A program made the position numbers and the translations under genes. 64,000 nucleotides of DNA from an uncultured Lachnospiraceae bacterium (GTDB lineage Bacteria > Bacillota > Clostridia > Oscillospirales > CAG-272): positions 634-64,633 of the forward strand of contig CAZMPO010000011.1 in the NCBI GenBank assembly GCA_964568425.1, written 5' to 3'. Within the stretch, counting starts at the first letter, position 1; the number at the start of each line of letters is the position of its first letter. Shown here in pieces: positions 1-64,000 of this stretch. Under the pieces are notes generated by a model, which had not been told where the DNA came from, did no database searches, and worked only from the letters and a program-made list of their open reading frames with translations.

Positions 1-1
1 G

Positions 2-928
2 AAGGTTTTTTCGTCTCATGATGTCGGAAACATCATACATCAGGGCGGCACTATGCTCTACTCGGCTCGTTGTGACGAATTTAAGACCGAAGAGGGCATG
101 GCAAAGGCTATCGCCAACTGCGAAAAGTACGAGATCGACGGTATCGTTACCATCGGCGGTGACGGCACATTCAGAGGAGCTACCGACATTTCGCTTCGCG
201 GCATTCCGACGATCGGTCTGCCCGGCACGATCGACAACGACATCACGGCGACCGAGGTATCGATCGGCTACGACACTGCGATGAACACATCTGTCGAGAT
301 GATCGACCGTCTGCGCGACACATGCGAGTCACACGCGCGCTGTGACGTTATTGAGGTCATGGGCAGAAATGCGGGCTACATTGCGCTCAATGTCGGCATC
401 GCTGTCGGTGCGACAGCCGTTTGCATGGTCGAGGCGCCCTTCAAGGAGGAGGACATCATCGAAAAGATGAAGAAGTCCCGTGCTGAGGGCAAGAGAAACT
501 TCCTTGTCGTCGTTTCGGAGGGGCTTGTCGGTTATGCCGAGGGTCTGACGAAGCGTATCGAGGAGCAGACAGGTATCGAGTCGCGTTTTGCACGTCTTGC
601 ACACGTCGTAAGAGGCGGCAGACCCACTCTTGCCGACCGTACGCTTGCATCGATCATGGGTGTTGAGGCGGTCAAGCTTCTTCTCGACGGCAAATCCGAT
701 CTTGTTGTTTGCCAGAGAGACGGAAAGATCTGCACTACCGAGATCAATTACGCACTGAAGCTCGACAAGCTCTTCAAGAGCAAATACGCGGGCTACAAGA
801 AGGAAGACGAAGAAAAGCTGCTTGCAGGATTTACCGACGAGCAGAAAGCTGAAATGAACGAATTCTGCCGCAAAAAGCTCGATGCAATGCTCGAGCGCTA
901 CGCGATCGCGAATGCTATTTCGAAATAA
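2..928 (+). CDS. pfkA: ATP-dependent 6-phosphofructokinase (5' partial, starts before window)
   Basis: GGTMLYSAR, IGGDGTF, LPGTIDND, IEVMGRNAG and HVVRGG motifs of the PfkA family; frame open back to position 2. Confidence 0.95.
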   Translation, partial: KVFSSHDVGNIIHQGGTMLYSARCDEFKTEEGMAKAIANCEKYEIDGIVTIGGDGTFRGATDISLRGIPTIGLPGTIDNDITATEVSIGYDTAMNTSVEMIDRLRDTCESHARCDVIEVMGRNAGYIALNVGIAVGATAVCMVEAPFKEEDIIEKMKKSRAEGKRNFLVVVSEGLVGYAEGLTKRIEEQTGIESRFARLAHVVRGGRPTLADRTLASIMGVEAVKLLLDGKSDLVVCQRDGKICTTEINYALKLDKLFKSKYAGYKKEDEEKLLAGFTDEQKAEMNEFCRKKLDAMLERYAIANAISK

Positions 929-943
929 GGATCTGTGATCTGC

Positions 944-978
944 AAAAATCCACCGCTCAACCGGGCGGTGGATTTTTT
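944..978 (+). terminator. Intrinsic terminator after pfkA
   Basis: AAAAATCCACCGCTC-AACC-GGGCGGTGGATTTTT hairpin with T tract. Confidence 0.85.
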
Positions 979-1047
979 GTTGGATGTGTTTTTTTGCAAA
1001 AAAAGTTGACTTTTGACGCATTGCTTGACATTTATCCAAGAAAATTA

Positions 1048-1076
1048 TTGACAAAATGAAAAATATGTGCTAAAAT
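1048..1076 (+). promoter_or_regulatory. SigA-type promoter for the yifB/comM gene
   Basis: TTGACA-17 nt-TAAAAT with TGn extended -10. Confidence 0.75.
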
Positions 1077-1110
1077 GCAAATACAAGAAAAATGAGCGGA
1101 GGTTTTTATC

Positions 1111-2655
1111 ATGCTTTCAAAGCTGTACGGTGCGGGGCTGTCGGGCGTTGAAGGATACACTGTGACGGTCGAATGCGAGGTCAACGACAAGCTTGACGAT
1201 TTTGAGATAGTCGGACTTCCCGACAATGCCGTCAAGGAGGCAAAAGAGCGTGTACGCGCGGCATCCGAAAACAGCGGCATTCCCTTCCCCGAGACGTCAA
1301 TAGTCGTAAATCTTGCTCCTGCCGATCTGAAAAAGTCGGGCTCGGCACTCGATCTCCCGATACTGACCGCTATCCTTGCCGGGTCGGGGATATTTTCAAA
1401 GACGGTCGATCTGTCAAAGACATGTCTTATTGGCGAGCTCTCGCTTTCGGGCGAGATACGCGGTGTTCGCGGAGTTCTTTGCATGTGCATTGCCGCCGCG
1501 GAGGCGGGAGTTCAGAATATTTATGTTCCGAAATCGAACGTACTCGAGGCGTCGGTAGTTGAGGGCGTCAATGTCTATCCGGTCGAGAGTGTTGCCGAGC
1601 TCGTGAATGCCATAAACAACATCGCACCGATCGAGCCCGTAAAATACGACCGAAGCAGTTTCCGTCCGATGGACAATGATCCGAGACTGCCCGATTTTGT
1701 CGATGTCAAGGGTCAGGAGCAGGTCAGGCGTGCGCTCGAGATCGCCTGTGCGGGCGGTCACAATGTGCTCATGATCGGACCTCCCGGCACGGGCAAAAGC
1801 ATGCTTGCCAAGCGCATTCCGTCGATACTTCCCGCGATGACATACGAGGAGGCGGTCGAAACGACGAAGATACATTCGATCGCGGGCATACTCGGTGCAG
1901 ACGACGCGCTTGTAACAAGGCGGCCGTTCAGATCGCCGCATCACACGATGTCAGCGGCATCTCTTGCTGGCGGAGGCGCGATACCGCGTCCGGGCGAGCT
2001 GTCGCTTGCCGACAACGGTGTGCTTTTTCTTGACGAGCTGCCCGAATTTAACAAGCAGGTGACCGAAACGCTCCGTCAGCCGCTCGAGGACGGCGAGATC
2101 ACCATCACCCGTGCGGCGGGAAGATGTCGTTTTCCCTGCCACATCATGCTCGTTTGTGCGATGAATCCGTGCAGATGCGGCAATTTCGGGCATCCGACGC
2201 GTCAGTGTACCTGCAAGGCTACCGACATTCGCAAATACATGTCAAAGATCAGCGGACCTCTTCTCGATCGCATTGACATTCAAATAGAAGTTCCGCCGAT
2301 CTCTTTTGATCAAATGTCTGACACGACATCGCCCGAGCCTTCCGCGCCGATCAGGGAGCGTGTCAACGCGGCACGCGAATTTGCCGCCGCGCGGTTTGGC
2401 GACGATGCGGGCGGTGTCCGCTGCAACAGCGGCATGACGCCCGGGATGATCAGAAAATACTGCATTATGGACAGTGACGCGTCCGAGCTGCTCAGAGAGG
2501 CTTACGAAAGTCTCGGTCTTTCGGCACGCGGTCACGACAGAGTTCTTCGTGTCGCGCGCACTATCGCAGATCTGGCAAGATCCGAGACGATCGGTGCGGA
2601 GCACATTGCCGAGGCGATACAGCTACGTTCACTTGACAGAAAATACTGGGAATAA
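1111..2655 (+). CDS. comM: YifB/ComM family Mg-chelatase-like AAA+ ATPase
   Basis: N-terminal [31 protein letters not shown], Walker [34 protein letters not shown]. Confidence 0.9.
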
Positions 2656-2687
2656 CATAAAACCACATCGAAAGGAAAGCAAATAAG

Positions 2688-3695
2688 ATGAAAAAATATC
2701 TTCTTCCCGAAAAAGGACAATTTTACAAGGCAAACATGCATATGCACACGACCGTGTCCGACGGCAAATTCACGCCGCAGGAGACGAAAGAGGCATACAT
2801 GGCAGAGGGCTACTCGATCATCGCGTTCACCGATCACGAGACTCTGATGCCGCACAACGATCTCCGTGATGAGAACTTTTTGCCGATCACCTCGCACGAG
2901 ATCTCAGTCAACGAGCCGGGACAGTCGTCATACGAATACATACGCACATACCATCTGAATCTCTATTCGAGAGACCCCAACGAATCGAGACCGCCTTTCT
3001 TCAATCTGAACTATGCTTGGAAAAAGGATGATGACAGAACTTTCGAGTCGGAGAGGATATACTCGGACAAGGGCATAAATCATCTGATCAAGGTCGCCAA
3101 AGAGCACGGATACATTGTCTGCATGAATCATTTCAGCTGGTCGCTCCAGAATTACACCGATTACATCGGACTTGAAGGACTTTGGGGAGCGGAATGCTAC
3201 AACACGGGATGCGCCGTTGAAGGATATCACCGCGACAACAGCATAGATGTTGTTGACGATATGCTCCACGCAGGCAAGCAGGTCTTCCCTGTTGCCGCAG
3301 ACGATTCCCACAAAGAGATCGATCGTTTTGGCGGTTACATCATGATCAAGGCAGAGTCACTTGACTACGACACGATATTTGCCGCACTTGAGAGAGGCGA
3401 TTTTTACGCATCGACAGGTCCCGAGATCGACGAGCTTTATCTCGAGGACGGAATACTCAAGATAAAATCAAGCGGCGCAAAGGAGATATGCGTCAACACC
3501 GAAAGGCGTGTTGCCTGGAGGAAGTGCGCCGAGGGCAGCGAGACGCTCGGCGATGTCGAGTTTGACATGAGCAGATATTTAAGCAATTCGGACACGAGCA
3601 TAAAGGGTCCCGGGCGTCCGTTCTTCAGAGTAACGCTGATCGCTCCCGACGGAAAGATGGCATATTCGCGCGGATATTTCCTCGACGAGCTCTGA
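2688..3695 (+). CDS. PHP-domain metal-dependent phosphohydrolase
   Basis: NMHMHTTVSDG, FTDHE, MNH and AADDSH PHP motifs. Confidence 0.8.
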   Translation: MKKYLLPEKGQFYKANMHMHTTVSDGKFTPQETKEAYMAEGYSIIAFTDHETLMPHNDLRDENFLPITSHEISVNEPGQSSYEYIRTYHLNLYSRDPNESRPPFFNLNYAWKKDDDRTFESERIYSDKGINHLIKVAKEHGYIVCMNHFSWSLQNYTDYIGLEGLWGAECYNTGCAVEGYHRDNSIDVVDDMLHAGKQVFPVAADDSHKEIDRFGGYIMIKAESLDYDTIFAALERGDFYASTGPEIDELYLEDGILKIKSSGAKEICVNTERRVAWRKCAEGSETLGDVEFDMSRYLSNSDTSIKGPGRPFFRVTLIAPDGKMAYSRGYFLDEL

Positions 3696-3720
3696 TACAT
3701 CAAATACACAACATGAAAAT

Positions 3721-3747
3721 GCGGGGCAGGTGTCTTACCTGTCCCGC
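3721..3747. terminator. Hairpin between convergent PHP and rsmF-like genes
   Basis: GCGGGGCAGG-7 nt-CCTGTCCCGC stem. Confidence 0.65.
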
Positions 3748-5111
3748 AGTCCTTTCGGATAATGGTTTTTTGCGATGCCCGAGCTTACCTTGACTCCTCC
3801 GAGAGTCGCGCCGCCGTAGGTCACGACACCGTATCCCGAAAATGCATCGCATCCGATCTCGACGCCGCTTATATATTTTCTCGCGGTATCGATATCGACC
3901 TCGAATTTGTTGTCGAAATATCTCCCGTACGCCATGAAAAATCTGTGATGCGGCACGAGCCTTCCCTTTCTGATCTCGCCGAGCTTGACCCCGGGAGAGA
4001 GCACGCCCGATCTTGGAAGGATCGCCGACCGGCTCACGATATAGACACCGTCTTTTTTGGAGCAAAGGCAGAGCTTTGACACGAGACCAGGGTCGAGCAC
4101 CGAGAGAAGAAATTCACGCGCGCACGCCTCGTCGCCCGAGGAAAGGGTCGGCAGATCCGCGCATGCACCGTCCGACCGATGATCGGATCGAGGTAAATCT
4201 TTGCGAAAAAGGGCGGCAAACTGACCTTCACCGATGTTTTTATGAGGATATACGCGGCGACAAAATGACATATCGCGTCCGTTATACGATATCCCGTCCG
4301 AGCTTGCCGAAATTACGCTTTCGGGCGGTGTAACAGGTACAAATTCGGGGTGAGTTTTCAGAAAATGATCGACATTTGCCTCGTTTTCTTCAACCGAAAA
4401 GGTACATGTTGAGTAGAGCAGATAGCCGCCGTCGGCAACCGTTTTCGCGGCGCACTCAAGTATCCCGCGCTGTTTGTCCGCGCACATTATAACATTTTCC
4501 GCAGACCACTCGGACAGGGCGTTTTGATTTTTGCGAAACATGCCCTCGCCCGAGCATGGAGCGTCAACAATGGCAAGATCAAAGCATCCCTCGCAGTCGC
4601 GTGCCAAAACATCGGACGGCAAATTTGTGACCGCCGCATCGGCGATCCCGAGACGCTCGATATTCTCGGCAAGGGTCAGGGCACGCTTTGGCACATACTC
4701 ATTCGAGAGCAAAAATCCGCAACGACCCTCAAAGAGATTTGCCGCCTGCGAGCTTTTTCCTCCGGGGCTTGCGCAGAGATCAAGCACTCGCAGATCTTCA
4801 AGCGAGCAGAGATCGGTCGCATTGAGCATAGCCACGGGAAGCATCGCGGATGGTTCTTGGACGTAGATCGTTCCCGAGTGATGAAGCGGATGCGCGCCTA
4901 TTCTGTCGCACTCGAACACGAACGACTCGCGTGAGATCGTGAGCGGCTGAAGCTTAAAATCAGCGACATCGAGCAGTTTGTCGACCGTCATTTTATGCAA
5001 ATTCACATGAAGTCCGCGTGTCGGAGACTGATCATATGCGGCGACAAAATCTCCGTACTCACCATCCAGCAGTGTCTTCATGCGTTGTTCAAATTCTATC
5101 GGAAATGTCAT
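3735..5111 (-). CDS. RsmF/RsmB-NOP family 16S rRNA m5C methyltransferase
   Basis: YVQEPSAM, LDLCASPGGKS, VDAPCSGEG, YSTCTF motifs; ATG at 5111 preferred over the GTG at 5132. Confidence 0.9.
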   Translation of the reverse strand: MTFPIEFEQRMKTLLDGEYGDFVAAYDQSPTRGLHVNLHKMTVDKLLDVADFKLQPLTISRESFVFECDRIGAHPLHHSGTIYVQEPSAMLPVAMLNATDLCSLEDLRVLDLCASPGGKSSQAANLFEGRCGFLLSNEYVPKRALTLAENIERLGIADAAVTNLPSDVLARDCEGCFDLAIVDAPCSGEGMFRKNQNALSEWSAENVIMCADKQRGILECAAKTVADGGYLLYSTCTFSVEENEANVDHFLKTHPEFVPVTPPESVISASSDGISYNGRDMSFCRRVYPHKNIGEGQFAALFRKDLPRSDHRSDGACADLPTLSSGDEACAREFLLSVLDPGLVSKLCLCSKKDGVYIVSRSAILPRSGVLSPGVKLGEIRKGRLVPHHRFFMAYGRYFDNKFEVDIDTARKYISGVEIGCDAFSGYGVVTYGGATLGGVKVSSGIAKNHYPKGLRDR

Positions 5112-5115
5112 TGTC

Positions 5116-5664
5116 TTATTTCTTTTCCACAAGGAAGAAAAAGGGTGATGACGGCGAATTTATTATTTTCAGACAGCTGATCGTGAACTGAAATCTCGAA
5201 TAATCGGAGAGCATCTCGGTGACCATTTTGCCCTCAACCTCGCCCTCGGGATGACCGGGATAAACGGCAATGAGAAGTCCGCCGCCGTGTTCGAGCAGTT
5301 CGATGGCGGTCTTTATCGCCGGGAGAGTGGTCTCGTGCAGAGTTGTGATCGATTTATCGCCGCCCGGAAGCCATCCGAGGTTGAACATACCGACGCATAT
5401 CGGCTCTTTGACATAGTCACCGGCAAGATGATGCGATGCCTTGATCAGCGTGACATTGCCGACACCGTTTTCCTCGAGCAATTTTGCGGTCGAGTCAAGA
5501 GCCTGCTGTTGTATGTCAAATGCATAAACATGTCCGTCCTCTCCGACAGCCCTCGAGAGCCAGAGCGTGTCGTGTCCGTTGCCCATCGTAAAATCGACTG
5601 CAGTCCCGCCCTTTTTTATGTGACGGGATATAAATTCCTTTTCGGTAGTTAAAAGATCGAGCAT
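5116..5664 (-). CDS. mnmM: YtqB/MnmM-like tRNA (mnm5s2U34) methyltransferase (PF06962-type)
   Basis: VDFTMGNGHDT, GHVYAFDIQ, FNLGWLPGGDKSITT, VYPGHPEG closely resemble B. subtilis YtqB as I recall it. Confidence 0.75.
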   Translation of the reverse strand: MLDLLTTEKEFISRHIKKGGTAVDFTMGNGHDTLWLSRAVGEDGHVYAFDIQQQALDSTAKLLEENGVGNVTLIKASHHLAGDYVKEPICVGMFNLGWLPGGDKSITTLHETTLPAIKTAIELLEHGGGLLIAVYPGHPEGEVEGKMVTEMLSDYSRFQFTISCLKIINSPSSPFFFLVEKK

Positions 5665-5695
5665 TAAAGCAGATCCTCCTTAATTGTTTTTATAT

Positions 5696-5733
5696 TTTTT
5701 ATGATCGTTACTTTCGCGAAATATCTTTTCCTA
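5696..5733 (-). repeat. Degenerate fourth copy of the 45-nt leader element, at the downstream end of the RM cassette
   Basis: Minus strand TAGGAAAAGATATTTCGCGAAAGTAACGATCATAAAAA; 20-bp core 5696-5715 matches 8647-8666 at 18/20. Confidence 0.7.
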
Positions 5734-6708
5734 TCTCAAATCGTATCGTGCAAGACCTTCGCGATTTACCACCTCGTAAATTCGTTCCGCAATCCTTCCA
5801 ACAACCGGTACGCAAACAGAATTTCCAATCTGCTTATAAGCATCGTCAATCGTAATGGTATTGGGAAAATAAAAATCTTGAGGAAATCCTTGAAAATCCA
5901 AGCACTCTCGAAGAGTTAACTTTCTAATTCCGAAATCATCAACAACCAACGGAACTTGATTTCGCATTATCCCCATCGAGGCTGTCAAAGTAGGGCACAT
6001 TTGATTTTGCGTTCTTTTTATGCTGTCGTGGTATACACGATATATTGAATCGTGTCTTTTGACGATTTGAGATGCTTGTTTATAAAATTCATAGTCCGGA
6101 GTATAGTAGTAGATATCATGTTTTCTTTGAGATCTTAACAATATATTCTCTATAGAAAAATTCAGCTCCATTTTCTTCGGGAACTCGAACCTATCACAAT
6201 CTTCCTGATCACGAAAAGCAACAATATAGATACGATCCCTAATTTGAGGAACTCCTCCGTACTCAGATGCTCGCAAAACACGGTATCTGATTGAATAGTC
6301 CAAATCAGATAGAACATCATGCACAACAAGAAATGTTTTTCCTTCGTTATGCTCCATCAAATTGGGAACATTCTCAAGAAATACAAATCTGGGTCTATAA
6401 GCCTTGATGAATCTGCCAACTTCATAAAAAAGGTGTCCTCGCTCATCATCAAATCCGCGTTGCTTTCCGGCTATGGAAAATGGCTGGCAAGGAAACCCTG
6501 CCGTTATTATATCTACACGATTCAATGCAGACGGAGCAACATTCCTAATGTCCGTTTCAATCAAATCAACATTTTTAAAATTGTATCGGTATGTCCGACA
6601 ACATGCGGCATCTTTTTCAATAGCCCATGCAACCTTATAACCTGATTGTTGAAACGCAATGTCTATGCCGCCTATTCCTGAGAATAAGCTACCAACTGTC
6701 AATTCCAT
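5731..6708 (-). CDS. DNA (cytosine-5) methyltransferase, specificity unknown
   Basis: FSGIGG (motif I), GFPCQPFS (IV), FLENV (VI), QIRDRIY (VIII), RKLTLRECLDFQGFP (IX), YKQIGNSV (X); ATG 6708 overlaps the REase stop. Confidence 0.9.
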   Translation of the reverse strand: MELTVGSLFSGIGGIDIAFQQSGYKVAWAIEKDAACCRTYRYNFKNVDLIETDIRNVAPSALNRVDIITAGFPCQPFSIAGKQRGFDDERGHLFYEVGRFIKAYRPRFVFLENVPNLMEHNEGKTFLVVHDVLSDLDYSIRYRVLRASEYGGVPQIRDRIYIVAFRDQEDCDRFEFPKKMELNFSIENILLRSQRKHDIYYYTPDYEFYKQASQIVKRHDSIYRVYHDSIKRTQNQMCPTLTASMGIMRNQVPLVVDDFGIRKLTLRECLDFQGFPQDFYFPNTITIDDAYKQIGNSVCVPVVGRIAERIYEVVNREGLARYDLR

Positions 6709-7652
6709 GAACAATTGATCGAAATGATGGAAGCAGGCATGCCGATAATTTGAATATCAAACTTTAAGCTCGACTCAACGTAGGTTGAAGCATTATGAAT
6801 ACGGAAGCTAAATTGCCAACCACCATCCATATACAATTCAACAGTATTGTCACTACCGGGCTTGAAATCAAAGCTAACAATACGGGTAGGCAACGAAGAA
6901 ACAGGTACTATAATCTTCGGTTGCTCTTTGTTGCTTACTCGATTCAATGTTCCTCGGAGATTGTATGTTTGAATCTGTGTAATATTTTTATTGTCTATGC
7001 TTATGACTTTGTAAAAATCAAATTGACCAAGTAAGTACTCCACCATTTTCTTTGGAATGTCATCGTTTTCAGCATTGGCTTTTTTGATTTCATTCACAAA
7101 CGCATTCAAAAGAGGAATGTATATATCTTCTGCTTTGGACGGAAGTTCACTCCATTTCCTATTTGACTGCTTTTCCTGATCAATGTAAGCAAAAATAGGT
7201 CTTATTTCATCCCAATAATTTTGAGAGCAAGGAACACCAAACCATCTATCTCCAAAATCAAGGTTCTTGCCCAAACGACTGTGCTTCACAGCAAAGTGAT
7301 TATGTTTGATGCTCAGCCCAATCTCCCATCTAACATCTTTACGAACAACAATAATATCTCTTACATCTCCAACTTCACCCTTTGTATCAGGCTGGATATA
7401 AAGCTGTAAAGTATCCTTATCTTTTTCAACAATCATAGGCTCCATGTCGAAAAGCGTTGCAACGGCTGCTTTAGCACTAATTGTCAGCACTTCACGTATT
7501 TTATCATCTACAGAGGACCATGCACGTTCCGCTGCGTGCAGACTGCTGTTTTCAACAATCTCAGCAGATCTGATCTTGTTAATTTCTCCAAACAAGGTTT
7601 GAAGACAAATATATTCGTAAGCTCTCCCTTTATCGTTACTTTGGTTACTCAT
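6699..7652 (-). CDS. HaeIII-family type II restriction endonuclease (predicted GGCC)
   Basis: N-terminal [16 protein letters not shown]...[18 protein letters not shown] and FRIHNAS resemble the RE_HaeIII family; coupled to a HaeIII-like MTase. Confidence 0.8.
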
Positions 7653-8647
7653 TTGTTTTCCTCAAATACAGCTTTTATTGCAAGTGCAATTTCATATGCC
7701 AAATTTACAGGCACAGCATTTCCTATCATTTTGTACGCATCATCGGCATTGGTATAAATAAACTTAAAGTCATCGGGAAACCCTTGAACTCTTGCAACCT
7801 CTCTCACAGTCATTCGTCTGTACAAGTGTTCCTGTCCTTCTACAAATCTACAATCGTTATGACCCACCTTAACCATTTTAGGTGCTTGCGGATGTAACTG
7901 ACATTGACGTCCCGATGCCTGAACAGTAAAAGCCTGTTCATTCCAAGACTTAACTCTATTTCGACTCATAAATATCGGTGAATAAGAACCTGTAAAATAT
8001 TCATTGTTGTTAATTGCTTTTGGATTATGTGTATTACGATCTAATGTTGGAACAGCAGTGTCTTTGAGATCCCATATAATATCTCTCAAAGTAATTTTCT
8101 TGTTGTCATCCTCTGTCGATCCCTTCGGAAATTGAAAATCTATATTCAAATCTTTTCTAAATCCAATATAGAAAACTCGCTTTCTTTCTTGTGCTACGCC
8201 GTAATCTTTTGCATTTACCAATGTAATTGAAACATTATAACCACTTTCTTCAAACATGGATACTATATTTTTTACCGCTTCCGAATGTCTGTTAGATAAC
8301 ATTCCACTTACATTTTCGGCAAGAAAAAACTTTGGTTGCTTATCTTTCAGAATTCTGATGTATTCAAAGAAGAGTTGTCCTCGTGCATCATTAATTCCTC
8401 TTAAAGATCCGGCCTCGGACCAACTTTGACAGGGTGGTCCACCTATAATACCATCAATATCATTGGGAAAATATTTTTCTTGAATATTCCGTATATCCCC
8501 CTTAATAAGTTTAGTATGAGGATGATTTATTTCAAAAGTTTCCCATATAGTTTTATCGAATTCGTTAGCAACAGATATCGTAAAACCGGCCTTTTCGAAT
8601 CCCAGATCTAGTCCACCGCAGCCGCTAAATAAGCTTATAATTTTCAT
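7649..8647 (-). CDS. M.HaeIII-like DNA cytosine-5 methyltransferase (predicted GGCC)
   Basis: [27 protein letters not shown]; target-recognition region [34 protein letters not shown] matches M.HaeIII as I recall it; start likely ATG 8647 (alternative 8659). Confidence 0.9.
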
Positions 8648-8692
8648 TTTTATGATCATTGCTTTCACTTTGGCGAAAGCTTCCTTTCCTTG
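8645..8692 (-). promoter_or_regulatory. 45-nt hairpin-containing leader element, copy 1 (RM MTase)
   Basis: CAAGGAAAGGAA-GCTTTCGC-CAAA-GTGAAAGC-AATGATCATAAAA-ATG. Confidence 0.8.
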
Positions 8693-8784
8693 GGAATCGA
8701 GACTGCTCTTACAGAGAAAAAGCTCTGCAAAAGCAAAAAAGTAAAAAGGCAAGTGTGAACACTCATTTTCGGACAAATCTTACG

Positions 8785-10170
8785 TCATTTCCCGACGCAG
8801 AATCGATGGAATATGGCATCGACTATATCGGCAGATACGGCTCTTCCGTCTGTCTGACCTACTGCCTCCATCGCTTTTTCGATATCAAGTCCTGCGACAT
8901 CGGGGGTGAACCCGCCGTCAAGGGCGGATATTGCGTCATTGACAGACGAAAGTGCCAGAGTGATCGACGCGTATTGACGTGCGTTTGCTATCACTGCCTC
9001 GTTATCATAATCGACAAGTCCGGTCGCGAAAAGCTCGGCTACGGCGAACGAAAGCTCGTCAAAGCCCTCTCCGCTCAGAGCGGATACGGTGAGCACCTTA
9101 TCAAAATCAAGCTTTGATATCTCATCGGTGCAAAGAGCCTCTCCGAGATCGGATTTATTTACAAGTGCGATCTTCGGACAATTTTTGTCCTTCAGTGCCG
9201 AAACAAGTTCAATATCGTCATCTGTCAGTTTGGAACTTCCGTCGAAAACGGCAAGCACGAGATCGGCGGACGAAAGTGCCTCAAGCGATCTCTTGACGCC
9301 TATCTGCTCTATCTCGTCCTCACTCTCACGCACACCTGCGGTATCGGTAAGTCGAATGAGCAGTCGGCCGAGGGTTATGCTCTCCTCGATTGTATCGCGT
9401 GTCGTCCCCGCAACAGAGCTTACTATTGCACGGTCTGTTCCGAGCAGGCGGTTTAAGACCGATGATTTACCCGTATTGGGTCTGCCGACAAGCACTGCCG
9501 ATATTCCCTCTCTGACAAGTCTTGCGCTCTCATATCCGCCCGAAAGCTTATTCAGCTTTTCTTTTATCTCGACAAGCGAGTCACGCATCTGCTCGGGGGT
9601 AACATCCGAGAGGTCCTCGTCGGGGTAATCGGCATAAACATACGCCGCGCTTACAAGATCTCGAAGGCTCTCATAGATCTCCGAAAGGCGTGTAGACAGC
9701 CGCCCCGAGACCTGTGAGCGTGCGAGCGATATCTGATCGTCGGTCTTTGCGTCTATGAGATCGATAACAGCCTCGGCTTCGGTGAGTGTCAATTTTCCGG
9801 ACAAAAAGGCACGCCTTGTGAACTCGCCCGCACTCGCCGCGCGTGCTCCCGACGCGAGAGCGGCGGCAAGCACCTTTTCGGCAAGCAGTATGCCTCCGTG
9901 GCAGGATATCTCGACGGTATCCTCTCCGGTATAAGATGAGGGAGCACGGAAGGTCGTGGCGATGCCGTCATCTATGATCTGTCCGTCTGCGATAATTTGA
10001 CCGTAGACAGCGGTTCTCGGCGAAATATCGGTGAGCCCTTTCCCCGAGGCAGGCAAAAACATTGATGACGCAACGGCAAATGCCTCGATGCCGGAGATGC
10101 GTATAACGGCAACTCCCCCTCTGCCGTACGGGGTGGATATTGCGGCGATCGTATCTAACATTTCGATCAT
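8785..10170 (-). CDS. mnmE: tRNA modification GTPase MnmE (TrmE)
   Basis: DTIAAISTP.G.GGVAVIRISG, GEFTRRAF, GRPNTGKSS, GTTRD, DTAG, NKSD, C-terminal FCVGK. Confidence 0.97.
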   Translation of the reverse strand: MIEMLDTIAAISTPYGRGGVAVIRISGIEAFAVASSMFLPASGKGLTDISPRTAVYGQIIADGQIIDDGIATTFRAPSSYTGEDTVEISCHGGILLAEKVLAAALASGARAASAGEFTRRAFLSGKLTLTEAEAVIDLIDAKTDDQISLARSQVSGRLSTRLSEIYESLRDLVSAAYVYADYPDEDLSDVTPEQMRDSLVEIKEKLNKLSGGYESARLVREGISAVLVGRPNTGKSSVLNRLLGTDRAIVSSVAGTTRDTIEESITLGRLLIRLTDTAGVRESEDEIEQIGVKRSLEALSSADLVLAVFDGSSKLTDDDIELVSALKDKNCPKIALVNKSDLGEALCTDEISKLDFDKVLTVSALSGEGFDELSFAVAELFATGLVDYDNEAVIANARQYASITLALSSVNDAISALDGGFTPDVAGLDIEKAMEAVGQTDGRAVSADIVDAIFHRFCVGK

Positions 10171-10171
10171 A

Positions 10172-10966
10172 TCAGTTCTTTGCGTCAAACTCAAGGTTTA
10201 TGTACTTGATGCAAAGATCCATCCAAACAGCCACATGGGGATCGCCTGTCGCAAGTCCTAGTCCGTGATCGCCGTAGGGGAAAACATGAAGCTCGAACGG
10301 GATCTTCTTTGCTGACAGTGCCGCCGCCATCATCAGCGAATTTTCGGGCGGAACGCCTCTGTCGCCGGCGGTCGTCCAGATAAAGCAGTGCGGTGTATCA
10401 TCCCTTACCGATTTTTCGCAAGACATTTTTTCAGCAAGTGCCTTGTCGTACTCCTCGCCGAGCAGGCAGTTTGTGCTGCCCCAATGAGTAAACTCACTGC
10501 CGATCGTGATCACGGGATAGCAAAGCACGGCAAGATCGGGGCGGCAGGATATTTTGTCTATCTCATCGCCGTCATCTCTGCCGTAGTCAAAGAAGCACGC
10601 GGCTGTTGCGGCAAGGTGACCGCCTGCCGAAAATCCGAGAACAGCTATCTTGTCCTCGGCATAGCCGTATTTTGCCGCCATCGATCTGACAAGTCGAACA
10701 GCGCGATTAACATCATTTTGGGGAATCGGGTGTCTGTACGGATTGTGGCGATAACGAAGGATGAACGCAGATATACCGCCTGCGTTGAGTGCGGTGGCGA
10801 TCGGTTCTCCCTCATGTTCCTCGGCGCGGAAGAAATAGCCGCCGCCGGGGATGACGATGACGCACTTATCCGAGCCCTCTATCGTTCGGTCGAGAAGGCA
10901 GGGCTCCTCAAGTCCTTTTTCGGGATCAAAATCGGGTGTGGTCTCCCAAAGTTTAATTACATCCAT
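10172..10966 (-). CDS. Alpha/beta hydrolase (acetylesterase/BD-FAE-like)
   Basis: PGGGY oxyanion motif, GFSAGGH nucleophile, D...VP and HGLGL catalytic His region. Confidence 0.85.
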   Translation of the reverse strand: MDVIKLWETTPDFDPEKGLEEPCLLDRTIEGSDKCVIVIPGGGYFFRAEEHEGEPIATALNAGGISAFILRYRHNPYRHPIPQNDVNRAVRLVRSMAAKYGYAEDKIAVLGFSAGGHLAATAACFFDYGRDDGDEIDKISCRPDLAVLCYPVITIGSEFTHWGSTNCLLGEEYDKALAEKMSCEKSVRDDTPHCFIWTTAGDRGVPPENSLMMAAALSAKKIPFELHVFPYGDHGLGLATGDPHVAVWMDLCIKYINLEFDAKN

Positions 10967-11012
10967 TTATGAAATACCTCTTTTCACGGAATTTTTTTAC
11001 TTTATCGCGATA

Positions 11013-11041
11013 ATTATAGCACAGCTTGTACGTCTTGTCAA
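11013..11041 (-). promoter_or_regulatory. SigA promoter for the esterase-mnmE-RM-mnmM-rsmF run
   Basis: Perfect TTGACA-17-TATAAT on the minus strand. Confidence 0.85.
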
Positions 11042-11070
11042 TCTTTTTCTGATTTTTTTCGCAAAAACTC

Positions 11071-11099
11071 TTTACAAGACGAAAAATATAATGTATAAT
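11071..11099 (+). promoter_or_regulatory. SigA promoter for glyA (divergent)
   Basis: TTTACA-17-TATAAT. Confidence 0.8.
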
Positions 11100-11133
11100 A
11101 GTCTTAATCAAAACACAGGTCAAAAAAGGAGAC

Positions 11134-12399
11134 ATGATCATGATAAAAGAAAACCTTGAGTTTCTCAGAGACTTCGACCCTGCGGTCGCCGAGGCAATCG
11201 AAAGCGAGCTTATGCGTCAGCAAAGCAAAATAGAGCTTATCGCGTCCGAGAATTTCGTTTCGAAGGCAGTGCTTGCGGCAAATGCGTCGGTCCTCACAAA
11301 CAAATATGCGGAGGGATATCCCGCCCACCGTTATTACGGCGGATGCGAATGCGTTGACATCGTTGAAAACATCGCTCGCGACAGAGCCTGCAAGCTGTTC
11401 GGCGCAGACCACGCAAACGTTCAGCCGCATTCGGGCGCACAGGCAAACACAGCGGTCTACACCGCCCTTCTGCACCCCGGTGACACCGTCATGGGCATGA
11501 ATCTGGCGCACGGCGGACACTTGACCCACGGCAGTCCCGTTAACATCTCGGGCATGCTTTACAACTTCGTCCCCTATGGAGTCAACGACAGCGGATACAT
11601 CGATTACGACCGTGTCGAGGAGATCGCACGCGAGTGCCGTCCGAAGCTGATCGTCGCGGGAGCATCCGCATATCCGAGGATCATTGATTTCGAGCGTTTC
11701 TCGCAGATTGCCAAATCGGTCGGTGCCTATCTCATGGTCGACATGGCACACATCGCCGGGCTTGTTGCCGCAGGTCTTCATCCCTCTCCGATCCCCTACG
11801 CGGACATAGTTACGACGACCACCCACAAAACGCTGCGCGGACCTCGCGGTGGTATGATACTCTGCAAGGATGAGTTCGCAAAAGCAATCGACAAGGCAAT
11901 ATTCCCGGGCACGCAGGGCGGTCCGCTCATGCACACGATCGCCGCAAAGGCAGTCTGCTTCGGCGAGGCATTAAAGCCCGAGTTTGTCGACTATGCGAAA
12001 AAGATCATCGCCAACGCGAAAACATTTGCGAGCGCCTTTGAGAAAAACGGATTTGACATGGTCTCGGGCGGCACGGACAATCACCTCATTCTGCTTGATC
12101 TGCGCTCCTTCAACATCACCGGCAAGGACTTCGAGCACAGGCTTGACGATATCAATATCACGACAAACAAAAACGGCATTCCGAACGATCCGCAAAAACC
12201 GTTCGTCACGAGCGGTCTGCGCGTCGGAACGCCTGCCGCAACGACGAGAGGTCTTCGCGGTGAGGATTTCGAGCAGATCGCCGAGATATTTGCCGTTGCC
12301 GCAAGAGCCGCGTCCGATGTGTTCGACGCAACCGTCGATTCACTGCGTGTCGAGGTAAAGCGCATTACCGACAAATATCCGCTTTACGCCGAGAACTGA
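11134..12399 (+). CDS. glyA: Serine hydroxymethyltransferase
   Basis: [36 protein letters not shown] (PLP lysine). Confidence 0.98.
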
Positions 12400-12408
12400 G
12401 GGATCTGT

Positions 12409-13068
12409 ATGGGCAATGCAGATAAAACAAAGGAAGAAGAAAAGATCGACGCGGGTATACTCTTTTTCCCCGGCGATCCCGAGCTCAAGGCAATTAAGCT
12501 CAGAACGCACAATTTAAGCGTCGATTACAACAGGACCTACGAGGACGAGGTCGAAAAGCGTGCCGCGATACTGTCGGACATATTCGGCGAGCTTGGCGAG
12601 GGGGCATTCATCCAAGGACCGATCGCCATCCATTACGGCAAGCACACGAAGATAGGCAAACGCTTTTTCGGAAATTTCAACCTAACGATACAGGATGACG
12701 CCGAGGTCACCATCGGGGATGACTGCAATTTCGGCCCGAACGCCACCATTGTGACCCCTCTGCATCCTATGCTTTCGGATGAGAGGACAGCGATAATGAC
12801 CCCCGACGGCACGCCGAGGCGGCTTTGTTGGGCAAAACCCGTACACATCGGAAACGGATGCTGGTTTGGCGCGGGTGTCACCGTCTGCCCGGGTGTCACG
12901 ATAGGCAACGAGTGCGTGATAGGTGCGGGGGCGGTCGTGACTCGCGACATTCCCGACGGTCACTTTGCGGCAGGCGTTCCGGCTCGCATTATCCGAAAGC
13001 TCGGCAAGGAAGACAGCATGGCGAATTTCCCCGACATCCTTGCCGACAACAAAATTATTGAAAAATAA
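12409..13068 (+). CDS. Maltose/galactoside O-acetyltransferase family (hexapeptide repeat)
   Basis: Hexapeptide repeats, PVHIGNGCWFGAGVTVCPGVTIG, GVPARIIR. Confidence 0.85.
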   Translation: MGNADKTKEEEKIDAGILFFPGDPELKAIKLRTHNLSVDYNRTYEDEVEKRAAILSDIFGELGEGAFIQGPIAIHYGKHTKIGKRFFGNFNLTIQDDAEVTIGDDCNFGPNATIVTPLHPMLSDERTAIMTPDGTPRRLCWAKPVHIGNGCWFGAGVTVCPGVTIGNECVIGAGAVVTRDIPDGHFAAGVPARIIRKLGKEDSMANFPDILADNKIIEK

Positions 13069-13095
13069 GAAAAACAAGGTCAAAAGGAGGTCAAA

Positions 13096-14025
13096 ATGAC
13101 CGAATTTGAAAGAATCAAAAAGCTCGATCCTCCGTCAGGGGTGGTCGACGTAATACTCGACACCGACGCGTACAACGAGATCGACGATCAGTTTGCCATT
13201 TCGTACATGCTCGCGCGCTCCGACAAACTGCGTGTGAGAGCCATCACCGCGGCACCATTTTTCCATCCTCACAATCACAACTCGACATCGGCTCGTGACG
13301 GCATGGAAAAAAGCTATAACGAAATACAAAAGCTACTGACGCTTGCCGAAAAAGAAGTGCTGTCGAGCAAGGTTTTTCGCGGATCCGAGAATTTTCTGCC
13401 GGACGAGCTCACACCCGTCGAGTCGCCCGCCGCAAGAGAGATGATCGCCGCCGCGAGCGAACACACGCCCGACGATCCGCTCTATATCGTTGCGATCGGC
13501 GCGATAACGAATGTTGCCTCCGCGATACTGCTCTGTCCCGAAATGGTCGAAAAGACCGTACTTGTATGGCTGGGCGGACACGCCGATTTTTGGCAGGACA
13601 CGAACGAGTTCAACATGTGTCAGGATGTTGCCGCCGCGCGCATCGTTTTTGGGTGCGGCATTCCGCTGATACAGCTTCCCTGCATGGGCGTCGTTGACAA
13701 ATTCGATACGACAGAGCCCGAGCTTCGCCACTGGCTCTCGGGCAAAAACAAACTCTGCGACTATCTTGTCGAAAACGCATCTGCTGCGGCGAACAGCTAC
13801 GCATCCGGAAAACCGTGGTCACGCGTAATATGGGATGTCACGGCGGTTGCATGGCTGACAAACGAGTCGGGCAGATTTATGTCGTCAAAGCTCATTCCCG
13901 CTCCCATCCCCGAATACGATCATCACTACGGATTCGATCCGCGCAGGCACATGATCCGTGCGGTGACATGGATAAACAGGACCGAGCTGTTTGCCGAGCT
14001 GTTTGACAAACTATCGAAAATGTGA
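13096..14025 (+). CDS. Nucleoside hydrolase (IU-NH family)
   Basis: ILDTDAYNEIDDQFA, AIGAITNVA, EFN...D, IWDV. Confidence 0.85.
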   Translation: MTEFERIKKLDPPSGVVDVILDTDAYNEIDDQFAISYMLARSDKLRVRAITAAPFFHPHNHNSTSARDGMEKSYNEIQKLLTLAEKEVLSSKVFRGSENFLPDELTPVESPAAREMIAAASEHTPDDPLYIVAIGAITNVASAILLCPEMVEKTVLVWLGGHADFWQDTNEFNMCQDVAAARIVFGCGIPLIQLPCMGVVDKFDTTEPELRHWLSGKNKLCDYLVENASAAANSYASGKPWSRVIWDVTAVAWLTNESGRFMSSKLIPAPIPEYDHHYGFDPRRHMIRAVTWINRTELFAELFDKLSKM

Positions 14026-14047
14026 TACAAAGGAAAGGACAACCGAA

Positions 14048-14983
14048 ATGAACATCGAATTTCTCTCAAACACCAACATCGATTTCAAGCCGAAGCAGGC
14101 AGAGCTTACGATCGGCACGCGGCGCACATCGACAAAGCTTGCCTGCCGTGACCCATTCATCATGCCGCTTGACGGTAAATATTATCTTTACAAAACGGAG
14201 GGCGGCAAGCTTTGCGTTTTGGTCAGTGACGATCTGGAGCATTGGACCGACCCGATCGTCGTATTCGATCCTCCCGCCGACTTTCACGGTGTAAGCGATC
14301 TGTTCTGGGCACCCGAATGCCATTTTTACAAGGGCAAGTTTTACATATTCACATCCGTTTATTCGTCAAGGTTCAACCACCGCACGATCGCGGTCTACCG
14401 CTCGGACGATCCGCTCGGACCGTTTGTTGACATATCGGACGGTGCGATATCCCCTCGCGATTGGGATGCCATTGACGGCACGCTTTACATTGACAAGACG
14501 GGTGCGCCTTGGCTTGTGTTCGTTCATGAATGGACATCAATGCCAAACGGCAACGGCGGAATGGTCGCGGCAAGGCTTTCGGACGATTTTACGCACCTCG
14601 TCTCCGAACCGATCGAGTTTTTCCTTGCAAGGGACGCAAAATGGGCAACTTCGGGCGTGACAGACGGTCCGTACATGCTCAGAACCGATAGTGGGCTTTA
14701 CATGATATGGTCAAACTTTTGCAAAGACGGTTACGCCGTCGGACTTGCAAAATCGACAAACGGCGAGATCGACGGGCAATTCATCCAGAGCGACGAGCCG
14801 ATCTACACGATCGGGCTAAAGTCGTCATTTACGACCGACGGCGGTCACGCGATGATATTTGTCGATCACGACGGAAATGTAAAGATCACAATGCACGGTC
14901 CGAACAGTTCCCCGGATGATTTTGAGCATGTTCTGCTCTTTGACATCATTGAAAAGGACGGGGTGCTCGAGATCGTCGGCTAA
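14048..14983 (+). CDS. Glycoside hydrolase family 43
   Basis: RDPF, WAPE, AIDG, TDGP, GGH five-bladed beta-propeller motifs; SD AAGGAAAGGA before ATG 14048. Confidence 0.85.
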   Translation: MNIEFLSNTNIDFKPKQAELTIGTRRTSTKLACRDPFIMPLDGKYYLYKTEGGKLCVLVSDDLEHWTDPIVVFDPPADFHGVSDLFWAPECHFYKGKFYIFTSVYSSRFNHRTIAVYRSDDPLGPFVDISDGAISPRDWDAIDGTLYIDKTGAPWLVFVHEWTSMPNGNGGMVAARLSDDFTHLVSEPIEFFLARDAKWATSGVTDGPYMLRTDSGLYMIWSNFCKDGYAVGLAKSTNGEIDGQFIQSDEPIYTIGLKSSFTTDGGHAMIFVDHDGNVKITMHGPNSSPDDFEHVLLFDIIEKDGVLEIVG

Positions 14984-14991
14984 CCTCATCA

Positions 14992-15028
14992 GCAAGCCCT
15001 TTCCGCACTAAACTCGGGAAGGGCTTGC
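14992..15028. terminator. Hairpin after the GH43 gene
   Basis: GCAAGCCCTTTCCG...CGGGAAGGGCTTGC; no T tract on the plus strand. Confidence 0.5.
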
Positions 15029-15076
15029 AAAAAGTATAAAAAATTTGGAAAAGTGCAATTTTTTTCGAAAAAGCCC

Positions 15077-15105
15077 TTGACAAAATACAAAAAAGATGGT
15101 ATAAT
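15077..15105 (+). promoter_or_regulatory. SigA promoter of infC-rpmI-rplT
   Basis: Perfect TTGACA-17-TATAAT with TGn. Confidence 0.9.
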
Positions 15106-15111
15106 CATGGG

Positions 15112-15231
15112 CGTGAAAAAGAAGCAGAGCATCCGCTCTCGCCGCGATACGTCATTTTGGACGTACGGCAAAGACGTTCAGGCATCCGAAGCGGTGTCTT
15201 GAGTTGTGCGGATCTCTGTCCGCACTTTTTT
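15112..15231 (+). ncRNA. Ribosomal protein L20 leader (attenuator)
   Basis: Between the promoter and infC; AAGAAGCAGAGCATCCGCTCTC 5' segment resembles the Firmicutes L20 leader; ends in GTGCGGA-loop-TCCGCAC-TTTTTT terminator (15206-15231). Confidence 0.75.
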
Positions 15232-15283
15232 ATTTTCAAACTTATTTAACCGTATTTTTACCTGTCAACTGGAGGTGTTTGCA

Positions 15284-15841
15284 ATAGGTAACACTAATGA
15301 AAAAGAGCATCTGATCAACGACGAGATACACAAATCGGGAATACCGATGTCAAAACAAATGAGAGTGATCGGTGCAGACGGAGAACAGCTTGGAGTACTC
15401 ACGCTTTCGGCGGCACTTGGTGCGGCATACGACAAAGGTCTTGACCTTGTCCTTATCGCAAATCAGGGTGACATGCCGGTCGTAAAGATCATCGACTACG
15501 GAAAATTCCGTTTCGATCGCGACAAGAGGAAAAAGGAAGCTAAAAAGAATCAGCAAAAGGTTTCCGTCAAAGAAGTTCAGCTTTCCTGCCAAATCGATGT
15601 CAACGATTTCAATGTCAAGGTAAACAATGCGAAACGTTTTCTGAAGGGCGGGGACAAGGTAAAGGTGCTCGTTATTTTCAGAGCACGCCGTCAGATGGCG
15701 CATCAGGATGTAGGACGCGATCTGCTCGACAAATTTGCCGCCGAGGTATCGGAGCTTGGCAGTGTCGACAAGCCGCCCGTGATGGAAGGGCGTTCGATGT
15801 CCATGATGATCGTTCCGCTGAAACAGAATACAGCTAAATAA
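15284..15841 (+). CDS. infC: Translation initiation factor IF-3 (ATA start)
   Basis: INDEI, VIGADGEQLG, GLDLV, KIIDYGK, GDKVKV; GGAGG 8 nt before in-frame ATA 15284. Confidence 0.95.
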   Translation: MGNTNEKEHLINDEIHKSGIPMSKQMRVIGADGEQLGVLTLSAALGAAYDKGLDLVLIANQGDMPVVKIIDYGKFRFDRDKRKKEAKKNQQKVSVKEVQLSCQIDVNDFNVKVNNAKRFLKGGDKVKVLVIFRARRQMAHQDVGRDLLDKFAAEVSELGSVDKPPVMEGRSMSMMIVPLKQNTAK

Positions 15842-15889
15842 GACAAATAATGAAAGAGCAGTTTTTTAAATCGAAAGGAGATTACAATC

Positions 15890-16084
15890 ATGCCAAAGAT
15901 GAAAACACACAGCGCATCCGCTAAAAGATTTAATGTGACAAAGAACGGCAAGGTAAAGATCAACCATTCTCATCACCGTCACAACCTCGGTCTCAAGACC
16001 GCAAAGCGCAAGAGAACACTTCGTTCGGGCGCATACCTCAGCACCAGCTTTGAGGCAACAGTAAGAGAAATGATCCAGAAGTAA
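15890..16084 (+). CDS. rpmI: 50S ribosomal protein L35
   Basis: MPKMKTHSASAKRF. Confidence 0.97.
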   Translation: MPKMKTHSASAKRFNVTKNGKVKINHSHHRHNLGLKTAKRKRTLRSGAYLSTSFEATVREMIQK

Positions 16085-16121
16085 GATCACATTAAGTTAT
16101 TAACAGGGAGGATATACAGAA

Positions 16122-16475
16122 ATGGCAAGAGTCAAAGGCGCGATCATGACGCGCAAGAGAAGAAAGAGCGTCCTTAAGGCTGCCAAGGGTTATTGGGGCA
16201 GCAAATCCAAGCACTTCAAGATGGCAAAACAGGCCGTCATGAAGAGCGGTAATTACGCATATGTCGGAAGAAAGCTCAGAAAAAGAGACTTCCGTTCACT
16301 TTGGATCACAAGAATTTCGGCGCAGGCTAAGGTTTGCGGCGTGAACTACAGCACGCTTATGCACGGTCTCAAAGTTGCGGGAATCGATCTTAACAGAAAG
16401 ATGCTTGCAGATCTCGCCGTTAACGACAAGGAGGCATTCGCTGCCCTTGTTGAGAAGGCAAAGGCTGCTCTTTGA
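16122..16475 (+). CDS. rplT: 50S ribosomal protein L20
   Basis: [28 protein letters not shown]. Confidence 0.98.
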
Positions 16476-16484
16476 TATAAGTTC

Positions 16485-16508
16485 AAAAACCCGCGCACGC
16501 GGGTTTTT
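16485..16508 (+). terminator. Intrinsic terminator after rplT
   Basis: AAAAACCCGC-GCAC-GCGGGTTTTT. Confidence 0.9.
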
Positions 16509-16574
16509 GTTGTTACAAAGGGATGTAAAATAATCAGAGCGAAAAGACCAAGATCACCGGATCGGGAGGATGTC

Positions 16575-17387
16575 ATGGCAGATACGCAGATAATTTCGTC
16601 GAGAAACAACAGGCTTATCGTCGATTGTTGCAAATTAAAGAACAAGAAATACCGCGACTCTGCCGGACTTTTCTTCTTTGAAGGTGAAAAGCTTCTTAAA
16701 GAGGCAATCAAATGCGGCGTTCGGATAAAATATCTCTTCTTCACCGATGACGATATTTCCATCGATCTGCCGCCGCAAACAGAGACTATAAGGGTCACCC
16801 GGGGCGTTTATGAAAAAATTTCCGAAGAAAAATCGCCCGAAGGGCTATTTTGTGTAGCCGAACATATTGACAAATTACATAAATGTGATAAAATAGAAGA
16901 CAGCGACATTGTTGGCGAGTTGTCAGGCGGCAAAAGCTATTTTATTACGGAGAGCGTTCGCGATCCGGGCAATCTCGGAACGATAATGAGAACGGCATCT
17001 GCCATGGGCATCGACACGCTCATACTTTCGAGTGACTGTGCTGACATATACAACAGCAAGACGGTCCGTGCGGGGATGGGCGCGATCTTCAGGCAGGCGA
17101 CATATCGGGTATCCGACCTGCCGCGCGTCATTGACGATCTGAGAGCAAAAGAGATCAAAGTATACGCTGCCGCGCTTGACAAGGGCTCGGTATCGCTGAG
17201 CGATATCCCCTCAAGCGACAGCAAGGTCTGCTTTGCGGTCGGCAACGAGGGGCACGGTCTGTCAGGCGAAGTGATATCCGCATGCGACAAAAGTGTCATA
17301 ATACCGATGAGCGGCGAGACAGAATCACTGAACGTTTCTGCGGCAACGGCGATACTCATGTGGCAGGAGCGCATACTAAACGGCTGA
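16575..17387 (+). CDS. TrmH/SpoU family RNA 2'-O-methyltransferase
   Basis: DPGNLGTIMRTA, GNEGHGLS, IPMSGETESLNVSAA. Confidence 0.9.
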   Translation: MADTQIISSRNNRLIVDCCKLKNKKYRDSAGLFFFEGEKLLKEAIKCGVRIKYLFFTDDDISIDLPPQTETIRVTRGVYEKISEEKSPEGLFCVAEHIDKLHKCDKIEDSDIVGELSGGKSYFITESVRDPGNLGTIMRTASAMGIDTLILSSDCADIYNSKTVRAGMGAIFRQATYRVSDLPRVIDDLRAKEIKVYAAALDKGSVSLSDIPSSDSKVCFAVGNEGHGLSGEVISACDKSVIIPMSGETESLNVSAATAILMWQERILNG

Positions 17388-17421
17388 TATCGCAGCAAAA
17401 AACACGGAATGGAGAAAAGAC

Positions 17422-18708
17422 ATGTGCGATCTGAAATACTGGATGTGGCTGAGTCTGACATTATATCCCGGCTCAAAAGATGCCGATCCGCTTCTTCCCG
17501 CGTTTGATTACGATGCGCAAAGCATTTACAATGCCGAGGAGGAGGACTATCGCAAGGTCCCCGATCTCAGCGAGGGTGCAATAAGAGCACTTTCAAACAA
17601 AGATCTGTCGGACGCCGAAGAGATCATTGAGTTTTGCGAGCTGAACAACATAGGCATGTTACCGTTTGACAGCCCGTCCTTCCCTTCCCGTCTGCGCAGG
17701 ATCGAGCGTGTTCCGTATCTGCTCTATTATCGCGGAAATCTGTTTGACATAGACGACACTGTCGCGGTCGCCGCCGTCGGCACGAGGTCATGCTCCGAAT
17801 ACGGCAGGCGCGAGGCGTATAAAATATGCCGTGATCTTGCGATCGGCGGAGCGATCATCGTAAGCGGCATGGCGAGAGGAATCGACAGTGTTTGCCACAG
17901 AGCCGCGCTTGATGTCGGGGCGAAAACGGTCGCGGTGCTCGGTTGCGGAATAAACAAGGTATATCCGCCCGAACACGAGGCATTAATGGACGAGATCATG
18001 GAGAGCGGACTCGTAATATCCGAATTCCGTCCGTTTACCGATCCGATCGGAGCTCATTTTCCCATCCGCAACAGGCTGATCAGCGGACTGTCGCTCGGGA
18101 CGCTTGTTGTTGAGGCAGATCTTAAGAGCGGCGCGATGATAACAGCCAAATACGCCATCAAGCAGGGACGCGACATTTTCGCAGTCCCCGGAAAGGTCGG
18201 CGACGCGAACAGTCTCGGCACAAACGAACTGATACAAAAGGGCGCGAAAATGGTGCAGTCGGGAGTCGATCTGCTTGAGGATTATGAATTTTATTTTCCG
18301 CACAAGATATCGATCGACAAGCTCCCGCGCTTTTCGAAGTTTTCACTGAATCCTCTCAAAAAGAACAAGCCGATCTTGGGAACACCCAAAGAGCCTCGTG
18401 TCCGAATGGGTGACGAGAGTCAAAAGCAGAGGCAGTCGACCGAGGTCAAGCGTCCGACGACCGAGAACAAGCTGCTTACCGACATCGGCAAGGTCGATTA
18501 TGTTCCCGAGGAGGATTACAGCAAATACAAGCTGACCTCCGATCAGCTCTCGGTGCTGAGATCGATGCCGCTCGGATGCGGTGTCACGTCGGATGAGCTC
18601 TCTCGCGGAGAGCATTCGGTATCCACCGTTTTGGGCAGCATGACGATGCTTGAAATAAAAGGACTTGTAAAAAAGATTCCCGGCGGAAAATTCGTCAGGA
18701 TGAAATAA
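17422..18708 (+). CDS. dprA: DNA-processing protein DprA
   Basis: AAVGTR, VSGMARGID, FPIRNRLISGLS, VVEADLKSGAMITA; C-terminal winged helix. Confidence 0.95.
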   Translation: MCDLKYWMWLSLTLYPGSKDADPLLPAFDYDAQSIYNAEEEDYRKVPDLSEGAIRALSNKDLSDAEEIIEFCELNNIGMLPFDSPSFPSRLRRIERVPYLLYYRGNLFDIDDTVAVAAVGTRSCSEYGRREAYKICRDLAIGGAIIVSGMARGIDSVCHRAALDVGAKTVAVLGCGINKVYPPEHEALMDEIMESGLVISEFRPFTDPIGAHFPIRNRLISGLSLGTLVVEADLKSGAMITAKYAIKQGRDIFAVPGKVGDANSLGTNELIQKGAKMVQSGVDLLEDYEFYFPHKISIDKLPRFSKFSLNPLKKNKPILGTPKEPRVRMGDESQKQRQSTEVKRPTTENKLLTDIGKVDYVPEEDYSKYKLTSDQLSVLRSMPLGCGVTSDELSRGEHSVSTVLGSMTMLEIKGLVKKIPGGKFVRMK

Positions 18709-18806
18709 TATACAGCATATCGGAATAAGTGCAAAGACAAAAGCAGAAACTACCGTATCGCAATAAAACGGTTATCATACGAACATAATTTTCCGATCAC
18801 AATTTC

Positions 18807-18854
18807 CAAAGAAAGGAAGCTTTCGCCAAAGCGAAGGCAATGGGCATAAAATTG
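18807..18854 (+). promoter_or_regulatory. 45-nt hairpin-containing leader element, copy 2 (topA)
   Basis: CAAAGAAAGGAA-GCTTTCGC-CAAA-GCGAAGGC-AATGGGCATAAAA-TTG; 46/53 ungapped identity (18802-18854) to the reverse complement of 8645-8697. Confidence 0.8.
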
Positions 18855-21119
18855 GCAATTCTCGTAATAATGGAGTCTCCATCAAAGGCAAGCACCGTCC
18901 AAGGATATCTCGGTTCGGGATACAAGGTCGTTGCGTCCGTCGGTCACGTGCGTGATCTTGCAAAAAGCACTTTATCGGTCGATGTTGACAACGGTTTTGA
19001 GCCGCATTACATCAACATTCGCGGCAAGGGAGATATCATAAAAGATCTTAAGAAAAAATACAAGGGTGCAACGAAGACATATCTTGCGACCGACTCAGAC
19101 CGTGAGGGCGAGGCGATCTCCTGGCATCTGGCAACAGTGCTCGGGATACCGATCGAGCAGACAAAAAGAATAACCTTCAACGAGGTCACCAAAGACGCGG
19201 TAAAGGCAGCCATTAAAAATCCGCGACAGATCGACATGGATCTTGTAAACTCACAGCAGGCAAGAAGAATACTTGACAGAATAGTCGGATACAAGCTCTC
19301 GCCCTTTCTCTGGTCAAAGGTAAGAAACGGGCTTTCGGCAGGAAGAGTTCAGTCTGTCGCGACAAGAATAATCGTTGACAGAGAAAACGAGATCGCCGAG
19401 TTTGTACCCGTCGAATATTGGAACATCATCGCAAACCACACAGGCGGCGATGGTACCGAGTTTAAGTCGAAATTCTACGGAAAAGACGACAAAAAGATCG
19501 AGATCCACTGCAAAGAGGATGCCGAAAAGATACTTTATGATCTTGAGGGCGGCAAATTTGTTGTCACATCGGTCAAGAAAGCTCTGAAAAAGAGAAATCC
19601 GCTTCCTCCGTTTACGACATCAACGATGCAGCAGGATTCATCACGCAAGCTCGGATTCCGCACCGACAAAACGATGAAGGTTGCCCAAGAGCTTTACGAG
19701 GGTGTCAACATCGGAGCCGAGAACGGCGGCTCGCAGGGTCTTATCACCTACATGCGTACCGATTCTCTGCGCATATCCAAAGATGCACAGGCGGCGGCAC
19801 TTGAATATATTGCTCGCGTATACGGAGAGGATTATTGTCCCGATTCTCCGCGCGTATACAAGACTAAATCGAGCGCGCAAGACGCACACGAGGCGATACG
19901 CCCATCGAACATGAAGTTCACCCCCGAGCTTCTGAAGAAATATCTGTCATCCGATCAATACAAGCTTTACAAGCTCATTTGGGACAGATTTGTGTCGAGC
20001 CAGATGGCATCAGCCGAATTTAACACCGTAAATGTCGGGATCGATTGCAACGGATATCTTTTCAAAACGAGCGGCTCAACGCTTAAGTTTAACGGTTTCC
20101 TTGCGGTCTATGATGACGGAGGAGATCAGGCATCGGCTGACAGCGATATAGTCACAAAGCTTCCCGAGCTTTATGAGGGCGAGCCGCTTGAGACAAAGCT
20201 CATCACGCCCGAACAGCATTTCACCGATCCGCCTCCGCGCTTCAACGAGGCGTCGTTCGTAAAATATCTTGAGGAAAAGGGCATCGGTCGTCCGTCAACA
20301 TTTGCGACTATCGTCTCAACGATCATATCGCGAGGATATGTAAAGCGCGAGGGCAAGATGCTCGTGCCGACCGAGCTCGGTAAAACAACGACCGAGCTTA
20401 TGGTAGACAATTTTCCCGAGATCGTTGACTGCGGATTTACCGCAAGCATGGAGGATGAGCTTGACTCGATCGCCGAGGGCGACATCACCATGACAGATGT
20501 ACTCGGCAAATTCTACGACAAATTCAAGGTCGATCTCGAGAAAGCCGAGAGCACCGTTTCGGGTCGCGAGTACAACATGCCGTCCGAGGAGACCGATATC
20601 ATATGCGACAAGTGCGGTGCAAAGATGGTCGTCAAGACAGGTCGTTACGGCAAATTTGCCGCCTGCCCGAACTATCCGACATGCAAGAACACGAAGCCGC
20701 TTGTTGAAAATACCAAAGAAAAGGCAAAGATCGCTACCAACGAAAGCGGCGAAAAGCTCGTTTGCGACAAATGCGGCGCGGACATGGTCGTCAGAAGCGG
20801 AAAATTCGGAACATTCTTTGCCTGCTCGCGTTATCCCGAGTGTAAAAACACATTAAAACTGCCGAGCGAGATCGGTGTTCCCTGCCCACTCTGCGGCGGA
20901 CCGATCGTTTCAAAGAACACACGCGGCAGAAAGCTCTTTTACGGGTGCTCACACTATCCCGAGTGCAATTTCTCGTCATGGGACAGACCCACAAACGAAA
21001 AATGCCCGACCTGCGGCTCGATGCTTTATATAAAGAAGGGCAAGCAGACAATATTCTGCAAAAACGAGGGTTGCGGCTACTCAAAAGAGCCGGACGAGGG
21101 CGAGCAGAAACAAAAGTAA
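18852..21119 (+). CDS. topA: DNA topoisomerase I (type IA)
   Basis: ESPSKA, SVGHVRDL, ATDSDREGE, SAGRVQS, ITYMRTDS catalytic Tyr, GIGRPST, C-terminal Zn ribbons; start TTG 18852 or ATG 18840. Confidence 0.97.
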   Translation: MAILVIMESPSKASTVQGYLGSGYKVVASVGHVRDLAKSTLSVDVDNGFEPHYINIRGKGDIIKDLKKKYKGATKTYLATDSDREGEAISWHLATVLGIPIEQTKRITFNEVTKDAVKAAIKNPRQIDMDLVNSQQARRILDRIVGYKLSPFLWSKVRNGLSAGRVQSVATRIIVDRENEIAEFVPVEYWNIIANHTGGDGTEFKSKFYGKDDKKIEIHCKEDAEKILYDLEGGKFVVTSVKKALKKRNPLPPFTTSTMQQDSSRKLGFRTDKTMKVAQELYEGVNIGAENGGSQGLITYMRTDSLRISKDAQAAALEYIARVYGEDYCPDSPRVYKTKSSAQDAHEAIRPSNMKFTPELLKKYLSSDQYKLYKLIWDRFVSSQMASAEFNTVNVGIDCNGYLFKTSGSTLKFNGFLAVYDDGGDQASADSDIVTKLPELYEGEPLETKLITPEQHFTDPPPRFNEASFVKYLEEKGIGRPSTFATIVSTIISRGYVKREGKMLVPTELGKTTTELMVDNFPEIVDCGFTASMEDELDSIAEGDITMTDVLGKFYDKFKVDLEKAESTVSGREYNMPSEETDIICDKCGAKMVVKTGRYGKFAACPNYPTCKNTKPLVENTKEKAKIATNESGEKLVCDKCGADMVVRSGKFGTFFACSRYPECKNTLKLPSEIGVPCPLCGGPIVSKNTRGRKLFYGCSHYPECNFSSWDRPTNEKCPTCGSMLYIKKGKQTIFCKNEGCGYSKEPDEGEQKQK

Positions 21120-21139
21120 TCACGAAAGTAAAGTAAGCA

Positions 21140-22468
21140 ATGAAAGAAAAGATCAATGTATTCGGTGCGGGACTTGCCGGAGCTGAGGCGGCATGGCAAG
21201 CGGCAAGACTTGGTGTCAAGGTGGATCTGTACGAGATGAAGCCGCAAAAATTCAGCCCCGCGCACCACAGCGAAGGGTTTGCCGAGCTTGTTTGCTCAAA
21301 CTCCCTGCGCTCGAATCAGCTCTCGAATGCCGTCGGTCTGCTAAAGGCTGAGCTTTGCGAGCTTGGCAGTCTTATAATGGACTCGGCGATCAAAAACGCA
21401 GTCCCCGCCGGCTCGGCTCTCGCCGTTGACCGGCATGCCTTTTCGGGGTACATCACAAAGATGCTTGAAGGCAACCCTCTCATAACGATCCATCGCGAAG
21501 AGGTGACATCGATCCCGGACGGTGAGATAACGGTCGTCGCGACCGGACCGCTTACATCGGATGATTTTTCCGACTATCTTACAGCCTATCTCGGCAAGGA
21601 CTCTCTGCACTTTTTTGACGCCGCGGCTCCGATCGTTGATGCGTCAACGATCAACATGGAGCGTGCCTATCTTGCGTCGAGATACGGCAAGGGTGAGGCG
21701 TGCTACATCAACTGTCCCATGAGCAAGGAAGAATATCTTGCATTTTACGAGGCGTTGATCACCGCTCGCGAGGCACCGCTTAAGAGCTTTGACCGCGAGA
21801 TGCAGACCGATCTGACCGTATTTGAAGGGTGTATGCCTGTCGAGATCATGGCAAAGAGGGGTCCGGATACCCTTCTCTACGGTCCTCTGAAACCGGTCGG
21901 TCTTCCGGATCCCAAAACAGGCAAAGAGCCGTATGCCGTCGTTCAGCTTCGGCAGGAAAATATCGAGAAGACGATGTACAACATGGTCGGATTTCAGACT
22001 CATCTTGCTTTTGACGAGCAGAGGCGTGTTTTCGGCATGATCCCGGGGCTTGAGAGTGCAACATTTCTAAGATACGGTGTTATGCACCGAAACAGCTTTA
22101 TAAATTCTCCGTCGCTTCTTTCTCCCGACTACTCATTAAGGGATCGCCCGAATGTATTTTTCGCAGGTCAGATGACCGGGGTCGAAGGGTACATTGAATC
22201 GGCATCGTCGGGATTTGTCGCAGGGCTCAATGCCGCGCGTGCGGCTCTTGGGAAAAAGCGAGTGATCTTTCCGTCGCTTACGGCGATCGGGGCACTTGCG
22301 AAATATGTAAGTTCGTCGACATCCGCCTCTTTTCAGCCGATGAATGTCAATTTCGGAATAGTCGATCCGCTTGACAGAAAGGTCAAGGGCGGAAAAGCGG
22401 CAAGAAACGAGCAGATCTCGGCGCGTTCGCTCGAGGCAATAAAAGAAATATCGGAATCGATGAGTTAG
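21140..22468 (+). CDS. trmFO: tRNA m5U54 methyltransferase TrmFO (folate/FAD dependent)
   Basis: GAGLAGAEAAWQ, ELVCSNS, GLKPVGL-like GPLKPVGL, GVMHRN, AGQMTGVEGY. Confidence 0.96.
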   Translation: MKEKINVFGAGLAGAEAAWQAARLGVKVDLYEMKPQKFSPAHHSEGFAELVCSNSLRSNQLSNAVGLLKAELCELGSLIMDSAIKNAVPAGSALAVDRHAFSGYITKMLEGNPLITIHREEVTSIPDGEITVVATGPLTSDDFSDYLTAYLGKDSLHFFDAAAPIVDASTINMERAYLASRYGKGEACYINCPMSKEEYLAFYEALITAREAPLKSFDREMQTDLTVFEGCMPVEIMAKRGPDTLLYGPLKPVGLPDPKTGKEPYAVVQLRQENIEKTMYNMVGFQTHLAFDEQRRVFGMIPGLESATFLRYGVMHRNSFINSPSLLSPDYSLRDRPNVFFAGQMTGVEGYIESASSGFVAGLNAARAALGKKRVIFPSLTAIGALAKYVSSSTSASFQPMNVNFGIVDPLDRKVKGGKAARNEQISARSLEAIKEISESMS

Positions 22469-22499
22469 TGACCATCGAAGAAGAAAGGATCTTGGTTAT

Positions 22500-23498
22500 A
22501 TGAAAATAATAGTTGACGCGATGGGCGGCGACCTCGGATCTGCCGAGGTAGTCAAAGGTGCGCTTAATGCCGCAAAGACATTTGGCAATGAGCTGATACT
22601 TGTCGGCGATCATGATGAAATACAAAAAGCCATATCGGAGTATCCCGAGAAGATCTCGGGCGTGCAGATCGTGCATGCGGACGATGTTATCAAAATGACC
22701 GATGACCCCATGTCTGTCAGAACGATGCCGAATTCTTCTATGAGAGTTGCGATCGATCTGCTTGCAAAAGGTGAGGGCAATGCTCTTGTTAGCTGTGGCA
22801 ACACGGGTGCGCTCCAAACAGGCGCGACGCTCTACGCAAAGCGTATTAAGGGCATACACAGAGCGGCTATCGGCGCGATAATGCCGATGACCTGCCCCGT
22901 GCTTCTGCTCGACAGCGGCGCGAATGTGACCGTAACGCCCGAATATCTCTATCAGTTTGCGGTGATGGGCTCGATATACATGGAAAAGCTGTATTCGCTG
23001 AAATCCGCGCGCGTCGGTCTTCTCAACATCGGAGCAGAGGAGAAAAAGGGCACGCCGCTTCAGACCGAGACATACAAGCTTCTCTCGGAGTCGAAAAACA
23101 TCAATTTTGTCGGAAATATCGAGGGCAAGGACATACCGTTCGGCAAGTGCGATGTAGTCATTACCGACGGCTATACCGGCAACATCTGTCTTAAATCGAC
23201 CGAGGGTGCTGTTGCATATCTGATCGGTATTCTCAAAAATATTTTCAAGAAAAGTCTTCGCGGCAAGATCGCCTATCTTCTTATCAGAAAAGAGATGGCG
23301 GGACTTAAGGTACAGATGGACGTCAAAGCGCACGGCGGAGCACCGATACTCGGAATATCTCACCCGGTCATAAAGGCACACGGGAACTCGGATGCCCGTG
23401 CAATCGAAAGTGCGATCAAGCAAGCGATCACATTCTCTAACGCCGAGATCATCGATGAAATAACAAAAAAACTTTCCGTGCGTGAATCGGGTGACTGA
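22500..23498 (+). CDS. plsX: Phosphate acyltransferase PlsX
   Basis: IIVDAMGGD, VSCGNTGAL, LDSGAN, GLLNIGAEEKKG, IKAHGNS. Confidence 0.96.
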   Translation: MKIIVDAMGGDLGSAEVVKGALNAAKTFGNELILVGDHDEIQKAISEYPEKISGVQIVHADDVIKMTDDPMSVRTMPNSSMRVAIDLLAKGEGNALVSCGNTGALQTGATLYAKRIKGIHRAAIGAIMPMTCPVLLLDSGANVTVTPEYLYQFAVMGSIYMEKLYSLKSARVGLLNIGAEEKKGTPLQTETYKLLSESKNINFVGNIEGKDIPFGKCDVVITDGYTGNICLKSTEGAVAYLIGILKNIFKKSLRGKIAYLLIRKEMAGLKVQMDVKAHGGAPILGISHPVIKAHGNSDARAIESAIKQAITFSNAEIIDEITKKLSVRESGD

Positions 23499-23499
23499 A

Positions 23500-24258
23500 A
23501 TGAGACAACTTGGTTTATCATACGCACAAAACATCAAAGGTGCGGACGCGGCATATCTTCGCGATCTTCATGATTTCGAGGAGATCATCGGGTACAAATT
23601 CAAGGACATTAACTTACTCGTTCGAGCACTGACACACTCATCGTTTGCAAACGAAGAAAAAACAAAAGGGGTCACGGTCCACTGCAATGAGCGAATGGAG
23701 TTTCTTGGCGACAGCGTGCTCTCGCTTGTTGTAAGTACATATCTGTTTGAAAACTTTCCGAGACTTAACGAAGGCGAGATGTCAAAGCTCCGTGCCTACG
23801 CGGTCTGCGAGCGAGCACTCGCCGAATATGCCGCGAAGATAAAGCTCGGCAGTTATTTAAGGCTTGGACGCGGAGAGGACAACGCAAGCGGCAGAAGTCG
23901 TCCGTCGATCACCTCCGACGCATTCGAGGCTGTTATCGCGGCGATATATCTTGACAGCAGATCGATAGAGAGTGCCGAAAAGTTTGTTCTTCCCTATGCT
24001 ACAGAAAAGATCGCCGAATATGACAGTGAGCACATGGGAACCGATTACAAAACACTGCTTCAACAGATAGTACAACAGGAAAAGGGCGAGGTTCTCGAAT
24101 ATGTTCTTGTGAGCGAGAGCGGACCGTCGCACAACAAATCCTTCGAGATCGAGGCAAGGCTCAACAGCAATGTCATCGGTAGGGGTGCGGGAAAGAGCAA
24201 GCGCATTGCCGAACAGCTTGCCGCAAAGCAGGCACTCACGCTTTTCGGCGACAAATAA
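23500..24258 (+). CDS. rnc: Ribonuclease III
   Basis: ALTHSS, NERMEFLGDSVL, SDAFEA, dsRBD DYKTLLQQ...G.GKSKRIAEQ. Confidence 0.96.
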   Translation: MRQLGLSYAQNIKGADAAYLRDLHDFEEIIGYKFKDINLLVRALTHSSFANEEKTKGVTVHCNERMEFLGDSVLSLVVSTYLFENFPRLNEGEMSKLRAYAVCERALAEYAAKIKLGSYLRLGRGEDNASGRSRPSITSDAFEAVIAAIYLDSRSIESAEKFVLPYATEKIAEYDSEHMGTDYKTLLQQIVQQEKGEVLEYVLVSESGPSHNKSFEIEARLNSNVIGRGAGKSKRIAEQLAAKQALTLFGDK

Positions 24259-24264
24259 GCTAAA

Positions 24265-25290
24265 ATGACAGCAAAAAAACACAAAACCATACCGATATTC
24301 GTTCCGCATCTCGGTTGTCCTCACGACTGCATTTTTTGCAATCAAAGAACCATCACGGGCGTTGGAAGCTTCGATATTTCGAGGGTCAGGCAAAACATCG
24401 ACGATGCGCTCTCAACCATCGATCCTGCGTGCAAGCCCGAAATTGCCTTCTTTGGCGGATCGTTTACCGGCATTGATCGGACGCTGATGATCAAGCTGTT
24501 AGAAATAGCAAACGATTATATTGACAGAGGACTTATCTCATCTATCAGATGCTCCACAAGACCCGACTATATTGACGACGAAAAGCTTAACATTCTCAAA
24601 AAATACAATCTTAAAACGATCGAGCTCGGTGTACAAAGCATGTCGGACAAGGTTCTTATCGCATCAAGCAGAGGTCACACCGCCGACCAAACAAGATCTT
24701 CGGTCAAAAAGATCATTGATGCCGGCTTTGATCTTGTCGGGCAGATGATGATCGGTCTGCCCGCATCAGGACCCGAGGACGAGCTTGAATGCGCAAGATT
24801 TATTGCAAGCTCGGGTGCTGTCGGAGCGCGGATCTACCCGACCGTCGTTTTTGCAAAAACCGGACTTGAAGCACTCATGCGTACCGGCAAATACCCACCG
24901 CTCACCGTGGAGGATGCTGTCGAGAGATCGGCAGATGTCGCAGAAATACTTATTGATGCAAACATAAAGCTGTTAAGGATCGGTCTGTGCGAATCAGACG
25001 GGCTTCACGCGACAGATGGAGCTGTCGGAGGAGCCGTCCATCCCGCCCTTGGCGAGTTGTGCGTCTCTGAGATCTACAGACGCAAAATTTGCCTTGAGAT
25101 CGAGCGCGCAAATCCGTGTGAAGGGTCGGATATTGAGATCAAAGTCCCGAGGGGTGCGCTGTCGAAAGCGATCGGGCAAAAAAGATCAAACAAGAATTAT
25201 CTGCTAAAAAAATACAATTTCAACAAGATCAGATTTACCGAAGTTGACGCCGATGAATTTACCGTCAGTGTCGCTTGCTCGGGTGTCTGA
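24265..25290 (+). CDS. Elp3-like radical SAM protein (no acetyltransferase domain)
   Basis: IPIFVPHLGCPHDCIFCNQ CxxxCxxC, FFGGSFT, STRPD, IELGVQS. Confidence 0.85.
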   Translation: MTAKKHKTIPIFVPHLGCPHDCIFCNQRTITGVGSFDISRVRQNIDDALSTIDPACKPEIAFFGGSFTGIDRTLMIKLLEIANDYIDRGLISSIRCSTRPDYIDDEKLNILKKYNLKTIELGVQSMSDKVLIASSRGHTADQTRSSVKKIIDAGFDLVGQMMIGLPASGPEDELECARFIASSGAVGARIYPTVVFAKTGLEALMRTGKYPPLTVEDAVERSADVAEILIDANIKLLRIGLCESDGLHATDGAVGGAVHPALGELCVSEIYRRKICLEIERANPCEGSDIEIKVPRGALSKAIGQKRSNKNYLLKKYNFNKIRFTEVDADEFTVSVACSGV

Positions 25291-25315
25291 TCGATCTCCG
25301 ACGAAAGGAAAAAAC

Positions 25316-28300
25316 ATGCGTCTAAAATCACTTGAGCTTCACGGATTTAAGTCATTCCCCGATCGCACGAAGATAAATTTTTCAGAGGGCATGACGGTCA
25401 TAGTCGGACCGAACGGAAGCGGAAAATCAAATATATCCGATGCTATCAGGTGGGTTCTCGGAGACCTTTCCGCGAAAAACATTCGCGGAAACAAGATGGA
25501 GGATGTCATCTTCGGCGGAACCGACGGCAGGTCGCCGATGTCATTTGCCGAGGTTTCGCTGACCATAGAAAACACGGGTGAAAATCGAATTGAAAACGAT
25601 TTTGACGAGATAAAAATAGCAAGAAGATACTACCGCTCGGGTGACAGCGAATATCTGATCAACAACAAAGTATCAAGGCTTCGCGACATAACCGAGATGT
25701 TTATGAACACGGGAATCGGCAAGACAGGCTATTCGATCGTCGGTCAGGGCAGAGTCTCCGAGATAATATCACAAAAGAGCGAGGAGCGGCGACTGATATT
25801 CGAGGAAGCCGCAGGGATATCCAAATATCGCTTTAAGAAGCAAGAGGCGGAGCGTCGTCTTGCCGACACGGACGAAAACTTAGTCAGGGTCACCGACATT
25901 GCCTCCGAGCTAGAAGGGCGGATCGGACCGCTTGAAAAAGACGCCGCAAAGGCAAAGGTCTATCTTGACCTATATGAGAAGAAAAAAGCCGCCGACATAG
26001 CCATCGCCGTATTTGACATGGAGAAGATCAACTCAAGCTCCAGGGTCATAGAGGACGACTACAGGGCATCCGAGCGAGAGCTTGAGATATCGGACGATGC
26101 CATCGCGTCGTATGATACAAGGATCGAGCGTCTCGGGGAGATGTTAAACGAAAGCAAGGCAGATCGCGACCGTCTTTCTCGCGAGGCAGGCGAGCTCGGA
26201 AACGAGGCGCACGCGATAGACGGAGAGCTTCTCGTAATGAAGAACGAGCTGTCGCATCTTGAATTTTCGTTTGAAACCTCACAAAAAACGCTCGACGGAT
26301 TAATGAACACGATCGAAAATAAAAAAGCCGATGCCAACAGTGCCGAGGAAGATCACAAGAGCGCAAGTGACAAATATGCGGATGCCGAAAAGCGATACGC
26401 CGACGCGACAGAAAATCTTTCTTTGTCGCGAGAAAGGCTTGCCGAACTTTACGACAGGATATCGACGCTTGACGCGCAAAAGAGTGAGGTTGTTCGTCTG
26501 CACACCGATGCAAGGATTGCGCTTTCGGCACTCGACGAGACCAAAAGCACGATCGAGGGGCGCAAAGCCGAAATAAGTGCCGAGATGTCATCTACCGACA
26601 GTGCGATCCTGCAGACAAGATCGGAGATCGGCGCAGTTGAACGAACACTTGAAAAGTACAAGGCAAAGCTTGACGAGATCGAGGCAAGGCGCGCTGAGCT
26701 TGCAAGCCTTCGCGGCAGACAGGCGGACATGCTTGAAGGTCTCCAAAGGGAGTACAACACGCTTTTAGCTCAGATCTCATCGATGGATCAGCGTGCGCTG
26801 ACGCTCAAAAGAATGGAGGAACACTTTGAAGGTTACTCCAAGAGCGTAAAGTTCATCGCCGATGCATCAGCCTCAGGAAGACTTTTTGGGATATGCGGTC
26901 CTGTTTCGCAAATAATCCAGGTCGACAGAAAGTACAGCGTTGCAATCGAGACTGCACTCGGAGCGAACATACAGAACATCATTGTCGAAAACGAGCAAGC
27001 GGCAAAATCGGCGATCGCGCTCTTAAAAAGAGAAAACGCGGGACGGTCGACATTTTATCCGATAACATCAATGCGACCATCGAGGTTAAATCTCCAGACA
27101 TTTGTTAAAAAAAGTCAAGGATTTATCGGCATCGCGTCGGATATCGTAAAATACGACAGCAAGTATTACCCCGTGATATCGTCAATACTCGGCAAGACTC
27201 TCATTTTTGACAACCTCGAAAATGCGTCCGCGACCGCAAAGCAGAGCGGATACACATTAAGAATAGTTACGCTCGACGGACAGATAATAAATGCCGGCGG
27301 TTCATTCACGGGCGGATCAGCCAAGCGTGACAGCGGCATACTCACACGAACCATCGAGATCGATGAAATGCTTGATGCAAAGAAAAAAGCCGAGGAAAAA
27401 GCCGCCGCAACAAAGAAAAAAATCGACGATGCAACAAATTCGAGCGATGAGAGTGACGACGAAAACGATCGTCTGTCAAACGATTTTGCGCTCTTCTCTG
27501 CTCTTTACAGATCCGAACAGACCGCGCTCTCATTTAAGCGTTCAAAGCTTGACGAGCAAAATGAGAAAAAGTCCTCACTCGATGAGAGTCTGAAGGGGCT
27601 TATTTTGCAGGAGAGCGAAAAAGAGGGCAAGCGAGCAAGGATCAGAGACAACTGTGAGGCGTATGCCAAAGCGGAGGTCGAGATACAAGAGAAGCTCGAT
27701 GTCGCAAATCACGAAAAGAATAATGCCGAGGGCGAAACAAACGCTCTTATCAGCGAGAAAAACGAGGCGTTGACCGCCGTTTCGGTCTGCAAAAAGGAAC
27801 TTGAGATCGCGGGAGAGCGATATGACAGACTCATGGCGGAGATAGAAACGCTCGGCGACGAGAGAGTCAAAACAGAGGATGCCATAAGCATTTCCACACG
27901 GCGAATTGGCGAAATAAAGGACAAAATACGCTCATCCGAGGACATGCTTGCCGACTACAACAAGAGGCTTGCCGATGCTAAAGAGGGCGAATCGTCGCTT
28001 GGCGAAAAATCGCTCGAACTCGAAAAAGAGATCAACGATCTGCGTCGCAAATCGAAAGAGCTGTCCCGTGAAAGGGAGAGCACGTTTATTCGATACACGA
28101 CGCTCAAATCAAAATTTGAGTCGATCTCGACCGAAAAGACAAAGATCACCGACAGGCTTTGGGAGGATTACGATCTGACCTATGCGGATGCACAAAATGC
28201 CGCATTCGAGCCCGTGACCGAGGAGACAAGAGGCAGGCGTGTCAGCGAGCAGGCAAAGCTGAGGTCGAAGATACGAGAGCTCGGAAATGTAAATGTTGAT

Positions 28301-28903
28301 GCCATCGAGGAATACACAAAGGTCAAAGAGCGTTTTGAATTTCTTTCGACGCAGATAAACGATCTGAACAAATCAAAGAAGGAATTTACCGATATTATAT
28401 CGAAGCTTGAGGTCGAAATGTGCCGCAAATTCAGCGAAACATTCGAGAAGGTGAACGAGAACTTCAAAGAGGTCTTTGCCGAGCTCTTTGGCGGTGGAAG
28501 CGGATCACTGACGCTTACCGATCCCGAAAATGTTTTAACGAGCGGAATCGAGATCAACGTCGCGCCTCCCGGCAAGATCATAAAAAATCTGAAGCTTTTA
28601 TCCGGAGGCGAGCAGGTATTTGTCGCTATCGGGATCTTCTTTGCCATCCTAAAGGTCAATCCGTCGCCGTTTTGTCTGCTTGACGAGATAGAATCAGCAC
28701 TTGACGAGGTCAATGTTGACAGATTCGCAAGCTATGCTCGAAACTACTCGGATAACACGCAGTTTATCATCATCACGCACCGCAGAGGAACAATGGAGGA
28801 GGCGGACACGCTTTACGGAGTTACGATGCAGGAACGCGGTATTTCTAAGATATTGTCGATCAATGTAAGCGAGGTCGAGCAAAAGCTCGGTGTCAAGCTT
28901 TGA
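25316..28903 (+). CDS. smc: Chromosome segregation protein SMC
   Basis: GFKSF, GPNGSGKSN, long coiled coils with hinge, LSGGE, LDEIESALDE. Confidence 0.98.
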   Translation: MRLKSLELHGFKSFPDRTKINFSEGMTVIVGPNGSGKSNISDAIRWVLGDLSAKNIRGNKMEDVIFGGTDGRSPMSFAEVSLTIENTGENRIENDFDEIKIARRYYRSGDSEYLINNKVSRLRDITEMFMNTGIGKTGYSIVGQGRVSEIISQKSEERRLIFEEAAGISKYRFKKQEAERRLADTDENLVRVTDIASELEGRIGPLEKDAAKAKVYLDLYEKKKAADIAIAVFDMEKINSSSRVIEDDYRASERELEISDDAIASYDTRIERLGEMLNESKADRDRLSREAGELGNEAHAIDGELLVMKNELSHLEFSFETSQKTLDGLMNTIENKKADANSAEEDHKSASDKYADAEKRYADATENLSLSRERLAELYDRISTLDAQKSEVVRLHTDARIALSALDETKSTIEGRKAEISAEMSSTDSAILQTRSEIGAVERTLEKYKAKLDEIEARRAELASLRGRQADMLEGLQREYNTLLAQISSMDQRALTLKRMEEHFEGYSKSVKFIADASASGRLFGICGPVSQIIQVDRKYSVAIETALGANIQNIIVENEQAAKSAIALLKRENAGRSTFYPITSMRPSRLNLQTFVKKSQGFIGIASDIVKYDSKYYPVISSILGKTLIFDNLENASATAKQSGYTLRIVTLDGQIINAGGSFTGGSAKRDSGILTRTIEIDEMLDAKKKAEEKAAATKKKIDDATNSSDESDDENDRLSNDFALFSALYRSEQTALSFKRSKLDEQNEKKSSLDESLKGLILQESEKEGKRARIRDNCEAYAKAEVEIQEKLDVANHEKNNAEGETNALISEKNEALTAVSVCKKELEIAGERYDRLMAEIETLGDERVKTEDAISISTRRIGEIKDKIRSSEDMLADYNKRLADAKEGESSLGEKSLELEKEINDLRRKSKELSRERESTFIRYTTLKSKFESISTEKTKITDRLWEDYDLTYADAQNAAFEPVTEETRGRRVSEQAKLRSKIRELGNVNVDAIEEYTKVKERFEFLSTQINDLNKSKKEFTDIISKLEVEMCRKFSETFEKVNENFKEVFAELFGGGSGSLTLTDPENVLTSGIEINVAPPGKIIKNLKLLSGGEQVFVAIGIFFAILKVNPSPFCLLDEIESALDEVNVDRFASYARNYSDNTQFIIITHRRGTMEEADTLYGVTMQERGISKILSINVSEVEQKLGVKL

Positions 28904-28934
28904 TCGAGAGCACACAAAGAAAGGAACAAATGCC

Positions 28935-29834
28935 ATGGGTTTTTTTGAGAAACTAAAAAACGGGCTTTTCAAGTCAAGAAATTCATTTTTCGGAAGAATT
29001 GCCGCTCTATTTAAGAGAGGGGTGGACGAGGACACGCTCGACGAGCTTGAGGAGATCCTGATTTCAGCCGATGTCGGTGTATCGTCGACCGAAGAAATAC
29101 TTGACAGGCTGAGAGAGCGAATAAAAGAAGAAAAGATCACCGAGGGCGATGCCGCAACAGCCGCTCTCAAGGAGATACTCGTTGAGATGATCGGAGAGAG
29201 CTCTCCCGTTGACATGACCACCAAGCCGTCTGTCATACTTGTTATCGGCGTAAATGGTGTCGGAAAGACCACATCGATCGGCAAGATCGCAAATCACCTA
29301 AAGTCGGAGGGGAAAAACGTAATTCTTGCCGCCGCCGACACCTTCCGCGCAGGTGCGATCGATCAGCTTGATGTTTGGGCAGGACGCGCAGGGGTTGAGC
29401 TTATAAAGCAAAACGAAGGCAGTGACCCTGCGGCTGTCGTATTTGATGCGATATCCGCCGCAAAGAAGCGCGGAGCGGACGTTTTGATGGTTGACACTGC
29501 CGGCAGACTGCACAATAAAAAGAATTTGATGGCAGAGCTTGCCAAGATCAATCGCGTTATCGACCGCGAGCTTCCCGGATGCGCGCGCGAGACCCTGCTC
29601 GTCCTTGACGCAACGACAGGTCAAAATGCGGTAAATCAAGCAAAAGAGTTCAAGAACTGTGCCGAAATAACCGGTCTTGTGCTGACAAAGCTTGACGGCA
29701 CAGCAAAAGGTGGTGTTGTATTCTCGATCAAAGAGCTTCTCGACATTCCCGTAAAGTACATCGGTGTCGGCGAGCAGATCGACGATCTGCGCCCGTTTGA
29801 ACCGACGGCTTTTGTTGACGCGCTTTTTGACTGA
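28935..29834 (+). CDS. ftsY: Signal recognition particle receptor FtsY
   Basis: GVNGVGKTTSIGK, DTFRAGA, DTAGR, TKLDGTAKGG. Confidence 0.97.
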   Translation: MGFFEKLKNGLFKSRNSFFGRIAALFKRGVDEDTLDELEEILISADVGVSSTEEILDRLRERIKEEKITEGDAATAALKEILVEMIGESSPVDMTTKPSVILVIGVNGVGKTTSIGKIANHLKSEGKNVILAAADTFRAGAIDQLDVWAGRAGVELIKQNEGSDPAAVVFDAISAAKKRGADVLMVDTAGRLHNKKNLMAELAKINRVIDRELPGCARETLLVLDATTGQNAVNQAKEFKNCAEITGLVLTKLDGTAKGGVVFSIKELLDIPVKYIGVGEQIDDLRPFEPTAFVDALFD

Positions 29835-29856
29835 CAGCAACAGAGGGCAATACAAA

Positions 29857-30468
29857 ATGAAGATAGTACTTTCATCGCGAAACAAACACAAAATATCAGA
29901 GCTTCGAGCGATGCTTGAGCGCGAGGGGCTCTGTGTTGACATTCTCTCTCTCGATGACATCGGTTTTTTTGACGAGATCGACGAGAGCGGAACGACATTT
30001 GAAGAAAATGCGCTTATCAAGGCATCGGTTCCAGCAAAGCTCGGGTATATCGGGATCGCCGATGACAGCGGACTCTGCGTTGATGCATTAGGCGGCGCAC
30101 CCGGAGTATATTCGGCTCGCTATGCCGGAGAGGGTGCGAATGATCAGAAAAACAACGAAAAGCTTTTATCAGAGCTTTCGGATGTTACGCCCCCAAAAAG
30201 GGGAGCAAAATTTGTTTGCACGCTTGCCGCGGTAATGCCCTGTGGGGACAATCTTATCGTGCGCGGCGAATGCAAAGGAAGAATGATAGATTCTCCGCGC
30301 GGGCAGGACGGGTTTGGCTATGATCCGCTTTTTCTGTACGAGCCGTCGGGAAAGACATTTGCCGAGCTTACGCCGGATGAGAAAAACAGCGTAAGCCATC
30401 GTGCGGCAGCAATGAAGAAATTTGCCGCCGACTTTAAGATTTTTTTGGAGAAACACAATGACAAGTAA
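29857..30468 (+). CDS. rdgB: dITP/XTP pyrophosphatase
   Basis: SSRNKHK, ADDSGL, PGVYSARYAG, GFGYDPLF, SHRAAA. Confidence 0.95.
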   Translation: MKIVLSSRNKHKISELRAMLEREGLCVDILSLDDIGFFDEIDESGTTFEENALIKASVPAKLGYIGIADDSGLCVDALGGAPGVYSARYAGEGANDQKNNEKLLSELSDVTPPKRGAKFVCTLAAVMPCGDNLIVRGECKGRMIDSPRGQDGFGYDPLFLYEPSGKTFAELTPDEKNSVSHRAAAMKKFAADFKIFLEKHNDK

Positions 30469-30757
30469 GCAAAGAGCCTATTTAAGATCGCTCGCGACGG
30501 CAATACAGCCGATTTTCCAGGTCGGAAAGGGCGAGATCACCGACAACATGACCGAGCAGATCGGCAACGCGCTTGAGGCAAGAGAGCTGATAAAGGTTAA
30601 AGTCCTCGAAAACAGCATGTACTCGCCGAGAGACGCCGCCGATATCATAGCTGAGGCGACAGGTGCTGATGTCGTAACCGTCATCGGCACGAAATTCGTT
30701 CTTTACAGAGAGTCGGAAAAGCACAAGAAGATCGATCTTTCGTCCATCGCGAAATAA
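30458..30757 (+). CDS. yhbY: YhbY/CRM RNA-binding protein
   Basis: TSKQRAYLRSLA, QVGKGE, ELIKVKVL. Confidence 0.93.
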   Translation: MTSKQRAYLRSLATAIQPIFQVGKGEITDNMTEQIGNALEARELIKVKVLENSMYSPRDAADIIAEATGADVVTVIGTKFVLYRESEKHKKIDLSSIAK

Positions 30758-30758
30758 A

Positions 30759-31382
30759 ATGTCAAGCATCGAACGGCTCGGAATATACGGCGGAACATTT
30801 TCACCGCCTCACAACGGTCATCTTTATGCCGCGAAGGTATTTATGGAAAAGCTCGGTCTCGACCGGCTTCTCGTGATACCGACCTGCATACCTCCTCACA
30901 AACATGTTGCGGAAAACGATCCCGAGGCAAGGCTTGAGATGACCGAGATCGCGTTTTCAACACTTCCCGAATACAACAAAACACTCTTTGTCGACCCTTA
31001 TGAATACAGATTGGGCGGCAAGAGCTACACGGCAAAAACGCTCGAACATTTTTCAGGCAAGGATCGCGAGCTTTTCTTTCTTTGCGGAACCGACATGTTC
31101 TTAACTCTTGCCGATTGGTATCATCCCGAGATCATATGCTCGCTTGCGACGATCGTTCTTCTTCGCCGCGAGAGCGATCCCGAAAAGATCGAGGAGATCG
31201 AGAGCTACACTGCCCTTCTCTGCGAAAAGTATGCCGCAAGAATAGTCAAAATAGACTCGGATGCCATCGAGCTGTCGTCATCCGAAATTCGCGAGCGTGT
31301 TGCAAACGGTCTGCCGATAGATACACTGGTACCTGCGGGTGTTGTCGAATATATCAACGCAAAGGGGTTGTACTCAAAATGA
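30759..31382 (+). CDS. nadD: Nicotinate-nucleotide adenylyltransferase
   Basis: GIYGGTFSPPHNGH, PPHK, CGTDM, LSSSEIR. Confidence 0.95.
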   Translation: MSSIERLGIYGGTFSPPHNGHLYAAKVFMEKLGLDRLLVIPTCIPPHKHVAENDPEARLEMTEIAFSTLPEYNKTLFVDPYEYRLGGKSYTAKTLEHFSGKDRELFFLCGTDMFLTLADWYHPEIICSLATIVLLRRESDPEKIEEIESYTALLCEKYAARIVKIDSDAIELSSSEIRERVANGLPIDTLVPAGVVEYINAKGLYSK

Positions 31383-32008
31383 CGGATGCCGATATTGAAG
31401 CACTCAAGGAAAAGATCAAAAAGGATGTTGACGGATATCGCTATGTCCACACGCTCTCGGTCTGCGACGAATGCGGGCGACTTGCCGAGATGTTTTCACT
31501 AAGCAAGCAAGACCGGATATCACTTCAGATCGCGGCACTGCTGCATGACATAACAAAATCACACGACAAAACCGGTCAATGTGCTCTTGCGAAAAAGCTT
31601 TGCGTAGATCTTGGCGAGGATCTCGTCATGTCGCCCGCAGTTCTTCACGCCTTCACGGGAGCGGCGTATGCCGAAAAAGAATACGGTGAGTACACAAATG
31701 CCGACATTTTGTCGGCGATAGAATGTCACACGACCGGGAAGGTCGACATGTCACTCATTGACAAGCTGCTTTTCATCGCCGATTACATCGAACCGACGAG
31801 AGAGCATGCGGCATGCAAGGATCTTCGCGATTTTTTCTATGCAAGTCAAGAGGATGAGGACATATTCGTGCATCTTGACAAGACACTGCTCAGATCGTTC
31901 GACAACACGATCGCACTTCTTATAAAGAGAGGCGGATACATCTGTCAAAAAACGGTCGCCGCAAGAAATTTTATTCTGAAAACTCTTGATTTGTCGAATA
32001 AATTGTGA
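31379..32008 (+). CDS. yqeK: YqeK-like HD-domain Ap4A hydrolase
   Basis: RYVHTLSV, ALLHDITK, LHAFTGA, HTTG, FIADYIEP; directly after nadD. Confidence 0.9.
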   Translation: MTDADIEALKEKIKKDVDGYRYVHTLSVCDECGRLAEMFSLSKQDRISLQIAALLHDITKSHDKTGQCALAKKLCVDLGEDLVMSPAVLHAFTGAAYAEKEYGEYTNADILSAIECHTTGKVDMSLIDKLLFIADYIEPTREHAACKDLRDFFYASQEDEDIFVHLDKTLLRSFDNTIALLIKRGGYICQKTVAARNFILKTLDLSNKL

Positions 32009-32041
32009 TACAATAAGTAAAATACGAAAGGACAACCATAC

Positions 32042-32440
32042 ATGGAAGAAAAAATCAACATGCCCGATCTGTCAAAGGCAACTTCTGCGGAGCTTGCAGA
32101 GGCGATCGTTCGTGTACTTGCAGAGCACAAGACTCACGATCTTTCCCTGCTGCGCGTTGAAGAAAAGACAGTACTGACCGACTATTTCGTAATATGCAGC
32201 GGTAATTCATCGACACAGGTCCGTGCGCTTGCCGCCGAGGTGGAATATAAAATGTCGCTATGCAATGTCAAAGCGTGGAACATGGACGGATATTCGGAAG
32301 GCAGCTGGATCGTTGTCGACTTCGGTTCGGTCATGGTACACATATTCTGCCGTGACGCACGCAATTTCTACAAGCTTGAAAAGCTGTGGGCGGACGCCGA
32401 GGCGATTGATATTTCAGGCATGATAAACGAAGAAGAGTAA
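32042..32440 (+). CDS. rsfS: Ribosomal silencing factor RsfS
   Basis: TDYFVICSG.S..QVRALA, WIVVDFGSVMVHIF, FYKLEKLW. Confidence 0.95.
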   Translation: MEEKINMPDLSKATSAELAEAIVRVLAEHKTHDLSLLRVEEKTVLTDYFVICSGNSSTQVRALAAEVEYKMSLCNVKAWNMDGYSEGSWIVVDFGSVMVHIFCRDARNFYKLEKLWADAEAIDISGMINEEE

Positions 32441-32455
32441 GAAGGAATTGATTCT

Positions 32456-34858
32456 ATGAAATACGATTTTAAGACAATAGAGGAAAAATGGCAAAAGAAA
32501 TGGGATGAGGTCGGCGCATTCAAGGCATGCGACTGCTCAGACAAGAAGAAATTTTATGCGCTTGTTGAGTTCCCCTACCCCTCGGGCGCGGGAATGCACG
32601 TCGGGCACATAAAGGCATATTCGGGACTTGAGGTCGTCTCACGAAAGAGACGCATGCAGGGCTACAATGTGCTCTTCCCCATCGGATTTGACGCATTCGG
32701 TCTTCCGACCGAGAACTATGCGATAAAAACAGGAAAGCATCCGCGAAAGGTCACCGATGACAACATAGCACACTTTACAGAGCAGCTTAAAAAGGTCGGA
32801 TTTTCATTTGATTGGGCGAGAACGGTTGACACGACCGAGGAAGATTATTACAAATGGACGCAGTGGATATTCTGCAAAATGTTCGATAATGGTCTTGTTT
32901 TCAGGGACAAGACGCTTGTCAACTACTGCCCTTCCTGCAAGGTCGTTCTCTCTAACGAGGACTCACAGGGCGGCAAATGCGACATCTGCCACAGCGATGT
33001 AATTCAGAAATCGAAGGATGTTTGGTATCTCAGGATCACCGACTATGCCGACAAACTGCTCTCCGGGCTTGCCGATGTCGATTATCTGCCGAATGTCAAG
33101 CTTCAGCAGGAGAACTGGATCGGCAAATCGACGGGTGCGTTTGCAAACTTCAAGATCGCAAAAACGGACGAGTCGCTTAAGATCTACACAACTCGCCCCG
33201 ACACAATGTTCGGCGTGACTTTTATGGTCATTGCTCCCGAGCACCCGATAATCGAAAAGCTTGCCGACAGGATAAACAACTATGCCGAGCTTTGCGACTA
33301 TAAAAACGAGTGTGCCAAGAAGACGGAATTTGAGCGTACACAGCTTGTCAAGGACAAGACGGGTGTGAGAATTGACGGTATCGCGGCGATCAACCCGATC
33401 AGCGGAAAAGAGATCCCGATCTATATCTCCGACTATGTCATGATGGGCTACGGAACGGGCGCGATCATGGCGGTGCCCGCCCATGACGAGCGAGACTATG
33501 CGTTTGCCAAGAAATTCGGTATTGACATAATACCCGTCATAAGCGGCGGCGATATCTCGAAAGAGGCATACACGGGCGATGGCGAGATGATAAACTCGGA
33601 GTTCTTAAACGGTATCGACAACAAAAAGGATGCCATCGATCGCATGCTTTGCGAACTTGTCTCTCGCGGCATCGGCGAAAAGGGCGTTCAGTACAAAATG
33701 AAGGATTGGGCGTTCAACCGTCAAAGATATTGGGGCGAGCCGATTCCGATCGTTCACTGCCCCAAATGCGGAATGGTACACGTTCCCTACGATGAGCTTC
33801 CGCTTCGACTGCCGAATATCGATAATTTCATCCCGGGTGAGGGTGGCGAGAGTCCGCTTGCCAAGATCGAATCTTTTGTAAACTGCAAATGCCCGAGCTG
33901 TGGCTCTGACGCAAAGCGCGAGACCGACACGATGCCGCAGTGGGCAGGGTCGTCGTGGTATTTCCTTCGCTACATCGATCCGCACAACGACAACGCCCTT
34001 GCGGATGGCGAAAAGATGAAATATTGGCTTCCCGTCGATTGGTACAACGGCGGCATGGAGCATGTTACAAGACACCTTATCTATTCGAGATTCTGGTACA
34101 AATTCCTTTACGATATAGGCGTTGTACCTACATCAGAGCCGTACGCAAAAAGAACGGCTCAGGGGCTTATTCTCGGTCCTGACGGCGTAAAAATGTCGAA
34201 ATCGAGAGGCAATGTCATTGACCCCAACCAAGTAGTTGAGACCTATGGCGCAGACACTCTCCGCACCTACGTTCTCTTTATGGGCGATTACACATCAGCC
34301 GCTCCCTGGTCGGAAACGAGCGTTAAGGGTTGCAAGCGTTTTCTTGAGAGAGTTGCCGATCTGCCCGATATGGCAAAGGGCACGGGACACACACCCGAGC
34401 TTGAGAGCAGCTTCCACAAAACGATAAAGAAGGTCTCCTCCGATATTGAGGACATGAAGTTCAACACGGCGATAGCTGCGCTTATGACGCTCATAAACGC
34501 AATATTCGATCACGGATCGCTGACTGTTGACGAGCTCAAGATATTCGTAAAGCTTCTCTGCCCGTTTGCGCCTCATCTTTGTGAAGAGATATGGTCAGAC
34601 CTCGGTGAGACATCCCTGCTTTCGCTGTCCGATTGGCCCGAGTACGATGAGGCAAAGACGGTAGATGCGACAGTCGAGATCGCAATACAGATCTGCGGAA
34701 AGCTCAAGGGCACGATAATTGTCGCCAAAGATGCCACCAAAGAGCAGATGCTCGACGCCGCAAAGTCAAGTCCCAAGATCTCCTCGCTGATCGAGGGTAA
34801 AACTATCGTCAAAGAGATCTGCGTCCCCGGCAAGCTCGTTAACATAGTTGTAAGATAA
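32456..34858 (+). CDS. leuS: Leucine-tRNA ligase
   Basis: FPYPSGAGMHVGH, FDAFGLP, QENWIGKS, RQRYWGEP, RETDTM, KMSKS. Confidence 0.98.
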   Translation: MKYDFKTIEEKWQKKWDEVGAFKACDCSDKKKFYALVEFPYPSGAGMHVGHIKAYSGLEVVSRKRRMQGYNVLFPIGFDAFGLPTENYAIKTGKHPRKVTDDNIAHFTEQLKKVGFSFDWARTVDTTEEDYYKWTQWIFCKMFDNGLVFRDKTLVNYCPSCKVVLSNEDSQGGKCDICHSDVIQKSKDVWYLRITDYADKLLSGLADVDYLPNVKLQQENWIGKSTGAFANFKIAKTDESLKIYTTRPDTMFGVTFMVIAPEHPIIEKLADRINNYAELCDYKNECAKKTEFERTQLVKDKTGVRIDGIAAINPISGKEIPIYISDYVMMGYGTGAIMAVPAHDERDYAFAKKFGIDIIPVISGGDISKEAYTGDGEMINSEFLNGIDNKKDAIDRMLCELVSRGIGEKGVQYKMKDWAFNRQRYWGEPIPIVHCPKCGMVHVPYDELPLRLPNIDNFIPGEGGESPLAKIESFVNCKCPSCGSDAKRETDTMPQWAGSSWYFLRYIDPHNDNALADGEKMKYWLPVDWYNGGMEHVTRHLIYSRFWYKFLYDIGVVPTSEPYAKRTAQGLILGPDGVKMSKSRGNVIDPNQVVETYGADTLRTYVLFMGDYTSAAPWSETSVKGCKRFLERVADLPDMAKGTGHTPELESSFHKTIKKVSSDIEDMKFNTAIAALMTLINAIFDHGSLTVDELKIFVKLLCPFAPHLCEEIWSDLGETSLLSLSDWPEYDEAKTVDATVEIAIQICGKLKGTIIVAKDATKEQMLDAAKSSPKISSLIEGKTIVKEICVPGKLVNIVVR

Positions 34859-34902
34859 TCGCAAAGTATTTCAAAAAATTATACCGATTTGTGGAAAAAC
34901 AC

Positions 34903-34931
34903 TTGACAAAAGCGATTTTTTGTAGTATAAT
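34903..34931 (+). promoter_or_regulatory. SigA promoter for rpsU
   Basis: Perfect TTGACA-17-TATAAT. Confidence 0.88.
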
Positions 34932-34984
34932 AGTATTTGGTAAATTTATTCTCTTTGCAGAATGCGAGGGGAGGGAAAGCTACA

Positions 34985-35161
34985 ATGGCAGAAATAAGAG
35001 TAAAAGAAAACGAATCTCTTGACAGCGCACTTCGCAGATTTAAGAGACAGTGCCAGCGCTCCGGCGTTCTTACTGAGCTCAAGAAGAGAGAGCAGTACGA
35101 CAAGCCCAGCGTAAAGCGCAAGAAGAAATCGGAAGCGGCAAGAAAGCGTAAGTTTAAGTAA
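34985..35161 (+). CDS. rpsU: 30S ribosomal protein S21
   Basis: [21 protein letters not shown]...[17 protein letters not shown]. Confidence 0.97.
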
Positions 35162-35190
35162 TTCCTACTTAGTTCAAGCCAACACACAAA

Positions 35191-35218
35191 GACAGGATGT
35201 TCACCCGAGCATCCTGTC
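35191..35218. terminator. Terminator between rpsU and the AraC gene
   Basis: GACAGGATGTTC-ACCC-GAGCATCCTGTC followed by TTAATTTT. Confidence 0.8.
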
Positions 35219-35237
35219 TTAATTTTATGAGGGCATA

Positions 35238-36188
35238 TCAGTCCTCTTTTTTATTTGTCACATCTCGCCAGGTTCCCGCCGAGTGACCTGTCACTCTCTT
35301 GAAGGTATTCATAAAGTGATGCTCATCGCAAAAGCCGAGAAGTTCGGAGATCTCCTTCATCGATTTGGTTTTTTGAGCGAGCATATCCTTTGCGGTCTCT
35401 ATTTTTCGTGTGATGATATACTGTTTTGGCGTACAACCGTATCTCTCGCCGAACACTCTGTTGATATGGCGTTCCGAATAGTGCTCTGCCGCCGCGATAT
35501 CTTCAATTCTGACCCTATAAAAAGGAGATGCGTCGATAAGTCTTTTTATTCTGGCAGAGAGCACATCATCGGAGTGCGGAACATTACCGCGCGTATAATA
35601 AACGGACGACGAAATATCTATCAGCTGATGTATGACCTGCTTATAGAGCTCATGAGTCCCCATTTCGTCTGAGTGTCGACAGAGCGAGTGGATACTTTGA
35701 AATCCTGCCTCGGTATTGACGCTTGCGGTAATAACACCCTCCGAAAAATCATCAAATCTGTTAAGGGCGATGAGCGAGTCGATGAGAGTTCCGGCGCAGT
35801 TGATCCACAGCTTTTTGAGCGGATTGTTCTGATCCGAATAGTATACGCACTCATAATCTCGCCTGATAATATATGTATCTCCCGCTTTTATGTTGTATAT
35901 TCGATTTTCGGTCTCTATCCTTCCCGCGCCTTCCTGAACGTACTCAAAGACATACATATACTGATTTGCGGGGCAACTTCTTTGGCGGACGATGAGATAA
36001 TCGCTGTTCGAGTAGGTTATACCTGCCTCAAAAATATAGAATGGCGTACCCGGTGTAAAATCAGCGTAATTTGAGTAGACCTGCTCCTCTGAGCCATAGA
36101 CATTGCCGAGCTCCTTTCGAACGTCAAAGAGCCTTTTAACATCGCCGTCACTACCCTGCTGTAATCGTTCGATTTTTTCATTTGACAT
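35238..36188 (-). CDS. AraC family transcriptional regulator
   Basis: Cupin-like N-terminus; C-terminal double HTH (HYSERHINRVF, ISELLGFCDEHHFMNTFKRVTG). Confidence 0.9.
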   Translation of the reverse strand: MSNEKIERLQQGSDGDVKRLFDVRKELGNVYGSEEQVYSNYADFTPGTPFYIFEAGITYSNSDYLIVRQRSCPANQYMYVFEYVQEGAGRIETENRIYNIKAGDTYIIRRDYECVYYSDQNNPLKKLWINCAGTLIDSLIALNRFDDFSEGVITASVNTEAGFQSIHSLCRHSDEMGTHELYKQVIHQLIDISSSVYYTRGNVPHSDDVLSARIKRLIDASPFYRVRIEDIAAAEHYSERHINRVFGERYGCTPKQYIITRKIETAKDMLAQKTKSMKEISELLGFCDEHHFMNTFKRVTGHSAGTWRDVTNKKED

Positions 36189-36210
36189 AAATTACACCAT
36201 CCTTTTGAAA

Positions 36211-36780
36211 TCAGTGTGAGAAATCGAGCGGGAACTGCTTTGTGAGCTGTCTGAGCTCGGGAATCGTATGCGGAGTATATCCCATATAGGGTTGCATTGC
36301 GCCGACGTTATATGCCTCGATATTATAGCCCTTGATCTTTGACAGCCTTGAATAAACATCCGCGCTGAGCTTTGCCTCGTATGAATTATGTACATGTCCG
36401 TAAATGTGCACCGTCCCCGGCTTTTGCATATCGCGAAAGGAGGATATGGGGTAATGCGACATGACGACAAGTCCGTCCTCGGTCATAAGTTCGAGATAGT
36501 CGTAGACAGCCTCGAACGCATAGGCGAGATCGGTGCCGTTATCATGGTTGCCGCGGATCAAGATCTTATGCCCTTTAAGACGTTGTGATATTGAAATGAG
36601 ATCTCCGCCCATACCGAATGAAAAATCGCCGACAAGATAAACGGTGTCATCATCTCCGACCGCGCCATTCCACTTTTTGATCATAAAATCGTTCATGGCA
36701 TCGACGTCGATAAAAGGTCTGCCGTCGTATCCGATGCACTTTCTGTCATAAAAATGCGTATCGGAAATATAATAGTTCAT
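36211..36780 (-). CDS. Calcineurin-like metallophosphoesterase (short, phage-type)
   Basis: ISDTHF, LVGDF, GNHD, SHYP, HIYGHVH; ATG 36780 preceded by a TTGATT-17-TATAAT promoter (36815-36843). Confidence 0.85.
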   Translation of the reverse strand: MNYYISDTHFYDRKCIGYDGRPFIDVDAMNDFMIKKWNGAVGDDDTVYLVGDFSFGMGGDLISISQRLKGHKILIRGNHDNGTDLAYAFEAVYDYLELMTEDGLVVMSHYPISSFRDMQKPGTVHIYGHVHNSYEAKLSADVYSRLSKIKGYNIEAYNVGAMQPYMGYTPHTIPELRQLTKQFPLDFSH

Positions 36781-36892
36781 AAAATTCAAATCCCTGCTTA
36801 CTTGTTTTCTTATTATTATACACCATAAATGCAAAAAAATCAAGCGGTATCGGATAAAAAATTCGAAACCGCTTGACATTTTTTGGTAAAGA

Positions 36893-38353
36893 TCATTTAA
36901 TATTCCCAAATAGATAGGGTTTTATGATCGTTTCGCCGTAAACGATCGAAAATTCGGGATCTTTCGGGTCAAAGACGAGTACGTCGTCTTTTGTATAGAC
37001 CTTTCCGTCGATCGAATAAAAATCGTCATTTCCGCTCGCGATATTTACATATTCAATGGCAGGGCAATCAACAAAGAGGGTACAGAATGGGCGACCGATC
37101 TGACCATCGGCGTTCAGATCGACGCCATCAAAAATTTCTTTTCTGTATGTCTCCATACTCGAATTCCAAAGCTCGGACGAGGTCGCAAATCCCGATCTGA
37201 GTGTCGATGGCAGATTGACGGTGGTGAGCTTATCAAGAGATGAAAATGTCGGTGCGGCGATAAGCGACACCCCCTCGGGGATCGTTATCTCGCACAGGTT
37301 GGGAAGATTCTCGCCGTTTACCGAATTTGCAAGCAGAGCATTTGTCGCACATCCGCCGAATGAAGACGGAACAGAAACTCTTTCCATGTTAGACGAAATA
37401 TCGCAGACAGTCCCGTTTCTGACGAGATAGTTTGTGTACCCGATCTCCCCTTCATCATCCCCTGCCCTGAAGAGAGTGAACTTGGGCATAGTGCCGTCGC
37501 CGTCGCTTTCAAGATCGGAAAAAACGAATTTCACACAGATCCTGTCATATTCACGAGAGGTCAAAGAGCCGTCATCCGCAAGTCCGATATAGAACGAGAG
37601 CTCGAGCAGCTCTTTGTCATCCGGACAGATATAGTAATGCAGAAGCTCATGCCTTCCGTCTTCGCATATACCTTCGACGGCAAGCGCGTCGGGGTAGTTG
37701 TCGGCTTTATCAAAGCTATAGGACACTGCCGCAGGGATCTGCGCCTCATCGGCGGACAGGTAAAGGTATACATTACCGTAGTAGCCCTCGCCGTTTGAGT
37801 AGGCGATCATCGATCTTGACACCCTGTCAAGGCGAAGATCGAATGTGGACAAAAGTTTCACGCACTCGGGATCAGCAAATTCGCCCGATCCACCCGAATT
37901 GACGCCCGATCCGCTTGACGATGAAAAGAAATGATTATAGATAAACTCGCCGGTAGTGATCGGTGGTTCTGTCGTTGTCGACTCTATTGTTGTCGATACG
38001 GGCGTTATCGGCGCGGTCGAGGTCGAGACATCTGTTTCTTTGGGTCGAACGGAGACGGTAATGTCAAAAAGCCCGTTAGTCGAAGTCGATGCGCTCGGAT
38101 CACTCGGCATCTCAGCCGATCTTGCGAACATAAAAACGGCAATTCCAAGGGCAAACAGGCAGGCGGCAAGCATTATCACCGACAGGACGCGATCGGCTCT
38201 GCGGCGATAATGCTTTTTCTCTCTTACTCGAACAAATCGATCATTTTGCGAAGCTGCAGATATTGCATCAAGTCGTTCTTTCGCATACAGATCGAATGCA
38301 TCGCGAAGATCCTTATCGAACCTTTCAGTCTTGTTTTTATTTTTCTCGGACAT
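36893..38353 (-). CDS. Putative single-pass anti-sigma factor with extracellular beta-sandwich and BspA-type LRR region
   Basis: Basic cytoplasmic N-terminus, one hydrophobic helix, Thr/Ser linker, LRR_5-like ITIPEGVSLI/VNLPSTL/FYSIDGKVYTKD; directly downstream of the ECF sigma. Confidence 0.65.
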   Translation of the reverse strand: MSEKNKNKTERFDKDLRDAFDLYAKERLDAISAASQNDRFVRVREKKHYRRRADRVLSVIMLAACLFALGIAVFMFARSAEMPSDPSASTSTNGLFDITVSVRPKETDVSTSTAPITPVSTTIESTTTEPPITTGEFIYNHFFSSSSGSGVNSGGSGEFADPECVKLLSTFDLRLDRVSRSMIAYSNGEGYYGNVYLYLSADEAQIPAAVSYSFDKADNYPDALAVEGICEDGRHELLHYYICPDDKELLELSFYIGLADDGSLTSREYDRICVKFVFSDLESDGDGTMPKFTLFRAGDDEGEIGYTNYLVRNGTVCDISSNMERVSVPSSFGGCATNALLANSVNGENLPNLCEITIPEGVSLIAAPTFSSLDKLTTVNLPSTLRSGFATSSELWNSSMETYRKEIFDGVDLNADGQIGRPFCTLFVDCPAIEYVNIASGNDDFYSIDGKVYTKDDVLVFDPKDPEFSIVYGETIIKPYLFGNIK

Positions 38354-38366
38354 GACTGTAATTACC

Positions 38367-38915
38367 TCACTCGTTTTCGTGATATTCACTGTTTTCCTTC
38401 CAGCGTTTATACAGTATCTCGCGACCGCGCTGGAGCTGTTTTCTGACAGTTGTCGATGAACGACCGACTATCTCGGCAATTTCGGCATTTGACAGATCGT
38501 TTACATAGTGCAGTGCGAGAACATCTCTGTATTTATCGGGGAGCTCTTTTATGCATTTTAGCAGCTTATCAACGCTGTCCTTATTTATCAGTGACTCGGC
38601 AACATCGACCCCATCATCTATATCTATAAACATTTCGTCATACGAAAATGTGGGCTTACGCGAGCGCAGAAGATCGATCGCCTTATGCTTTGCCGTTTCG
38701 GTGACGTAATAATATAGTCTGAAGTCTTCCATTTCGCAGAGCGTGTCGACATGACCCGAGAGAGCAATGAAGGCGTTCTGGACGGCATCCTCGGCGTCCT
38801 GTCTGTTTTGAAGGACAGAAAAGGCAACATATTCCATTTGTCGGTAGTATTTATTGAATATACCCTCAAGCAATGCGTTTCGGCGCACCTCTTCGGGCAA
38901 TGAACCAAGCTGCAT
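38367..38915 (-). CDS. ECF (sigma-70 group 4) sigma factor
   Basis: DAEDAVQNAF region 2; LPDKYRDVLALHY...SNAEIAEIVG.S.TTVRKQLQRGR region 4. Confidence 0.93.
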   Translation of the reverse strand: MQLGSLPEEVRRNALLEGIFNKYYRQMEYVAFSVLQNRQDAEDAVQNAFIALSGHVDTLCEMEDFRLYYYVTETAKHKAIDLLRSRKPTFSYDEMFIDIDDGVDVAESLINKDSVDKLLKCIKELPDKYRDVLALHYVNDLSNAEIAEIVGRSSTTVRKQLQRGREILYKRWKENSEYHENE

Positions 38916-39042
38916 TTTGACTTCCTTTCCGACGCGCGAGCGTGTTGACAGGCATTTCGCCTCCCATTATAAAATAACGAGTGAAAAGAGCGTTTTGTGA
39001 CAGAAAAATATATGTTTTGCATATAATTCACATATTAAACAG

Positions 39043-39079
39043 CAAGATCGGCAGAGAATGGATGTCTCCGCCGATCTTG
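39043..39079. terminator. Hairpin terminator after the ABC operon
   Basis: CAAGATCGGCAGAGA...TCTCCGCCGATCTTG (one mismatch). Confidence 0.7.
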
Positions 39080-39101
39080 GAATGTTTTTGCAGAAATTAT
39101 T

Positions 39102-39896
39102 TCAGGAGAGCAAAGTTCTGTCGTTTGCGAACTTTTCACCGCTCATCTCCTCGAATTTTGCGAGCAGATCTGCAACGGTCAGTTTCTTTTTGTCCTCACC
39201 CGAAATATCAAGGATAATATTGCCGTGATTCATCATAATGAGCCGATTGCCGTACGCTATGGCGTCACGCATGTTGTGTGTGACCATAAGCGCGGTCAGC
39301 GACTCTTCGGTGACGAGCCTGTCGGTGATCTCGAGGACTTTTGCGGCGGTCTTGGGGTCAAGAGCGGCGGTATGCTCGTCAAGCAGGAGAAGCTTGGGTC
39401 TCTGCATCGTTGCCATAAGCAGCGTTACCGCTTGTCGCTGACCGCCCGAAAGAAGCCCCATCTTGGTCGAGAGCCTATCCTCAAGTCCAAGTCCGAGCTC
39501 GGCAAGACGATCCTTGTAGCGAGTCCTATCGCTGTTGTGGATCGCCCACGAAAGTCCGCGACGCTTGCCGCGGCGCTCGGCGATCGACAGATTCTCCTCG
39601 ACCCACATATCAGCGGCTGTCCCCATCATGGGATCTTGGAAAACTCGTCCGATATATTTTGCGCGCTTATATTCGGGCAGATCGGTAACATCGACACCAT
39701 CGATAAGTATCGAGCCGCCATCTGTCGGGAAGACGCCGGCTATCATGTTGAGAAGGGTCGATTTTCCTGCGCCGTTTCCGCCGATGACAGTTACGAAATC
39801 GCCGTCGCTCAGCGTCAGATCAAGCTCGCAGAGGGCAACCTTTTCATTGACTGTGCCGGGATTGAATATCTTTGTAAGTTTCTTTACCTCAAGCAT
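39102..39896 (-). CDS. ABC transporter ATP-binding protein
   Basis: GGNGAGKST, LSGGQRQ, LLLDEHTAALDP. Confidence 0.95.
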   Translation of the reverse strand: MLEVKKLTKIFNPGTVNEKVALCELDLTLSDGDFVTVIGGNGAGKSTLLNMIAGVFPTDGGSILIDGVDVTDLPEYKRAKYIGRVFQDPMMGTAADMWVEENLSIAERRGKRRGLSWAIHNSDRTRYKDRLAELGLGLEDRLSTKMGLLSGGQRQAVTLLMATMQRPKLLLLDEHTAALDPKTAAKVLEITDRLVTEESLTALMVTHNMRDAIAYGNRLIMMNHGNIILDISGEDKKKLTVADLLAKFEEMSGEKFANDRTLLS

Positions 39897-40800
39897 TTTT
39901 CCCTGCCCCCTTCTTTTGGGATCTTGATCTGAAATAGTTCTTTTTTACATAAGGAGCACCGAGGAAGAGTGCGACGATGAGTGCGGAGAGCATTTTGAGC
40001 AGATCGGCGTCGAGCCCGAGGAAGATGACTGTCTGATAGACAAAATAATAAATAACTCCGCCGAGAACGACTCCGAGAAGTCTTACGATAAAGCCGGTCG
40101 ACAATTTTGAGAAAAATGCCTCACCGATTATGACAGCGGCAAGACCTATGACGATCGCGCCTCTGCCCATGTTAATATCGGCATTTCCCTGATATTGTGC
40201 AAGAAATCCGCCCGAGAGAGCTACGATGCCGTTAGAGATCACAAGTCCGAGCACCTTTGCCGCACCCGTGTTTATACCTTGCGCGCGGCTCATATTGATG
40301 TTATTGCCCGTCGCACGGAGGGACGCGCCCTTTTCGGTACCGAAAAACCAATAAAGGAGCATGATAAGCGCGACAACGAGCACAAGAAGGATAACGATCG
40401 TCTTTACTATGTCGATTTGCGCGATTATGAGATCAAAATTGCGGACGCTGAGACCGATATTTGCTTTGCCCATGATCTTGAGATTGACAGACCAAAGGAT
40501 CAGCTGTGTAAGTATTCCCGAAAGAATTGCGGGTATACCCAGAATTGTGTGAAAAAGCCCTGTCAGAAGTCCTGCAAGCATTCCTGCGACGACTGCGGCA
40601 AGCATTGCAAGCCAGGGGTTTACATTATTTGTTATCAAAACGGCAGAAACAGCCGCTCCGGTACAGATCGATCCGTCGACAGTCAGATCGGCTATATCGA
40701 GGATCTTATATGTAATGAACACGCCTATCGCCATCATGCCCCAGATCATTCCCTGAGCCGCGGCACCGGGCAGTGTATTCAGCCAGACTAATATATCCAT
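39889..40800 (-). CDS. ABC transporter permease (putative aromatic amino acid uptake)
   Basis: ADLTVDGS, LAGILTQL-like, GLVISNGIVALSG, GLAAVIIGE; multiple TM helices. Confidence 0.88.
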   Translation of the reverse strand: MDILVWLNTLPGAAAQGMIWGMMAIGVFITYKILDIADLTVDGSICTGAAVSAVLITNNVNPWLAMLAAVVAGMLAGLLTGLFHTILGIPAILSGILTQLILWSVNLKIMGKANIGLSVRNFDLIIAQIDIVKTIVILLVLVVALIMLLYWFFGTEKGASLRATGNNINMSRAQGINTGAAKVLGLVISNGIVALSGGFLAQYQGNADINMGRGAIVIGLAAVIIGEAFFSKLSTGFIVRLLGVVLGGVIYYFVYQTVIFLGLDADLLKMLSALIVALFLGAPYVKKNYFRSRSQKKGAGKNA

Positions 40801-40825
40801 CGGTTACGATTCCTTTCGCTTATGA

Positions 40826-41812
40826 TCATTTGATCGGCGTGTAGCCCTTAGCCTCGAGTTCGGCTGTGTCTATACCGAGCTGTTTGCACTTTTCGGGATT
40901 ATAGAGCTTGGCGAAATTTTCGGCGTATTCGATCGGCATATCGGCGATCTTTGCCTCGCCCTTCAGGATCTTCGCCGCCATCTTACCTGTTGCGTAACCG
41001 AGATCGTAGTAGCTGATCGACAGTGTAGCGACGCCGCAGCCATTGCAGATTCCCGACTCGCCCGCAATTACGGGAGTATTGCCTATCGCACCGTTTATCG
41101 CTTCGGCGCATGATGCGGCTGTATTGTCGGTGGGGATATAGATAACATCCTCAGCTGCCGCCTTACCGGCGACCTGTATAACATCATTGGAATCGGAGAA
41201 GGGGCAATCAACGGTCGTGAGTCCCTTCTTTTCAAGCTCTGCCTTAATGACCTTGATCTGATAATCCGAGTTGGGCTCTGCCGAGCAATAAAGAAGTGCT
41301 ACCGATTTCGCCTCCGGGAAAAGATCGGTGATCATGTTTGCCTGCTGATCGAGAGGCGCAAGATCGGATGTGCCCGAAATATTGCCGCCGACCGTTCCGT
41401 TGAAATCTTTGATGCCGAGAGCCGTGCCGTACTCGGTGATCGATGTACCGAGGATCGGTATGGTGAGCGTTGCATTTGCCGCCGCCTGGAGCGGTGATGT
41501 TGCGTTTGCGAGTATCAGATCGACCCTTTTGTTGACAAAATCGTTTACGATCGTTGTGCACACATTAGGCTCGCCCTGTGCGTTCTGCTCGACAAATTCG
41601 ACATTTTCCTCGCCAAGCTCGGCAATAAGTGCTTCTCTAAAGCCTTTGGTCGCCGCGTCGAGTGCGTCATGCTTTGTAAGCTGACAAATGCCGACGGTAT
41701 ATTTCTTGCTGTCACTGCATGAAGAAAAAGCAGTCACGGTCAAAAGTGCGAGTAAGATCGACAGGAGCTTTATCGGCAGTGCCCTGCCCTTTGCGTTTTT
41801 AGTGATTTTCAT
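40826..41812 (-). CDS. ABC transporter substrate-binding lipoprotein (Trp/Tyr-binding-like)
   Basis: Lipobox FSSC, HDALDAATKGF, NAQGE, GTSD, IYIPTDN. Confidence 0.85.
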   Translation of the reverse strand: MKITKNAKGRALPIKLLSILLALLTVTAFSSCSDSKKYTVGICQLTKHDALDAATKGFREALIAELGEENVEFVEQNAQGEPNVCTTIVNDFVNKRVDLILANATSPLQAAANATLTIPILGTSITEYGTALGIKDFNGTVGGNISGTSDLAPLDQQANMITDLFPEAKSVALLYCSAEPNSDYQIKVIKAELEKKGLTTVDCPFSDSNDVIQVAGKAAAEDVIYIPTDNTAASCAEAINGAIGNTPVIAGESGICNGCGVATLSISYYDLGYATGKMAAKILKGEAKIADMPIEYAENFAKLYNPEKCKQLGIDTAELEAKGYTPIK

Positions 41813-41865
41813 ATCGATATCAATCCTTTCGACGACCTTGCTTATCGGTCGGTAAAATATTGTTT

Positions 41866-41894
41866 ATTATACCACACAAAAAGAAAAAAATCAA
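41866..41894 (-). promoter_or_regulatory. SigA promoter of the ABC operon
   Basis: TTGATT-17-TATAAT with TGn. Confidence 0.75.
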
Positions 41895-42057
41895 TAGGAA
41901 ATACGGATTTTTGACATTTTTTCGAAATTTTTTTCGGCAAATTACAAATCGTCGCGAGTTTTGCCGATAAAAACGCGGTTTTGTTCTTGTAAACGAAGTC
42001 GCACGAGGTCATCTGCTTCCTTTTCTATATCAGCACCGCTACAGCTACAATGAAGAT

Positions 42058-42099
42058 GAGCAGTCTTTTGGTTAGTCAGGGCTAACCAAAAGACTGCTC
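42058..42099. repeat. Perfect 18-bp inverted repeat downstream of tRNA-Leu
   Basis: GAGCAGTCTTTTGGTTAG-TCAGGG-CTAACCAAAAGACTGCTC. Confidence 0.9.
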
Positions 42100-42122
42100 A
42101 AACGCCGCGCTCGGCGGCGGGG

Positions 42123-42205
42123 TGGTGCGGATAGTGGGACTCGAACCCACAAGCGTAAGCACCGGCTCCTAAGACCGGCGTGTTTACCAATTTCACCATA
42201 TCCGC
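42123..42205 (-). tRNA. tRNA-Leu (anticodon TAG)
   Basis: GCGGATA acceptor stem, D loop TTGGTA, anticodon arm CCGGT-CTTAGGA-GCCGG, long variable arm, GTTCGAGTCC, encoded CCA; TTGACA-17-TATAAT promoter at 42224-42252. Confidence 0.97.
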
Positions 42206-42264
42206 ATATTTTCGGCACATGCTATTATACATCAAAAACTCGGTTTTGTCAACCGTTTTTCTCA

Positions 42265-42304
42265 TTTTCCCCTTTCGGCGGCAAATTTCCGCCGAAAGGG
42301 AAAA
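42265..42304 (-). terminator. Terminator after the aminopeptidase gene
   Basis: CCCTTTCGGCGG-7 nt-CCGCCGAAAGGG flanked by T/A tracts. Confidence 0.8.
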
Positions 42305-42311
42305 GGTATCA

Positions 42312-43703
42312 TTATTTATTGAAGGCCTTGAATGCCTTATATGTCATATAAAGATCCGCTTTGGAGATGACCTCATAAGGAGAGTGCATCGAGATGACCG
42401 GGACACCGAGATCGACAACATCGATATTCTTATTGGCAATATAGATAGCGACCGTTCCTCCGCCGCCCTGATCGACCTTACCGAGCTCGCCTGTCTGCCA
42501 GACGATACCCTCATCGTCAAAGATCTTTCTGACAAGTCCGACAAACTCGGCTGTTGCATCGGACGTGCCGCTCTTTCCGCGCGCGCCCGTGTACTTGGTC
42601 ATGACAACACCTTCGTTGATAAAGCTGCTGTTTTTGGTCTCGTATACATCGCCGAAATTTGGGTCGAATGCCGCGTTGACATCGGCAGAGAGGCACTTTG
42701 AGTTTGCCATAAGCGCATGGAAGTTTGCGCCTGTCGCCTGTGCGATCTCCTCAAGGATTGCGGTAAAGACATCCGACTGCATGCCCGTCGATCCGCCACT
42801 GCCGACCTCTTCTTTATCGGCAAGGATCGCCATAAGCGTGTGTGTGGGAGCGTCTGCCTCAACTACTGCGCGAAGTGCGGGGTAGGAGCAAACTCTGTCA
42901 TCATGTCCGTAACCGCCGACAAGCGATCTGTCAAGACCGATATCGCGTGCCTTGAAGGCAGGCACGAGAGTCAGCTCAGCGGAGATAAAGTCGGCCTCGG
43001 TGATACCGTACTTATCGGCAAGTATCTTCATAAGTCCAAGCTTGATATCACCGCTTGCCGAGAAGGGCTTTGAGCCGATCAGGATATTGAGCTTTTCGCC
43101 CGGAATACCGTCGGCAAGCGATCTCGACATCTGATCCTTGGCAAGGTGAGGGAGAAGGTCGTTTATGTAGAACACGGGATCGGAATCATTCTCGCCGATC
43201 ACGATATCGACATATTCGCCGTCCGCACGCACAACTCTTCCGTGCAGAGCCAAGGGAGTAGCGGTCCACTGATATTTTTTGATGCCGCCGTAATAGTGGG
43301 TCTTGAGGAAGCCCATATTACCCTCCTCATAGAGAGGATGCTGTTTAAGGTCGAGTCTCGGGGAATCGATATGCGCGGCGGAGATCCTGACGCCCATCTC
43401 GGGGGATTCCGTGCCGATAACGAAAAGGTAGATCGCCTTACCGCGATTATTATAATAATACTTTCCGCCAACCGACAGCTTATCTCCGAAATTGTAGGAG
43501 ACAAATCCAGCGCTCTCGGCAATGGATATCGCCTCAGTTACCGCTTCCCTTTCGGTCTTTGCGGCATCGAGAAAGACCTTGTACTCATCGGCAAAGGTCT
43601 CCATTGCCGTCTCGGACTCTTCATCGAGAGCCTCATAAACATTCTTTTTCTTAAAAAGAAGCTTTTCTTTCAATTCTTTGATCTCTTCTTCGGATGCAAA
43701 CAT
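42312..43703 (-). CDS. M18 family (aspartyl) aminopeptidase
   Basis: AHIDSPRLDLK, THYYGGIKKYQW, GHDDRVC, DKEEVGS, SMHSP. Confidence 0.93.
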   Translation of the reverse strand: MFASEEEIKELKEKLLFKKKNVYEALDEESETAMETFADEYKVFLDAAKTEREAVTEAISIAESAGFVSYNFGDKLSVGGKYYYNNRGKAIYLFVIGTESPEMGVRISAAHIDSPRLDLKQHPLYEEGNMGFLKTHYYGGIKKYQWTATPLALHGRVVRADGEYVDIVIGENDSDPVFYINDLLPHLAKDQMSRSLADGIPGEKLNILIGSKPFSASGDIKLGLMKILADKYGITEADFISAELTLVPAFKARDIGLDRSLVGGYGHDDRVCSYPALRAVVEADAPTHTLMAILADKEEVGSGGSTGMQSDVFTAILEEIAQATGANFHALMANSKCLSADVNAAFDPNFGDVYETKNSSFINEGVVMTKYTGARGKSGTSDATAEFVGLVRKIFDDEGIVWQTGELGKVDQGGGGTVAIYIANKNIDVVDLGVPVISMHSPYEVISKADLYMTYKAFKAFNK

Positions 43704-44308
43704 TATTTTTCTTCCTCCGTTGCATTTATAATTTCTTTATATTTTTCTGCCGCCGCCGACACCTTTGAGACATACGCCTTTGTCTCGGCAAACGGGATAT
43801 TAACAAGCTTTCCGTCCTTCGAATATCGGCTGTCGGAGAGCCATTTTCGAACATTGCCCATCCCGCCGTTATAGGCGGCAAACGTTATCTCCCAATCGCC
43901 GAAAACATCGTAGAGATAAGAGAGATAATAAGTGCCGTACCGCATATTGATCTCGGGGTCATAGAGCATATCGTCGTCATACTCATCGCCGAGACGCCTT
44001 TGAAGATCGGCGAATGTGTCGGGCATTATCTGCATGAGTCCGCGCGCACCTGTCTTTGAGAGTGCATCGGGGTCAAAACTGCTTTCGGTCAGGATCACGG
44101 CAAAAATTATGTTTTTTGGAACACCGTACTCGCGCGAGAGTTTGTCGACCTCTTCGTAATACTTTATCGGATAGCTTTTCTCCTCGATCTTTTTCTCTAT
44201 ATGAAAGATGATCGACACAACAAGGGCAAGGGCGATGATCATTCCGACAGTCGTGAGAATCGAAAGTGCCGATCTCCTTTGGGCATGCATGTTTTTGGAG
44301 CTATTCAT
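43703..44308 (-). CDS. Lytic transglycosylase (SLT domain)
   Basis: AVILTESSF, GARGLMQIMP, AAYNGG, PFAETKAYV; N-terminal TM. Confidence 0.93.
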   Translation of the reverse strand: MNSSKNMHAQRRSALSILTTVGMIIALALVVSIIFHIEKKIEEKSYPIKYYEEVDKLSREYGVPKNIIFAVILTESSFDPDALSKTGARGLMQIMPDTFADLQRRLGDEYDDDMLYDPEINMRYGTYYLSYLYDVFGDWEITFAAYNGGMGNVRKWLSDSRYSKDGKLVNIPFAETKAYVSKVSAAAEKYKEIINATEEEK

Positions 44309-44921
44309 TTTCGGCAGTTATCTCGGAAATGAGTCGATCGACCGATAAACGGATATCCGAATCTTTATCGTTAATGAGCACAAAATCGCAGTTTTTCCTG
44401 AAAAATTCGGCATCGTGCTGATTTGAAAGTCTTGCGATTGCGCGCTCTCGTGTTATCTTATCCCGCGACATGATACGCTCTATCAAGGTTTCTTGGGATG
44501 CGATCACCGCGACGGTAATGTCGCACTTTTTATCAAGTCCCGATTCGAAAAGCATCGGAGCATCGATGACCGCGATCTGCTCTCCCGAAAATCTGAAACT
44601 GTCAACGATATCGCAAACGGCGCGTTCCACATAAAAGTGGACCGTCTTATTGAGTCTATCGAGTGCGTCGCGGTCAGCAAAAACGATCTGTCCGAGCTTT
44701 TGGCGATCAACTTCTCCGTTTGATTTGAAGACGCCCTCACCGAAGATCTCACGAAGCCTCAGGGTGCATTCATTCGTATCTTTATACAACTCATGAACTA
44801 TGCGATCGGTATCGATCGACTTGATACCTTTTTCGGCAAAAAGGTCGCAGACATATCCCTTTCCGCTACCGCTGTTGCCCGTAAGTCCAATAACAGTCAA
44901 TACATTCACCGCCACATCCAT
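44301..44921 (-). CDS. coaE: Dephospho-CoA kinase
   Basis: IGLTGNSGSGK, IDTD, DRQKLGQIVF, DAPMLFES. Confidence 0.95.
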   Translation of the reverse strand: MDVAVNVLTVIGLTGNSGSGKGYVCDLFAEKGIKSIDTDRIVHELYKDTNECTLRLREIFGEGVFKSNGEVDRQKLGQIVFADRDALDRLNKTVHFYVERAVCDIVDSFRFSGEQIAVIDAPMLFESGLDKKCDITVAVIASQETLIERIMSRDKITRERAIARLSNQHDAEFFRKNCDFVLINDKDSDIRLSVDRLISEITAENE

Positions 44922-44974
44922 GATCGTACTCTTTTATTTTACCATAGATCGAGAAAAAAATCAAGTCTTTTTGC

Positions 44975-45481
44975 TCAATTTAACAAGATAATACAAAAAT
45001 TGACGAAGAGGCAGTACACGAGCCAGATAAAATACACGGCTGTCACGATCGACGGCAGGCATCCGAGTCTTGCGAGTGTTCCGAGAGCGACAAATGTAAT
45101 AAGGACATGGAGAACCAAAACGAGAAAGGCGAACACAAAGGATCCGAGTCCGAAGAAGACGGGGTACCAGAGAAGATTTGAAAGGATGAGCAGAGACATC
45201 CAGAATAATCCCGATTTGATCTCGGGCGACCTGCAGCACCCGTACGCCCCGAAAATTATCCCGAGCACACCGCCGAGAAGGGCATACCAAAGAGACCAAA
45301 TAAGGATAAATGCGGCGGCAGGGAGTGCAAACGAAGGAAGGTAAAGGCATCTGTAAACGACCGCTCCCGAACCGAGTGCGCCTGTCAGCATGCCGAGTAT
45401 CAGCATTCCGACAGCGCAGACAGACACTACATTCCATCTTATACAGCGTATCTCGCGCGAAAGCTCTTGTCTGATCTTCAT
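44975..45481 (-). CDS. TspO/MBR family membrane protein
   Basis: Y..LYLPSFALP...F..IWSLWY, LSNLLWYPVFFG, YFIWLVY; SD GAGGTGA before ATG 45481. Confidence 0.85.
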   Translation of the reverse strand: MKIRQELSREIRCIRWNVVSVCAVGMLILGMLTGALGSGAVVYRCLYLPSFALPAAAFILIWSLWYALLGGVLGIIFGAYGCCRSPEIKSGLFWMSLLILSNLLWYPVFFGLGSFVFAFLVLVLHVLITFVALGTLARLGCLPSIVTAVYFIWLVYCLFVNFCIILLN

Positions 45482-45549
45482 AAAAGAAATCACCTCACAA
45501 AATTCTATGAGGTGATCTCTTGTAATATTCAATATTTAGTTTTGGCGTT

Positions 45550-48057
45550 TCACTGCGAGTTATGATAGGTGCAATATCTGTTGTACTGTCCGCTCGTACT
45601 GTAGGTCTTACCCGAATATTTATCCACGGCGTTGTACAAATTCCAATAGAAGGGATAATTGCCGCTTCCGGTATATGGCGGCGTCGAGCCGAGATCGGCA
45701 TAGGTGTACTGACCGTCGGTCACATAGATATTTACGGGGAAGGTTCTTGTATGCTCAAGAAGTCCCACCATCTCGCAAGATGAGTCGGGGCAATTCGGTC
45801 CGGCGATTCCGTGTCCCTTGCAATACTTGACAAGGACATGGCAATCGCATTCCTCGGTCGGGAGAGTTTCTTTGGTGAAATAACCTTTTTCATATCTCTT
45901 GCCGCGCGGATCCGACTCGCACGCCTCGGTCACAAGCTTGCCCGAATCCATGCAATAGGTCGCCTCGATCAGGAGATCGCGGTCGAAGGTCTTGAGCGTT
46001 TCCTCACCCTTTGACACCCTTTCGAGTATCGGCTTATGAAGTTCGACCATGACCCTGTTCCACATTTTACAGTGCTGATTACTGACCTTACTGCCCACAT
46101 CCTGCGGCTCGACATATCCGGTCCAAACGCCTGCAAGGTAGTACGGGGTGTAGCCAACGAACCATTTATCGTAGTTTTTGTTGGTCGTACCCGTCTTGCC
46201 CGCAACATCGACAAGTCCGCCGATCTCTCTAAGGCTTCCCGATGCTGTCGCGCCCGAATGGTGAATGACCTGACCGAGGAGCTTGGTCATGACCTCGGCA
46301 TTACCCTCACTGAGGACGATCTCTTTTTCGGGCTCGTTATCGACAACGACATCGCCCGATTTATCGAGTATCTGTATAACCGTCCTTGACGAGGTATACA
46401 CGCCGCTGTTTGAGAAGATCGAGTAAGCGGCGGTAAGCTCCTTTAGCGTAACACCATAGGTAAGACCGCCGAGTCCCAAGGATGCGTAGTTTTTATCGCT
46501 GTTGACAAGCGTGGTTATATGGAGCTTATTTGTTAAAAAGTTGAATGAATTATTGATGCCGAGTGCGTCAAGGACATGCACGGCGATCGTATTTTTCGAC
46601 ATTGCTATCGCATATTCGACTGTCGTCAGTCCGCGATAAGCGTTATTGGAGTTTCTGGGCCAACCTGTCGGATGCGAATAGGTCACCTTCCCCGAGGCAT
46701 TGATGGTTTCTGTTCCGAAATTGAACGGAATATCATCAAACACCGAGCCGTAGTTTATGACCCCCGACTCCATTGCAGGCGCATACACGGCAACCGGCTT
46801 AAATGCCGATCCGGGCTGTCGGACTGCATCGGTCGCAAGGTTGAAGATTCTGTTTTGTGTCTTTTCGCCGCGTCCGCCGACCAGTCCCAAAATGTTTCCG
46901 TTATGCGGATCCATAACGATCATCGACGATTCGACATTAATGACATTCGAGACCGGGAAGATCGAGGTCGAGGTCATGTCCTGATAATATTTATCAAGGA
47001 CAGCTTGAACACCCTTATCCTGTGCGGTAACTATCGAATAGCCGCCCGAATAGAGCATTTTTGTCGCGATATCGGTGGAAACATTGTATTTTTCGGCAAG
47101 CAGAGCGGACGCCTCGTTTATCACCTCATCGGTATACCATGTGTTCGTTCCCGCGACTGTGACCTCCGATTTTGACTGATCGATAACGAGCGTGGCATTA
47201 TACGCCTCATCGTATTCCGCCTTGGTGATAAGACCTTGCGAATACATTTCGGAGAGGATGACATTGCGTCTGGTCTTGTTATTGTCGGGATTTTTGATCG
47301 GGTCCCACTTTGAGGGATACTGTGTTATACCCGCGATCGCCGCGCATTCGACAAGGGAGAGTTCACTGACATCCTTGTTAAAATAAACGTGTGCCGCCTC
47401 CTGCACGCCGTTTGCGCCCTGGGAAAGGTATATGATATTCATATAGCTTTCAATGATCTTTGTTTTATCGCCGACCTGCTTTTCAAGCTCCATCGCCTTA
47501 AAGATCTCGTTGACCTTACGCTGTATGGTATAGTCATCGTTTTTTGTGACATTCTTGACGAGCTGTTGCGTTATTGTCGATCCGCCGCCGCCCTCGCCGA
47601 TCGGAAGAAGGAATTTTGCGATCGCCTTGGTCGTTGTAATAAGATCAAAGCCGTTATGGTCCCAAAAGCGCTTATCCTCGATGGCAACGAAAGCGTTCAC
47701 GAGATTCTCGGGGACGTCCTCGTATGAGACCCAATAAGAGTTTCCCTCAGCGGAGAGACGCTGGCTTTCGTCCTCTACAAGCTTTCCGTTGCTGTCATAA
47801 TAAAAAACTTTAGTTGCGTTTCCGCTTCCCTGCTCGGCGATAAGCACGATATCATCGACATTGCTGTCAACATTGTTTGCGAGATATATCGCGAACGCGC
47901 CGACTACTATGCATCCTGCGATCGCGCCGACGAGCAAGATCGAGAGAAAAACGCTCAAAACGGCAGAAAAGGCAGAGCGAAGAACGCCGAATGATGAACG
48001 GACGGCATCCTCGACTTGGTTTTCTATATTGTTATCGTTATTTTCTTTTTTCGGCAT
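45550..48057 (-). CDS. Class A penicillin-binding protein (PBP1A)
   Basis: AIEDKRFWDH, GGSTITQQLVKN, QPGSAFKP (SxxK), SKN, KTGT; Cys-rich C-terminus. Confidence 0.95.
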   Translation of the reverse strand: MPKKENNDNNIENQVEDAVRSSFGVLRSAFSAVLSVFLSILLVGAIAGCIVVGAFAIYLANNVDSNVDDIVLIAEQGSGNATKVFYYDSNGKLVEDESQRLSAEGNSYWVSYEDVPENLVNAFVAIEDKRFWDHNGFDLITTTKAIAKFLLPIGEGGGGSTITQQLVKNVTKNDDYTIQRKVNEIFKAMELEKQVGDKTKIIESYMNIIYLSQGANGVQEAAHVYFNKDVSELSLVECAAIAGITQYPSKWDPIKNPDNNKTRRNVILSEMYSQGLITKAEYDEAYNATLVIDQSKSEVTVAGTNTWYTDEVINEASALLAEKYNVSTDIATKMLYSGGYSIVTAQDKGVQAVLDKYYQDMTSTSIFPVSNVINVESSMIVMDPHNGNILGLVGGRGEKTQNRIFNLATDAVRQPGSAFKPVAVYAPAMESGVINYGSVFDDIPFNFGTETINASGKVTYSHPTGWPRNSNNAYRGLTTVEYAIAMSKNTIAVHVLDALGINNSFNFLTNKLHITTLVNSDKNYASLGLGGLTYGVTLKELTAAYSIFSNSGVYTSSRTVIQILDKSGDVVVDNEPEKEIVLSEGNAEVMTKLLGQVIHHSGATASGSLREIGGLVDVAGKTGTTNKNYDKWFVGYTPYYLAGVWTGYVEPQDVGSKVSNQHCKMWNRVMVELHKPILERVSKGEETLKTFDRDLLIEATYCMDSGKLVTEACESDPRGKRYEKGYFTKETLPTEECDCHVLVKYCKGHGIAGPNCPDSSCEMVGLLEHTRTFPVNIYVTDGQYTYADLGSTPPYTGSGNYPFYWNLYNAVDKYSGKTYSTSGQYNRYCTYHNSQ

Positions 48058-48193
48058 TTCAATACCTCACCTGCATTCGTGCGACACGCCGAAAAGCGGC
48101 TGTCGCTACTTTGCATATTATAACCGATTTCTTTGAAATTTGTGTGAATATTATATTTGTTTTCTGCAAAAAATGGCAAATTTAACCGCCATT

Positions 48194-51100
48194 TTACCGA
48201 ATTGCAATATTCTCGACCCCTCCGCAGATATCGGCAAGCTGATTTGCCACATACGCGTCGACAAAGACGGTATGTGTCGTATACTCATGATAACTTCCCT
48301 TTTCTCTGTCGTAAAAGACGGCGACGACTCTTCCGTCGCAGAATATTTCGAGCATATTTACCGCTTTTTCATACATCGGAGACCCGATCTTATCGACCCT
48401 CAAATAGACCTTTTTCGTTGACTGCGGAATCGAAATCTCGGGGTTATCGATCTTTCTTTCGGTCACCGTGGGATTTTTTTGATCCCTATCCTTTTTGAGC
48501 GGCATGATCTCCCTTGCGATAAGCTTCGGCGGATCGTCATCTTTGACCGATATCTCGCCGACGACCGCGACAGCATTATCGCGTATCAGCAGATCGGCGA
48601 CCTTTTGGCAAATACCAGGGAAAACCACAGTCTCTATCTCGCCCATTCGGTCTTCGATTGTCATAAACGCCATCGGGTCACCGTTTTTGGTCGTCTTTTT
48701 GACTATCTTTGTAATTATTCCGCAAACGGTCAAGACCTGTTTTTCCGAAAAAGTACCGAAGTCCTCGGATGTTTCATCAAAAGATGCACAGATAAGCGAG
48801 ATGGGTGCGGGCTTTAGGGCGGCGAGTGCGAGCTTATAATCATCGAGCAGACTGCCCGAAAGATAGACGCCGATATTTGATTTTTCGAGCATCAGCTTTT
48901 CGGACGAGGTCAGATCGGGACGCTCGGGATAATCATACTCGAAAGTCTTCTGTCTGTCGGTCGGATCGGAGAACATATCAAGCTGACCGTCAAGCGCTCG
49001 TTTAGAGTCAGCCGCCGCCTCGGTAAGGACGGCGTCATAGGAGGCAACGAGCTTCCCTCTGTCAACGCCGAGTCTGTCGAACGCACCGACGCAGACAAGG
49101 GCATATGCTTGCATCTTTGTCAGCTCGATCTCAACCATTCTTCGGCAAAAATCGGCATACGATACAAATTTGCCTTTTGATCTTTCAGCGATGATCTTGG
49201 CAACAAATCCGTCTCCGACCGTTTTTATTCCGAGGAGACCATATCTTATATTGCCGTCCTCGGTAACCGAAAATCTGCCATAGCTTTCATTGATATCGGG
49301 TGGCAGTACCTTTATTGACATCGACTGGCATTCGGAAACATATGCCGCTGTCTTGGCAGTATCGCCCATGACCGAGGTCATAAGTGCGGCAAAAAATTCT
49401 GCCGGGTAATGAGTTTTCAAGTACGCGGTGCGATAGGTGACGACCGAATATGCCGCCGCGTGGCTTTTATTGAACGCGTATTTACCAAAGCTCACCATTT
49501 CATCAAAAAGCGAGTTTGCGGCATCGGCATCATAGAAATTTTTCTTTGCGCCCTCGACAAAGGCTGATCTTTCCTTCTCGAGCAGATCGGTCTTCTTTTT
49601 GGACATTGCCTTTCTCACCGTATCCGCTCTGCCGTAAGAAAACGTGGCGATCTTTCGGCAGATCCGCATAACCTGCTCTTGATATATTATACATCCGCAG
49701 GTCGGATCGAGTATCTCGGCAAGATCGGGGATTATATAGTCGATCTTTGAATGATCAGCTCGATTTTCAAGGAATTTGGGGATCGAATCCATCGGTCCGG
49801 GGCGATAGAGTGCTATCGCTATCATAAGATCCTCGAGGCATGACGGTCGCATGTTCGAAAGCATGCGCCGCATCCCCGCAGATTCAAGCTGAAAAATACC
49901 GCTCGTTCTGCCTGCCGAGATCATCGAGTAGGTATCGGCATCGGTTATCGGGACATTTCGAATATCGAAATCGGGCACACGGCGGCGAATCTCGCGCTCG
50001 GCATCCGAAATTATGGTCAGATAACGAAGTGCGAGGAAATCAAATTTCAAAAGCCCGAGTTCAGCCACGGTGTCCATATCGTACTGTGTAACTGTGACCG
50101 CGCCGTTTACCGAAAGGGGCAGATAACTGCATAACGGGTCTTTGGTTATAACGACGCCCGCCGCGTGAGTTGAAGCATGGCGCGGCATACCCTCGATCTT
50201 TTTTGAGAGATCTATAAGTTTTCTTACTTGTTCATCAGTGTTATAGCTCTCGCGGAGCGCGCTGACCTCATCGAGGGCGCGAGAGAGCGTTATTTTATTG
50301 TCCTGCGGAATCAGCTTTGCCACGCTGTCAACATCGGCAAAGGACATACCGAGGACTCGTCCGACATCACGAACTGCGGCGCGCGGTGCCATCGTTCCGA
50401 AGGTGATTATCTGTGCGACATGATCATCTCCGTATTTCTCTCGGACATAGGCGATCACTTCATCTCGCCTGTCGTAACAAAAATCGGTATCAAAATCGGG
50501 CATGGAAACACGTTCGGGGTTGAGAAAGCGTTCGAACAGAAGATCGTATTTTATCGAATCTATCTCGGTTATACCGATAAGATAGGCAACAAGCGATCCG
50601 GCACCCGATCCGCGCCCGGGTCCTACCGGGATCGAATGTTCTTTAGCGTAATTTATAAAATCCCAAACTATGAGATAATACTGCTCATATCCCATCTTTG
50701 CGATGATAAGCAGCTCATAGATCATTCGGGATTTATAGACATCATAGTCATGCTCCCCGTCAAAAACGATCGATCCGTCGGCGATCTTTTTCTCAAGCCC
50801 TTCTTTAGCGAGCTTTTGCAGATACGCCTTTGGGGACGAACCATCCTCTGGAACATAATCGGGGAGAACGGTTTTGCCGAAGGAAAAAGAGAAATTACAC
50901 ATTTCGGCAATTTTAACGGTATTGGAAAGGGCGTTTTCGTACATGCCGAAAAGTGCCTCCATCTCGTCGGCGGATTTCAGATAGAACTCATCGGTCTCGA
51001 ATCCGAACGGCTTCCCTTCTTCAAGCGTTTTGCCTGTTTGAATGCACATAAGCACCGACTGGGTATATGCATCCGACTTTGAGATATAGTGAACATCGTT

Positions 51101-51712
51101 TGTTGCGACAAGCGGTATGCCGTATTCCTTTGAAAGCTCGACAAGTGCGTGATCGACCCTCTTTTGATCCTCGATTCCGTGATCTTGAAGTTCAAGATAA
51201 AAATGATCCTTATCGAATATCGAGGTCATTTTGAGTATGAACTCGCGAAGCTCGTTTTTATCGTCAAGAAGTATCGCGCGAGAGATCTTTCCCGCAAGGC
51301 AGGCGGAAAGACAGATAAGTCCGTCCGAATGCTCGGCGAGGAGCTTAAGATCGATCCTCGGTTTAACATAAAAGCCGTCGGTGAACGCTCTTGAGACGAT
51401 ATAAGACAGATTCTTATAGCCTATCTCGTTTTCGCAAAGGAGAACAAGGTGCGTGTTGAAATAGGGTGCGGTCTTCACGTGGCTTGCGGCATCGCCCTCG
51501 GCGAGATAGACCTCGCAACCGATGATCGGCTTGACGCCCTCTGCCACGCATGCCTTATAAAACTCGACTGCCCCGTACATCACGCCGTGATCGGTGATCG
51601 CGACGGCATTCTGTCCGAGCGCCTTTACCGCTTTGGGGATATCTTTTATTCGGCACGCACCATCAAGAAGGCTGTATTCGCTGTGCAAATGAAGATGTAC
51701 GAAATCGGACAT
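48194..51712 (-). CDS. dnaE: DNA polymerase III alpha subunit
   Basis: HLHLHSEYSLLDG, GPGRGSGAGS, SMPDFDTDF, LLKFDFL, YAFNKSHA. Confidence 0.98.
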   Translation of the reverse strand: MSDFVHLHLHSEYSLLDGACRIKDIPKAVKALGQNAVAITDHGVMYGAVEFYKACVAEGVKPIIGCEVYLAEGDAASHVKTAPYFNTHLVLLCENEIGYKNLSYIVSRAFTDGFYVKPRIDLKLLAEHSDGLICLSACLAGKISRAILLDDKNELREFILKMTSIFDKDHFYLELQDHGIEDQKRVDHALVELSKEYGIPLVATNDVHYISKSDAYTQSVLMCIQTGKTLEEGKPFGFETDEFYLKSADEMEALFGMYENALSNTVKIAEMCNFSFSFGKTVLPDYVPEDGSSPKAYLQKLAKEGLEKKIADGSIVFDGEHDYDVYKSRMIYELLIIAKMGYEQYYLIVWDFINYAKEHSIPVGPGRGSGAGSLVAYLIGITEIDSIKYDLLFERFLNPERVSMPDFDTDFCYDRRDEVIAYVREKYGDDHVAQIITFGTMAPRAAVRDVGRVLGMSFADVDSVAKLIPQDNKITLSRALDEVSALRESYNTDEQVRKLIDLSKKIEGMPRHASTHAAGVVITKDPLCSYLPLSVNGAVTVTQYDMDTVAELGLLKFDFLALRYLTIISDAEREIRRRVPDFDIRNVPITDADTYSMISAGRTSGIFQLESAGMRRMLSNMRPSCLEDLMIAIALYRPGPMDSIPKFLENRADHSKIDYIIPDLAEILDPTCGCIIYQEQVMRICRKIATFSYGRADTVRKAMSKKKTDLLEKERSAFVEGAKKNFYDADAANSLFDEMVSFGKYAFNKSHAAAYSVVTYRTAYLKTHYPAEFFAALMTSVMGDTAKTAAYVSECQSMSIKVLPPDINESYGRFSVTEDGNIRYGLLGIKTVGDGFVAKIIAERSKGKFVSYADFCRRMVEIELTKMQAYALVCVGAFDRLGVDRGKLVASYDAVLTEAAADSKRALDGQLDMFSDPTDRQKTFEYDYPERPDLTSSEKLMLEKSNIGVYLSGSLLDDYKLALAALKPAPISLICASFDETSEDFGTFSEKQVLTVCGIITKIVKKTTKNGDPMAFMTIEDRMGEIETVVFPGICQKVADLLIRDNAVAVVGEISVKDDDPPKLIAREIMPLKKDRDQKNPTVTERKIDNPEISIPQSTKKVYLRVDKIGSPMYEKAVNMLEIFCDGRVVAVFYDREKGSYHEYTTHTVFVDAYVANQLADICGGVENIAIR

Positions 51713-51745
51713 AGCTTTAGCCTTCCTTTCTGACCATGCGGCAAT

Positions 51746-52681
51746 TTAGTGGTTTCCGTCCTCGGCGGATGTTTTTTCTTCTATGTTCAGCTCATAAAAC
51801 GAAATGATCTTTGACAGCCTATGGCTGACGCCCGATTTTGTAATCGGCGGATCGTGCAAAGCGGCAAGCTCGCTCATTGATATCTCGGGATTCTCCTCGC
51901 GAAGCTCTGCCGTTACGGCGAGCTCTTTCGGAAGCTTTCCGAACATATTTTTTTCTTTTATTGCTTTTATCGCCTTTATCTGAAGAAGCGACGCACCCGT
52001 CGATTTATAGATATTGGCGGTATCGCAGTTATTGCGTCTGTTTTCGTTATTGCGTATTTCGCGCATGATCTTCACTTCCATTATTGTAAGCGAAGTCTGC
52101 GGCGACCCGATGAGGGTGAAGAAGTCCTCGATCGACTCGCTCTCTTTTACATAGACCGACGGCACGCCTCGCCTTTTTGTCACCTTCGCCGGCATACCTA
52201 TCTCCTCGAGATATCCGCAAATCGCCGTGAGCTTGTCCTCATCCGAAACGGCAAACTCAAGGTGATAGCCTCTTTTGGGATCGGTCACCGTTCCGACGCT
52301 CAGAAAAAGGGCGCGAAGAAAAACTTTCAGGCAATTCTCGCAGGAGCTGAGCAGGTCTCGATCCTTTTCAAGTGCAAAAAGCTCGGATGCCATTTTTTCG
52401 ACATCGGACTGTGCTGACAGACCAAATTTATAGCCAATTGCGGGATATCCCGATCTTGAGAGCTTATCGACATCATCAAAATAGCAATCGAGACCAAAAT
52501 AAGACCGAACAAGATATGTACAGAGCGATGCTGTCTTTTCGTTATCGGTGGAAAATTTCAGTTTATTGTTTGCAAAATCGGACTGTGGGTAAAAAAGTCC
52601 AAAGAGCATTGCCCTTTTACAGCAATTTGCCTTAACGGGGAGCGCGGCAAGGGCGTTTTTCGTTTCCGACGAAAAAGACAT
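51746..52681 (-). CDS. whiA: DNA-binding protein WhiA
   Basis: MSFSSETKN, LRALFLSVG.V.DP..GYHLEF, NRRNNCDTANI, TKSGVSHRL. Confidence 0.93.
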   Translation of the reverse strand: MSFSSETKNALAALPVKANCCKRAMLFGLFYPQSDFANNKLKFSTDNEKTASLCTYLVRSYFGLDCYFDDVDKLSRSGYPAIGYKFGLSAQSDVEKMASELFALEKDRDLLSSCENCLKVFLRALFLSVGTVTDPKRGYHLEFAVSDEDKLTAICGYLEEIGMPAKVTKRRGVPSVYVKESESIEDFFTLIGSPQTSLTIMEVKIMREIRNNENRRNNCDTANIYKSTGASLLQIKAIKAIKEKNMFGKLPKELAVTAELREENPEISMSELAALHDPPITKSGVSHRLSKIISFYELNIEEKTSAEDGNH

Positions 52682-52709
52682 CCGTACATCCTCCTTTTAT
52701 ATCGTCAGA

Positions 52710-53573
52710 TCATTTTTTAATATCTCTGTGAATGGTCATCGGATAAACATCATTTTGACCCGAAATATGCTCAAAAAGAGCCTGTGCTATAGCGACCGAT
52801 CTGTGTCGTCCGCCCGTGCATCCGATACCGATCGTAAGATGCGCCTTTCCTTCCTTTTTATACAAAGGAAGAAGAAAATCGACCATATCGAAAAGCTTAT
52901 CAAGAAAAGCATTGGTTTCTTCGAAGGAAAAAACGTAATCATAAACGCACTTTTCAAGTCCCGTATGGTTTTTCAGCTCGGGAATATAGAACGGATTCGG
53001 GAAGCATCTGACATCAAACATCAGGTCGAGATCTTGAGGAACGCCGTATTTATACCCAAACGAAACGCAGGACACGGTCATTTCATCGTTACGCGGGATA
53101 CGAAGCATCTCGCCAAGCTGTTCTTTAAGCTCGGTCGGGCGAAGATTTGATGTATCTATCACAAAATCGGCATAGCTTTTTATACCCGAGACGATCTCTC
53201 GCTCGACGGTAAGCACCTCTTCCAATGTGGCATTCATCGATCTGAGAAGCGGGTGGATATGTCTTGTTTCCTTATAGCGTTTAATAAGCACATCATCGGA
53301 CGCATCGAGAAAAAGCAGTCTGCAGGAATGACCCGTGCCGTTTTTTATCTGATCGACCACATCGGCAAGCCGACCGATATCCTCGCCCGCTCTGATATCG
53401 AGTGTAAAGGAAACGAGCGTATTCTTTTCGGGATTTTTCTCGTATATATCAAAGAAATTCGTGATGAGCGAGACGGGCATATTGTCGACGCAATAATATC
53501 CCATATCCTCAAGAAGGTGTGCGGTGGTCTTTTTTCCGGCACCTGACATGCCGGTTATTATTACAACATCCAT
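52710..53573 (-). CDS. rapZ: RNase adapter RapZ (YvcJ)
   Basis: IITGMSGAGK, YCVDNMP, SFGYKYGVP, DVRCFPNP, GCTGGRHRSV. Confidence 0.95.
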   Translation of the reverse strand: MDVVIITGMSGAGKKTTAHLLEDMGYYCVDNMPVSLITNFFDIYEKNPEKNTLVSFTLDIRAGEDIGRLADVVDQIKNGTGHSCRLLFLDASDDVLIKRYKETRHIHPLLRSMNATLEEVLTVEREIVSGIKSYADFVIDTSNLRPTELKEQLGEMLRIPRNDEMTVSCVSFGYKYGVPQDLDLMFDVRCFPNPFYIPELKNHTGLEKCVYDYVFSFEETNAFLDKLFDMVDFLLPLYKKEGKAHLTIGIGCTGGRHRSVAIAQALFEHISGQNDVYPMTIHRDIKK

Positions 53574-53618
53574 TTTTACAAACTCGGTCAACGTTCAATA
53601 TAGAAATATGAGAGGGGG

Positions 53619-54557
53619 TCATTTTTCCGGCACTATTATGACCTCGGTCTCGATCTCGATACCCTCTCTGTCATATATGCCCTTTTTTATCTGTGCGATC
53701 AGCTCACAAACATCGGCAGAGGTCGCACCGCCGCGATTGATAATAAATCCCGCATGTTTTGTCGAGACCTGTGCGCCGCCGACCGTAAGTCCCTTAAATC
53801 CAGCATCTTCAATGAGCTTTGCGGTATAATATCCGGGATAGCGCTTGAACACAGATCCTGCGCTCGGATATTCAAGCGGCTGTTTTTCGCGTCTTTTCTG
53901 CATGAGATCGTCCATTTTTGCTCGAATTTCGGCTCGATCCGAGGGAGAAAGGATGAATTTTGCGGACAATACGTGATTTTTTCGATTCGAATAGATCGAG
54001 TGTCTGTATCCGAGCAGGCATTCATCCTTTGAAAGCGTCTTCAGAGTTCCGTCTTCCGACATGCAATCGGTCGACAAAAGAACGTCGGATATCTCGCCGC
54101 CGTAAGCACCCGCGTTCATGCAGACGGCACCACCGACAGTCCCGGGAATGCCGTATGCAAATTCAAATCCCGAAAGAGCCGCCTTTTCAGCCGCAAGAGC
54201 GACCGACATGAGTGATGCGCCGCATTCGGCACATATGATATTACCGTCCACCGACACGCCGGACAAGTGTCTTGTCAATATCACTGCGCCGCGATATCCC
54301 CTGTCGCTGAACAAGAGGTTGGAGCAATTTCCGAACAGATCATATCTGACGCCGAAGGAACGCGCAGCCCCGACGACCGTTTCGAGGGCGTGCAAAGAAA
54401 GCGGTCTGATAACGACATCCGCAGGACCGCCGATCTTGAAGCCCGACAGCTCGGCGAGATCTTCATTGTATTTTGCAAGTATCTCGCCGCGGCTGACAGC
54501 ATCGGAAAGAAAGTGTCTAAATTCCTCGGGAAGATTCAAGACTTTCCCTCCCGTCAA
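53619..54557 (-). CDS. murB: UDP-N-acetylmuramate dehydrogenase
   Basis: FKIGGPAD, GNCSNLL, GIPGTVGGAVCMNAGAYG, QPLEYPSAGSVFK, KHAGFIIN. Confidence 0.96.
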   Translation of the reverse strand: MTGGKVLNLPEEFRHFLSDAVSRGEILAKYNEDLAELSGFKIGGPADVVIRPLSLHALETVVGAARSFGVRYDLFGNCSNLLFSDRGYRGAVILTRHLSGVSVDGNIICAECGASLMSVALAAEKAALSGFEFAYGIPGTVGGAVCMNAGAYGGEISDVLLSTDCMSEDGTLKTLSKDECLLGYRHSIYSNRKNHVLSAKFILSPSDRAEIRAKMDDLMQKRREKQPLEYPSAGSVFKRYPGYYTAKLIEDAGFKGLTVGGAQVSTKHAGFIINRGGATSADVCELIAQIKKGIYDREGIEIETEVIIVPEK

Positions 54558-55780
54558 TTAAGTATAAATTTATGGTAGACCTTTTTGCCTTTCCTGACTA
54601 TCACATCTTTGCCCTCAAAGAATGCCTTATCGAGCGTGAGATTGACATCGGTCACTTTCTCGTCGCAAAGTGTAACGCCGCCCTGCTGAACAAGTCTTCT
54701 TGCCTCGCCTTTTGAAGCGGCAAGCGAGCCCTTGACCATCATATCGAGAAGTCCGATCTTACCATCGGTCAGGTCGGCATCGGTCAGAGCGGTCGAGGGC
54801 ATATCAGCCGACGATCCGCCGCCCGCGAAAACGCTCTTTGCGGCATTCTGTGCCTTTTGCGCCTCATCCTCACCGTGAACAAGCTTTGTAAGCTCGTATG
54901 CAAGTATCTCCTTGGCGCGATTTAACTGTTCGCCCTCCCAGGAGCTCATTGCGTCTATCTCCTCGATCGGGAGGAAGGTGAGCATTCTTATGCACTTCAT
55001 TACGTCGGGATCGGCGACATTTCTCCAATACTGATAGAAATCGTAAGGGGATGTCTTGTTCGGATCAAGCCATACGGCATTTCCCGCGGTCTTGCCCATC
55101 TTATGACCCTGCGAATCGGTGAGCAAAGTGATGGTCATCGCGTGTGCGTCTTTTCCGAGTTTACGACGGATAAGCTCTGTTCCGCCGAGCATATTCGACC
55201 ACTGATCGTCGCCGCCGAACTCCATATTACAGCCGTATTCCTTGAACAGATGGTAGAAGTCGTAGGACTGCATGATCATATAGTTAAATTCAAGGAAGGA
55301 GAGTCCTTTCTCCATTCTCTGCTTATAGCACTCGGCGCGAAGCATATTATTGACAGAGAAGCAAGCGCCGACCTCGCGGAGAAGGTCGATATAATTAAGA
55401 TCAAGGAGCCAATCGGCGTTGTTGACCATTTTTGCCTTACCCTCGCCAAACTCGATGAATTTTTCCATCTGACGCTTGAAGCATTCGGCGTTATGATCGA
55501 TATCCTCTTTTGTCAGCATCTTGCGCATATCGGTCCTGCCCGAGGGGTCACCGATCATTGTCGTACCGCCGCCGATAAGTGCGATCGGCTTATTGCCTGC
55601 CATCTGCAGACGCTTCATGAGCGTAAGTGCCATAAAATGTCCGGCAGTCAGGCTATCCGCCGTACAGTCAAATCCGATATAAAATGTCGCCCTTCCCTCA
55701 TTGATCATGTTTTTGATCTCTTCTTCATTTGTGACCTGAGCGATAAGCCCTCTGGCGACAAGCTCTTCGTAAATTTTCAT
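54554..55780 (-). CDS. tyrS: Tyrosine-tRNA ligase
   Basis: YIGFDCTADSLTAGH, GDPSGR, GGDDQWSN, KMGKT, C-terminal S4 domain. Confidence 0.97.
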   Translation of the reverse strand: MKIYEELVARGLIAQVTNEEEIKNMINEGRATFYIGFDCTADSLTAGHFMALTLMKRLQMAGNKPIALIGGGTTMIGDPSGRTDMRKMLTKEDIDHNAECFKRQMEKFIEFGEGKAKMVNNADWLLDLNYIDLLREVGACFSVNNMLRAECYKQRMEKGLSFLEFNYMIMQSYDFYHLFKEYGCNMEFGGDDQWSNMLGGTELIRRKLGKDAHAMTITLLTDSQGHKMGKTAGNAVWLDPNKTSPYDFYQYWRNVADPDVMKCIRMLTFLPIEEIDAMSSWEGEQLNRAKEILAYELTKLVHGEDEAQKAQNAAKSVFAGGGSSADMPSTALTDADLTDGKIGLLDMMVKGSLAASKGEARRLVQQGGVTLCDEKVTDVNLTLDKAFFEGKDVIVRKGKKVYHKFILN

Positions 55781-55831
55781 TTTAGTATAGTCCCTTCTTA
55801 AATAATTATTTTCATTTATCTATGGTACGGT

Positions 55832-57526
55832 TCACACATCATGTCCCGCGTTTTTAAGCATCTCGACGGCACTCTCGTATATTTTCTCGGACGGTGTTAC
55901 GCCGCCCATGATCCTTGCAAGCTCGTCGGCACGCTCGGAAATATCGAGTTCTCTGACAGTCGTTTCGGACATGCCGTCGATCTCGTGTTTTTCGATCTTC
56001 AAATGGTGATCGGCATTGGCGGACACCTGTGCCGAATGGGTGATCGAGATGACCTGCATATATTCTGAAAGATCGTGAAGCTTTATGCCTATCTTTTGCG
56101 AGGTCTTGCCCGAAACTCCGGTATCGATCTCGTCAAAGATGACGGTCGGTATGCCCTCGGCGTTTGTCAGCACACACTTTATCGCGAGCATTATACGCGA
56201 CATTTCGCCGCCCGACGCGATCTTTGCAAGCGGCTTGAGTGGCTCGCCCGGATTTGTCGATATAAGAAATTCGACATCATCCGTTCCTGTTTGGCAAAGC
56301 AGACCGTCCTCCTCGCGACGTCTCTTGACACCGACTCTGAATATGACCTTTTCCATGTCAAGATATTCGAGTATCGAGCAAACACCGCACGAGAGCGTCT
56401 CTGCCGCCTCGATTCGCTTTTTTGAGAGTTTGTCGGCGACCTCAAGCGCCGCTTGTCTGTTTTTCTCGAAGATCTGACCGTATTCCTTGATTTTTTCATC
56501 GGATACCATTATCTCGCCAAGTTCTTTTTTTGCCTTATCGAGGAAATCGAGCACCTCGGGCACAGATGCGCCGTATTTGCGCTCCAGCTTGTGGATGGTA
56601 TCAAGTCTGTCTTCTATCTTCGACAGTGCCGCCTCGGGATCGTCACAGTCTCTCGGAAGTACCGAATATGCCGCATCGGCTATCGATGAAAGCTCATATT
56701 GCATATCGTAAAGCTTATCCGAGAAAGCCATCGCATTCGGAACGAGGTCGGCAATATCGTCAAGCGATTTTCTTGCTATCTCGATGAGCCTGTATGCCGA
56801 CATTCCCTTCTCGTTTTTGTAAAGGGCACGATAAAGTGTGTTTATCTGCTTTGATATCTGCTTTGCATTGACAAGAACATTCTTCTCTGCCCGAAGCTTT
56901 TCTTCCTCATCAGCTTTAAGCTTTGCGGACTCGATATCGTTTATCTGAAATTTCAGCATATCGATACGTTGCTGTTTTTCGCGCTCGTCCTTTTTTATCG
57001 CGTCTGCGCGACGGCGAGCATCAAGCATCGCGTCATAGTACTTTCTGTACTCGCAAAGAAGGCTGTCATTATGCGCAAACTTGTCGAGATACGAAATATG
57101 GGCACCGGGATCGAGGAGTGCGCGGCTGTCGTGCTGACCATGAATATTTATAAGCAGACCGCCGACCTCTCTTTGAAGCGAGAGCGGTATCGCCCTGCCG
57201 TTAAACTTGGTCGCCGATCTTCCGTCGGCATTCACCGATCTTTGAATGAAAACGCACCCGTCCTCATCCGCCGACAGTCCGAGAGCATCAAGTGCCGCCA
57301 AGACATTTTCGGGCAGATCACCGAAAAGTGCGCTTACGGATGCACGATTTTGACCTGTTCTTATAAGTTCCTTTGAAAACTTATCTCCGAGAACAAGTCC
57401 GATCGAATCGATGATTATCGATTTACCGGCACCAGTTTCGCCTGTCATGACTGAAAATCCGTGCTCAAGATCAAGATCTACCGAGCGTATCACGGCTATA
57501 TTTTCTATATGAAGCGAGATCAGCAT
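55832..57526 (-). CDS. recN: DNA repair protein RecN
   Basis: TGETGAGKS, IHGQHD, ASGGEMSR, IFDEIDTGVSG. Confidence 0.97.
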   Translation of the reverse strand: MLISLHIENIAVIRSVDLDLEHGFSVMTGETGAGKSIIIDSIGLVLGDKFSKELIRTGQNRASVSALFGDLPENVLAALDALGLSADEDGCVFIQRSVNADGRSATKFNGRAIPLSLQREVGGLLINIHGQHDSRALLDPGAHISYLDKFAHNDSLLCEYRKYYDAMLDARRRADAIKKDEREKQQRIDMLKFQINDIESAKLKADEEEKLRAEKNVLVNAKQISKQINTLYRALYKNEKGMSAYRLIEIARKSLDDIADLVPNAMAFSDKLYDMQYELSSIADAAYSVLPRDCDDPEAALSKIEDRLDTIHKLERKYGASVPEVLDFLDKAKKELGEIMVSDEKIKEYGQIFEKNRQAALEVADKLSKKRIEAAETLSCGVCSILEYLDMEKVIFRVGVKRRREEDGLLCQTGTDDVEFLISTNPGEPLKPLAKIASGGEMSRIMLAIKCVLTNAEGIPTVIFDEIDTGVSGKTSQKIGIKLHDLSEYMQVISITHSAQVSANADHHLKIEKHEIDGMSETTVRELDISERADELARIMGGVTPSEKIYESAVEMLKNAGHDV

Positions 57527-57589
57527 TTACCGTCCTCCTCTCCGTTTATATATATCTATTATTATATACGTTATATATCGTTTGGGTCT

Positions 57590-58048
57590 TCAATTACCGG
57601 TTCGGAAGGGCTCGGCAAGTCTCCTTGCGATCGACGACGCCGCAGATGTTGTATGCGCGACGGCAAAAATGGTATCATCGCCCGCTATCGTTCCGAGGAT
57701 CTCCTCGCCGAATATCGCATCTATAGCTGCTGCTGCCGCCTGTGCCATGCCCGAGTAGGTCTTGACAACTACAAGATTGTTCGCGTGATCGACCGAAACA
57801 ACGGTCTCACGCATTATATTCATATATTTGGCGTTAGGACGCCGATCACCGCTTGAGGCGGCGGCGTACTTATATCCGCCGTTTTTCGACGCAACCTTTA
57901 TAAGCTCAAGCTCACGTATATCGCGAGAGACGGTTGCCTGTGTAACATCATAGCCCCTTTCCTTCAGACGGTCAAGGAGAGCCTCTTGTGTCTCGACGTC
58001 GTTTCTTGAAATAATATCAAGTATCACTTCCTGGCGTTTGTTCTTCAT
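57590..58048 (-). CDS. argR: Arginine repressor
   Basis: TQATVSRDIREL, GTIAGDDTIF. Confidence 0.96.
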   Translation of the reverse strand: MKNKRQEVILDIISRNDVETQEALLDRLKERGYDVTQATVSRDIRELELIKVASKNGGYKYAAASSGDRRPNAKYMNIMRETVVSVDHANNLVVVKTYSGMAQAAAAAIDAIFGEEILGTIAGDDTIFAVAHTTSAASSIARRLAEPFRTGN

Positions 58049-58843
58049 TCAAGTTTTCCCTTTCAAAACAAGATCGCTGATTTCGGATATATCAAGCGGT
58101 AAATTGTCACTGCCGTCCCTCGAATAGTGAAAATACGCAAGATACTCCGTATTTCCGTCTCCACCGCGTATCGGAGATCTGATAAGTCCCGCGCAGTAAA
58201 GGTGATGCATGCGTGCGACATCGATGACATGTTTTATGACAGATATGTGTACATGCAAATCCTTGACGATTCCGCCCTTACCGATATTTTCTCTGCCTGC
58301 CTCGAATTGAGGCTTTATAAGGCTGACAAACTCGCCTTTATCGGAAAGTATCTTTGTGACCGACTCAAAGACGAGCGTCTGAGAGATAAACGAAAGATCG
58401 CTGACGACAATGTCGCAGAATGTACCGAGATCATTTGCACAAAGTTCTCTTGCGTTTATTCCTTCCATATTGACAACGCGCGCATCGGATGCTATATCGG
58501 GGTGGAGCTGTCCACTGCCGCAGTCGACGGCGTACACGCGCCGAGCTCCCGATCGAAGCATCAGATCGGTAAATCCGCCGGTCGACGCTCCGAGATCGCA
58601 GGCGATCTTGTTCGCAAAATCAAGCGAAAATGCCGATTTTGCCGCCTCAAGCTTCAATCCGCCGCGACTGACATACGGATACGGTCTGCCTGTCACCTCG
58701 ACCTTGTCATTTTCGCCGACATCCGTGCTGTCCTTTGAAACGATCTTTCCGTTAAGCGTCACAAATCCGCCCGAGATCAGCTCTTTTGCCTTTTGTCTGC
58801 TTTCGGCAAGCGAGTGCTCGGCAAGATATTTATCGATTCTCAT
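58049..58843 (-). CDS. tlyA: TlyA family rRNA 2'-O-methyltransferase
   Basis: S4 domain, YVSRGGLKL, DLGASTGGFT, DLSFIS, LIKPQFE, GGDGNTEY. Confidence 0.95.
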   Translation of the reverse strand: MRIDKYLAEHSLAESRQKAKELISGGFVTLNGKIVSKDSTDVGENDKVEVTGRPYPYVSRGGLKLEAAKSAFSLDFANKIACDLGASTGGFTDLMLRSGARRVYAVDCGSGQLHPDIASDARVVNMEGINARELCANDLGTFCDIVVSDLSFISQTLVFESVTKILSDKGEFVSLIKPQFEAGRENIGKGGIVKDLHVHISVIKHVIDVARMHHLYCAGLIRSPIRGGDGNTEYLAYFHYSRDGSDNLPLDISEISDLVLKGKT

Positions 58844-58856
58844 ACACAAATACCGT

Positions 58857-59750
58857 TCAGAATTTTCTGTTCTTCAAATAGTCGGCAAAATCGCAGAGAA
58901 GATCGCGCTTTTGATAGTGTGAAATGGCATCGACCGCCTTCTCTGTCATAACATCGGCAAGCTGACGTGCCAGATCGACCGGCATAAAGGACAAATAGGT
59001 GGTCTTATGATTTTTTTCATCCGATCCTGCCGACTTGCCGATCTCCTCTGCGGTAGAGCAGGCGTCCATTATATCATCAACGAGCTGAAATACCCTGCCG
59101 ACGCCTTCCGCATAGGTATCAAGATCGGCAATGGTCTGATCATCGACGGCATCGGCAGCAAGCGCGCCGAGTCTGCATGCGCACTTTATAAGCTCGACCG
59201 TCTTGAGATTATGGATCTTGATCATCGTCTCATACTCGATCTTCTCGCCCTCAAGCGAGACATCCATCTCCTGACCCGCGATCATCCCCGAAGGTCCTGC
59301 GGCACGAGATAAGAATTCAACGGCTTTGATCCTGTGCTCCGCCGATATCGACGTATCGGTCGACACGGTCTCGAAAGCAAATGTGAGAAGTGCATCTCCT
59401 GCAAGGACCGCGCGGGCATCGCCGTACACCTTATGGCAGGTCGGTCTTCCGCGTCTTAGATCATCGTTATCCATGCAAGGCAGATCGTCGTGTATGAGCG
59501 AATATGTATGTATCATTTCGAGTGCGGCGGCATAGGTCAGTGCCTCGTCGCGATCTCCAAACAGCATGTCGGACACAGCAAGCACGAGAAATGGTCTGAC
59601 CCGTTTTCCGCCCCCGAGCAGGCTGTACGACATTGCGTCGTAGAGTTTTTTTATATCATTATCGGAGTTAGCAAGCAGTGCCGAGAGTTTATTTTCGACA
59701 AGAGCCGCCATTGTTTGCATTTTTTCTTCAATGATCGACATGACCGCCAT
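58857..59750 (-). CDS. ispA: Farnesyl diphosphate synthase (polyprenyl synthetase)
   Basis: GGKRVRP, SLIHDDLPCMDNDDLRRG, FQLVDD. Confidence 0.93.
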   Translation of the reverse strand: MAVMSIIEEKMQTMAALVENKLSALLANSDNDIKKLYDAMSYSLLGGGKRVRPFLVLAVSDMLFGDRDEALTYAAALEMIHTYSLIHDDLPCMDNDDLRRGRPTCHKVYGDARAVLAGDALLTFAFETVSTDTSISAEHRIKAVEFLSRAAGPSGMIAGQEMDVSLEGEKIEYETMIKIHNLKTVELIKCACRLGALAADAVDDQTIADLDTYAEGVGRVFQLVDDIMDACSTAEEIGKSAGSDEKNHKTTYLSFMPVDLARQLADVMTEKAVDAISHYQKRDLLCDFADYLKNRKF

Positions 59751-59752
59751 CC

Positions 59753-60004
59753 TCACACCTCAGATGTTTCGGTCTTCTTGACAAAATCTTCCTCGTGAAG
59801 ACCGTCTCCGCCGTCAACGAGAATTTTGATGCGACGCTCGGCATTTGAGAGCGTACTGTTGCATATGCCGACAAGTCTGACGCCCTCCTCGTAAAGGGTT
59901 ATGGATCTGTCAAGCGATATCTCGCCGCTCTCGAGTGCGCGGACTATCTGTTCAAGTCGAGCAAGTGCCGCCTCAAAGGATATCTCTTTATCCGTGTTGT
60001 TCAT
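59753..60004 (-). CDS. xseB: Exodeoxyribonuclease VII small subunit
   Basis: SFEAALARLEQIV..LESGEISLD.SI.LYEEG. Confidence 0.95.
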   Translation of the reverse strand: MNNTDKEISFEAALARLEQIVRALESGEISLDRSITLYEEGVRLVGICNSTLSNAERRIKILVDGGDGLHEEDFVKKTETSEV

Positions 60005-60020
60005 TACATCAATATTCTGA

Positions 60021-61247
60021 TCAGCCGTTCCCATATTCGAAAGGCTCCTTTCCGATAACTTTTCCGATTATTCTTCCGTCGGTCGTTCGAACCGCCAAGT
60101 TTTCACCGATCTCAACATCGCCGATCGATCTCACTACCCTGCCATCTTTATCGAGAGCGACCGAGTAGCCGCGTGAAAACACGGCAAGCGGACTCAGCGC
60201 GTCAAGCTTTGCCGCCTTTTCGGCAAGATCCGTCCGATTTTTCGCACAAACGACCTTCATTGCCGCCGAGAGGCTCTGTGTGTCGGCAACAAGTGCCATT
60301 TTCCTTTGATCGAGCATAGACATCGGGTCGCTTATGACCTTCGACTGCCTAAGATGCTCGAAAAGCTGTTTTTTCAGACCGATCTGCTTCGAGAGCAGGG
60401 TCTGCATGTGTGTCGTTATATTGTTGACCTTTCTGATCAGCTCGCCCGTATCGGGGAGAGCAAGCTCGGCTGCAGCCGACGGTGTCGGTGCACGCAGATC
60501 CGCAACGAAATCGGATATGGTAAAATCTATCTCATGTCCGACCGCGGATATCACGGGAATTGCAGATGCGTATATCGCCCTTGCAAGCGTCTCGTCATTG
60601 AATGCCCACAGATCCTCGATCGAGCCGCCGCCTCTGCCGATTATGATGAGATCGACCGACCCGACCCTGTTAAAAAATTCTATTCCCGAAACGAGCTGGG
60701 GCGGCGCATCGCTTCCTTGAACAAGTGCGGGATAGATAACAAGCTTAGCGTAAGGAAAACGCCTGCCCGCTATGTTTATGATATCTCTGACCGCCGCACC
60801 CGTCGGCGAGGTTATTATTCCGACTCTCGTGGGTATCTTCGGGATCGGTTTCTTTTTCGCCGTATCAAAAAGTCCCTCGGCGGCAAGCTTTCTTTTCAGC
60901 TGCTCGAAAGCTATCGTCAATGCTCCGACGCCGTCGGGTTCCATTGAAGTAACATATATCTGATAGCTGCCGTCTCTGACAAATGCGGATATTCTGCCGT
61001 GGGCGGTCACCTTCATCCCGTTTTCGGGTTCAAATGCAAGTTTTGATGCCTCTCTGGCAAACATAACCGCCTTCAGGTTTGATGTCGCGTCCTTCAGCGT
61101 GAAATAGAGATGCCCTGTTTTGTGATGCGTAAAGTTGGATATCTCGCCCTTAACGTACACATTCGATATGGTCTTATCGTTATCAATGATCGCTTTAATA
61201 TACTCGTTAAGCTGTGTGACAGTAAGTGTCAAGCGTTCGGTTGCCAT
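60021..61247 (-). CDS. xseA: Exodeoxyribonuclease VII large subunit
   Basis: GEISN, GHLYFTLKD, RGGGSIEDLWAFN, SAVGHE.D, APTPSAAAE. Confidence 0.97.
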   Translation of the reverse strand: MATERLTLTVTQLNEYIKAIIDNDKTISNVYVKGEISNFTHHKTGHLYFTLKDATSNLKAVMFAREASKLAFEPENGMKVTAHGRISAFVRDGSYQIYVTSMEPDGVGALTIAFEQLKRKLAAEGLFDTAKKKPIPKIPTRVGIITSPTGAAVRDIINIAGRRFPYAKLVIYPALVQGSDAPPQLVSGIEFFNRVGSVDLIIIGRGGGSIEDLWAFNDETLARAIYASAIPVISAVGHEIDFTISDFVADLRAPTPSAAAELALPDTGELIRKVNNITTHMQTLLSKQIGLKKQLFEHLRQSKVISDPMSMLDQRKMALVADTQSLSAAMKVVCAKNRTDLAEKAAKLDALSPLAVFSRGYSVALDKDGRVVRSIGDVEIGENLAVRTTDGRIIGKVIGKEPFEYGNG

Positions 61248-61259
61248 TGGGGTCTCCTT

Positions 61260-62183
61260 TCAAGCATTGTGATCATTGTGATCGTGTGCGCGTGCGGCAA
61301 GGACAGCTATGCCTGCCGCGTTATCGCAGGAATATTCTGCCTCCGAAAAATATACATTGCCGCATTTCGCAAGACCGTTTTGTATAAGCTTATTGCTCAT
61401 CACTCCGCCCGCATATACAACGGGCAGATCGCCAAATGTCTCGCGCGCGTTTTCGGTCAGCCTCTCGATCGTTCGCAAAACACTTTTTATCGTGAACGCG
61501 GCAACGATCGATCTGTCCTCGCCGTCGTCTATAAGCTTTGTCGCCTTGCTTTCAAGTCCGGACAAATTGCACTCAAGACCTCTTACATGCGAGATGCAGT
61601 TTACATCGGCAAGCGGCGCGGCGATTTTCTCAAGCTCTCTGCCGCACGGAAAGGGGATGCCGAGTCTGACGCCTATCCGATCGATCGCCTGACCTGCGTT
61701 AAGATCGATCGTTCCGCCTATTTTGCCAATGGTTCCGTTTTCGACAAGAAGCAGTTCTGTTGTGCCGCCGGATACATGAAATGCGATAAATCTTTCGTTC
61801 CAAAGATCGGTCCTGCCCGCCGAATAGAGTGCCGCCATGACATGCCCCTGTTGGTGCGAAAGCTCGTAAAGCGGTATCCCGCAGACAGACGACAGTGCTT
61901 TTGCCGCCGCGTATCCGGTCAAAAAGCAGGGCATGTACGATCCCTCAACATCGCGTGGACGGGTCGAAACACCGATCGCCGACAGCTCGCGCCTGCCGAT
62001 ACGCTCAAAGAGTATCGGCAGATTTTTGGTATGGCAGAACACCGCGTCCGACTGTCTGATTCCCCTCTCGCCTTCTTTGACCTTGACAGGGAGCTTTTCG
62101 TTTGCGATGATCCTGTCTCCGTCGAAAAGCGAGAGCGAGGTCGTGTAATTGCTCGTATCAATGCCGAGAAACAGTCCGCTCAT
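61260..62183 (-). CDS. TsaD/Kae1-like paralog (function uncertain)
   Basis: LGIDTSNYTTS, SHQQGH, HVSGGTTE, AGQAIDR, GGVMSN, DNAAGIA. Confidence 0.8.
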   Translation of the reverse strand: MSGLFLGIDTSNYTTSLSLFDGDRIIANEKLPVKVKEGERGIRQSDAVFCHTKNLPILFERIGRRELSAIGVSTRPRDVEGSYMPCFLTGYAAAKALSSVCGIPLYELSHQQGHVMAALYSAGRTDLWNERFIAFHVSGGTTELLLVENGTIGKIGGTIDLNAGQAIDRIGVRLGIPFPCGRELEKIAAPLADVNCISHVRGLECNLSGLESKATKLIDDGEDRSIVAAFTIKSVLRTIERLTENARETFGDLPVVYAGGVMSNKLIQNGLAKCGNVYFSEAEYSCDNAAGIAVLAARAHDHNDHNA

Positions 62184-62602
62184 TTTTCGTCTTTTTTATT
62201 TTGGGTCTTAAGACCCTTATCGGTCGCGATCTTGTTCAAAATACCGTTGATAAAGGACGGCGCCTTCTCGTGATCGTATTTTTTTGCAAGCTCGACCGCC
62301 TCGTTGATCGCGACAGCGAAAACCAGATCGGTATGGATCATCTCGTATACTGCCAGACGAAGGATCGCAAGCGTGACCCTTGACAGACGCGACAGCTTCC
62401 ATCCCTTTGCATTACTCTCGATCAAAAGATCGATCTCTTCTATGTGTTCGATCACACCGTGATATCCGTTCAGGATATATGCGGCATCGTAATCTCTTTG
62501 AGTCTTTTCAATTTCGAGAATGTCCTCGGCAGCGGTGATCTCCGAAAAGGACATTTCAAACAGAAGTGCAAAAAGCGCTTCCCTTTCTTCTCGCCTTGTC
62601 AT
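62180..62602 (-). CDS. nusB: Transcription antitermination factor NusB
   Basis: TRREERE, W.L.RL, AINEAVELAKKY, FINGIL. Confidence 0.96.
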   Translation of the reverse strand: MTRREEREALFALLFEMSFSEITAAEDILEIEKTQRDYDAAYILNGYHGVIEHIEEIDLLIESNAKGWKLSRLSRVTLAILRLAVYEMIHTDLVFAVAINEAVELAKKYDHEKAPSFINGILNKIATDKGLKTQNKKDEK

Positions 62603-62633
62603 ATCAGTTCTCCATTTTAAGCTTATTCATCAT

Positions 62634-62662
62634 ATTATACAATAAAAACTCGCAAATGTCAA
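62634..62662 (-). promoter_or_regulatory. SigA promoter of the nusB operon
   Basis: Perfect TTGACA-17-TATAAT with TG. Confidence 0.88.
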
Positions 62663-62700
62663 GATGTTGCAAACTTTATTTTGAATTTGCCGTTAAAATA

Positions 62701-62729
62701 TTGAAATTTTCTTCATTTTGTGCTACAAT
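62701..62729 (+). promoter_or_regulatory. SigA promoter for queH
   Basis: TTGAAA-17-TACAAT with TGn; predicted start site near 62736. Confidence 0.7.
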
Positions 62730-62735
62730 GATCTT

Positions 62736-62783
62736 CAAGGAAAGGAATCTTTCGTCAATGGCGAAAGCGGTGATAACAAAATG
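62736..62783 (+). promoter_or_regulatory. 45-nt hairpin-containing leader element, copy 3 (queH)
   Basis: CAAGGAAAGGAAT-CTTTCGTC-AAT-GGCGAAAG-CGGTGATAACAAA-ATG. Confidence 0.75.
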
Positions 62784-63374
62784 AAGATCAACTACCAAAC
62801 AAAGCTTGACGAGCTGACAGACTCGCTGACATATAAGCCCTCCCTGTTACTTCACAGCTGTTGCGGTCCTTGCAGCAGCTATGTGACCGAGTATCTTGCG
62901 AAATATTTCGATATCTATCTCTTTTTCTTCAATCCGAACATCTACCCCGAGAGCGAATACATAAAACGCCTCGATGCGCAGTCCGAGTGGCTCGACAGAA
63001 CAAATTATGCAAGGCTGATCGAGGGCGACTATGATCACATGAGTTTTCTCAATGCGGTAAAGGGGCTTGAAAATGAGCCCGAGGGCGGAGGTCGATGTAC
63101 AAAATGCTTCATACTGCGGCTCGAGGAGACGGCAAGGCTTGCATCTCTTGGCGGATATGATTATTTCGGGACAACGCTCACGGTCAGCCCACACAAGAAT
63201 GCCGAGCTGATAAACAACCTCGGGGAGGGGCTTGCCGACAAATATAATGTCAAATGGCTTCCCTCCGATTTCAAAAAACGCGAGGGCTACAAACGCTCGA
63301 TCGAGCTGTCGCGCGAATACGAGCTCTATCGCCAAAACTACTGCGGATGCGAGTTTTCACTCGGAAAAGATTAA
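62781..63374 (+). CDS. queH: Epoxyqueuosine reductase QueH
   Basis: LLLHSCCGPC, FFNPNIYP, RCTKC, TTLTVSPHK, YRQNYCGC. Confidence 0.93.
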   Translation: MKINYQTKLDELTDSLTYKPSLLLHSCCGPCSSYVTEYLAKYFDIYLFFFNPNIYPESEYIKRLDAQSEWLDRTNYARLIEGDYDHMSFLNAVKGLENEPEGGGRCTKCFILRLEETARLASLGGYDYFGTTLTVSPHKNAELINNLGEGLADKYNVKWLPSDFKKREGYKRSIELSREYELYRQNYCGCEFSLGKD

Positions 63375-63431
63375 CTTGGCGTATTTTTTTCGATATTTTG
63401 CAGTTTTTGCAAATTATTTTCGAAATTTCTA

Positions 63432-63459
63432 TTGACAAAGTCTGAAATTGTGGTATAAT
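63432..63459 (+). promoter_or_regulatory. SigA promoter of the last gene
   Basis: TTGACA-16-TATAAT with TGn. Confidence 0.75.
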
Positions 63460-63508
63460 TCTGTTAGTTAGTTCCGCAAATACTATTTTAATGAAAGGAA
63501 ACATTGTT

Positions 63509-64000
63509 ATGATCAAAAGACTAACAAACAGATCCACCCGCCTAATTGCACTTGCGTGCGCGGCGGCAATGACGATGTCGATCCCGATAATGGGCATCGG
63601 CGCGGTGGCAGAGGAGAACGATCGAACGATCACGATCGAGGGAGAGAGACTACAATCCCTCATAAACGGCGGCGAAAACGAGAATAAAAACCTCATCTCC
63701 CCCGCCATCGATCGAGTAAACTTCATCAGTCCCAGAATCGAGGAGAATAAAGAGGTAGAAGAACCCACGATCGAGCCGGTTGAGGAGCCGATACAAGAGC
63801 CGGTGGATAAACCGACGGAAGTGCCGGTCGATGAGCCCGTCGATGAGCCGATTGAGGAGATCACCATCACTCCTCCACTCTATAACGCAACCGCATCAAG
63901 CGGTACATGCGGTGCGAACCTCACATGGACGCTCGACGAAGAAGGTCTGCTGACGATTTCGGGTACAGGGGAGATGGACGATAGTGCTTTTTACTATTAC
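63509..64000 (+). CDS. Secreted/surface protein, BspA-like LRR family likely (3' partial; not in the ORF track)
   Basis: SD AAAGGA; signal peptide MIKRLTNRSTRLIALACAAAM...; EP-rich linker; SGTCGANLTWTLDEEGLLTISGTG, typical of the N-terminus of clostridial LRR_5 proteins. Confidence 0.7.
   Translation, partial: MIKRLTNRSTRLIALACAAAMTMSIPIMGIGAVAEENDRTITIEGERLQSLINGGENENKNLISPAIDRVNFISPRIEENKEVEEPTIEPVEEPIQEPVDKPTEVPVDEPVDEPIEEITITPPLYNATASSGTCGANLTWTLDEEGLLTISGTGEMDDSAFYYY
63761..63856 (+). repeat. Eight degenerate 12-bp units encoding an xPxx linker
   Basis: EPTI EPVE EPIQ EPVD KPTE VPVD EPVD EPIE. Confidence 0.85.

Follow-up and report, generated by a model that had tools for sequence, protein, structure and literature searches.

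Compact type II restriction-modification (RM) units of <20 kb are known that lie between conserved genes, have an empty site in a close relative and another allele at the same locus in a sister lineage, contain no integrase or transposase, and are flanked by short direct repeats. The locus described here resembles such units in each of these respects but differs in that its repeats are members of a family of translation leaders of the host lineage, one of which would serve as the ribosome-binding region of the first gene. In the long-target-duplication class of insertions, both repeats align to a single copy in the empty site and exceed 30 bp (Nobusato et al. 2000; Furuta et al. 2010, PMC2853133). 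Here, too, RM genes lie between direct repeats and mobile-element genes are absent, but the empty site contains no copy of the repeat, and just 20 nt are significantly similar. With regard to gene content, the locus resembles the HaeIII system (Haemophilus aegyptius, GGCC), in that the first methyltransferase (M1) matches M.HaeIII over its full length and the endonuclease (R) matches the whole RE_HaeIII profile. Unlike the HaeIII system, it has an HhaI-like C5 methyltransferase (M2) after R, and the activities of all three proteins are predicted from sequence.

A further comparison is with integron cassettes, which the locus resembles in having open reading frames (ORFs) without a predicted promoter that are oriented with an upstream promoter and a repeat at both ends of the cargo. 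The first-pass annotation of this DNA had drawn that parallel and proposed that the RM genes entered by recombination at an element, copies of which (two 20-mers) bracket them.

Gene content and flanks of the RM island

The window (the whole 64-kb stretch of DNA analyzed) holds, in the interval between mnmE and an mnmM-like gene, low-GC genes for an M.HaeIII-like methyltransferase, an R.HaeIII-family enzyme, and a second C5 methyltransferase:

11013 to 11041, minus strand: predicted sigma-70-type promoter-like site (TTGACA-17-TATAAT plus TG, 12/12)
8785 to 10194, minus strand: mnmE, tRNA modification GTPase, left flank of the insert (PF12631, PF10396, PF01926)
7649 to 8647, minus strand: M1, C5 cytosine methyltransferase (PF00145, 4e-107; PDB 1DCT [M.HaeIII, GGCC], E = 1e-141, full length)
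6699 to 7652, minus strand: R, HaeIII-family restriction endonuclease (PF09556 RE_HaeIII, 2e-140, profile positions 1 to 298 of 298)
5731 to 6714, minus strand: M2, second C5 methyltransferase (PF00145, 1e-82)
5667 to 5697, minus strand: ribosome-binding spacer native to mnmM, the homologue of that of 27 nt in the sister species G001 (local alignment score of 61 versus a null of 15)
5116 to 5664, minus strand: mnmM-like SAM methyltransferase (YtqB/MnmM-type), right flank of the insert (PF06962, 2.9e-41)

The M1 and R genes overlap by 4 nt; M2 is 31% identical to M1, and its nearest solved structure is M.HhaI. The gene string on the minus strand reads hydrolase-mnmE-(RM)-mnmM-rsmF, and the mnmM-like protein is 100% identical in amino acid sequence to its G001 counterpart. 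The neighbors called were GH43, nucleoside hydrolase, hexapeptide transferase, SHMT, hydrolase, MnmE, MnmM, RsmF, an unnamed 335-amino-acid protein (weak PHP-domain match only), a ComM-like Mg chelatase, and PFK.

Several elements of the first-pass description were borne out. The DNA between the repeat copies is low in GC (31 to 41% in windows wholly inside the insert, versus ∼50 to 55% in the flanks; 37% for the RM block, versus 50 to 53%), and no recombinase, integrase, or transposase was found among Pfam and gene calls within ∼7 kb on either side of the insert. The promoter-like site, which lies ahead of the hydrolase-mnmE-(RM)-mnmM-rsmF string (11041 to 11013), matches the consensus at 12/12 positions and has the TG extension. 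Because no promoter-like site was predicted in the 136 nt ahead of M1, read-through from the predicted promoter at 11041 is plausible, and the RM genes are probably read from it along with mnmE, mnmM, and rsmF.

Judged from its proteins, the RM system is of the HaeIII kind, with an RE_HaeIII-family endonuclease beside a C5 methyltransferase close to M.HaeIII, and GGCC is its likely target. The genome contains 308 GGCC sites versus 6,066 expected, a depletion that is clade-wide and predates the RM insertion. A GGCC system would have been cheap to acquire, as the genome of the lineage was already almost devoid of GGCC sites.

Empty sites and boundaries of the insert

In the sister species G001 (∼90% nucleotide identity), the mnmE TAA is separated from the mnmM ATG by 27 nt, and the spacing is 22 to 40 nt in four congeners (G001, G004, G006, and G010; 30 to 40 nt in the last three), supporting the suggestion that mnmE and mnmM were formerly adjacent. 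Seven further G001-type contigs from other samples have a junction identical to that of G001. No element copy was found at the RM-free junctions, i.e., those of eight independent G001-type contigs, G004, G006, G010, and allele B (see below). The insert was delimited by blastn of this genome (G000) against G001, in which the alignments stop at 5697 and 8787, and was subdivided by homology to other organisms:

5698 to 8786, minus strand: inserted segment, 3,089 bp long by comparison with the unoccupied mnmE-mnmM spacer in the sister species
8651 to 8786, minus strand: part a, 136-nt noncoding head, outside the shared RM block and missing from the empty site
5771 to 8650, minus strand: core RM block, 37% GC, common to other organisms (limits of nucleotide homology with the X18 and X19 contigs)
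5698 to 5770, minus strand: part c, 73-nt tail, consisting of the M2 C-terminal tail, the TAG stop, and an orphan leader-type piece

By this alignment to the empty site, both 20-mers fall inside the inserted 3,089 bp. The expectation of an empty site with one element copy, raised by the earlier proposal, was not borne out by any of these junctions; the first-pass annotation had itself named RM-free relatives without a copy as a refutation. Entry of cargo by recombination at a resident element is contradicted by empty sites that have no copy and by the position of both copies within the insert. Because both repeats came within the inserted DNA, the locus is better described as an ordinary gene island than as an integron-like slot.

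Alternatively, the cargo and element could be ancestral and the short spacers of the congeners could have arisen by precise deletion. Recombination between direct repeats can delete cargo, although nothing supports this directly here; such a deletion should retain a single copy of the repeat, which is seen at none of the empty sites. Short spacers also occur in the outgroups G004, G006, and G010, and the GC content of the cargo is foreign. We regard an ancestral insert as scarcely credible.

The insert has no transposon, insertion sequence (IS), or MITE hallmarks: there are no terminal inverted repeats at 5698/8786, no transposase, and no target-site duplication, with just a 4-nt ambiguity (AAAT) at the joint, where the blastn alignments overlap by 4 nt in G001.

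The core block, in contrast to the head and tail, is shared with other organisms. The X18 and X19 contigs are 94 to 97% identical to it (mostly 95 to 96%) and diverge at 8650 and 5771. In 80 R-homologue loci in unrelated contexts, nucleotide homology begins at 8646 to 8653 (the M1 ATG) for most, and in the six of these loci in which M2 is also present, it ends at 5771 to 5800. The leader element is absent from all seven close relatives of the RM block with flanks read. Low GC content and the unrelated contexts elsewhere identify the RM genes as a foreign insertion, and the 2.88-kb RM block circulates among gut Clostridia and Bacteroidales. The last 13 codons of M2 come from part c and not from the shared block. 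The head contains a 14-bp hairpin (8703 to 8736) followed by the leader (fold z = −3.05). The head had no source among 20 genus genomes and 400 family genomes, and the tail had none in the genus.

The mnmE-mnmM junction is a recurrently hit site, as a sister lineage with flanks ∼95% identical to those of G000 has a different filler. This allele B is an unrelated 407- to 411-nt sequence with no element inside or flanking it and no homology to the head or tail of the insert. A candidate within-lineage empty site (joint 5666->8785, runs X5 and X9) proved to be allele B. JGI metagenome scans for allele B and the mnmE end gave no match, suggesting that the species is not in the JGI collection. The island was present in every G000-lineage contig recovered (L182, L163, and L196-198). 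One strain (X13) differs from G000 by 2.9% over 5309 to 8656 (mostly insert) and by 3.9% in the flank, and another (X11) differs at 119 of 3,892 bases; as these ∼3%-diverged strains hold the island at the same position with matching divergence, it appears to be vertically inherited.

The leader family and the two 20-mers

The element at the start of M1 and the two repeats are located as follows:

8645 to 8698, minus strand: intact leader copy, consisting of CAAGGAAAGGAAG, an 8-bp hairpin (8661 to 8680), CAATGATCATAAAA, and the M1 ATG
8647 to 8666 (8666->8647), minus strand: upstream 20-mer GAAAGCAATGATCATAAAAA, spanning the leader from the hairpin 3′ arm through the spacer to the first base (A) of the start codon
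5696 to 5715 (5715->5696), minus strand: downstream 20-mer GAAAGTAACGATCATAAAAA, the orphan, the 3′ end of which falls at the insert's right end

The leader has a genus-specific architecture of a AGAAAGGAAG Shine-Dalgarno piece, an 8-bp hairpin, a TGATCA-type spacer (recurrent within the family), and AUG. Seven copies are present in G000 and seven in G001, preceding housekeeping genes such as topA, dnaB, and queH-, trkH-, and rluD-like genes, and all G000 leader-bearing genes except M1 also have the leader in G001. The M1 leader has the best covariance model score of the seven genome copies (model R1, 75.7 bits), and its hairpin has a predicted energy of −14.2 kcal/mol (z = −3.3). In 38 aligned matches, which were fitted to the model and of which some are reverse-strand or weak, 5 of the 8 hairpin pairs show compensatory changes, and pairing is kept in 96.6% of cells. 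No Rfam family matched the leader at gathering thresholds. Direct derivation of the M1 leader from the topA leader was considered and rejected, as the apparent exact match in X11 was a cross-hit and the X11 topA leader equals that of G000.

Phage T4 genes 38 and 25 have split ribosome-binding sites, in which an intervening hairpin brings the Shine-Dalgarno sequence back to a working distance from the AUG (PMC3014915). The M1 leader is similar, with a purine-rich Shine-Dalgarno sequence ∼36 nt before the AUG and a stable, covarying hairpin between them. Unlike the T4 sites, it belongs to a multicopy bacterial chromosomal family, with 7 genes per genome. On this arrangement, the leader is the predicted ribosome-binding region of M1; a sequestering switch would be equally possible, because the GAAAG found in the Shine-Dalgarno piece recurs in the 3′ arm of the hairpin.

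The two 20-mers are in direct orientation and identical at 18/20 positions, with an 11-nt exact run. A degenerate search of the window (≤3 mismatches) found just these two matches, where 0.02 was expected from dinucleotide shuffles, and a search of the 1.9-Mb genome (≤2 mismatches) found three, the third being the metG ribosome-binding site. The best whole-genome match of the orphan is the M1 leader (18/20), and its local alignment scores are 30 for the M1 leader and 28 and 25 for metG ribosome-binding sites, with a null of 14 ± 2. The first-pass annotation described correctly a direct pair of 20-mers, one at the start of the first methyltransferase (sharing one base with the M1 ATG, directly behind an intact host-type leader) and the other 15 nt past the M2 TAG. 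Its claim that the downstream copy extends into a degenerate full element was not upheld, as the extension adds no alignment score and significance is limited to the 20-mer. Predicted folding of the orphan region is no more stable than that of shuffled sequences (z = −1.1), and the leader covariance model, run on the genome, did not detect the downstream copy. No start codon or ORF lies behind the orphan, and functional constraint cannot, for that reason, now maintain it. Derivation of the orphan by target duplication from the mnmE 3′ end (TCGCGAAAGTAA versus TCGGAAAGTAA in G006) was also considered and rejected (score of 17 versus 15 ± 2 for shuffles).

The two 20-mers need not be copies of each other. 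Both could be ribosome-binding sequence of the local type, in which an A-rich spacer follows a stretch complementary to the 3′ tail of 16S rRNA, and the downstream 20-mer may be a fortuitous or decayed ribosome-binding site of unrelated origin. AGAAAGGAGGTGATC is complementary to the 3′ end of Firmicute 16S rRNA; no 16S rRNA gene was found in the assembly. Such an origin is favored by GAAAGGAATGATCATATAAATG, which sits without a hairpin before metG in G000 and matches the orphan at 17/20 positions, by GAGAGGAATTGTCACAAAAATG, which mnmM carries in G006 and G010, and by the recurrence of TGATCA-type spacers. It is nevertheless quite improbable, given how rare a match at 18/20 positions that includes 11 consecutive identical nucleotides is in the searches above (0.02 expected per window and 3 matches in 1.9 Mb), and given that the orphan has no start codon or ORF for which selection could now be preserving it. 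It overlaps with acquisition of an ordinary RM island and differs solely on the origin of the orphan copy.

The integron parallel drawn by the first-pass annotation was not sustained, as there is no IntI-type recombinase, attI analogue, attC analogue, or exchangeable cassette. Unlike integrons (IntI, attI), the island has no integrase and the empty loci have no attI-like resident copy; unlike attC, the downstream copy has no foldable imperfect palindrome. In addition, there is a single instance, and its boundary cuts into the last gene. The expectation that other element copies flank cargo also failed: in 20 genus genomes, no leader copies are closer than 44 kb, and allele B is unflanked.

Origin and significance of the island

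We consider it probable (∼80%) that the locus is a horizontally acquired RM island of the ordinary kind, inserted once, and not a new cassette slot. The insert would be a composite of the 2.88-kb RM block, the 136-nt head, and the 73-nt tail, with the head and tail gained by the block in an earlier host of the same genus. In that host, the block may have replaced or preceded a leader-bearing gene, leaving the orphan copy; this is the weakest step, and we hold it tentatively, at somewhat below even odds. The two-step history is conjecture, since neither the head nor the tail could be traced to a source in the genomes searched. The composite would then have entered the 27-nt spacer between the co-oriented mnmE and mnmM genes in a single insertion, after the split from the now 5%-diverged lineage and before the now 3%-diverged strains separated, and would have been inherited vertically since. 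Entry at the present site was probably by illegitimate or microhomology recombination; the right joint lies within the A-rich end of the orphan piece, and AAAT is common to the target.

Two coincidences are incompletely explained by a random illegitimate event: (i) the foreign M1 ORF is joined ≤3 nt from the start codon of a host-type leader, and (ii) the right end of the insert is exactly where the orphan would meet a start codon.

An alternative is capture targeted to a leader, which shifts the first-pass model to an earlier locus. In a previous host of this genus, the RM ORFs would have integrated at a resident leader through site-specific or short-homology recombination, duplicating that leader, and the whole leader-cargo-leader unit would later have moved to the mnmE-mnmM junction. 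The start of the foreign block so close to the leader start codon, the M1 leader as the best genome match of the orphan, and the end of the insert exactly at the orphan 3′ end are consistent with such capture. However, this is the sole such pair in 20 genus genomes, the other copies being single and before genes that bear the leader in G001, and similarity is significant over 20 nt only, with the metG sites close behind (17/20; 25 and 28 versus 30). Further, homology to the ∼95% identical RM block stops at 5771, leaving M2 truncated and a distance of 56 nt to the orphan; this boundary of the shared block has the look of an illegitimate joint rather than a precise site. A recombinase is absent, and the present target has no leader. 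We therefore judge leader-targeted capture unlikely and favor the ordinary island.

A broader reading would make the leader a portable docking and expression module, at the start codon of which promoterless foreign ORFs are grafted by short-homology recombination. We consider this very improbable; if it were true, a second, decaying leader piece would have been left behind the cargo, and the RM island would be the first visible product of recombinase-free gene capture.

The current analysis provides a clean negative, as natural empty sites and an unrelated allele at the same junction remove the reading of the locus as an integrase-free cassette slot. It also provides (i) a well-dated RM island in a tRNA/rRNA-modification housekeeping operon, fixed in one gut Oscillospiraceae lineage, and (ii) as a by-product, a small family of putative hairpin-split ribosome-binding regions that serves housekeeping genes and, as predicted here, a foreign methyltransferase.

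The RM island and the empty site

The genes of the locus, all on the minus strand, are in the order BD-FAE-type hydrolase, mnmE, M1, R, M2, PF06962 (YtqB/MnmM-type) methyltransferase (mnmM), and rsmF. M1 and M2 encode C5 methyltransferases, and R encodes a HaeIII-family endonuclease. M1 matches M.HaeIII (PDB 1DCT) over its full length (1e-141), and the RE_HaeIII profile is covered in full by R. M2, for which M.HhaI is nearest among solved structures, shares 31% identity with M1. The observation in the first-pass annotation that a pair of 20-mers brackets the restriction-modification (RM) genes stands: the two copies are 18/20 identical in the same orientation, and a degenerate search (≤3 mismatches) of the window returned just these two, against a shuffle expectation of 0.02. 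One additional match (≤2 mismatches) lies before metG in the 1.9-Mb assembly of this genome (G000).

Features of the locus
8666-8647, minus: upstream 20-mer GAAAGCAATGATCATAAAAA, reaching into the M1 start codon
5715-5696, minus: downstream 20-mer GAAAGTAACGATCATAAAAA, 15 nt past the M2 stop
11041-11013, minus: promoter-like site, perfect TTGACA-17-TATAAT with TG extension

Sixty relatives were screened for the MnmM-like protein, and the DNA upstream of the matches was read. In the sister species (G001), whose flanks are ∼90% identical to the window in nucleotides and whose MnmM is 100% identical, the mnmE stop codon (TAA) is followed by the mnmM start 27 nt on, GGGAAATAAAATAACAATTAAGGAGGATCTGCGTTAATG, a junction that is unchanged in seven further contigs of the G001 type, recovered from different samples. 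The distance is 30 to 40 nt in the congeners G004, G006, and G010. These short spacers bear out the suggestion that mnmE and mnmM were formerly adjacent; in two more distant congeners (G013 and G018), mnmM comes after pheST and a HAD phosphatase gene. No copy of the 20-mer or hairpin occurs in the spacers of G001, G004, G006, and G010, and the proposal that the element is a resident recombination site must be abandoned, as relatives without the RM genes carry no copy at the junction.

Aligned to G001 by blastn, the window is interrupted at 5697 and 8787, the two alignments sharing 4 nt; this gives an insert of 3,089 bp, 5698-8786, with both repeat copies inside. Windows wholly inside it have a GC content of 31 to 41%, compared to ∼50 to 55% outside. 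There are no terminal inverted repeats at its ends and no target duplication beyond the 4-nt ambiguity at the joint. As first proposed, the island is integrase free, with no recombinase or transposase within ∼7 kb.

Relatives of R are encoded at 80 loci of other genomes, mostly of gut or rumen Clostridia and Bacteroidales, in unrelated contexts. Nucleotide homology to the window begins at 8646-8653 (the M1 ATG) in most of these loci and stops at 5771-5800 in the six that also carry M2. In two sequencing runs (X18 and X19), an RM block of another organism that is mostly 95 to 96% identical lies in a different context, with homology limits of 8650 and 5771. By these limits, the insert is a three-part composite.

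Parts of the insert
8651-8786: head, 136 nt
5771-8650: circulating RM block
5698-5770: tail, 73 nt, with the 13 final codons and the stop codon of M2 and the downstream 20-mer

The right joint of the block falls within M2 and looks illegitimate rather than like a precise cassette boundary. No source of the head or tail was found among 20 genus genomes or 400 family genomes. The upstream flank of the X18/X19 block resembles that of another locus (L063), in which the M1 start seems to mark the end of an HTH-type gene. The island here lacks such a gene, which may represent a controller-protein arrangement. The M1 frame (8647-8776, minus) is open for 43 codons further upstream, through the leader, so automatic gene calls give a 367-aa product from TTG; M1 homology and the Pfam match both begin at the ATG, 8647.

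The leader family and the orphan copy

The upstream 20-mer is the 3′ half of a leader, with the approximate consensus CAAGGAAAGGAAG, an 8-bp hairpin, xxTGATCAtAAAA, and the start codon. Searches with nhmmer and a covariance model found seven copies in G000, seven in G001, and zero to four weaker copies in other congeners; no Rfam family matches the leader at gathering thresholds.

Leader copies in G000
8645-8698, minus: 54 nt, before M1
18801-18854, plus: 54 nt
62730-62783, plus: 54 nt
C10:33326, C4:58427, C9:7503, and C37:6487: copies on other contigs

Leaders lie before housekeeping genes, e.g., topA and dnaB, before trkH-, queH-, and rluD-like genes, and, in G006, before metG. All G000 leaders except that of M1 precede genes that also bear a leader in G001, which makes the M1 copy the extra one. 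No pair of leaders lies <44 kb apart in 20 genus genomes, and the leader is absent from the flanks of all seven close relatives of the RM block that were read.

In an alignment fitted to the model and including a few reverse-strand and weak matches, the hairpin covaries, with both partners changed in five of its eight pairs; paired cells make up 96.6%, compared to 41 to 52% in slid controls. A similar arrangement is seen in T4 genes 38 and 25, whose ribosome-binding sites are split (PMC3014915). The leader may be a split ribosome-binding site or, since the GAAAG of its Shine-Dalgarno piece recurs in the 3′ arm, a Shine-Dalgarno-sequestering switch. The TGATCA-type spacer with GAAAG is presumably similar to the complement of the 3′ tail of Firmicute 16S rRNA; the G000 assembly contains no 16S gene. 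Past the mnmE stop and ahead of the M1 leader is a strong 14-bp hairpin (8703-8736, minus), which is preceded by a T-run and not followed by a U-tract. Hairpins of this TTTTGC...GCAAAA kind also stand before some of the other leaders (C9 of G000; C36, C4, and C12 of G001) and may point to a longer, ∼85-nt form of the family.

The downstream copy had been thought to extend into a degenerate full element, but local alignment gains nothing past the 20-mer, and the fold is no better than those of shuffles. The alignment score of this orphan is 30 with the M1 leader, slightly above those with the metG ribosome-binding sites of G006 (28) and G000 (25; 17/20). It is best described as a ribosome-binding piece of the local type that lacks the hairpin, and neither a start codon nor an ORF lies behind it.

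A third junction state and the probable history of the island

In two sequencing runs (X5 and X9), a short unitig bypasses the island and connects the mnmE end with the mnmM start. The full sequence of this allele B, obtained from contigs encoding MnmE variants of the same 90% cluster, belongs to a lineage ∼95% identical to G000, in which 407 to 411 nt separate mnmE and mnmM.

Allele B filler (L219:6387-6797 and L222:6387-6793)
Bidirectional terminator hairpin
C-terminal fragment (81 aa) of an LRR-type surface protein gene, on the reverse strand and with a frameshift in some strains
Perfect TTGACA-17-TATAAT promoter
Separate ribosome-binding site of mnmM

The filler lacks the leader and resembles neither the head nor the tail of the RM insert; independent events have therefore altered the junction at least twice in sister lineages, never via the element. 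What holds of the cassette-slot proposal is that the island is integrase free and its junction recurrently altered; by the evidence of allele B and the empty sites, the element is no resident recombination site, and no cassette slot exists.

The island is at the same position in all contigs recovered from the G000 lineage (L182, L163, and L196 to L198). Insert and flank have diverged similarly in strains ∼3% different from the window (2.9% in a mostly insert stretch and 3.9% in the flank for X13; 119 differences in 3,892 bases for X11), as would be expected if the island was inserted once, long ago, and has been inherited vertically since. The mnmM-like protein (5116-5664, minus) is 100% identical between G000 and G001, compared to 91% for MnmE and 89% for RsmF, and its gene is 92 to 96% identical, compared to ∼89% around it; this could be due to strong constraint or a recombination tract.

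We propose, as the most likely history, that a member of the genus acquired a GGCC-type RM block, which ended up behind a leader; the block would have taken the place of most of a gene with such a leader or come to lie before a gene whose leader remains as the orphan. A fragment bounded by the 136 nt ahead of M1 and by the A-rich orphan end would then have entered the 27-nt spacer between mnmE and mnmM through illegitimate or microhomology recombination, with which the AAAT common to both sides at the joint is consistent. The alignments establish the insertion and its limits, and we infer the intermediate host and where the orphan came from. Capture mediated by the leader itself, kept in view by a graft that is precise to the ATG and by the coincidence of the right insert end with that of the orphan, is very improbable. 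Among the classes of Furuta et al., the island is neither a site-specific integration nor an insertion with long target duplication. It is an ordinary RM island of known kind.

GGCC avoidance

G000 contains 308 GGCC sites, compared to 6,066 expected (ratio, 0.05; CTAG, 0.09; CCGG, 0.38). Loci of G001, G013, G006, and most congeners (L034, L037, and L040 among the loci) show a similar depletion of GGCC. The six depleted congeners covered by the R homologue search, including G001 and G013 (G006 was outside the sample), gave no match; avoidance therefore predates the insertion, and GGCC restriction pressure is old and clade-wide. With GGCC nearly absent beforehand, a GGCC system was acquirable with little self-damage.

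Follow-up and report, generated by a model that had tools for sequence, protein, structure and literature searches.

A dispersed bacterial repeat that docks at start codons and carries a candidate replacement translation-initiation region

MIRUs (mycobacterial interspersed repetitive units) are intercistronic operon repeats that run in the same direction as the genes and are tied to downstream translation; they act via small open-reading frames whose stop and start codons overlap the neighbouring genes, and the STAB-SD of Bacillus thuringiensis cryIIIA is an SD-like GAAAGGAGG far upstream of the gene, thought to bind the 16S tail. The nearest known case to the leader described here, and already named as its precedent in the original prediction, is that of phage T4 genes 25 and 38, where a hairpin intervenes between a distant Shine-Dalgarno (SD) sequence and the start codon. 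In these split initiation regions (Nivinskas et al. 1999; Malys and Nivinskas 2009; summarised in PMC3014915), the hairpins shorten the SD spacing: in gene 38 it falls from 22 to 5 nt, in gene 25 from 27 to 11 nt, as established by mutation and probing.

In the window (the whole stretch of DNA analysed, 64,000 nucleotides), genes for a C5 DNA methyltransferase (MTase), topoisomerase I (topA) and QueH are preceded by a shared leader, and direct checking gave the same coordinates and sequence for the three copies as had been claimed. The copy upstream of the MTase (8645–8692, minus strand; covariance model 72.5 bits, E 5e-10) runs from an SD, GGAAAGGA (8689–8682), through hairpin arms at 8680–8673 and 8668–8661 around a CAAA loop, to a box AAUGAUCAUAAAA (8660–8648) and an ATG (8647–8645). 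The topA copy (18807–18854, plus strand; 71.2 bits) has the SD AGAAAGGA (18810–18817), arms at 18819–18826 and 18831–18838, the box at 18839–18851 and a TTG start (18852–18854), whilst the queH copy (62736–62783, plus strand; 58.9 bits) carries GGAAAGGA again (62739–62746), arms at 62749–62756 and 62760–62767 around an AAU loop, GGUGAU (62769–62774) and an ATG (62781–62783). The distance from AAAGGA to the start is 34 nt in each copy by direct count, and each stem has one G-U pair, both as predicted. The likeness of the MTase and topA leaders, originally put at 46/53, also stands (~45/52 on recounting, 41/46 by BLAST). Two statements had to be revised: the element reaches further upstream than the 45 nt proposed, and the window holds, beside the three copies, a degenerate fourth. 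A degenerate leader pattern gave no matches in 100 shuffles, and a chance origin of the shared leader is excluded.

The start codons are backed by comparison, as topA orthologues have a TTG or ATG at the same position, queH orthologues support its ATG, and homologues of the MTase elsewhere share this ATG, with ordinary SDs in front of it. A predicted sigma-70-type promoter (TTGAAA-17-TACAAT with a TG extension; 62701–62729, plus strand), likewise kept in sister species G001, would put the queH transcript start at ~62736, the 5′ edge of the leader, which agrees with the original prediction as far as a consensus scan can tell. The topA leader lies in a metatranscriptome contig covering 18617–18892 (one contig, low depth, undirected).

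Searching the 1.9-Mb genome to which the window belongs (G000) with the covariance model detected seven copies (E 5e-10 to 2e-7; next match E 0.35), and several degenerate copies are also present. The genes behind them encode the DNA methylase, TopA, QueH, DnaB, TrkH and an RluA-type synthase, and have no common theme. The leader module is carried by 13 of 61 relatives and is present in dozens of Oscillospirales assemblies from gut and rumen, with the exact leader pattern at 50 loci in ~35 assemblies, yet its spread is patchy (10/201 family genomes at E ≤ 1e-6). All carriers are uncultured assemblies. Genome G035 contains at least 83 near-identical copies, and there the module precedes dozens of unrelated genes; the portability originally claimed is borne out. 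Some 90% of copies run precisely up to the start codon of a long open-reading frame, in one orientation and irrespective of its function. The element is a dispersed repeat that docks at gene starts. Rfam matched only tRNA in the window at gathering threshold, and nothing at E ≤ 1 in six leader loci and the long repeat described below, consistent with the earlier remark that this is not a named family.

The hairpin is conserved as a structure. Aligned hairpins were paired in 98% of cells (40–50% in slid controls), with compensatory changes in five of eight stem pairs and a covariation score of 0.229 against 0.148 in shuffles, a value reached by none of 500. Predicted folding energies of leader hairpins are −10.5 and −12.1 kcal/mol (z −2.9 and −2.5), and in the queH leader an alternative, SD-sequestering fold is the minimum free energy (MFE) structure (−9.1 kcal/mol). 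Wobble pairs are biased to the sense strand, with 12 G-U/U-G against one C-A. Many genera share a strongly conserved stem sequence, GCUUUCGC/GCGAAAGC, a conservation that could mean recent spread rather than selection.

In G035 the leader closes, on the 3′ side, a ~138-nt repeat with four to five hairpins, all of which covary; the consensus there stands at 70–99% per column, 74 left-end hairpins were found, and element lengths are 109–157 nt. Comparisons between orthologues indicate lineage-specific gains. Before topA, eight genus members have a plain GAAAGGA-N8-9-start and the leader hairpin occurs only in G000 and G001; queH has the leader in the same two genomes only, its relatives showing a canonical SD or a stop/start overlap. 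An mtnN-like gene carries a ~79-nt insertion in G001 where the G000 site is empty, the dnaJ site is filled in G035 and empty in G104 and G105, which keep the native SD on the left, and the RM locus described below is a further case of presence and absence at orthologous sites. The repeat begins ~3 nt past the gene's own SD in G035, where an SD match ends 0–4 nt before its left end in 31 of 43 copies, compared with 5 of 43 control windows. Its ends, AAGTTTGAAAG... and ...CCATGGTCAT, are not terminal inverted repeats, no consistent target-site duplication was found in 43 flank pairs, and a search of six genomes for PF01797 (Y1/HUH transposase) matched only in G035, in a frameshifted gene with no repeat copy within 1.5 kb. 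Mobility, rather than a regulon, best accounts for the spread of the repeat.

The window itself contains a restriction-modification (RM) cassette of 3 kb bracketed by a full and a degenerate module, and the whole block is an insertion relative to G001. The degenerate copy, GGAAAAGA-TATTTCGCGAAAG-TAACGATCATAAAAAAT (5694–5733, minus strand; identified by a BLAST match to C11:6329-6348 and by comparison with G001), lies directly after the stop of the last RM gene, has lost its SD and had its loop deleted, and the next gene has its own AAGGAGG. At the other end, the upstream part of the inserted element precedes the MTase leader (8693–8784, minus strand); compared with the long-repeat consensus, it contains a degenerate version of that repeat's TTTTGC..GCAAAA hairpin and CCCCAATTCC linker. 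G001 lacks this segment, the stop of the upstream gene joining AATAACAATTAAGGAGG directly as in an empty site.

What is kept in the copies is not uniform along the repeat. Orthologous copies in G000 and G001 retain SD and stem whilst loops and spacer vary, and old copies, G000's among them, preserve only SD, last hairpin and box as the upstream modules decay. SD and stem are under selection, and copies that are not needed decay: where there is no dependent gene, at 5694–5733 in the window and at G001 C12, SD or stem has been lost. The essential genes dnaB and topA have no other SD within 30 nt, and the same is true of two essential genes in G035 which, from their first N-terminal residues, we take to be CysS-like and ATP-synthase-beta-like.

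Spacing is similarly constrained, with 32–35 nt from GGA to start in 104 of 118 copies and 12–14 nt from hairpin to start in 106 of 118. GAAAGGA is the commonest SD of the genome, with an aligned-spacing peak at 7–8 nt. With the hairpin taken out, 1 nt plus 12–14 nt (~14 nt) would separate SD and start, which is longer than the 9–10 nt usual after GAAAGGA in this genome and longer than in T4 gene 25. At the canonical SD position the copies have just a weak GGU/UGAU, the strong SD lying >20 nt upstream of the start.

On balance, we think it probable that the leader is the gene-proximal 3′ module of a once- or now-mobile REP/BOX/MITE-like repeat, and that it is equipped with a replacement translation-initiation region like that of T4 genes 25 and 38. 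The repeat would insert in or next to ribosome-binding sites, typically ~3 nt after the gene's own SD and 4–6 nt before the start, and such insertion would be tolerated because the repeat brings its own region: (A)GAAAGGA, the SD that this clade prefers, then one A and the 8-bp hairpin, a short box with the consensus A-U-G-G-U-C-A-U (UGAU/GGUGAU in the window genome) and an A-rich run up to the start codon. The hairpin in the mRNA would loop out ~20 nt, so that the start could still be reached from an SD 32–35 nt upstream, and the GGU/UGAU box, which stands where an SD normally lies, may contribute a few further base pairs with the 16S tail that binds this SD. What we infer is initiation from the distal SD, a hairpin that forms in the mRNA and is needed there, and the route by which the repeat moves.

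A stricter version of this idea, which we regard as possible but tentative, is a true split SD, as proposed originally, in which the 16S tail pairs with AGAAAGGA and with GGU(C)AU or UGAUC across the hairpin; the junction would then set the start at canonical spacing, so that both halves would be required. The 16S 3′ end is absent from the assembly and from 61 family genomes, and RNAcofold was therefore run with an assumed Firmicutes tail, GAUCACCUCCUUUCU. With this tail, a three-way junction is the predicted MFE structure in six of eight tested leaders, the topA and TrkH copies being the exceptions, and in 54% of 123 distinct copies compared with 13% when the 3′ box is shuffled, although the copies share ancestry and this enrichment is thus not independent evidence. 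AGAAAGGA plus GGU forms a gap-free complement of ACCUCCUUUCU, queH has GGAAAGGA..GGUGAU, the box is conserved even though the loop is free to vary, and positions −10/−9/−8 from the start are G/G/U in 78/69/78% of copies, the positions occupied by the end of GGAGG in normal genes. However, the predicted energy gain is just ~1 kcal/mol, position −7, where G is expected, is G in 7% of copies, conservation of the box could equally mark the end of a mobile element, and seven sister species have a different, single-copy hairpin at the same place before topA with no GGU/UGAU box after it. The original interpretation is partly supported, and the box as a second SD half is plausible in silico. At the opposite pole, the repeat might be purely selfish, its hairpins serving as single-stranded DNA signals for a transposase or recombinase, with the weak proximal GGU and A-rich region driving translation whilst distal SD and hairpin stand idle. 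The insertion polymorphisms, the >80 near-identical copies in G035, the covariation of every hairpin in the long repeat and the insertion of the RM cassette as a block between two modules all speak for it, and a one-strand G-T wobble bias would also fit hairpins formed in single-stranded DNA for transposition. We nevertheless find this doubtful, as old copies keep just the SD, last hairpin and box, SD and stem are lost where no gene needs them, the four genes named above have no other nearby SD, the SD-to-start distance is tightly held, and no linked transposase turned up in the six genomes searched for Y1. A mobile element that specifically targets the few bases between SD and start and neutralises itself through a new site read as a true split SD (three-way junction), perhaps with the module also as joint of larger mobile units such as the bracketed RM block, seems to us unlikely.

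Three further readings would give the leader a different role. As a 5′ stabiliser of the mRNA, in the manner of STAB-SD in Bacillus cryIIIA and of 5′ stem-loop stabilisers, and possibly beside a translational role, the leader would hold a ribosome or 30S subunit on GAAAGGA next to the hairpin and block 5′-to-3′ decay; the strong SD, the stable hairpin and the predicted queH transcript start at the module edge are in its favour, but most copies lie within longer transcribed regions or right behind an upstream gene and the fixed distance to the start codon is left unexplained, and we find this role fairly improbable. The original prediction had also considered a common translational regulator, and a shared site defining a regulon, with either an RNA-binding protein recognising the hairpin or a dimeric DNA-binding repressor recognising the 8-4-8 palindrome, would account for a stem conserved over many genera and for the queH palindrome just downstream of its promoter. 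Against this, the downstream genes are themeless and one genome has >80 copies, stem sequence varies freely with compensation and loop length varies too, the wobble bias speaks against recognition of duplex DNA, and the family is patchily distributed; we set the regulator aside as very improbable. Least credible of all is an intrinsic terminator of antisense transcription, formed by the opposite-strand hairpin followed by UUCCUUUC(UUUC): a consensus scan flags all three window copies as terminator-like on the antisense strand, yet the 12 wobble pairs become C-A mismatches there, gene 5′ ends offer nothing obvious to terminate, and docking at start codons in one orientation would go unexplained.

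The replacement initiation region we favour can be set beside several known systems. The T4 genes likewise have the SD far upstream (22 and 27 nt, against 32–35 nt in the leader) with a stable hairpin between, and there too the arrangement arose in one lineage and is lacking in relatives. They differ in being single phage loci proven by mutation and DMS probing, whereas the leader, known from its sequence, is one cassette copied before many unrelated cellular genes, with a residual spacing of ~14 nt instead of 5 and 11 and a possible second SD half. A requirement for translation of a coupling frame, as in MIRUs, which are similarly intercistronic and gene-oriented, was considered and rejected, as the repeat has no conserved reading frame, stop codons interrupt all frames in many copies and the lengths of 109–157 nt differ by amounts that are not multiples of three. 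STAB-SD differs from the leader in stabilising mRNA with no role in initiation, and in being one locus that lacks both a fixed hairpin and a set distance to the start. The start-associated sequences (SAS/ESAS) of Cluster K mycobacteriophages (PMC3203893) resemble the leader as short SD-core repeats in one orientation just before the starts of many unrelated genes, some with an inverted repeat, their function being unproven there; SAS however span 13 bp at 3–7 bp from the start, a canonical SD spacing, and in ESAS the inverted repeat precedes the SD instead of separating it from the start (PMC3203893). SAS are also confined to phage genomes and give no sign of insertion into existing ribosome-binding sites. 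The BOX (boxA-boxB(n)-boxC), RUP and SPRITE repeats of Streptococcus pneumoniae (PMC3049150) share with our repeat a size of <200 bp, high copy number, optional hairpin modules, co-transcription with neighbours, patchiness between species and insertion polymorphism, but are enriched between convergent genes and have no fixed relation to starts. The repeat described here, unlike these, brings an SD with it and docks at start codons in a single orientation. REP/BIME, Correia and ERIC elements are modular small interspersed repeats with the same likenesses as BOX; for an origin of the REP/REPIN-RAYT or IS200/IS605 kind, no Y1 transposase flanked by the repeat was found in six genomes. By analogy with these systems, our reading is that the leader may represent a copied-cassette form of the T4-type split initiation region, housed in a REP/BOX-like repeat.

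The three leaders of the window, in front of genes for a C5 DNA methylase (MTase; 8645-8692, minus strand), topoisomerase I (topA; 18807-18854, plus strand) and QueH (62736-62783, plus strand), lie where the original prediction placed them, and direct reading shows the same layout in each: one or two bases separate (A/G)GAAAGGA from an 8-bp stem closed by a 3-4-nt loop, after which come a box with TGAT or TGGG, a stretch rich in A and finally the start codon. Direct counting likewise returned the predicted 34 nt from AAAGGA to the start in all three copies, and each stem carries the single G-U pair described, at a position that differs among them. A degenerate version of the leader pattern had no match in 100 shuffles of the window. 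Orthologues of topA begin at the same TTG/ATG and those of queH at the same ATG, and metagenome methylases 80-85% identical to the MTase share its ATG, their N-termini reading M-K/N-V/I-I-S-L-F. For the MTase leader (-10.5 kcal/mol, z -2.9) and the topA leader (-12.1 kcal/mol, z -2.5), the minimum free energy (MFE) fold predicted is the hairpin; for queH, a slightly better predicted alternative pairs GAAAG of the Shine-Dalgarno sequence (SD) with the CUUUC in the 5' arm. Sequestration of the SD by the 5' arm as a required switch was rejected, this fold being the MFE for queH only and the 5' arm sequence differing between genomes without matching SD changes. An upstream start at the xTG of the box was also discarded: only some copies have it in frame, those before TrkH and DnaB do not, and frequently it is no start codon at all. 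The sole RNA evidence is a metatranscriptome contig spanning 18617-18892 (one low-depth run, with no strand or 5'-end information), which is compatible with transcription running on from the upstream gene into topA. Upstream of queH, two back-to-back promoter-like sites are conserved in the sister species (G001): a perfect TTGACA-17-TATAAT at 62630-62662 (minus strand) and the predicted queH promoter, a TG-extended TTGAAA-17-TACAAT, at 62701-62729 (plus strand).

These leaders belong to a repeat family that is real and undescribed. No Rfam model matches the leader or the repeat, at the gathering threshold or at E<=1, which agrees with the earlier failure to recognise a named family. The search originally proposed, with a covariance model of the copies, together with BLAST, found seven clear copies in the organism's own 1.9-Mb, 40-contig assembly, and further matches in relatives; the other four clear copies precede DnaB, TrkH, an RluA-type pseudouridine synthase and a large membrane protein, and degenerate copies are also present. 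The module occurs in 12 of 60 relatives, and a genome of another genus (G035) holds at least 83 copies. When one genome per species was scanned with an exact pattern, 50 loci came up in about 35 assemblies from gut and rumen, under the labels Candidatus Flemingiibacterium, Firmicutes CAG:272 and uncultured Oscillospiraceae/Eubacteriales; such scans of viral contigs gave no match. Across 201 genomes of the family strong matches are patchy, in 10 genomes and 8 of 76 genera. About 90% of copies, in G035 and among the exact-pattern loci, stop exactly at the ATG of a long open-reading frame, and the functions encoded downstream are unrelated in both samples. Spacing is narrowly distributed, with 32-35 nt from GGA to the start in 104 of 118 distinct copies and 12-14 nt from the hairpin to the start in 106 of the 118.

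In G035, the conserved unit measures about 138 nt and the leader forms its end. Its first element is a hairpin of 11 bp, rich in A and T (GTTTGAAAGAT/ATCTTTCAAAC, which covaries with GTCTGAAAAAT/ATTTTTCAGAC), followed by a branched domain with two more hairpins and sometimes a third, the linker CCAGCCCCAATTCC, and lastly the SD, final hairpin and box. Repeat length ranges from 109 to 157 nt as modules are absent or added. Copies in the window's own genome and in the sister species retain just the last 50-80 nt, with a TTTTGC..GCAAAA hairpin and a CAATTCC linker still visible before the TrkH, MTase and topA genes. None of the reading frames checked across copies stays conserved through the repeat; a conserved upstream frame from the TTG behind the native SD was rejected, since many copies interrupt it and a third have CTG in place of TTG.

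Insertion is visible between the genome and its sister species, which are about 91-93% identical at compared loci: a ~79-nt copy stands in front of an mtnN-like gene in the sister, where our genome has an empty site, and an orphan degenerate copy is likewise present in the sister only. Before topA, the repeat's hairpin occurs in these two genomes only, and eight members of the genus have a plain GAAAGGA, 8-9 nt and the start. The queH module is also confined to the two; queH of relatives has GGAGG or GGGGA at 7-8 nt, or overlaps with the upstream stop. The hairpin-less queH leader of two relatives (G006 and G010; loci L140 and L154) contains, just past the -10 box, CGGTCATAACAAA, 12/13 identical to the post-hairpin box CGGTGATAACAAA of the window, which could be the remnant of an older element or coincidence. 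At dnaJ, G035 carries the repeat where two congeners have GAGGTG-N8-ATG, and the native SD persists to the left of it. An SD match ends 0-4 nt before the repeat's left end in 31 of 43 G035 copies, against 5 of 43 control windows, and the final 4-6 nt before the ATG vary among copies; the repeat therefore sits within the original SD-start spacer. As a target motif, nothing beyond a purine-rich SD and then A/T was seen. Terminal inverted repeats (TIRs) and target duplication were not found in the repeat ends and flanks, nor was a linked transposase. G035, alone among six genomes checked, has an IS200-type Y1 transposase gene (C2:117208-117432, locus L155), interrupted by a frameshift or stop, with no repeat copy within 1.5 kb.

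The MTase copy lies within a restriction-modification (RM) block (5694-8784, minus strand) comprising a ~90-nt upstream part of the repeat, the full leader, MTase, REase, a second MTase and a degenerate leader copy. This block is absent from the sister species (locus L157), where TAA-AATAACAATTAAGGAGG..ATG links the flanking genes, and we therefore read it as RM cargo between two modules that was inserted whole or in two steps. The leader is not part of a circulating RM cassette, as 80-85% identical MTases elsewhere have ordinary SDs and no leader.

In the covariation test proposed for the stem, on 33 copies from 14 genomes, pairing holds in 98% of cells (40-50% in slid controls), five of eight stem pairs show compensatory changes, and the covariation score lies above all 500 shuffles. 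Wobble pairs favour the sense strand over the other by 12 to 1, which points to a hairpin that is single-stranded on the sense strand, as mRNA or ssDNA. The same asymmetry conflicts with a duplex-DNA operator at the palindrome and with an antisense terminator, which terminator scans had flagged. Of the original proposals, a portable module before unrelated genes stands, whereas a translational regulator shared by the module-bearing genes is unlikely, the gene list and copy numbers speaking against it. At queH, where the predicted promoter would start the transcript at the module, the module may have a stabiliser role.

Orthologous copies in the genome and its sister keep the SD and stem, with changes in loops and A-rich spacer. 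Copies without a dependent gene have decayed: in the window, neither SD nor loop survives in the copy behind the RM genes, the next gene having its own AAGGAGG, and the orphan copy of the sister has lost its SD and part of the stem. GAAAGGA is also the commonest SD of the genome, at a usual distance of 9-10 nt. Together with the stem covariation and wobble bias, this argues that genes behind the module probably depend on its SD and on a distance-shortening hairpin; the spacing of about 14 nt left once the hairpin is looped out is the weak point. Other candidate leaders of this architecture occur. In the genome itself, outside the window, GAAAGGA with a strong hairpin of other sequence directly behind it, and 7-16 nt from there to the start codon of a long open-reading frame, occurs before further genes at C3:80370(+), C9:25229(+), C2:144015(-), C12:~20752(-) and C28:8429(-), which suggests that SD-hairpin-start leaders may be found in this organism outside the repeat family as well. 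A second, unrelated topA hairpin, TTTCCGT-loop-ACGGAA, is found in seven relatives (G015, G017, G012, G005, G009, G002 and G003; loci L118-L126 and L128-L130) directly after GAAAGGAA and 10-12 nt before the start, the same place as the repeat's hairpin; it covaries, is longer in G017, and here too the 5' arm is complementary to the SD. Each genome has a single copy, and this hairpin was rejected as another dispersed family.

The distal SD, at about 34 nt, would thus be used with the hairpin looped out in between, shortening the distance to the start. The same logic is established in phage T4, where a hairpin cuts the spacing between SD and start from 22 to 5 nt in gene 38 and from 27 to 11 nt in gene 25 (PMC3014915). 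A true split SD, with the 16S tail pairing on both sides of the hairpin in a three-way junction, is plausible. Aligned at the start, the box reads A-U-G-G-U-C-A-U-A-A-A-W (in our genome nearer UGAUC or GGUGAU), with G at -10 in 78% of copies, G at -9 in 69% and U at -8 in 78%, positions that coincide with the end of GGAGG in ordinary genes, and AGAAAGGA joined to GGU complements the Firmicutes-type tail ACCUCCUUUCU without a gap. That anti-SD was assumed because the 16S 3' end is absent from the assembly and an exact-pattern search recovered none in 61 family genomes. With it, RNAcofold predicts the junction for six of eight leaders, and in 54% of 123 copies versus 13% with shuffled boxes, although these copies are related by descent. 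Against pairing on both sides, the predicted gain is about 1 kcal/mol, G, expected at -7, is found there in 7% of copies, and the alternative topA hairpin lacks such a box.

We infer that the gene-proximal module is a portable, hairpin-bridged ribosome-binding site. If so, translation initiation across a hairpin, from an SD some 34 nt upstream, would be routine in a large group of gut Firmicutes and concern dozens of housekeeping genes; gene callers and ribosome-binding-site models expecting an SD 5-10 nt upstream would misjudge these starts; the split-TIR idea, so far limited to two genes of T4, would become testable on a natural variant series; and the module would offer a ready-made portable ribosome-binding site for poorly tractable Clostridia. 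It would also be a rare selfish repeat that makes up for the harm caused by its insertion into a ribosome-binding site, much like an intron within coding sequence. If the hairpin is instead a transposition signal alone, what remains is a new repeat family of an ordinary kind whose target preference is unusual. Open literature on split or bipartite SDs yielded the T4 work and one standby-site study only. The repeat lacks the TIR and TSD that define MITEs, and the defining features of REPIN-RAYT, MIRU and SAS. It would resemble the T4 split TIR in how it works and BOX/REP-type repeats in how it spreads (PMC3049150), and is reminiscent of the start-associated sequences found in Cluster K mycobacteriophages (PMC3203893).
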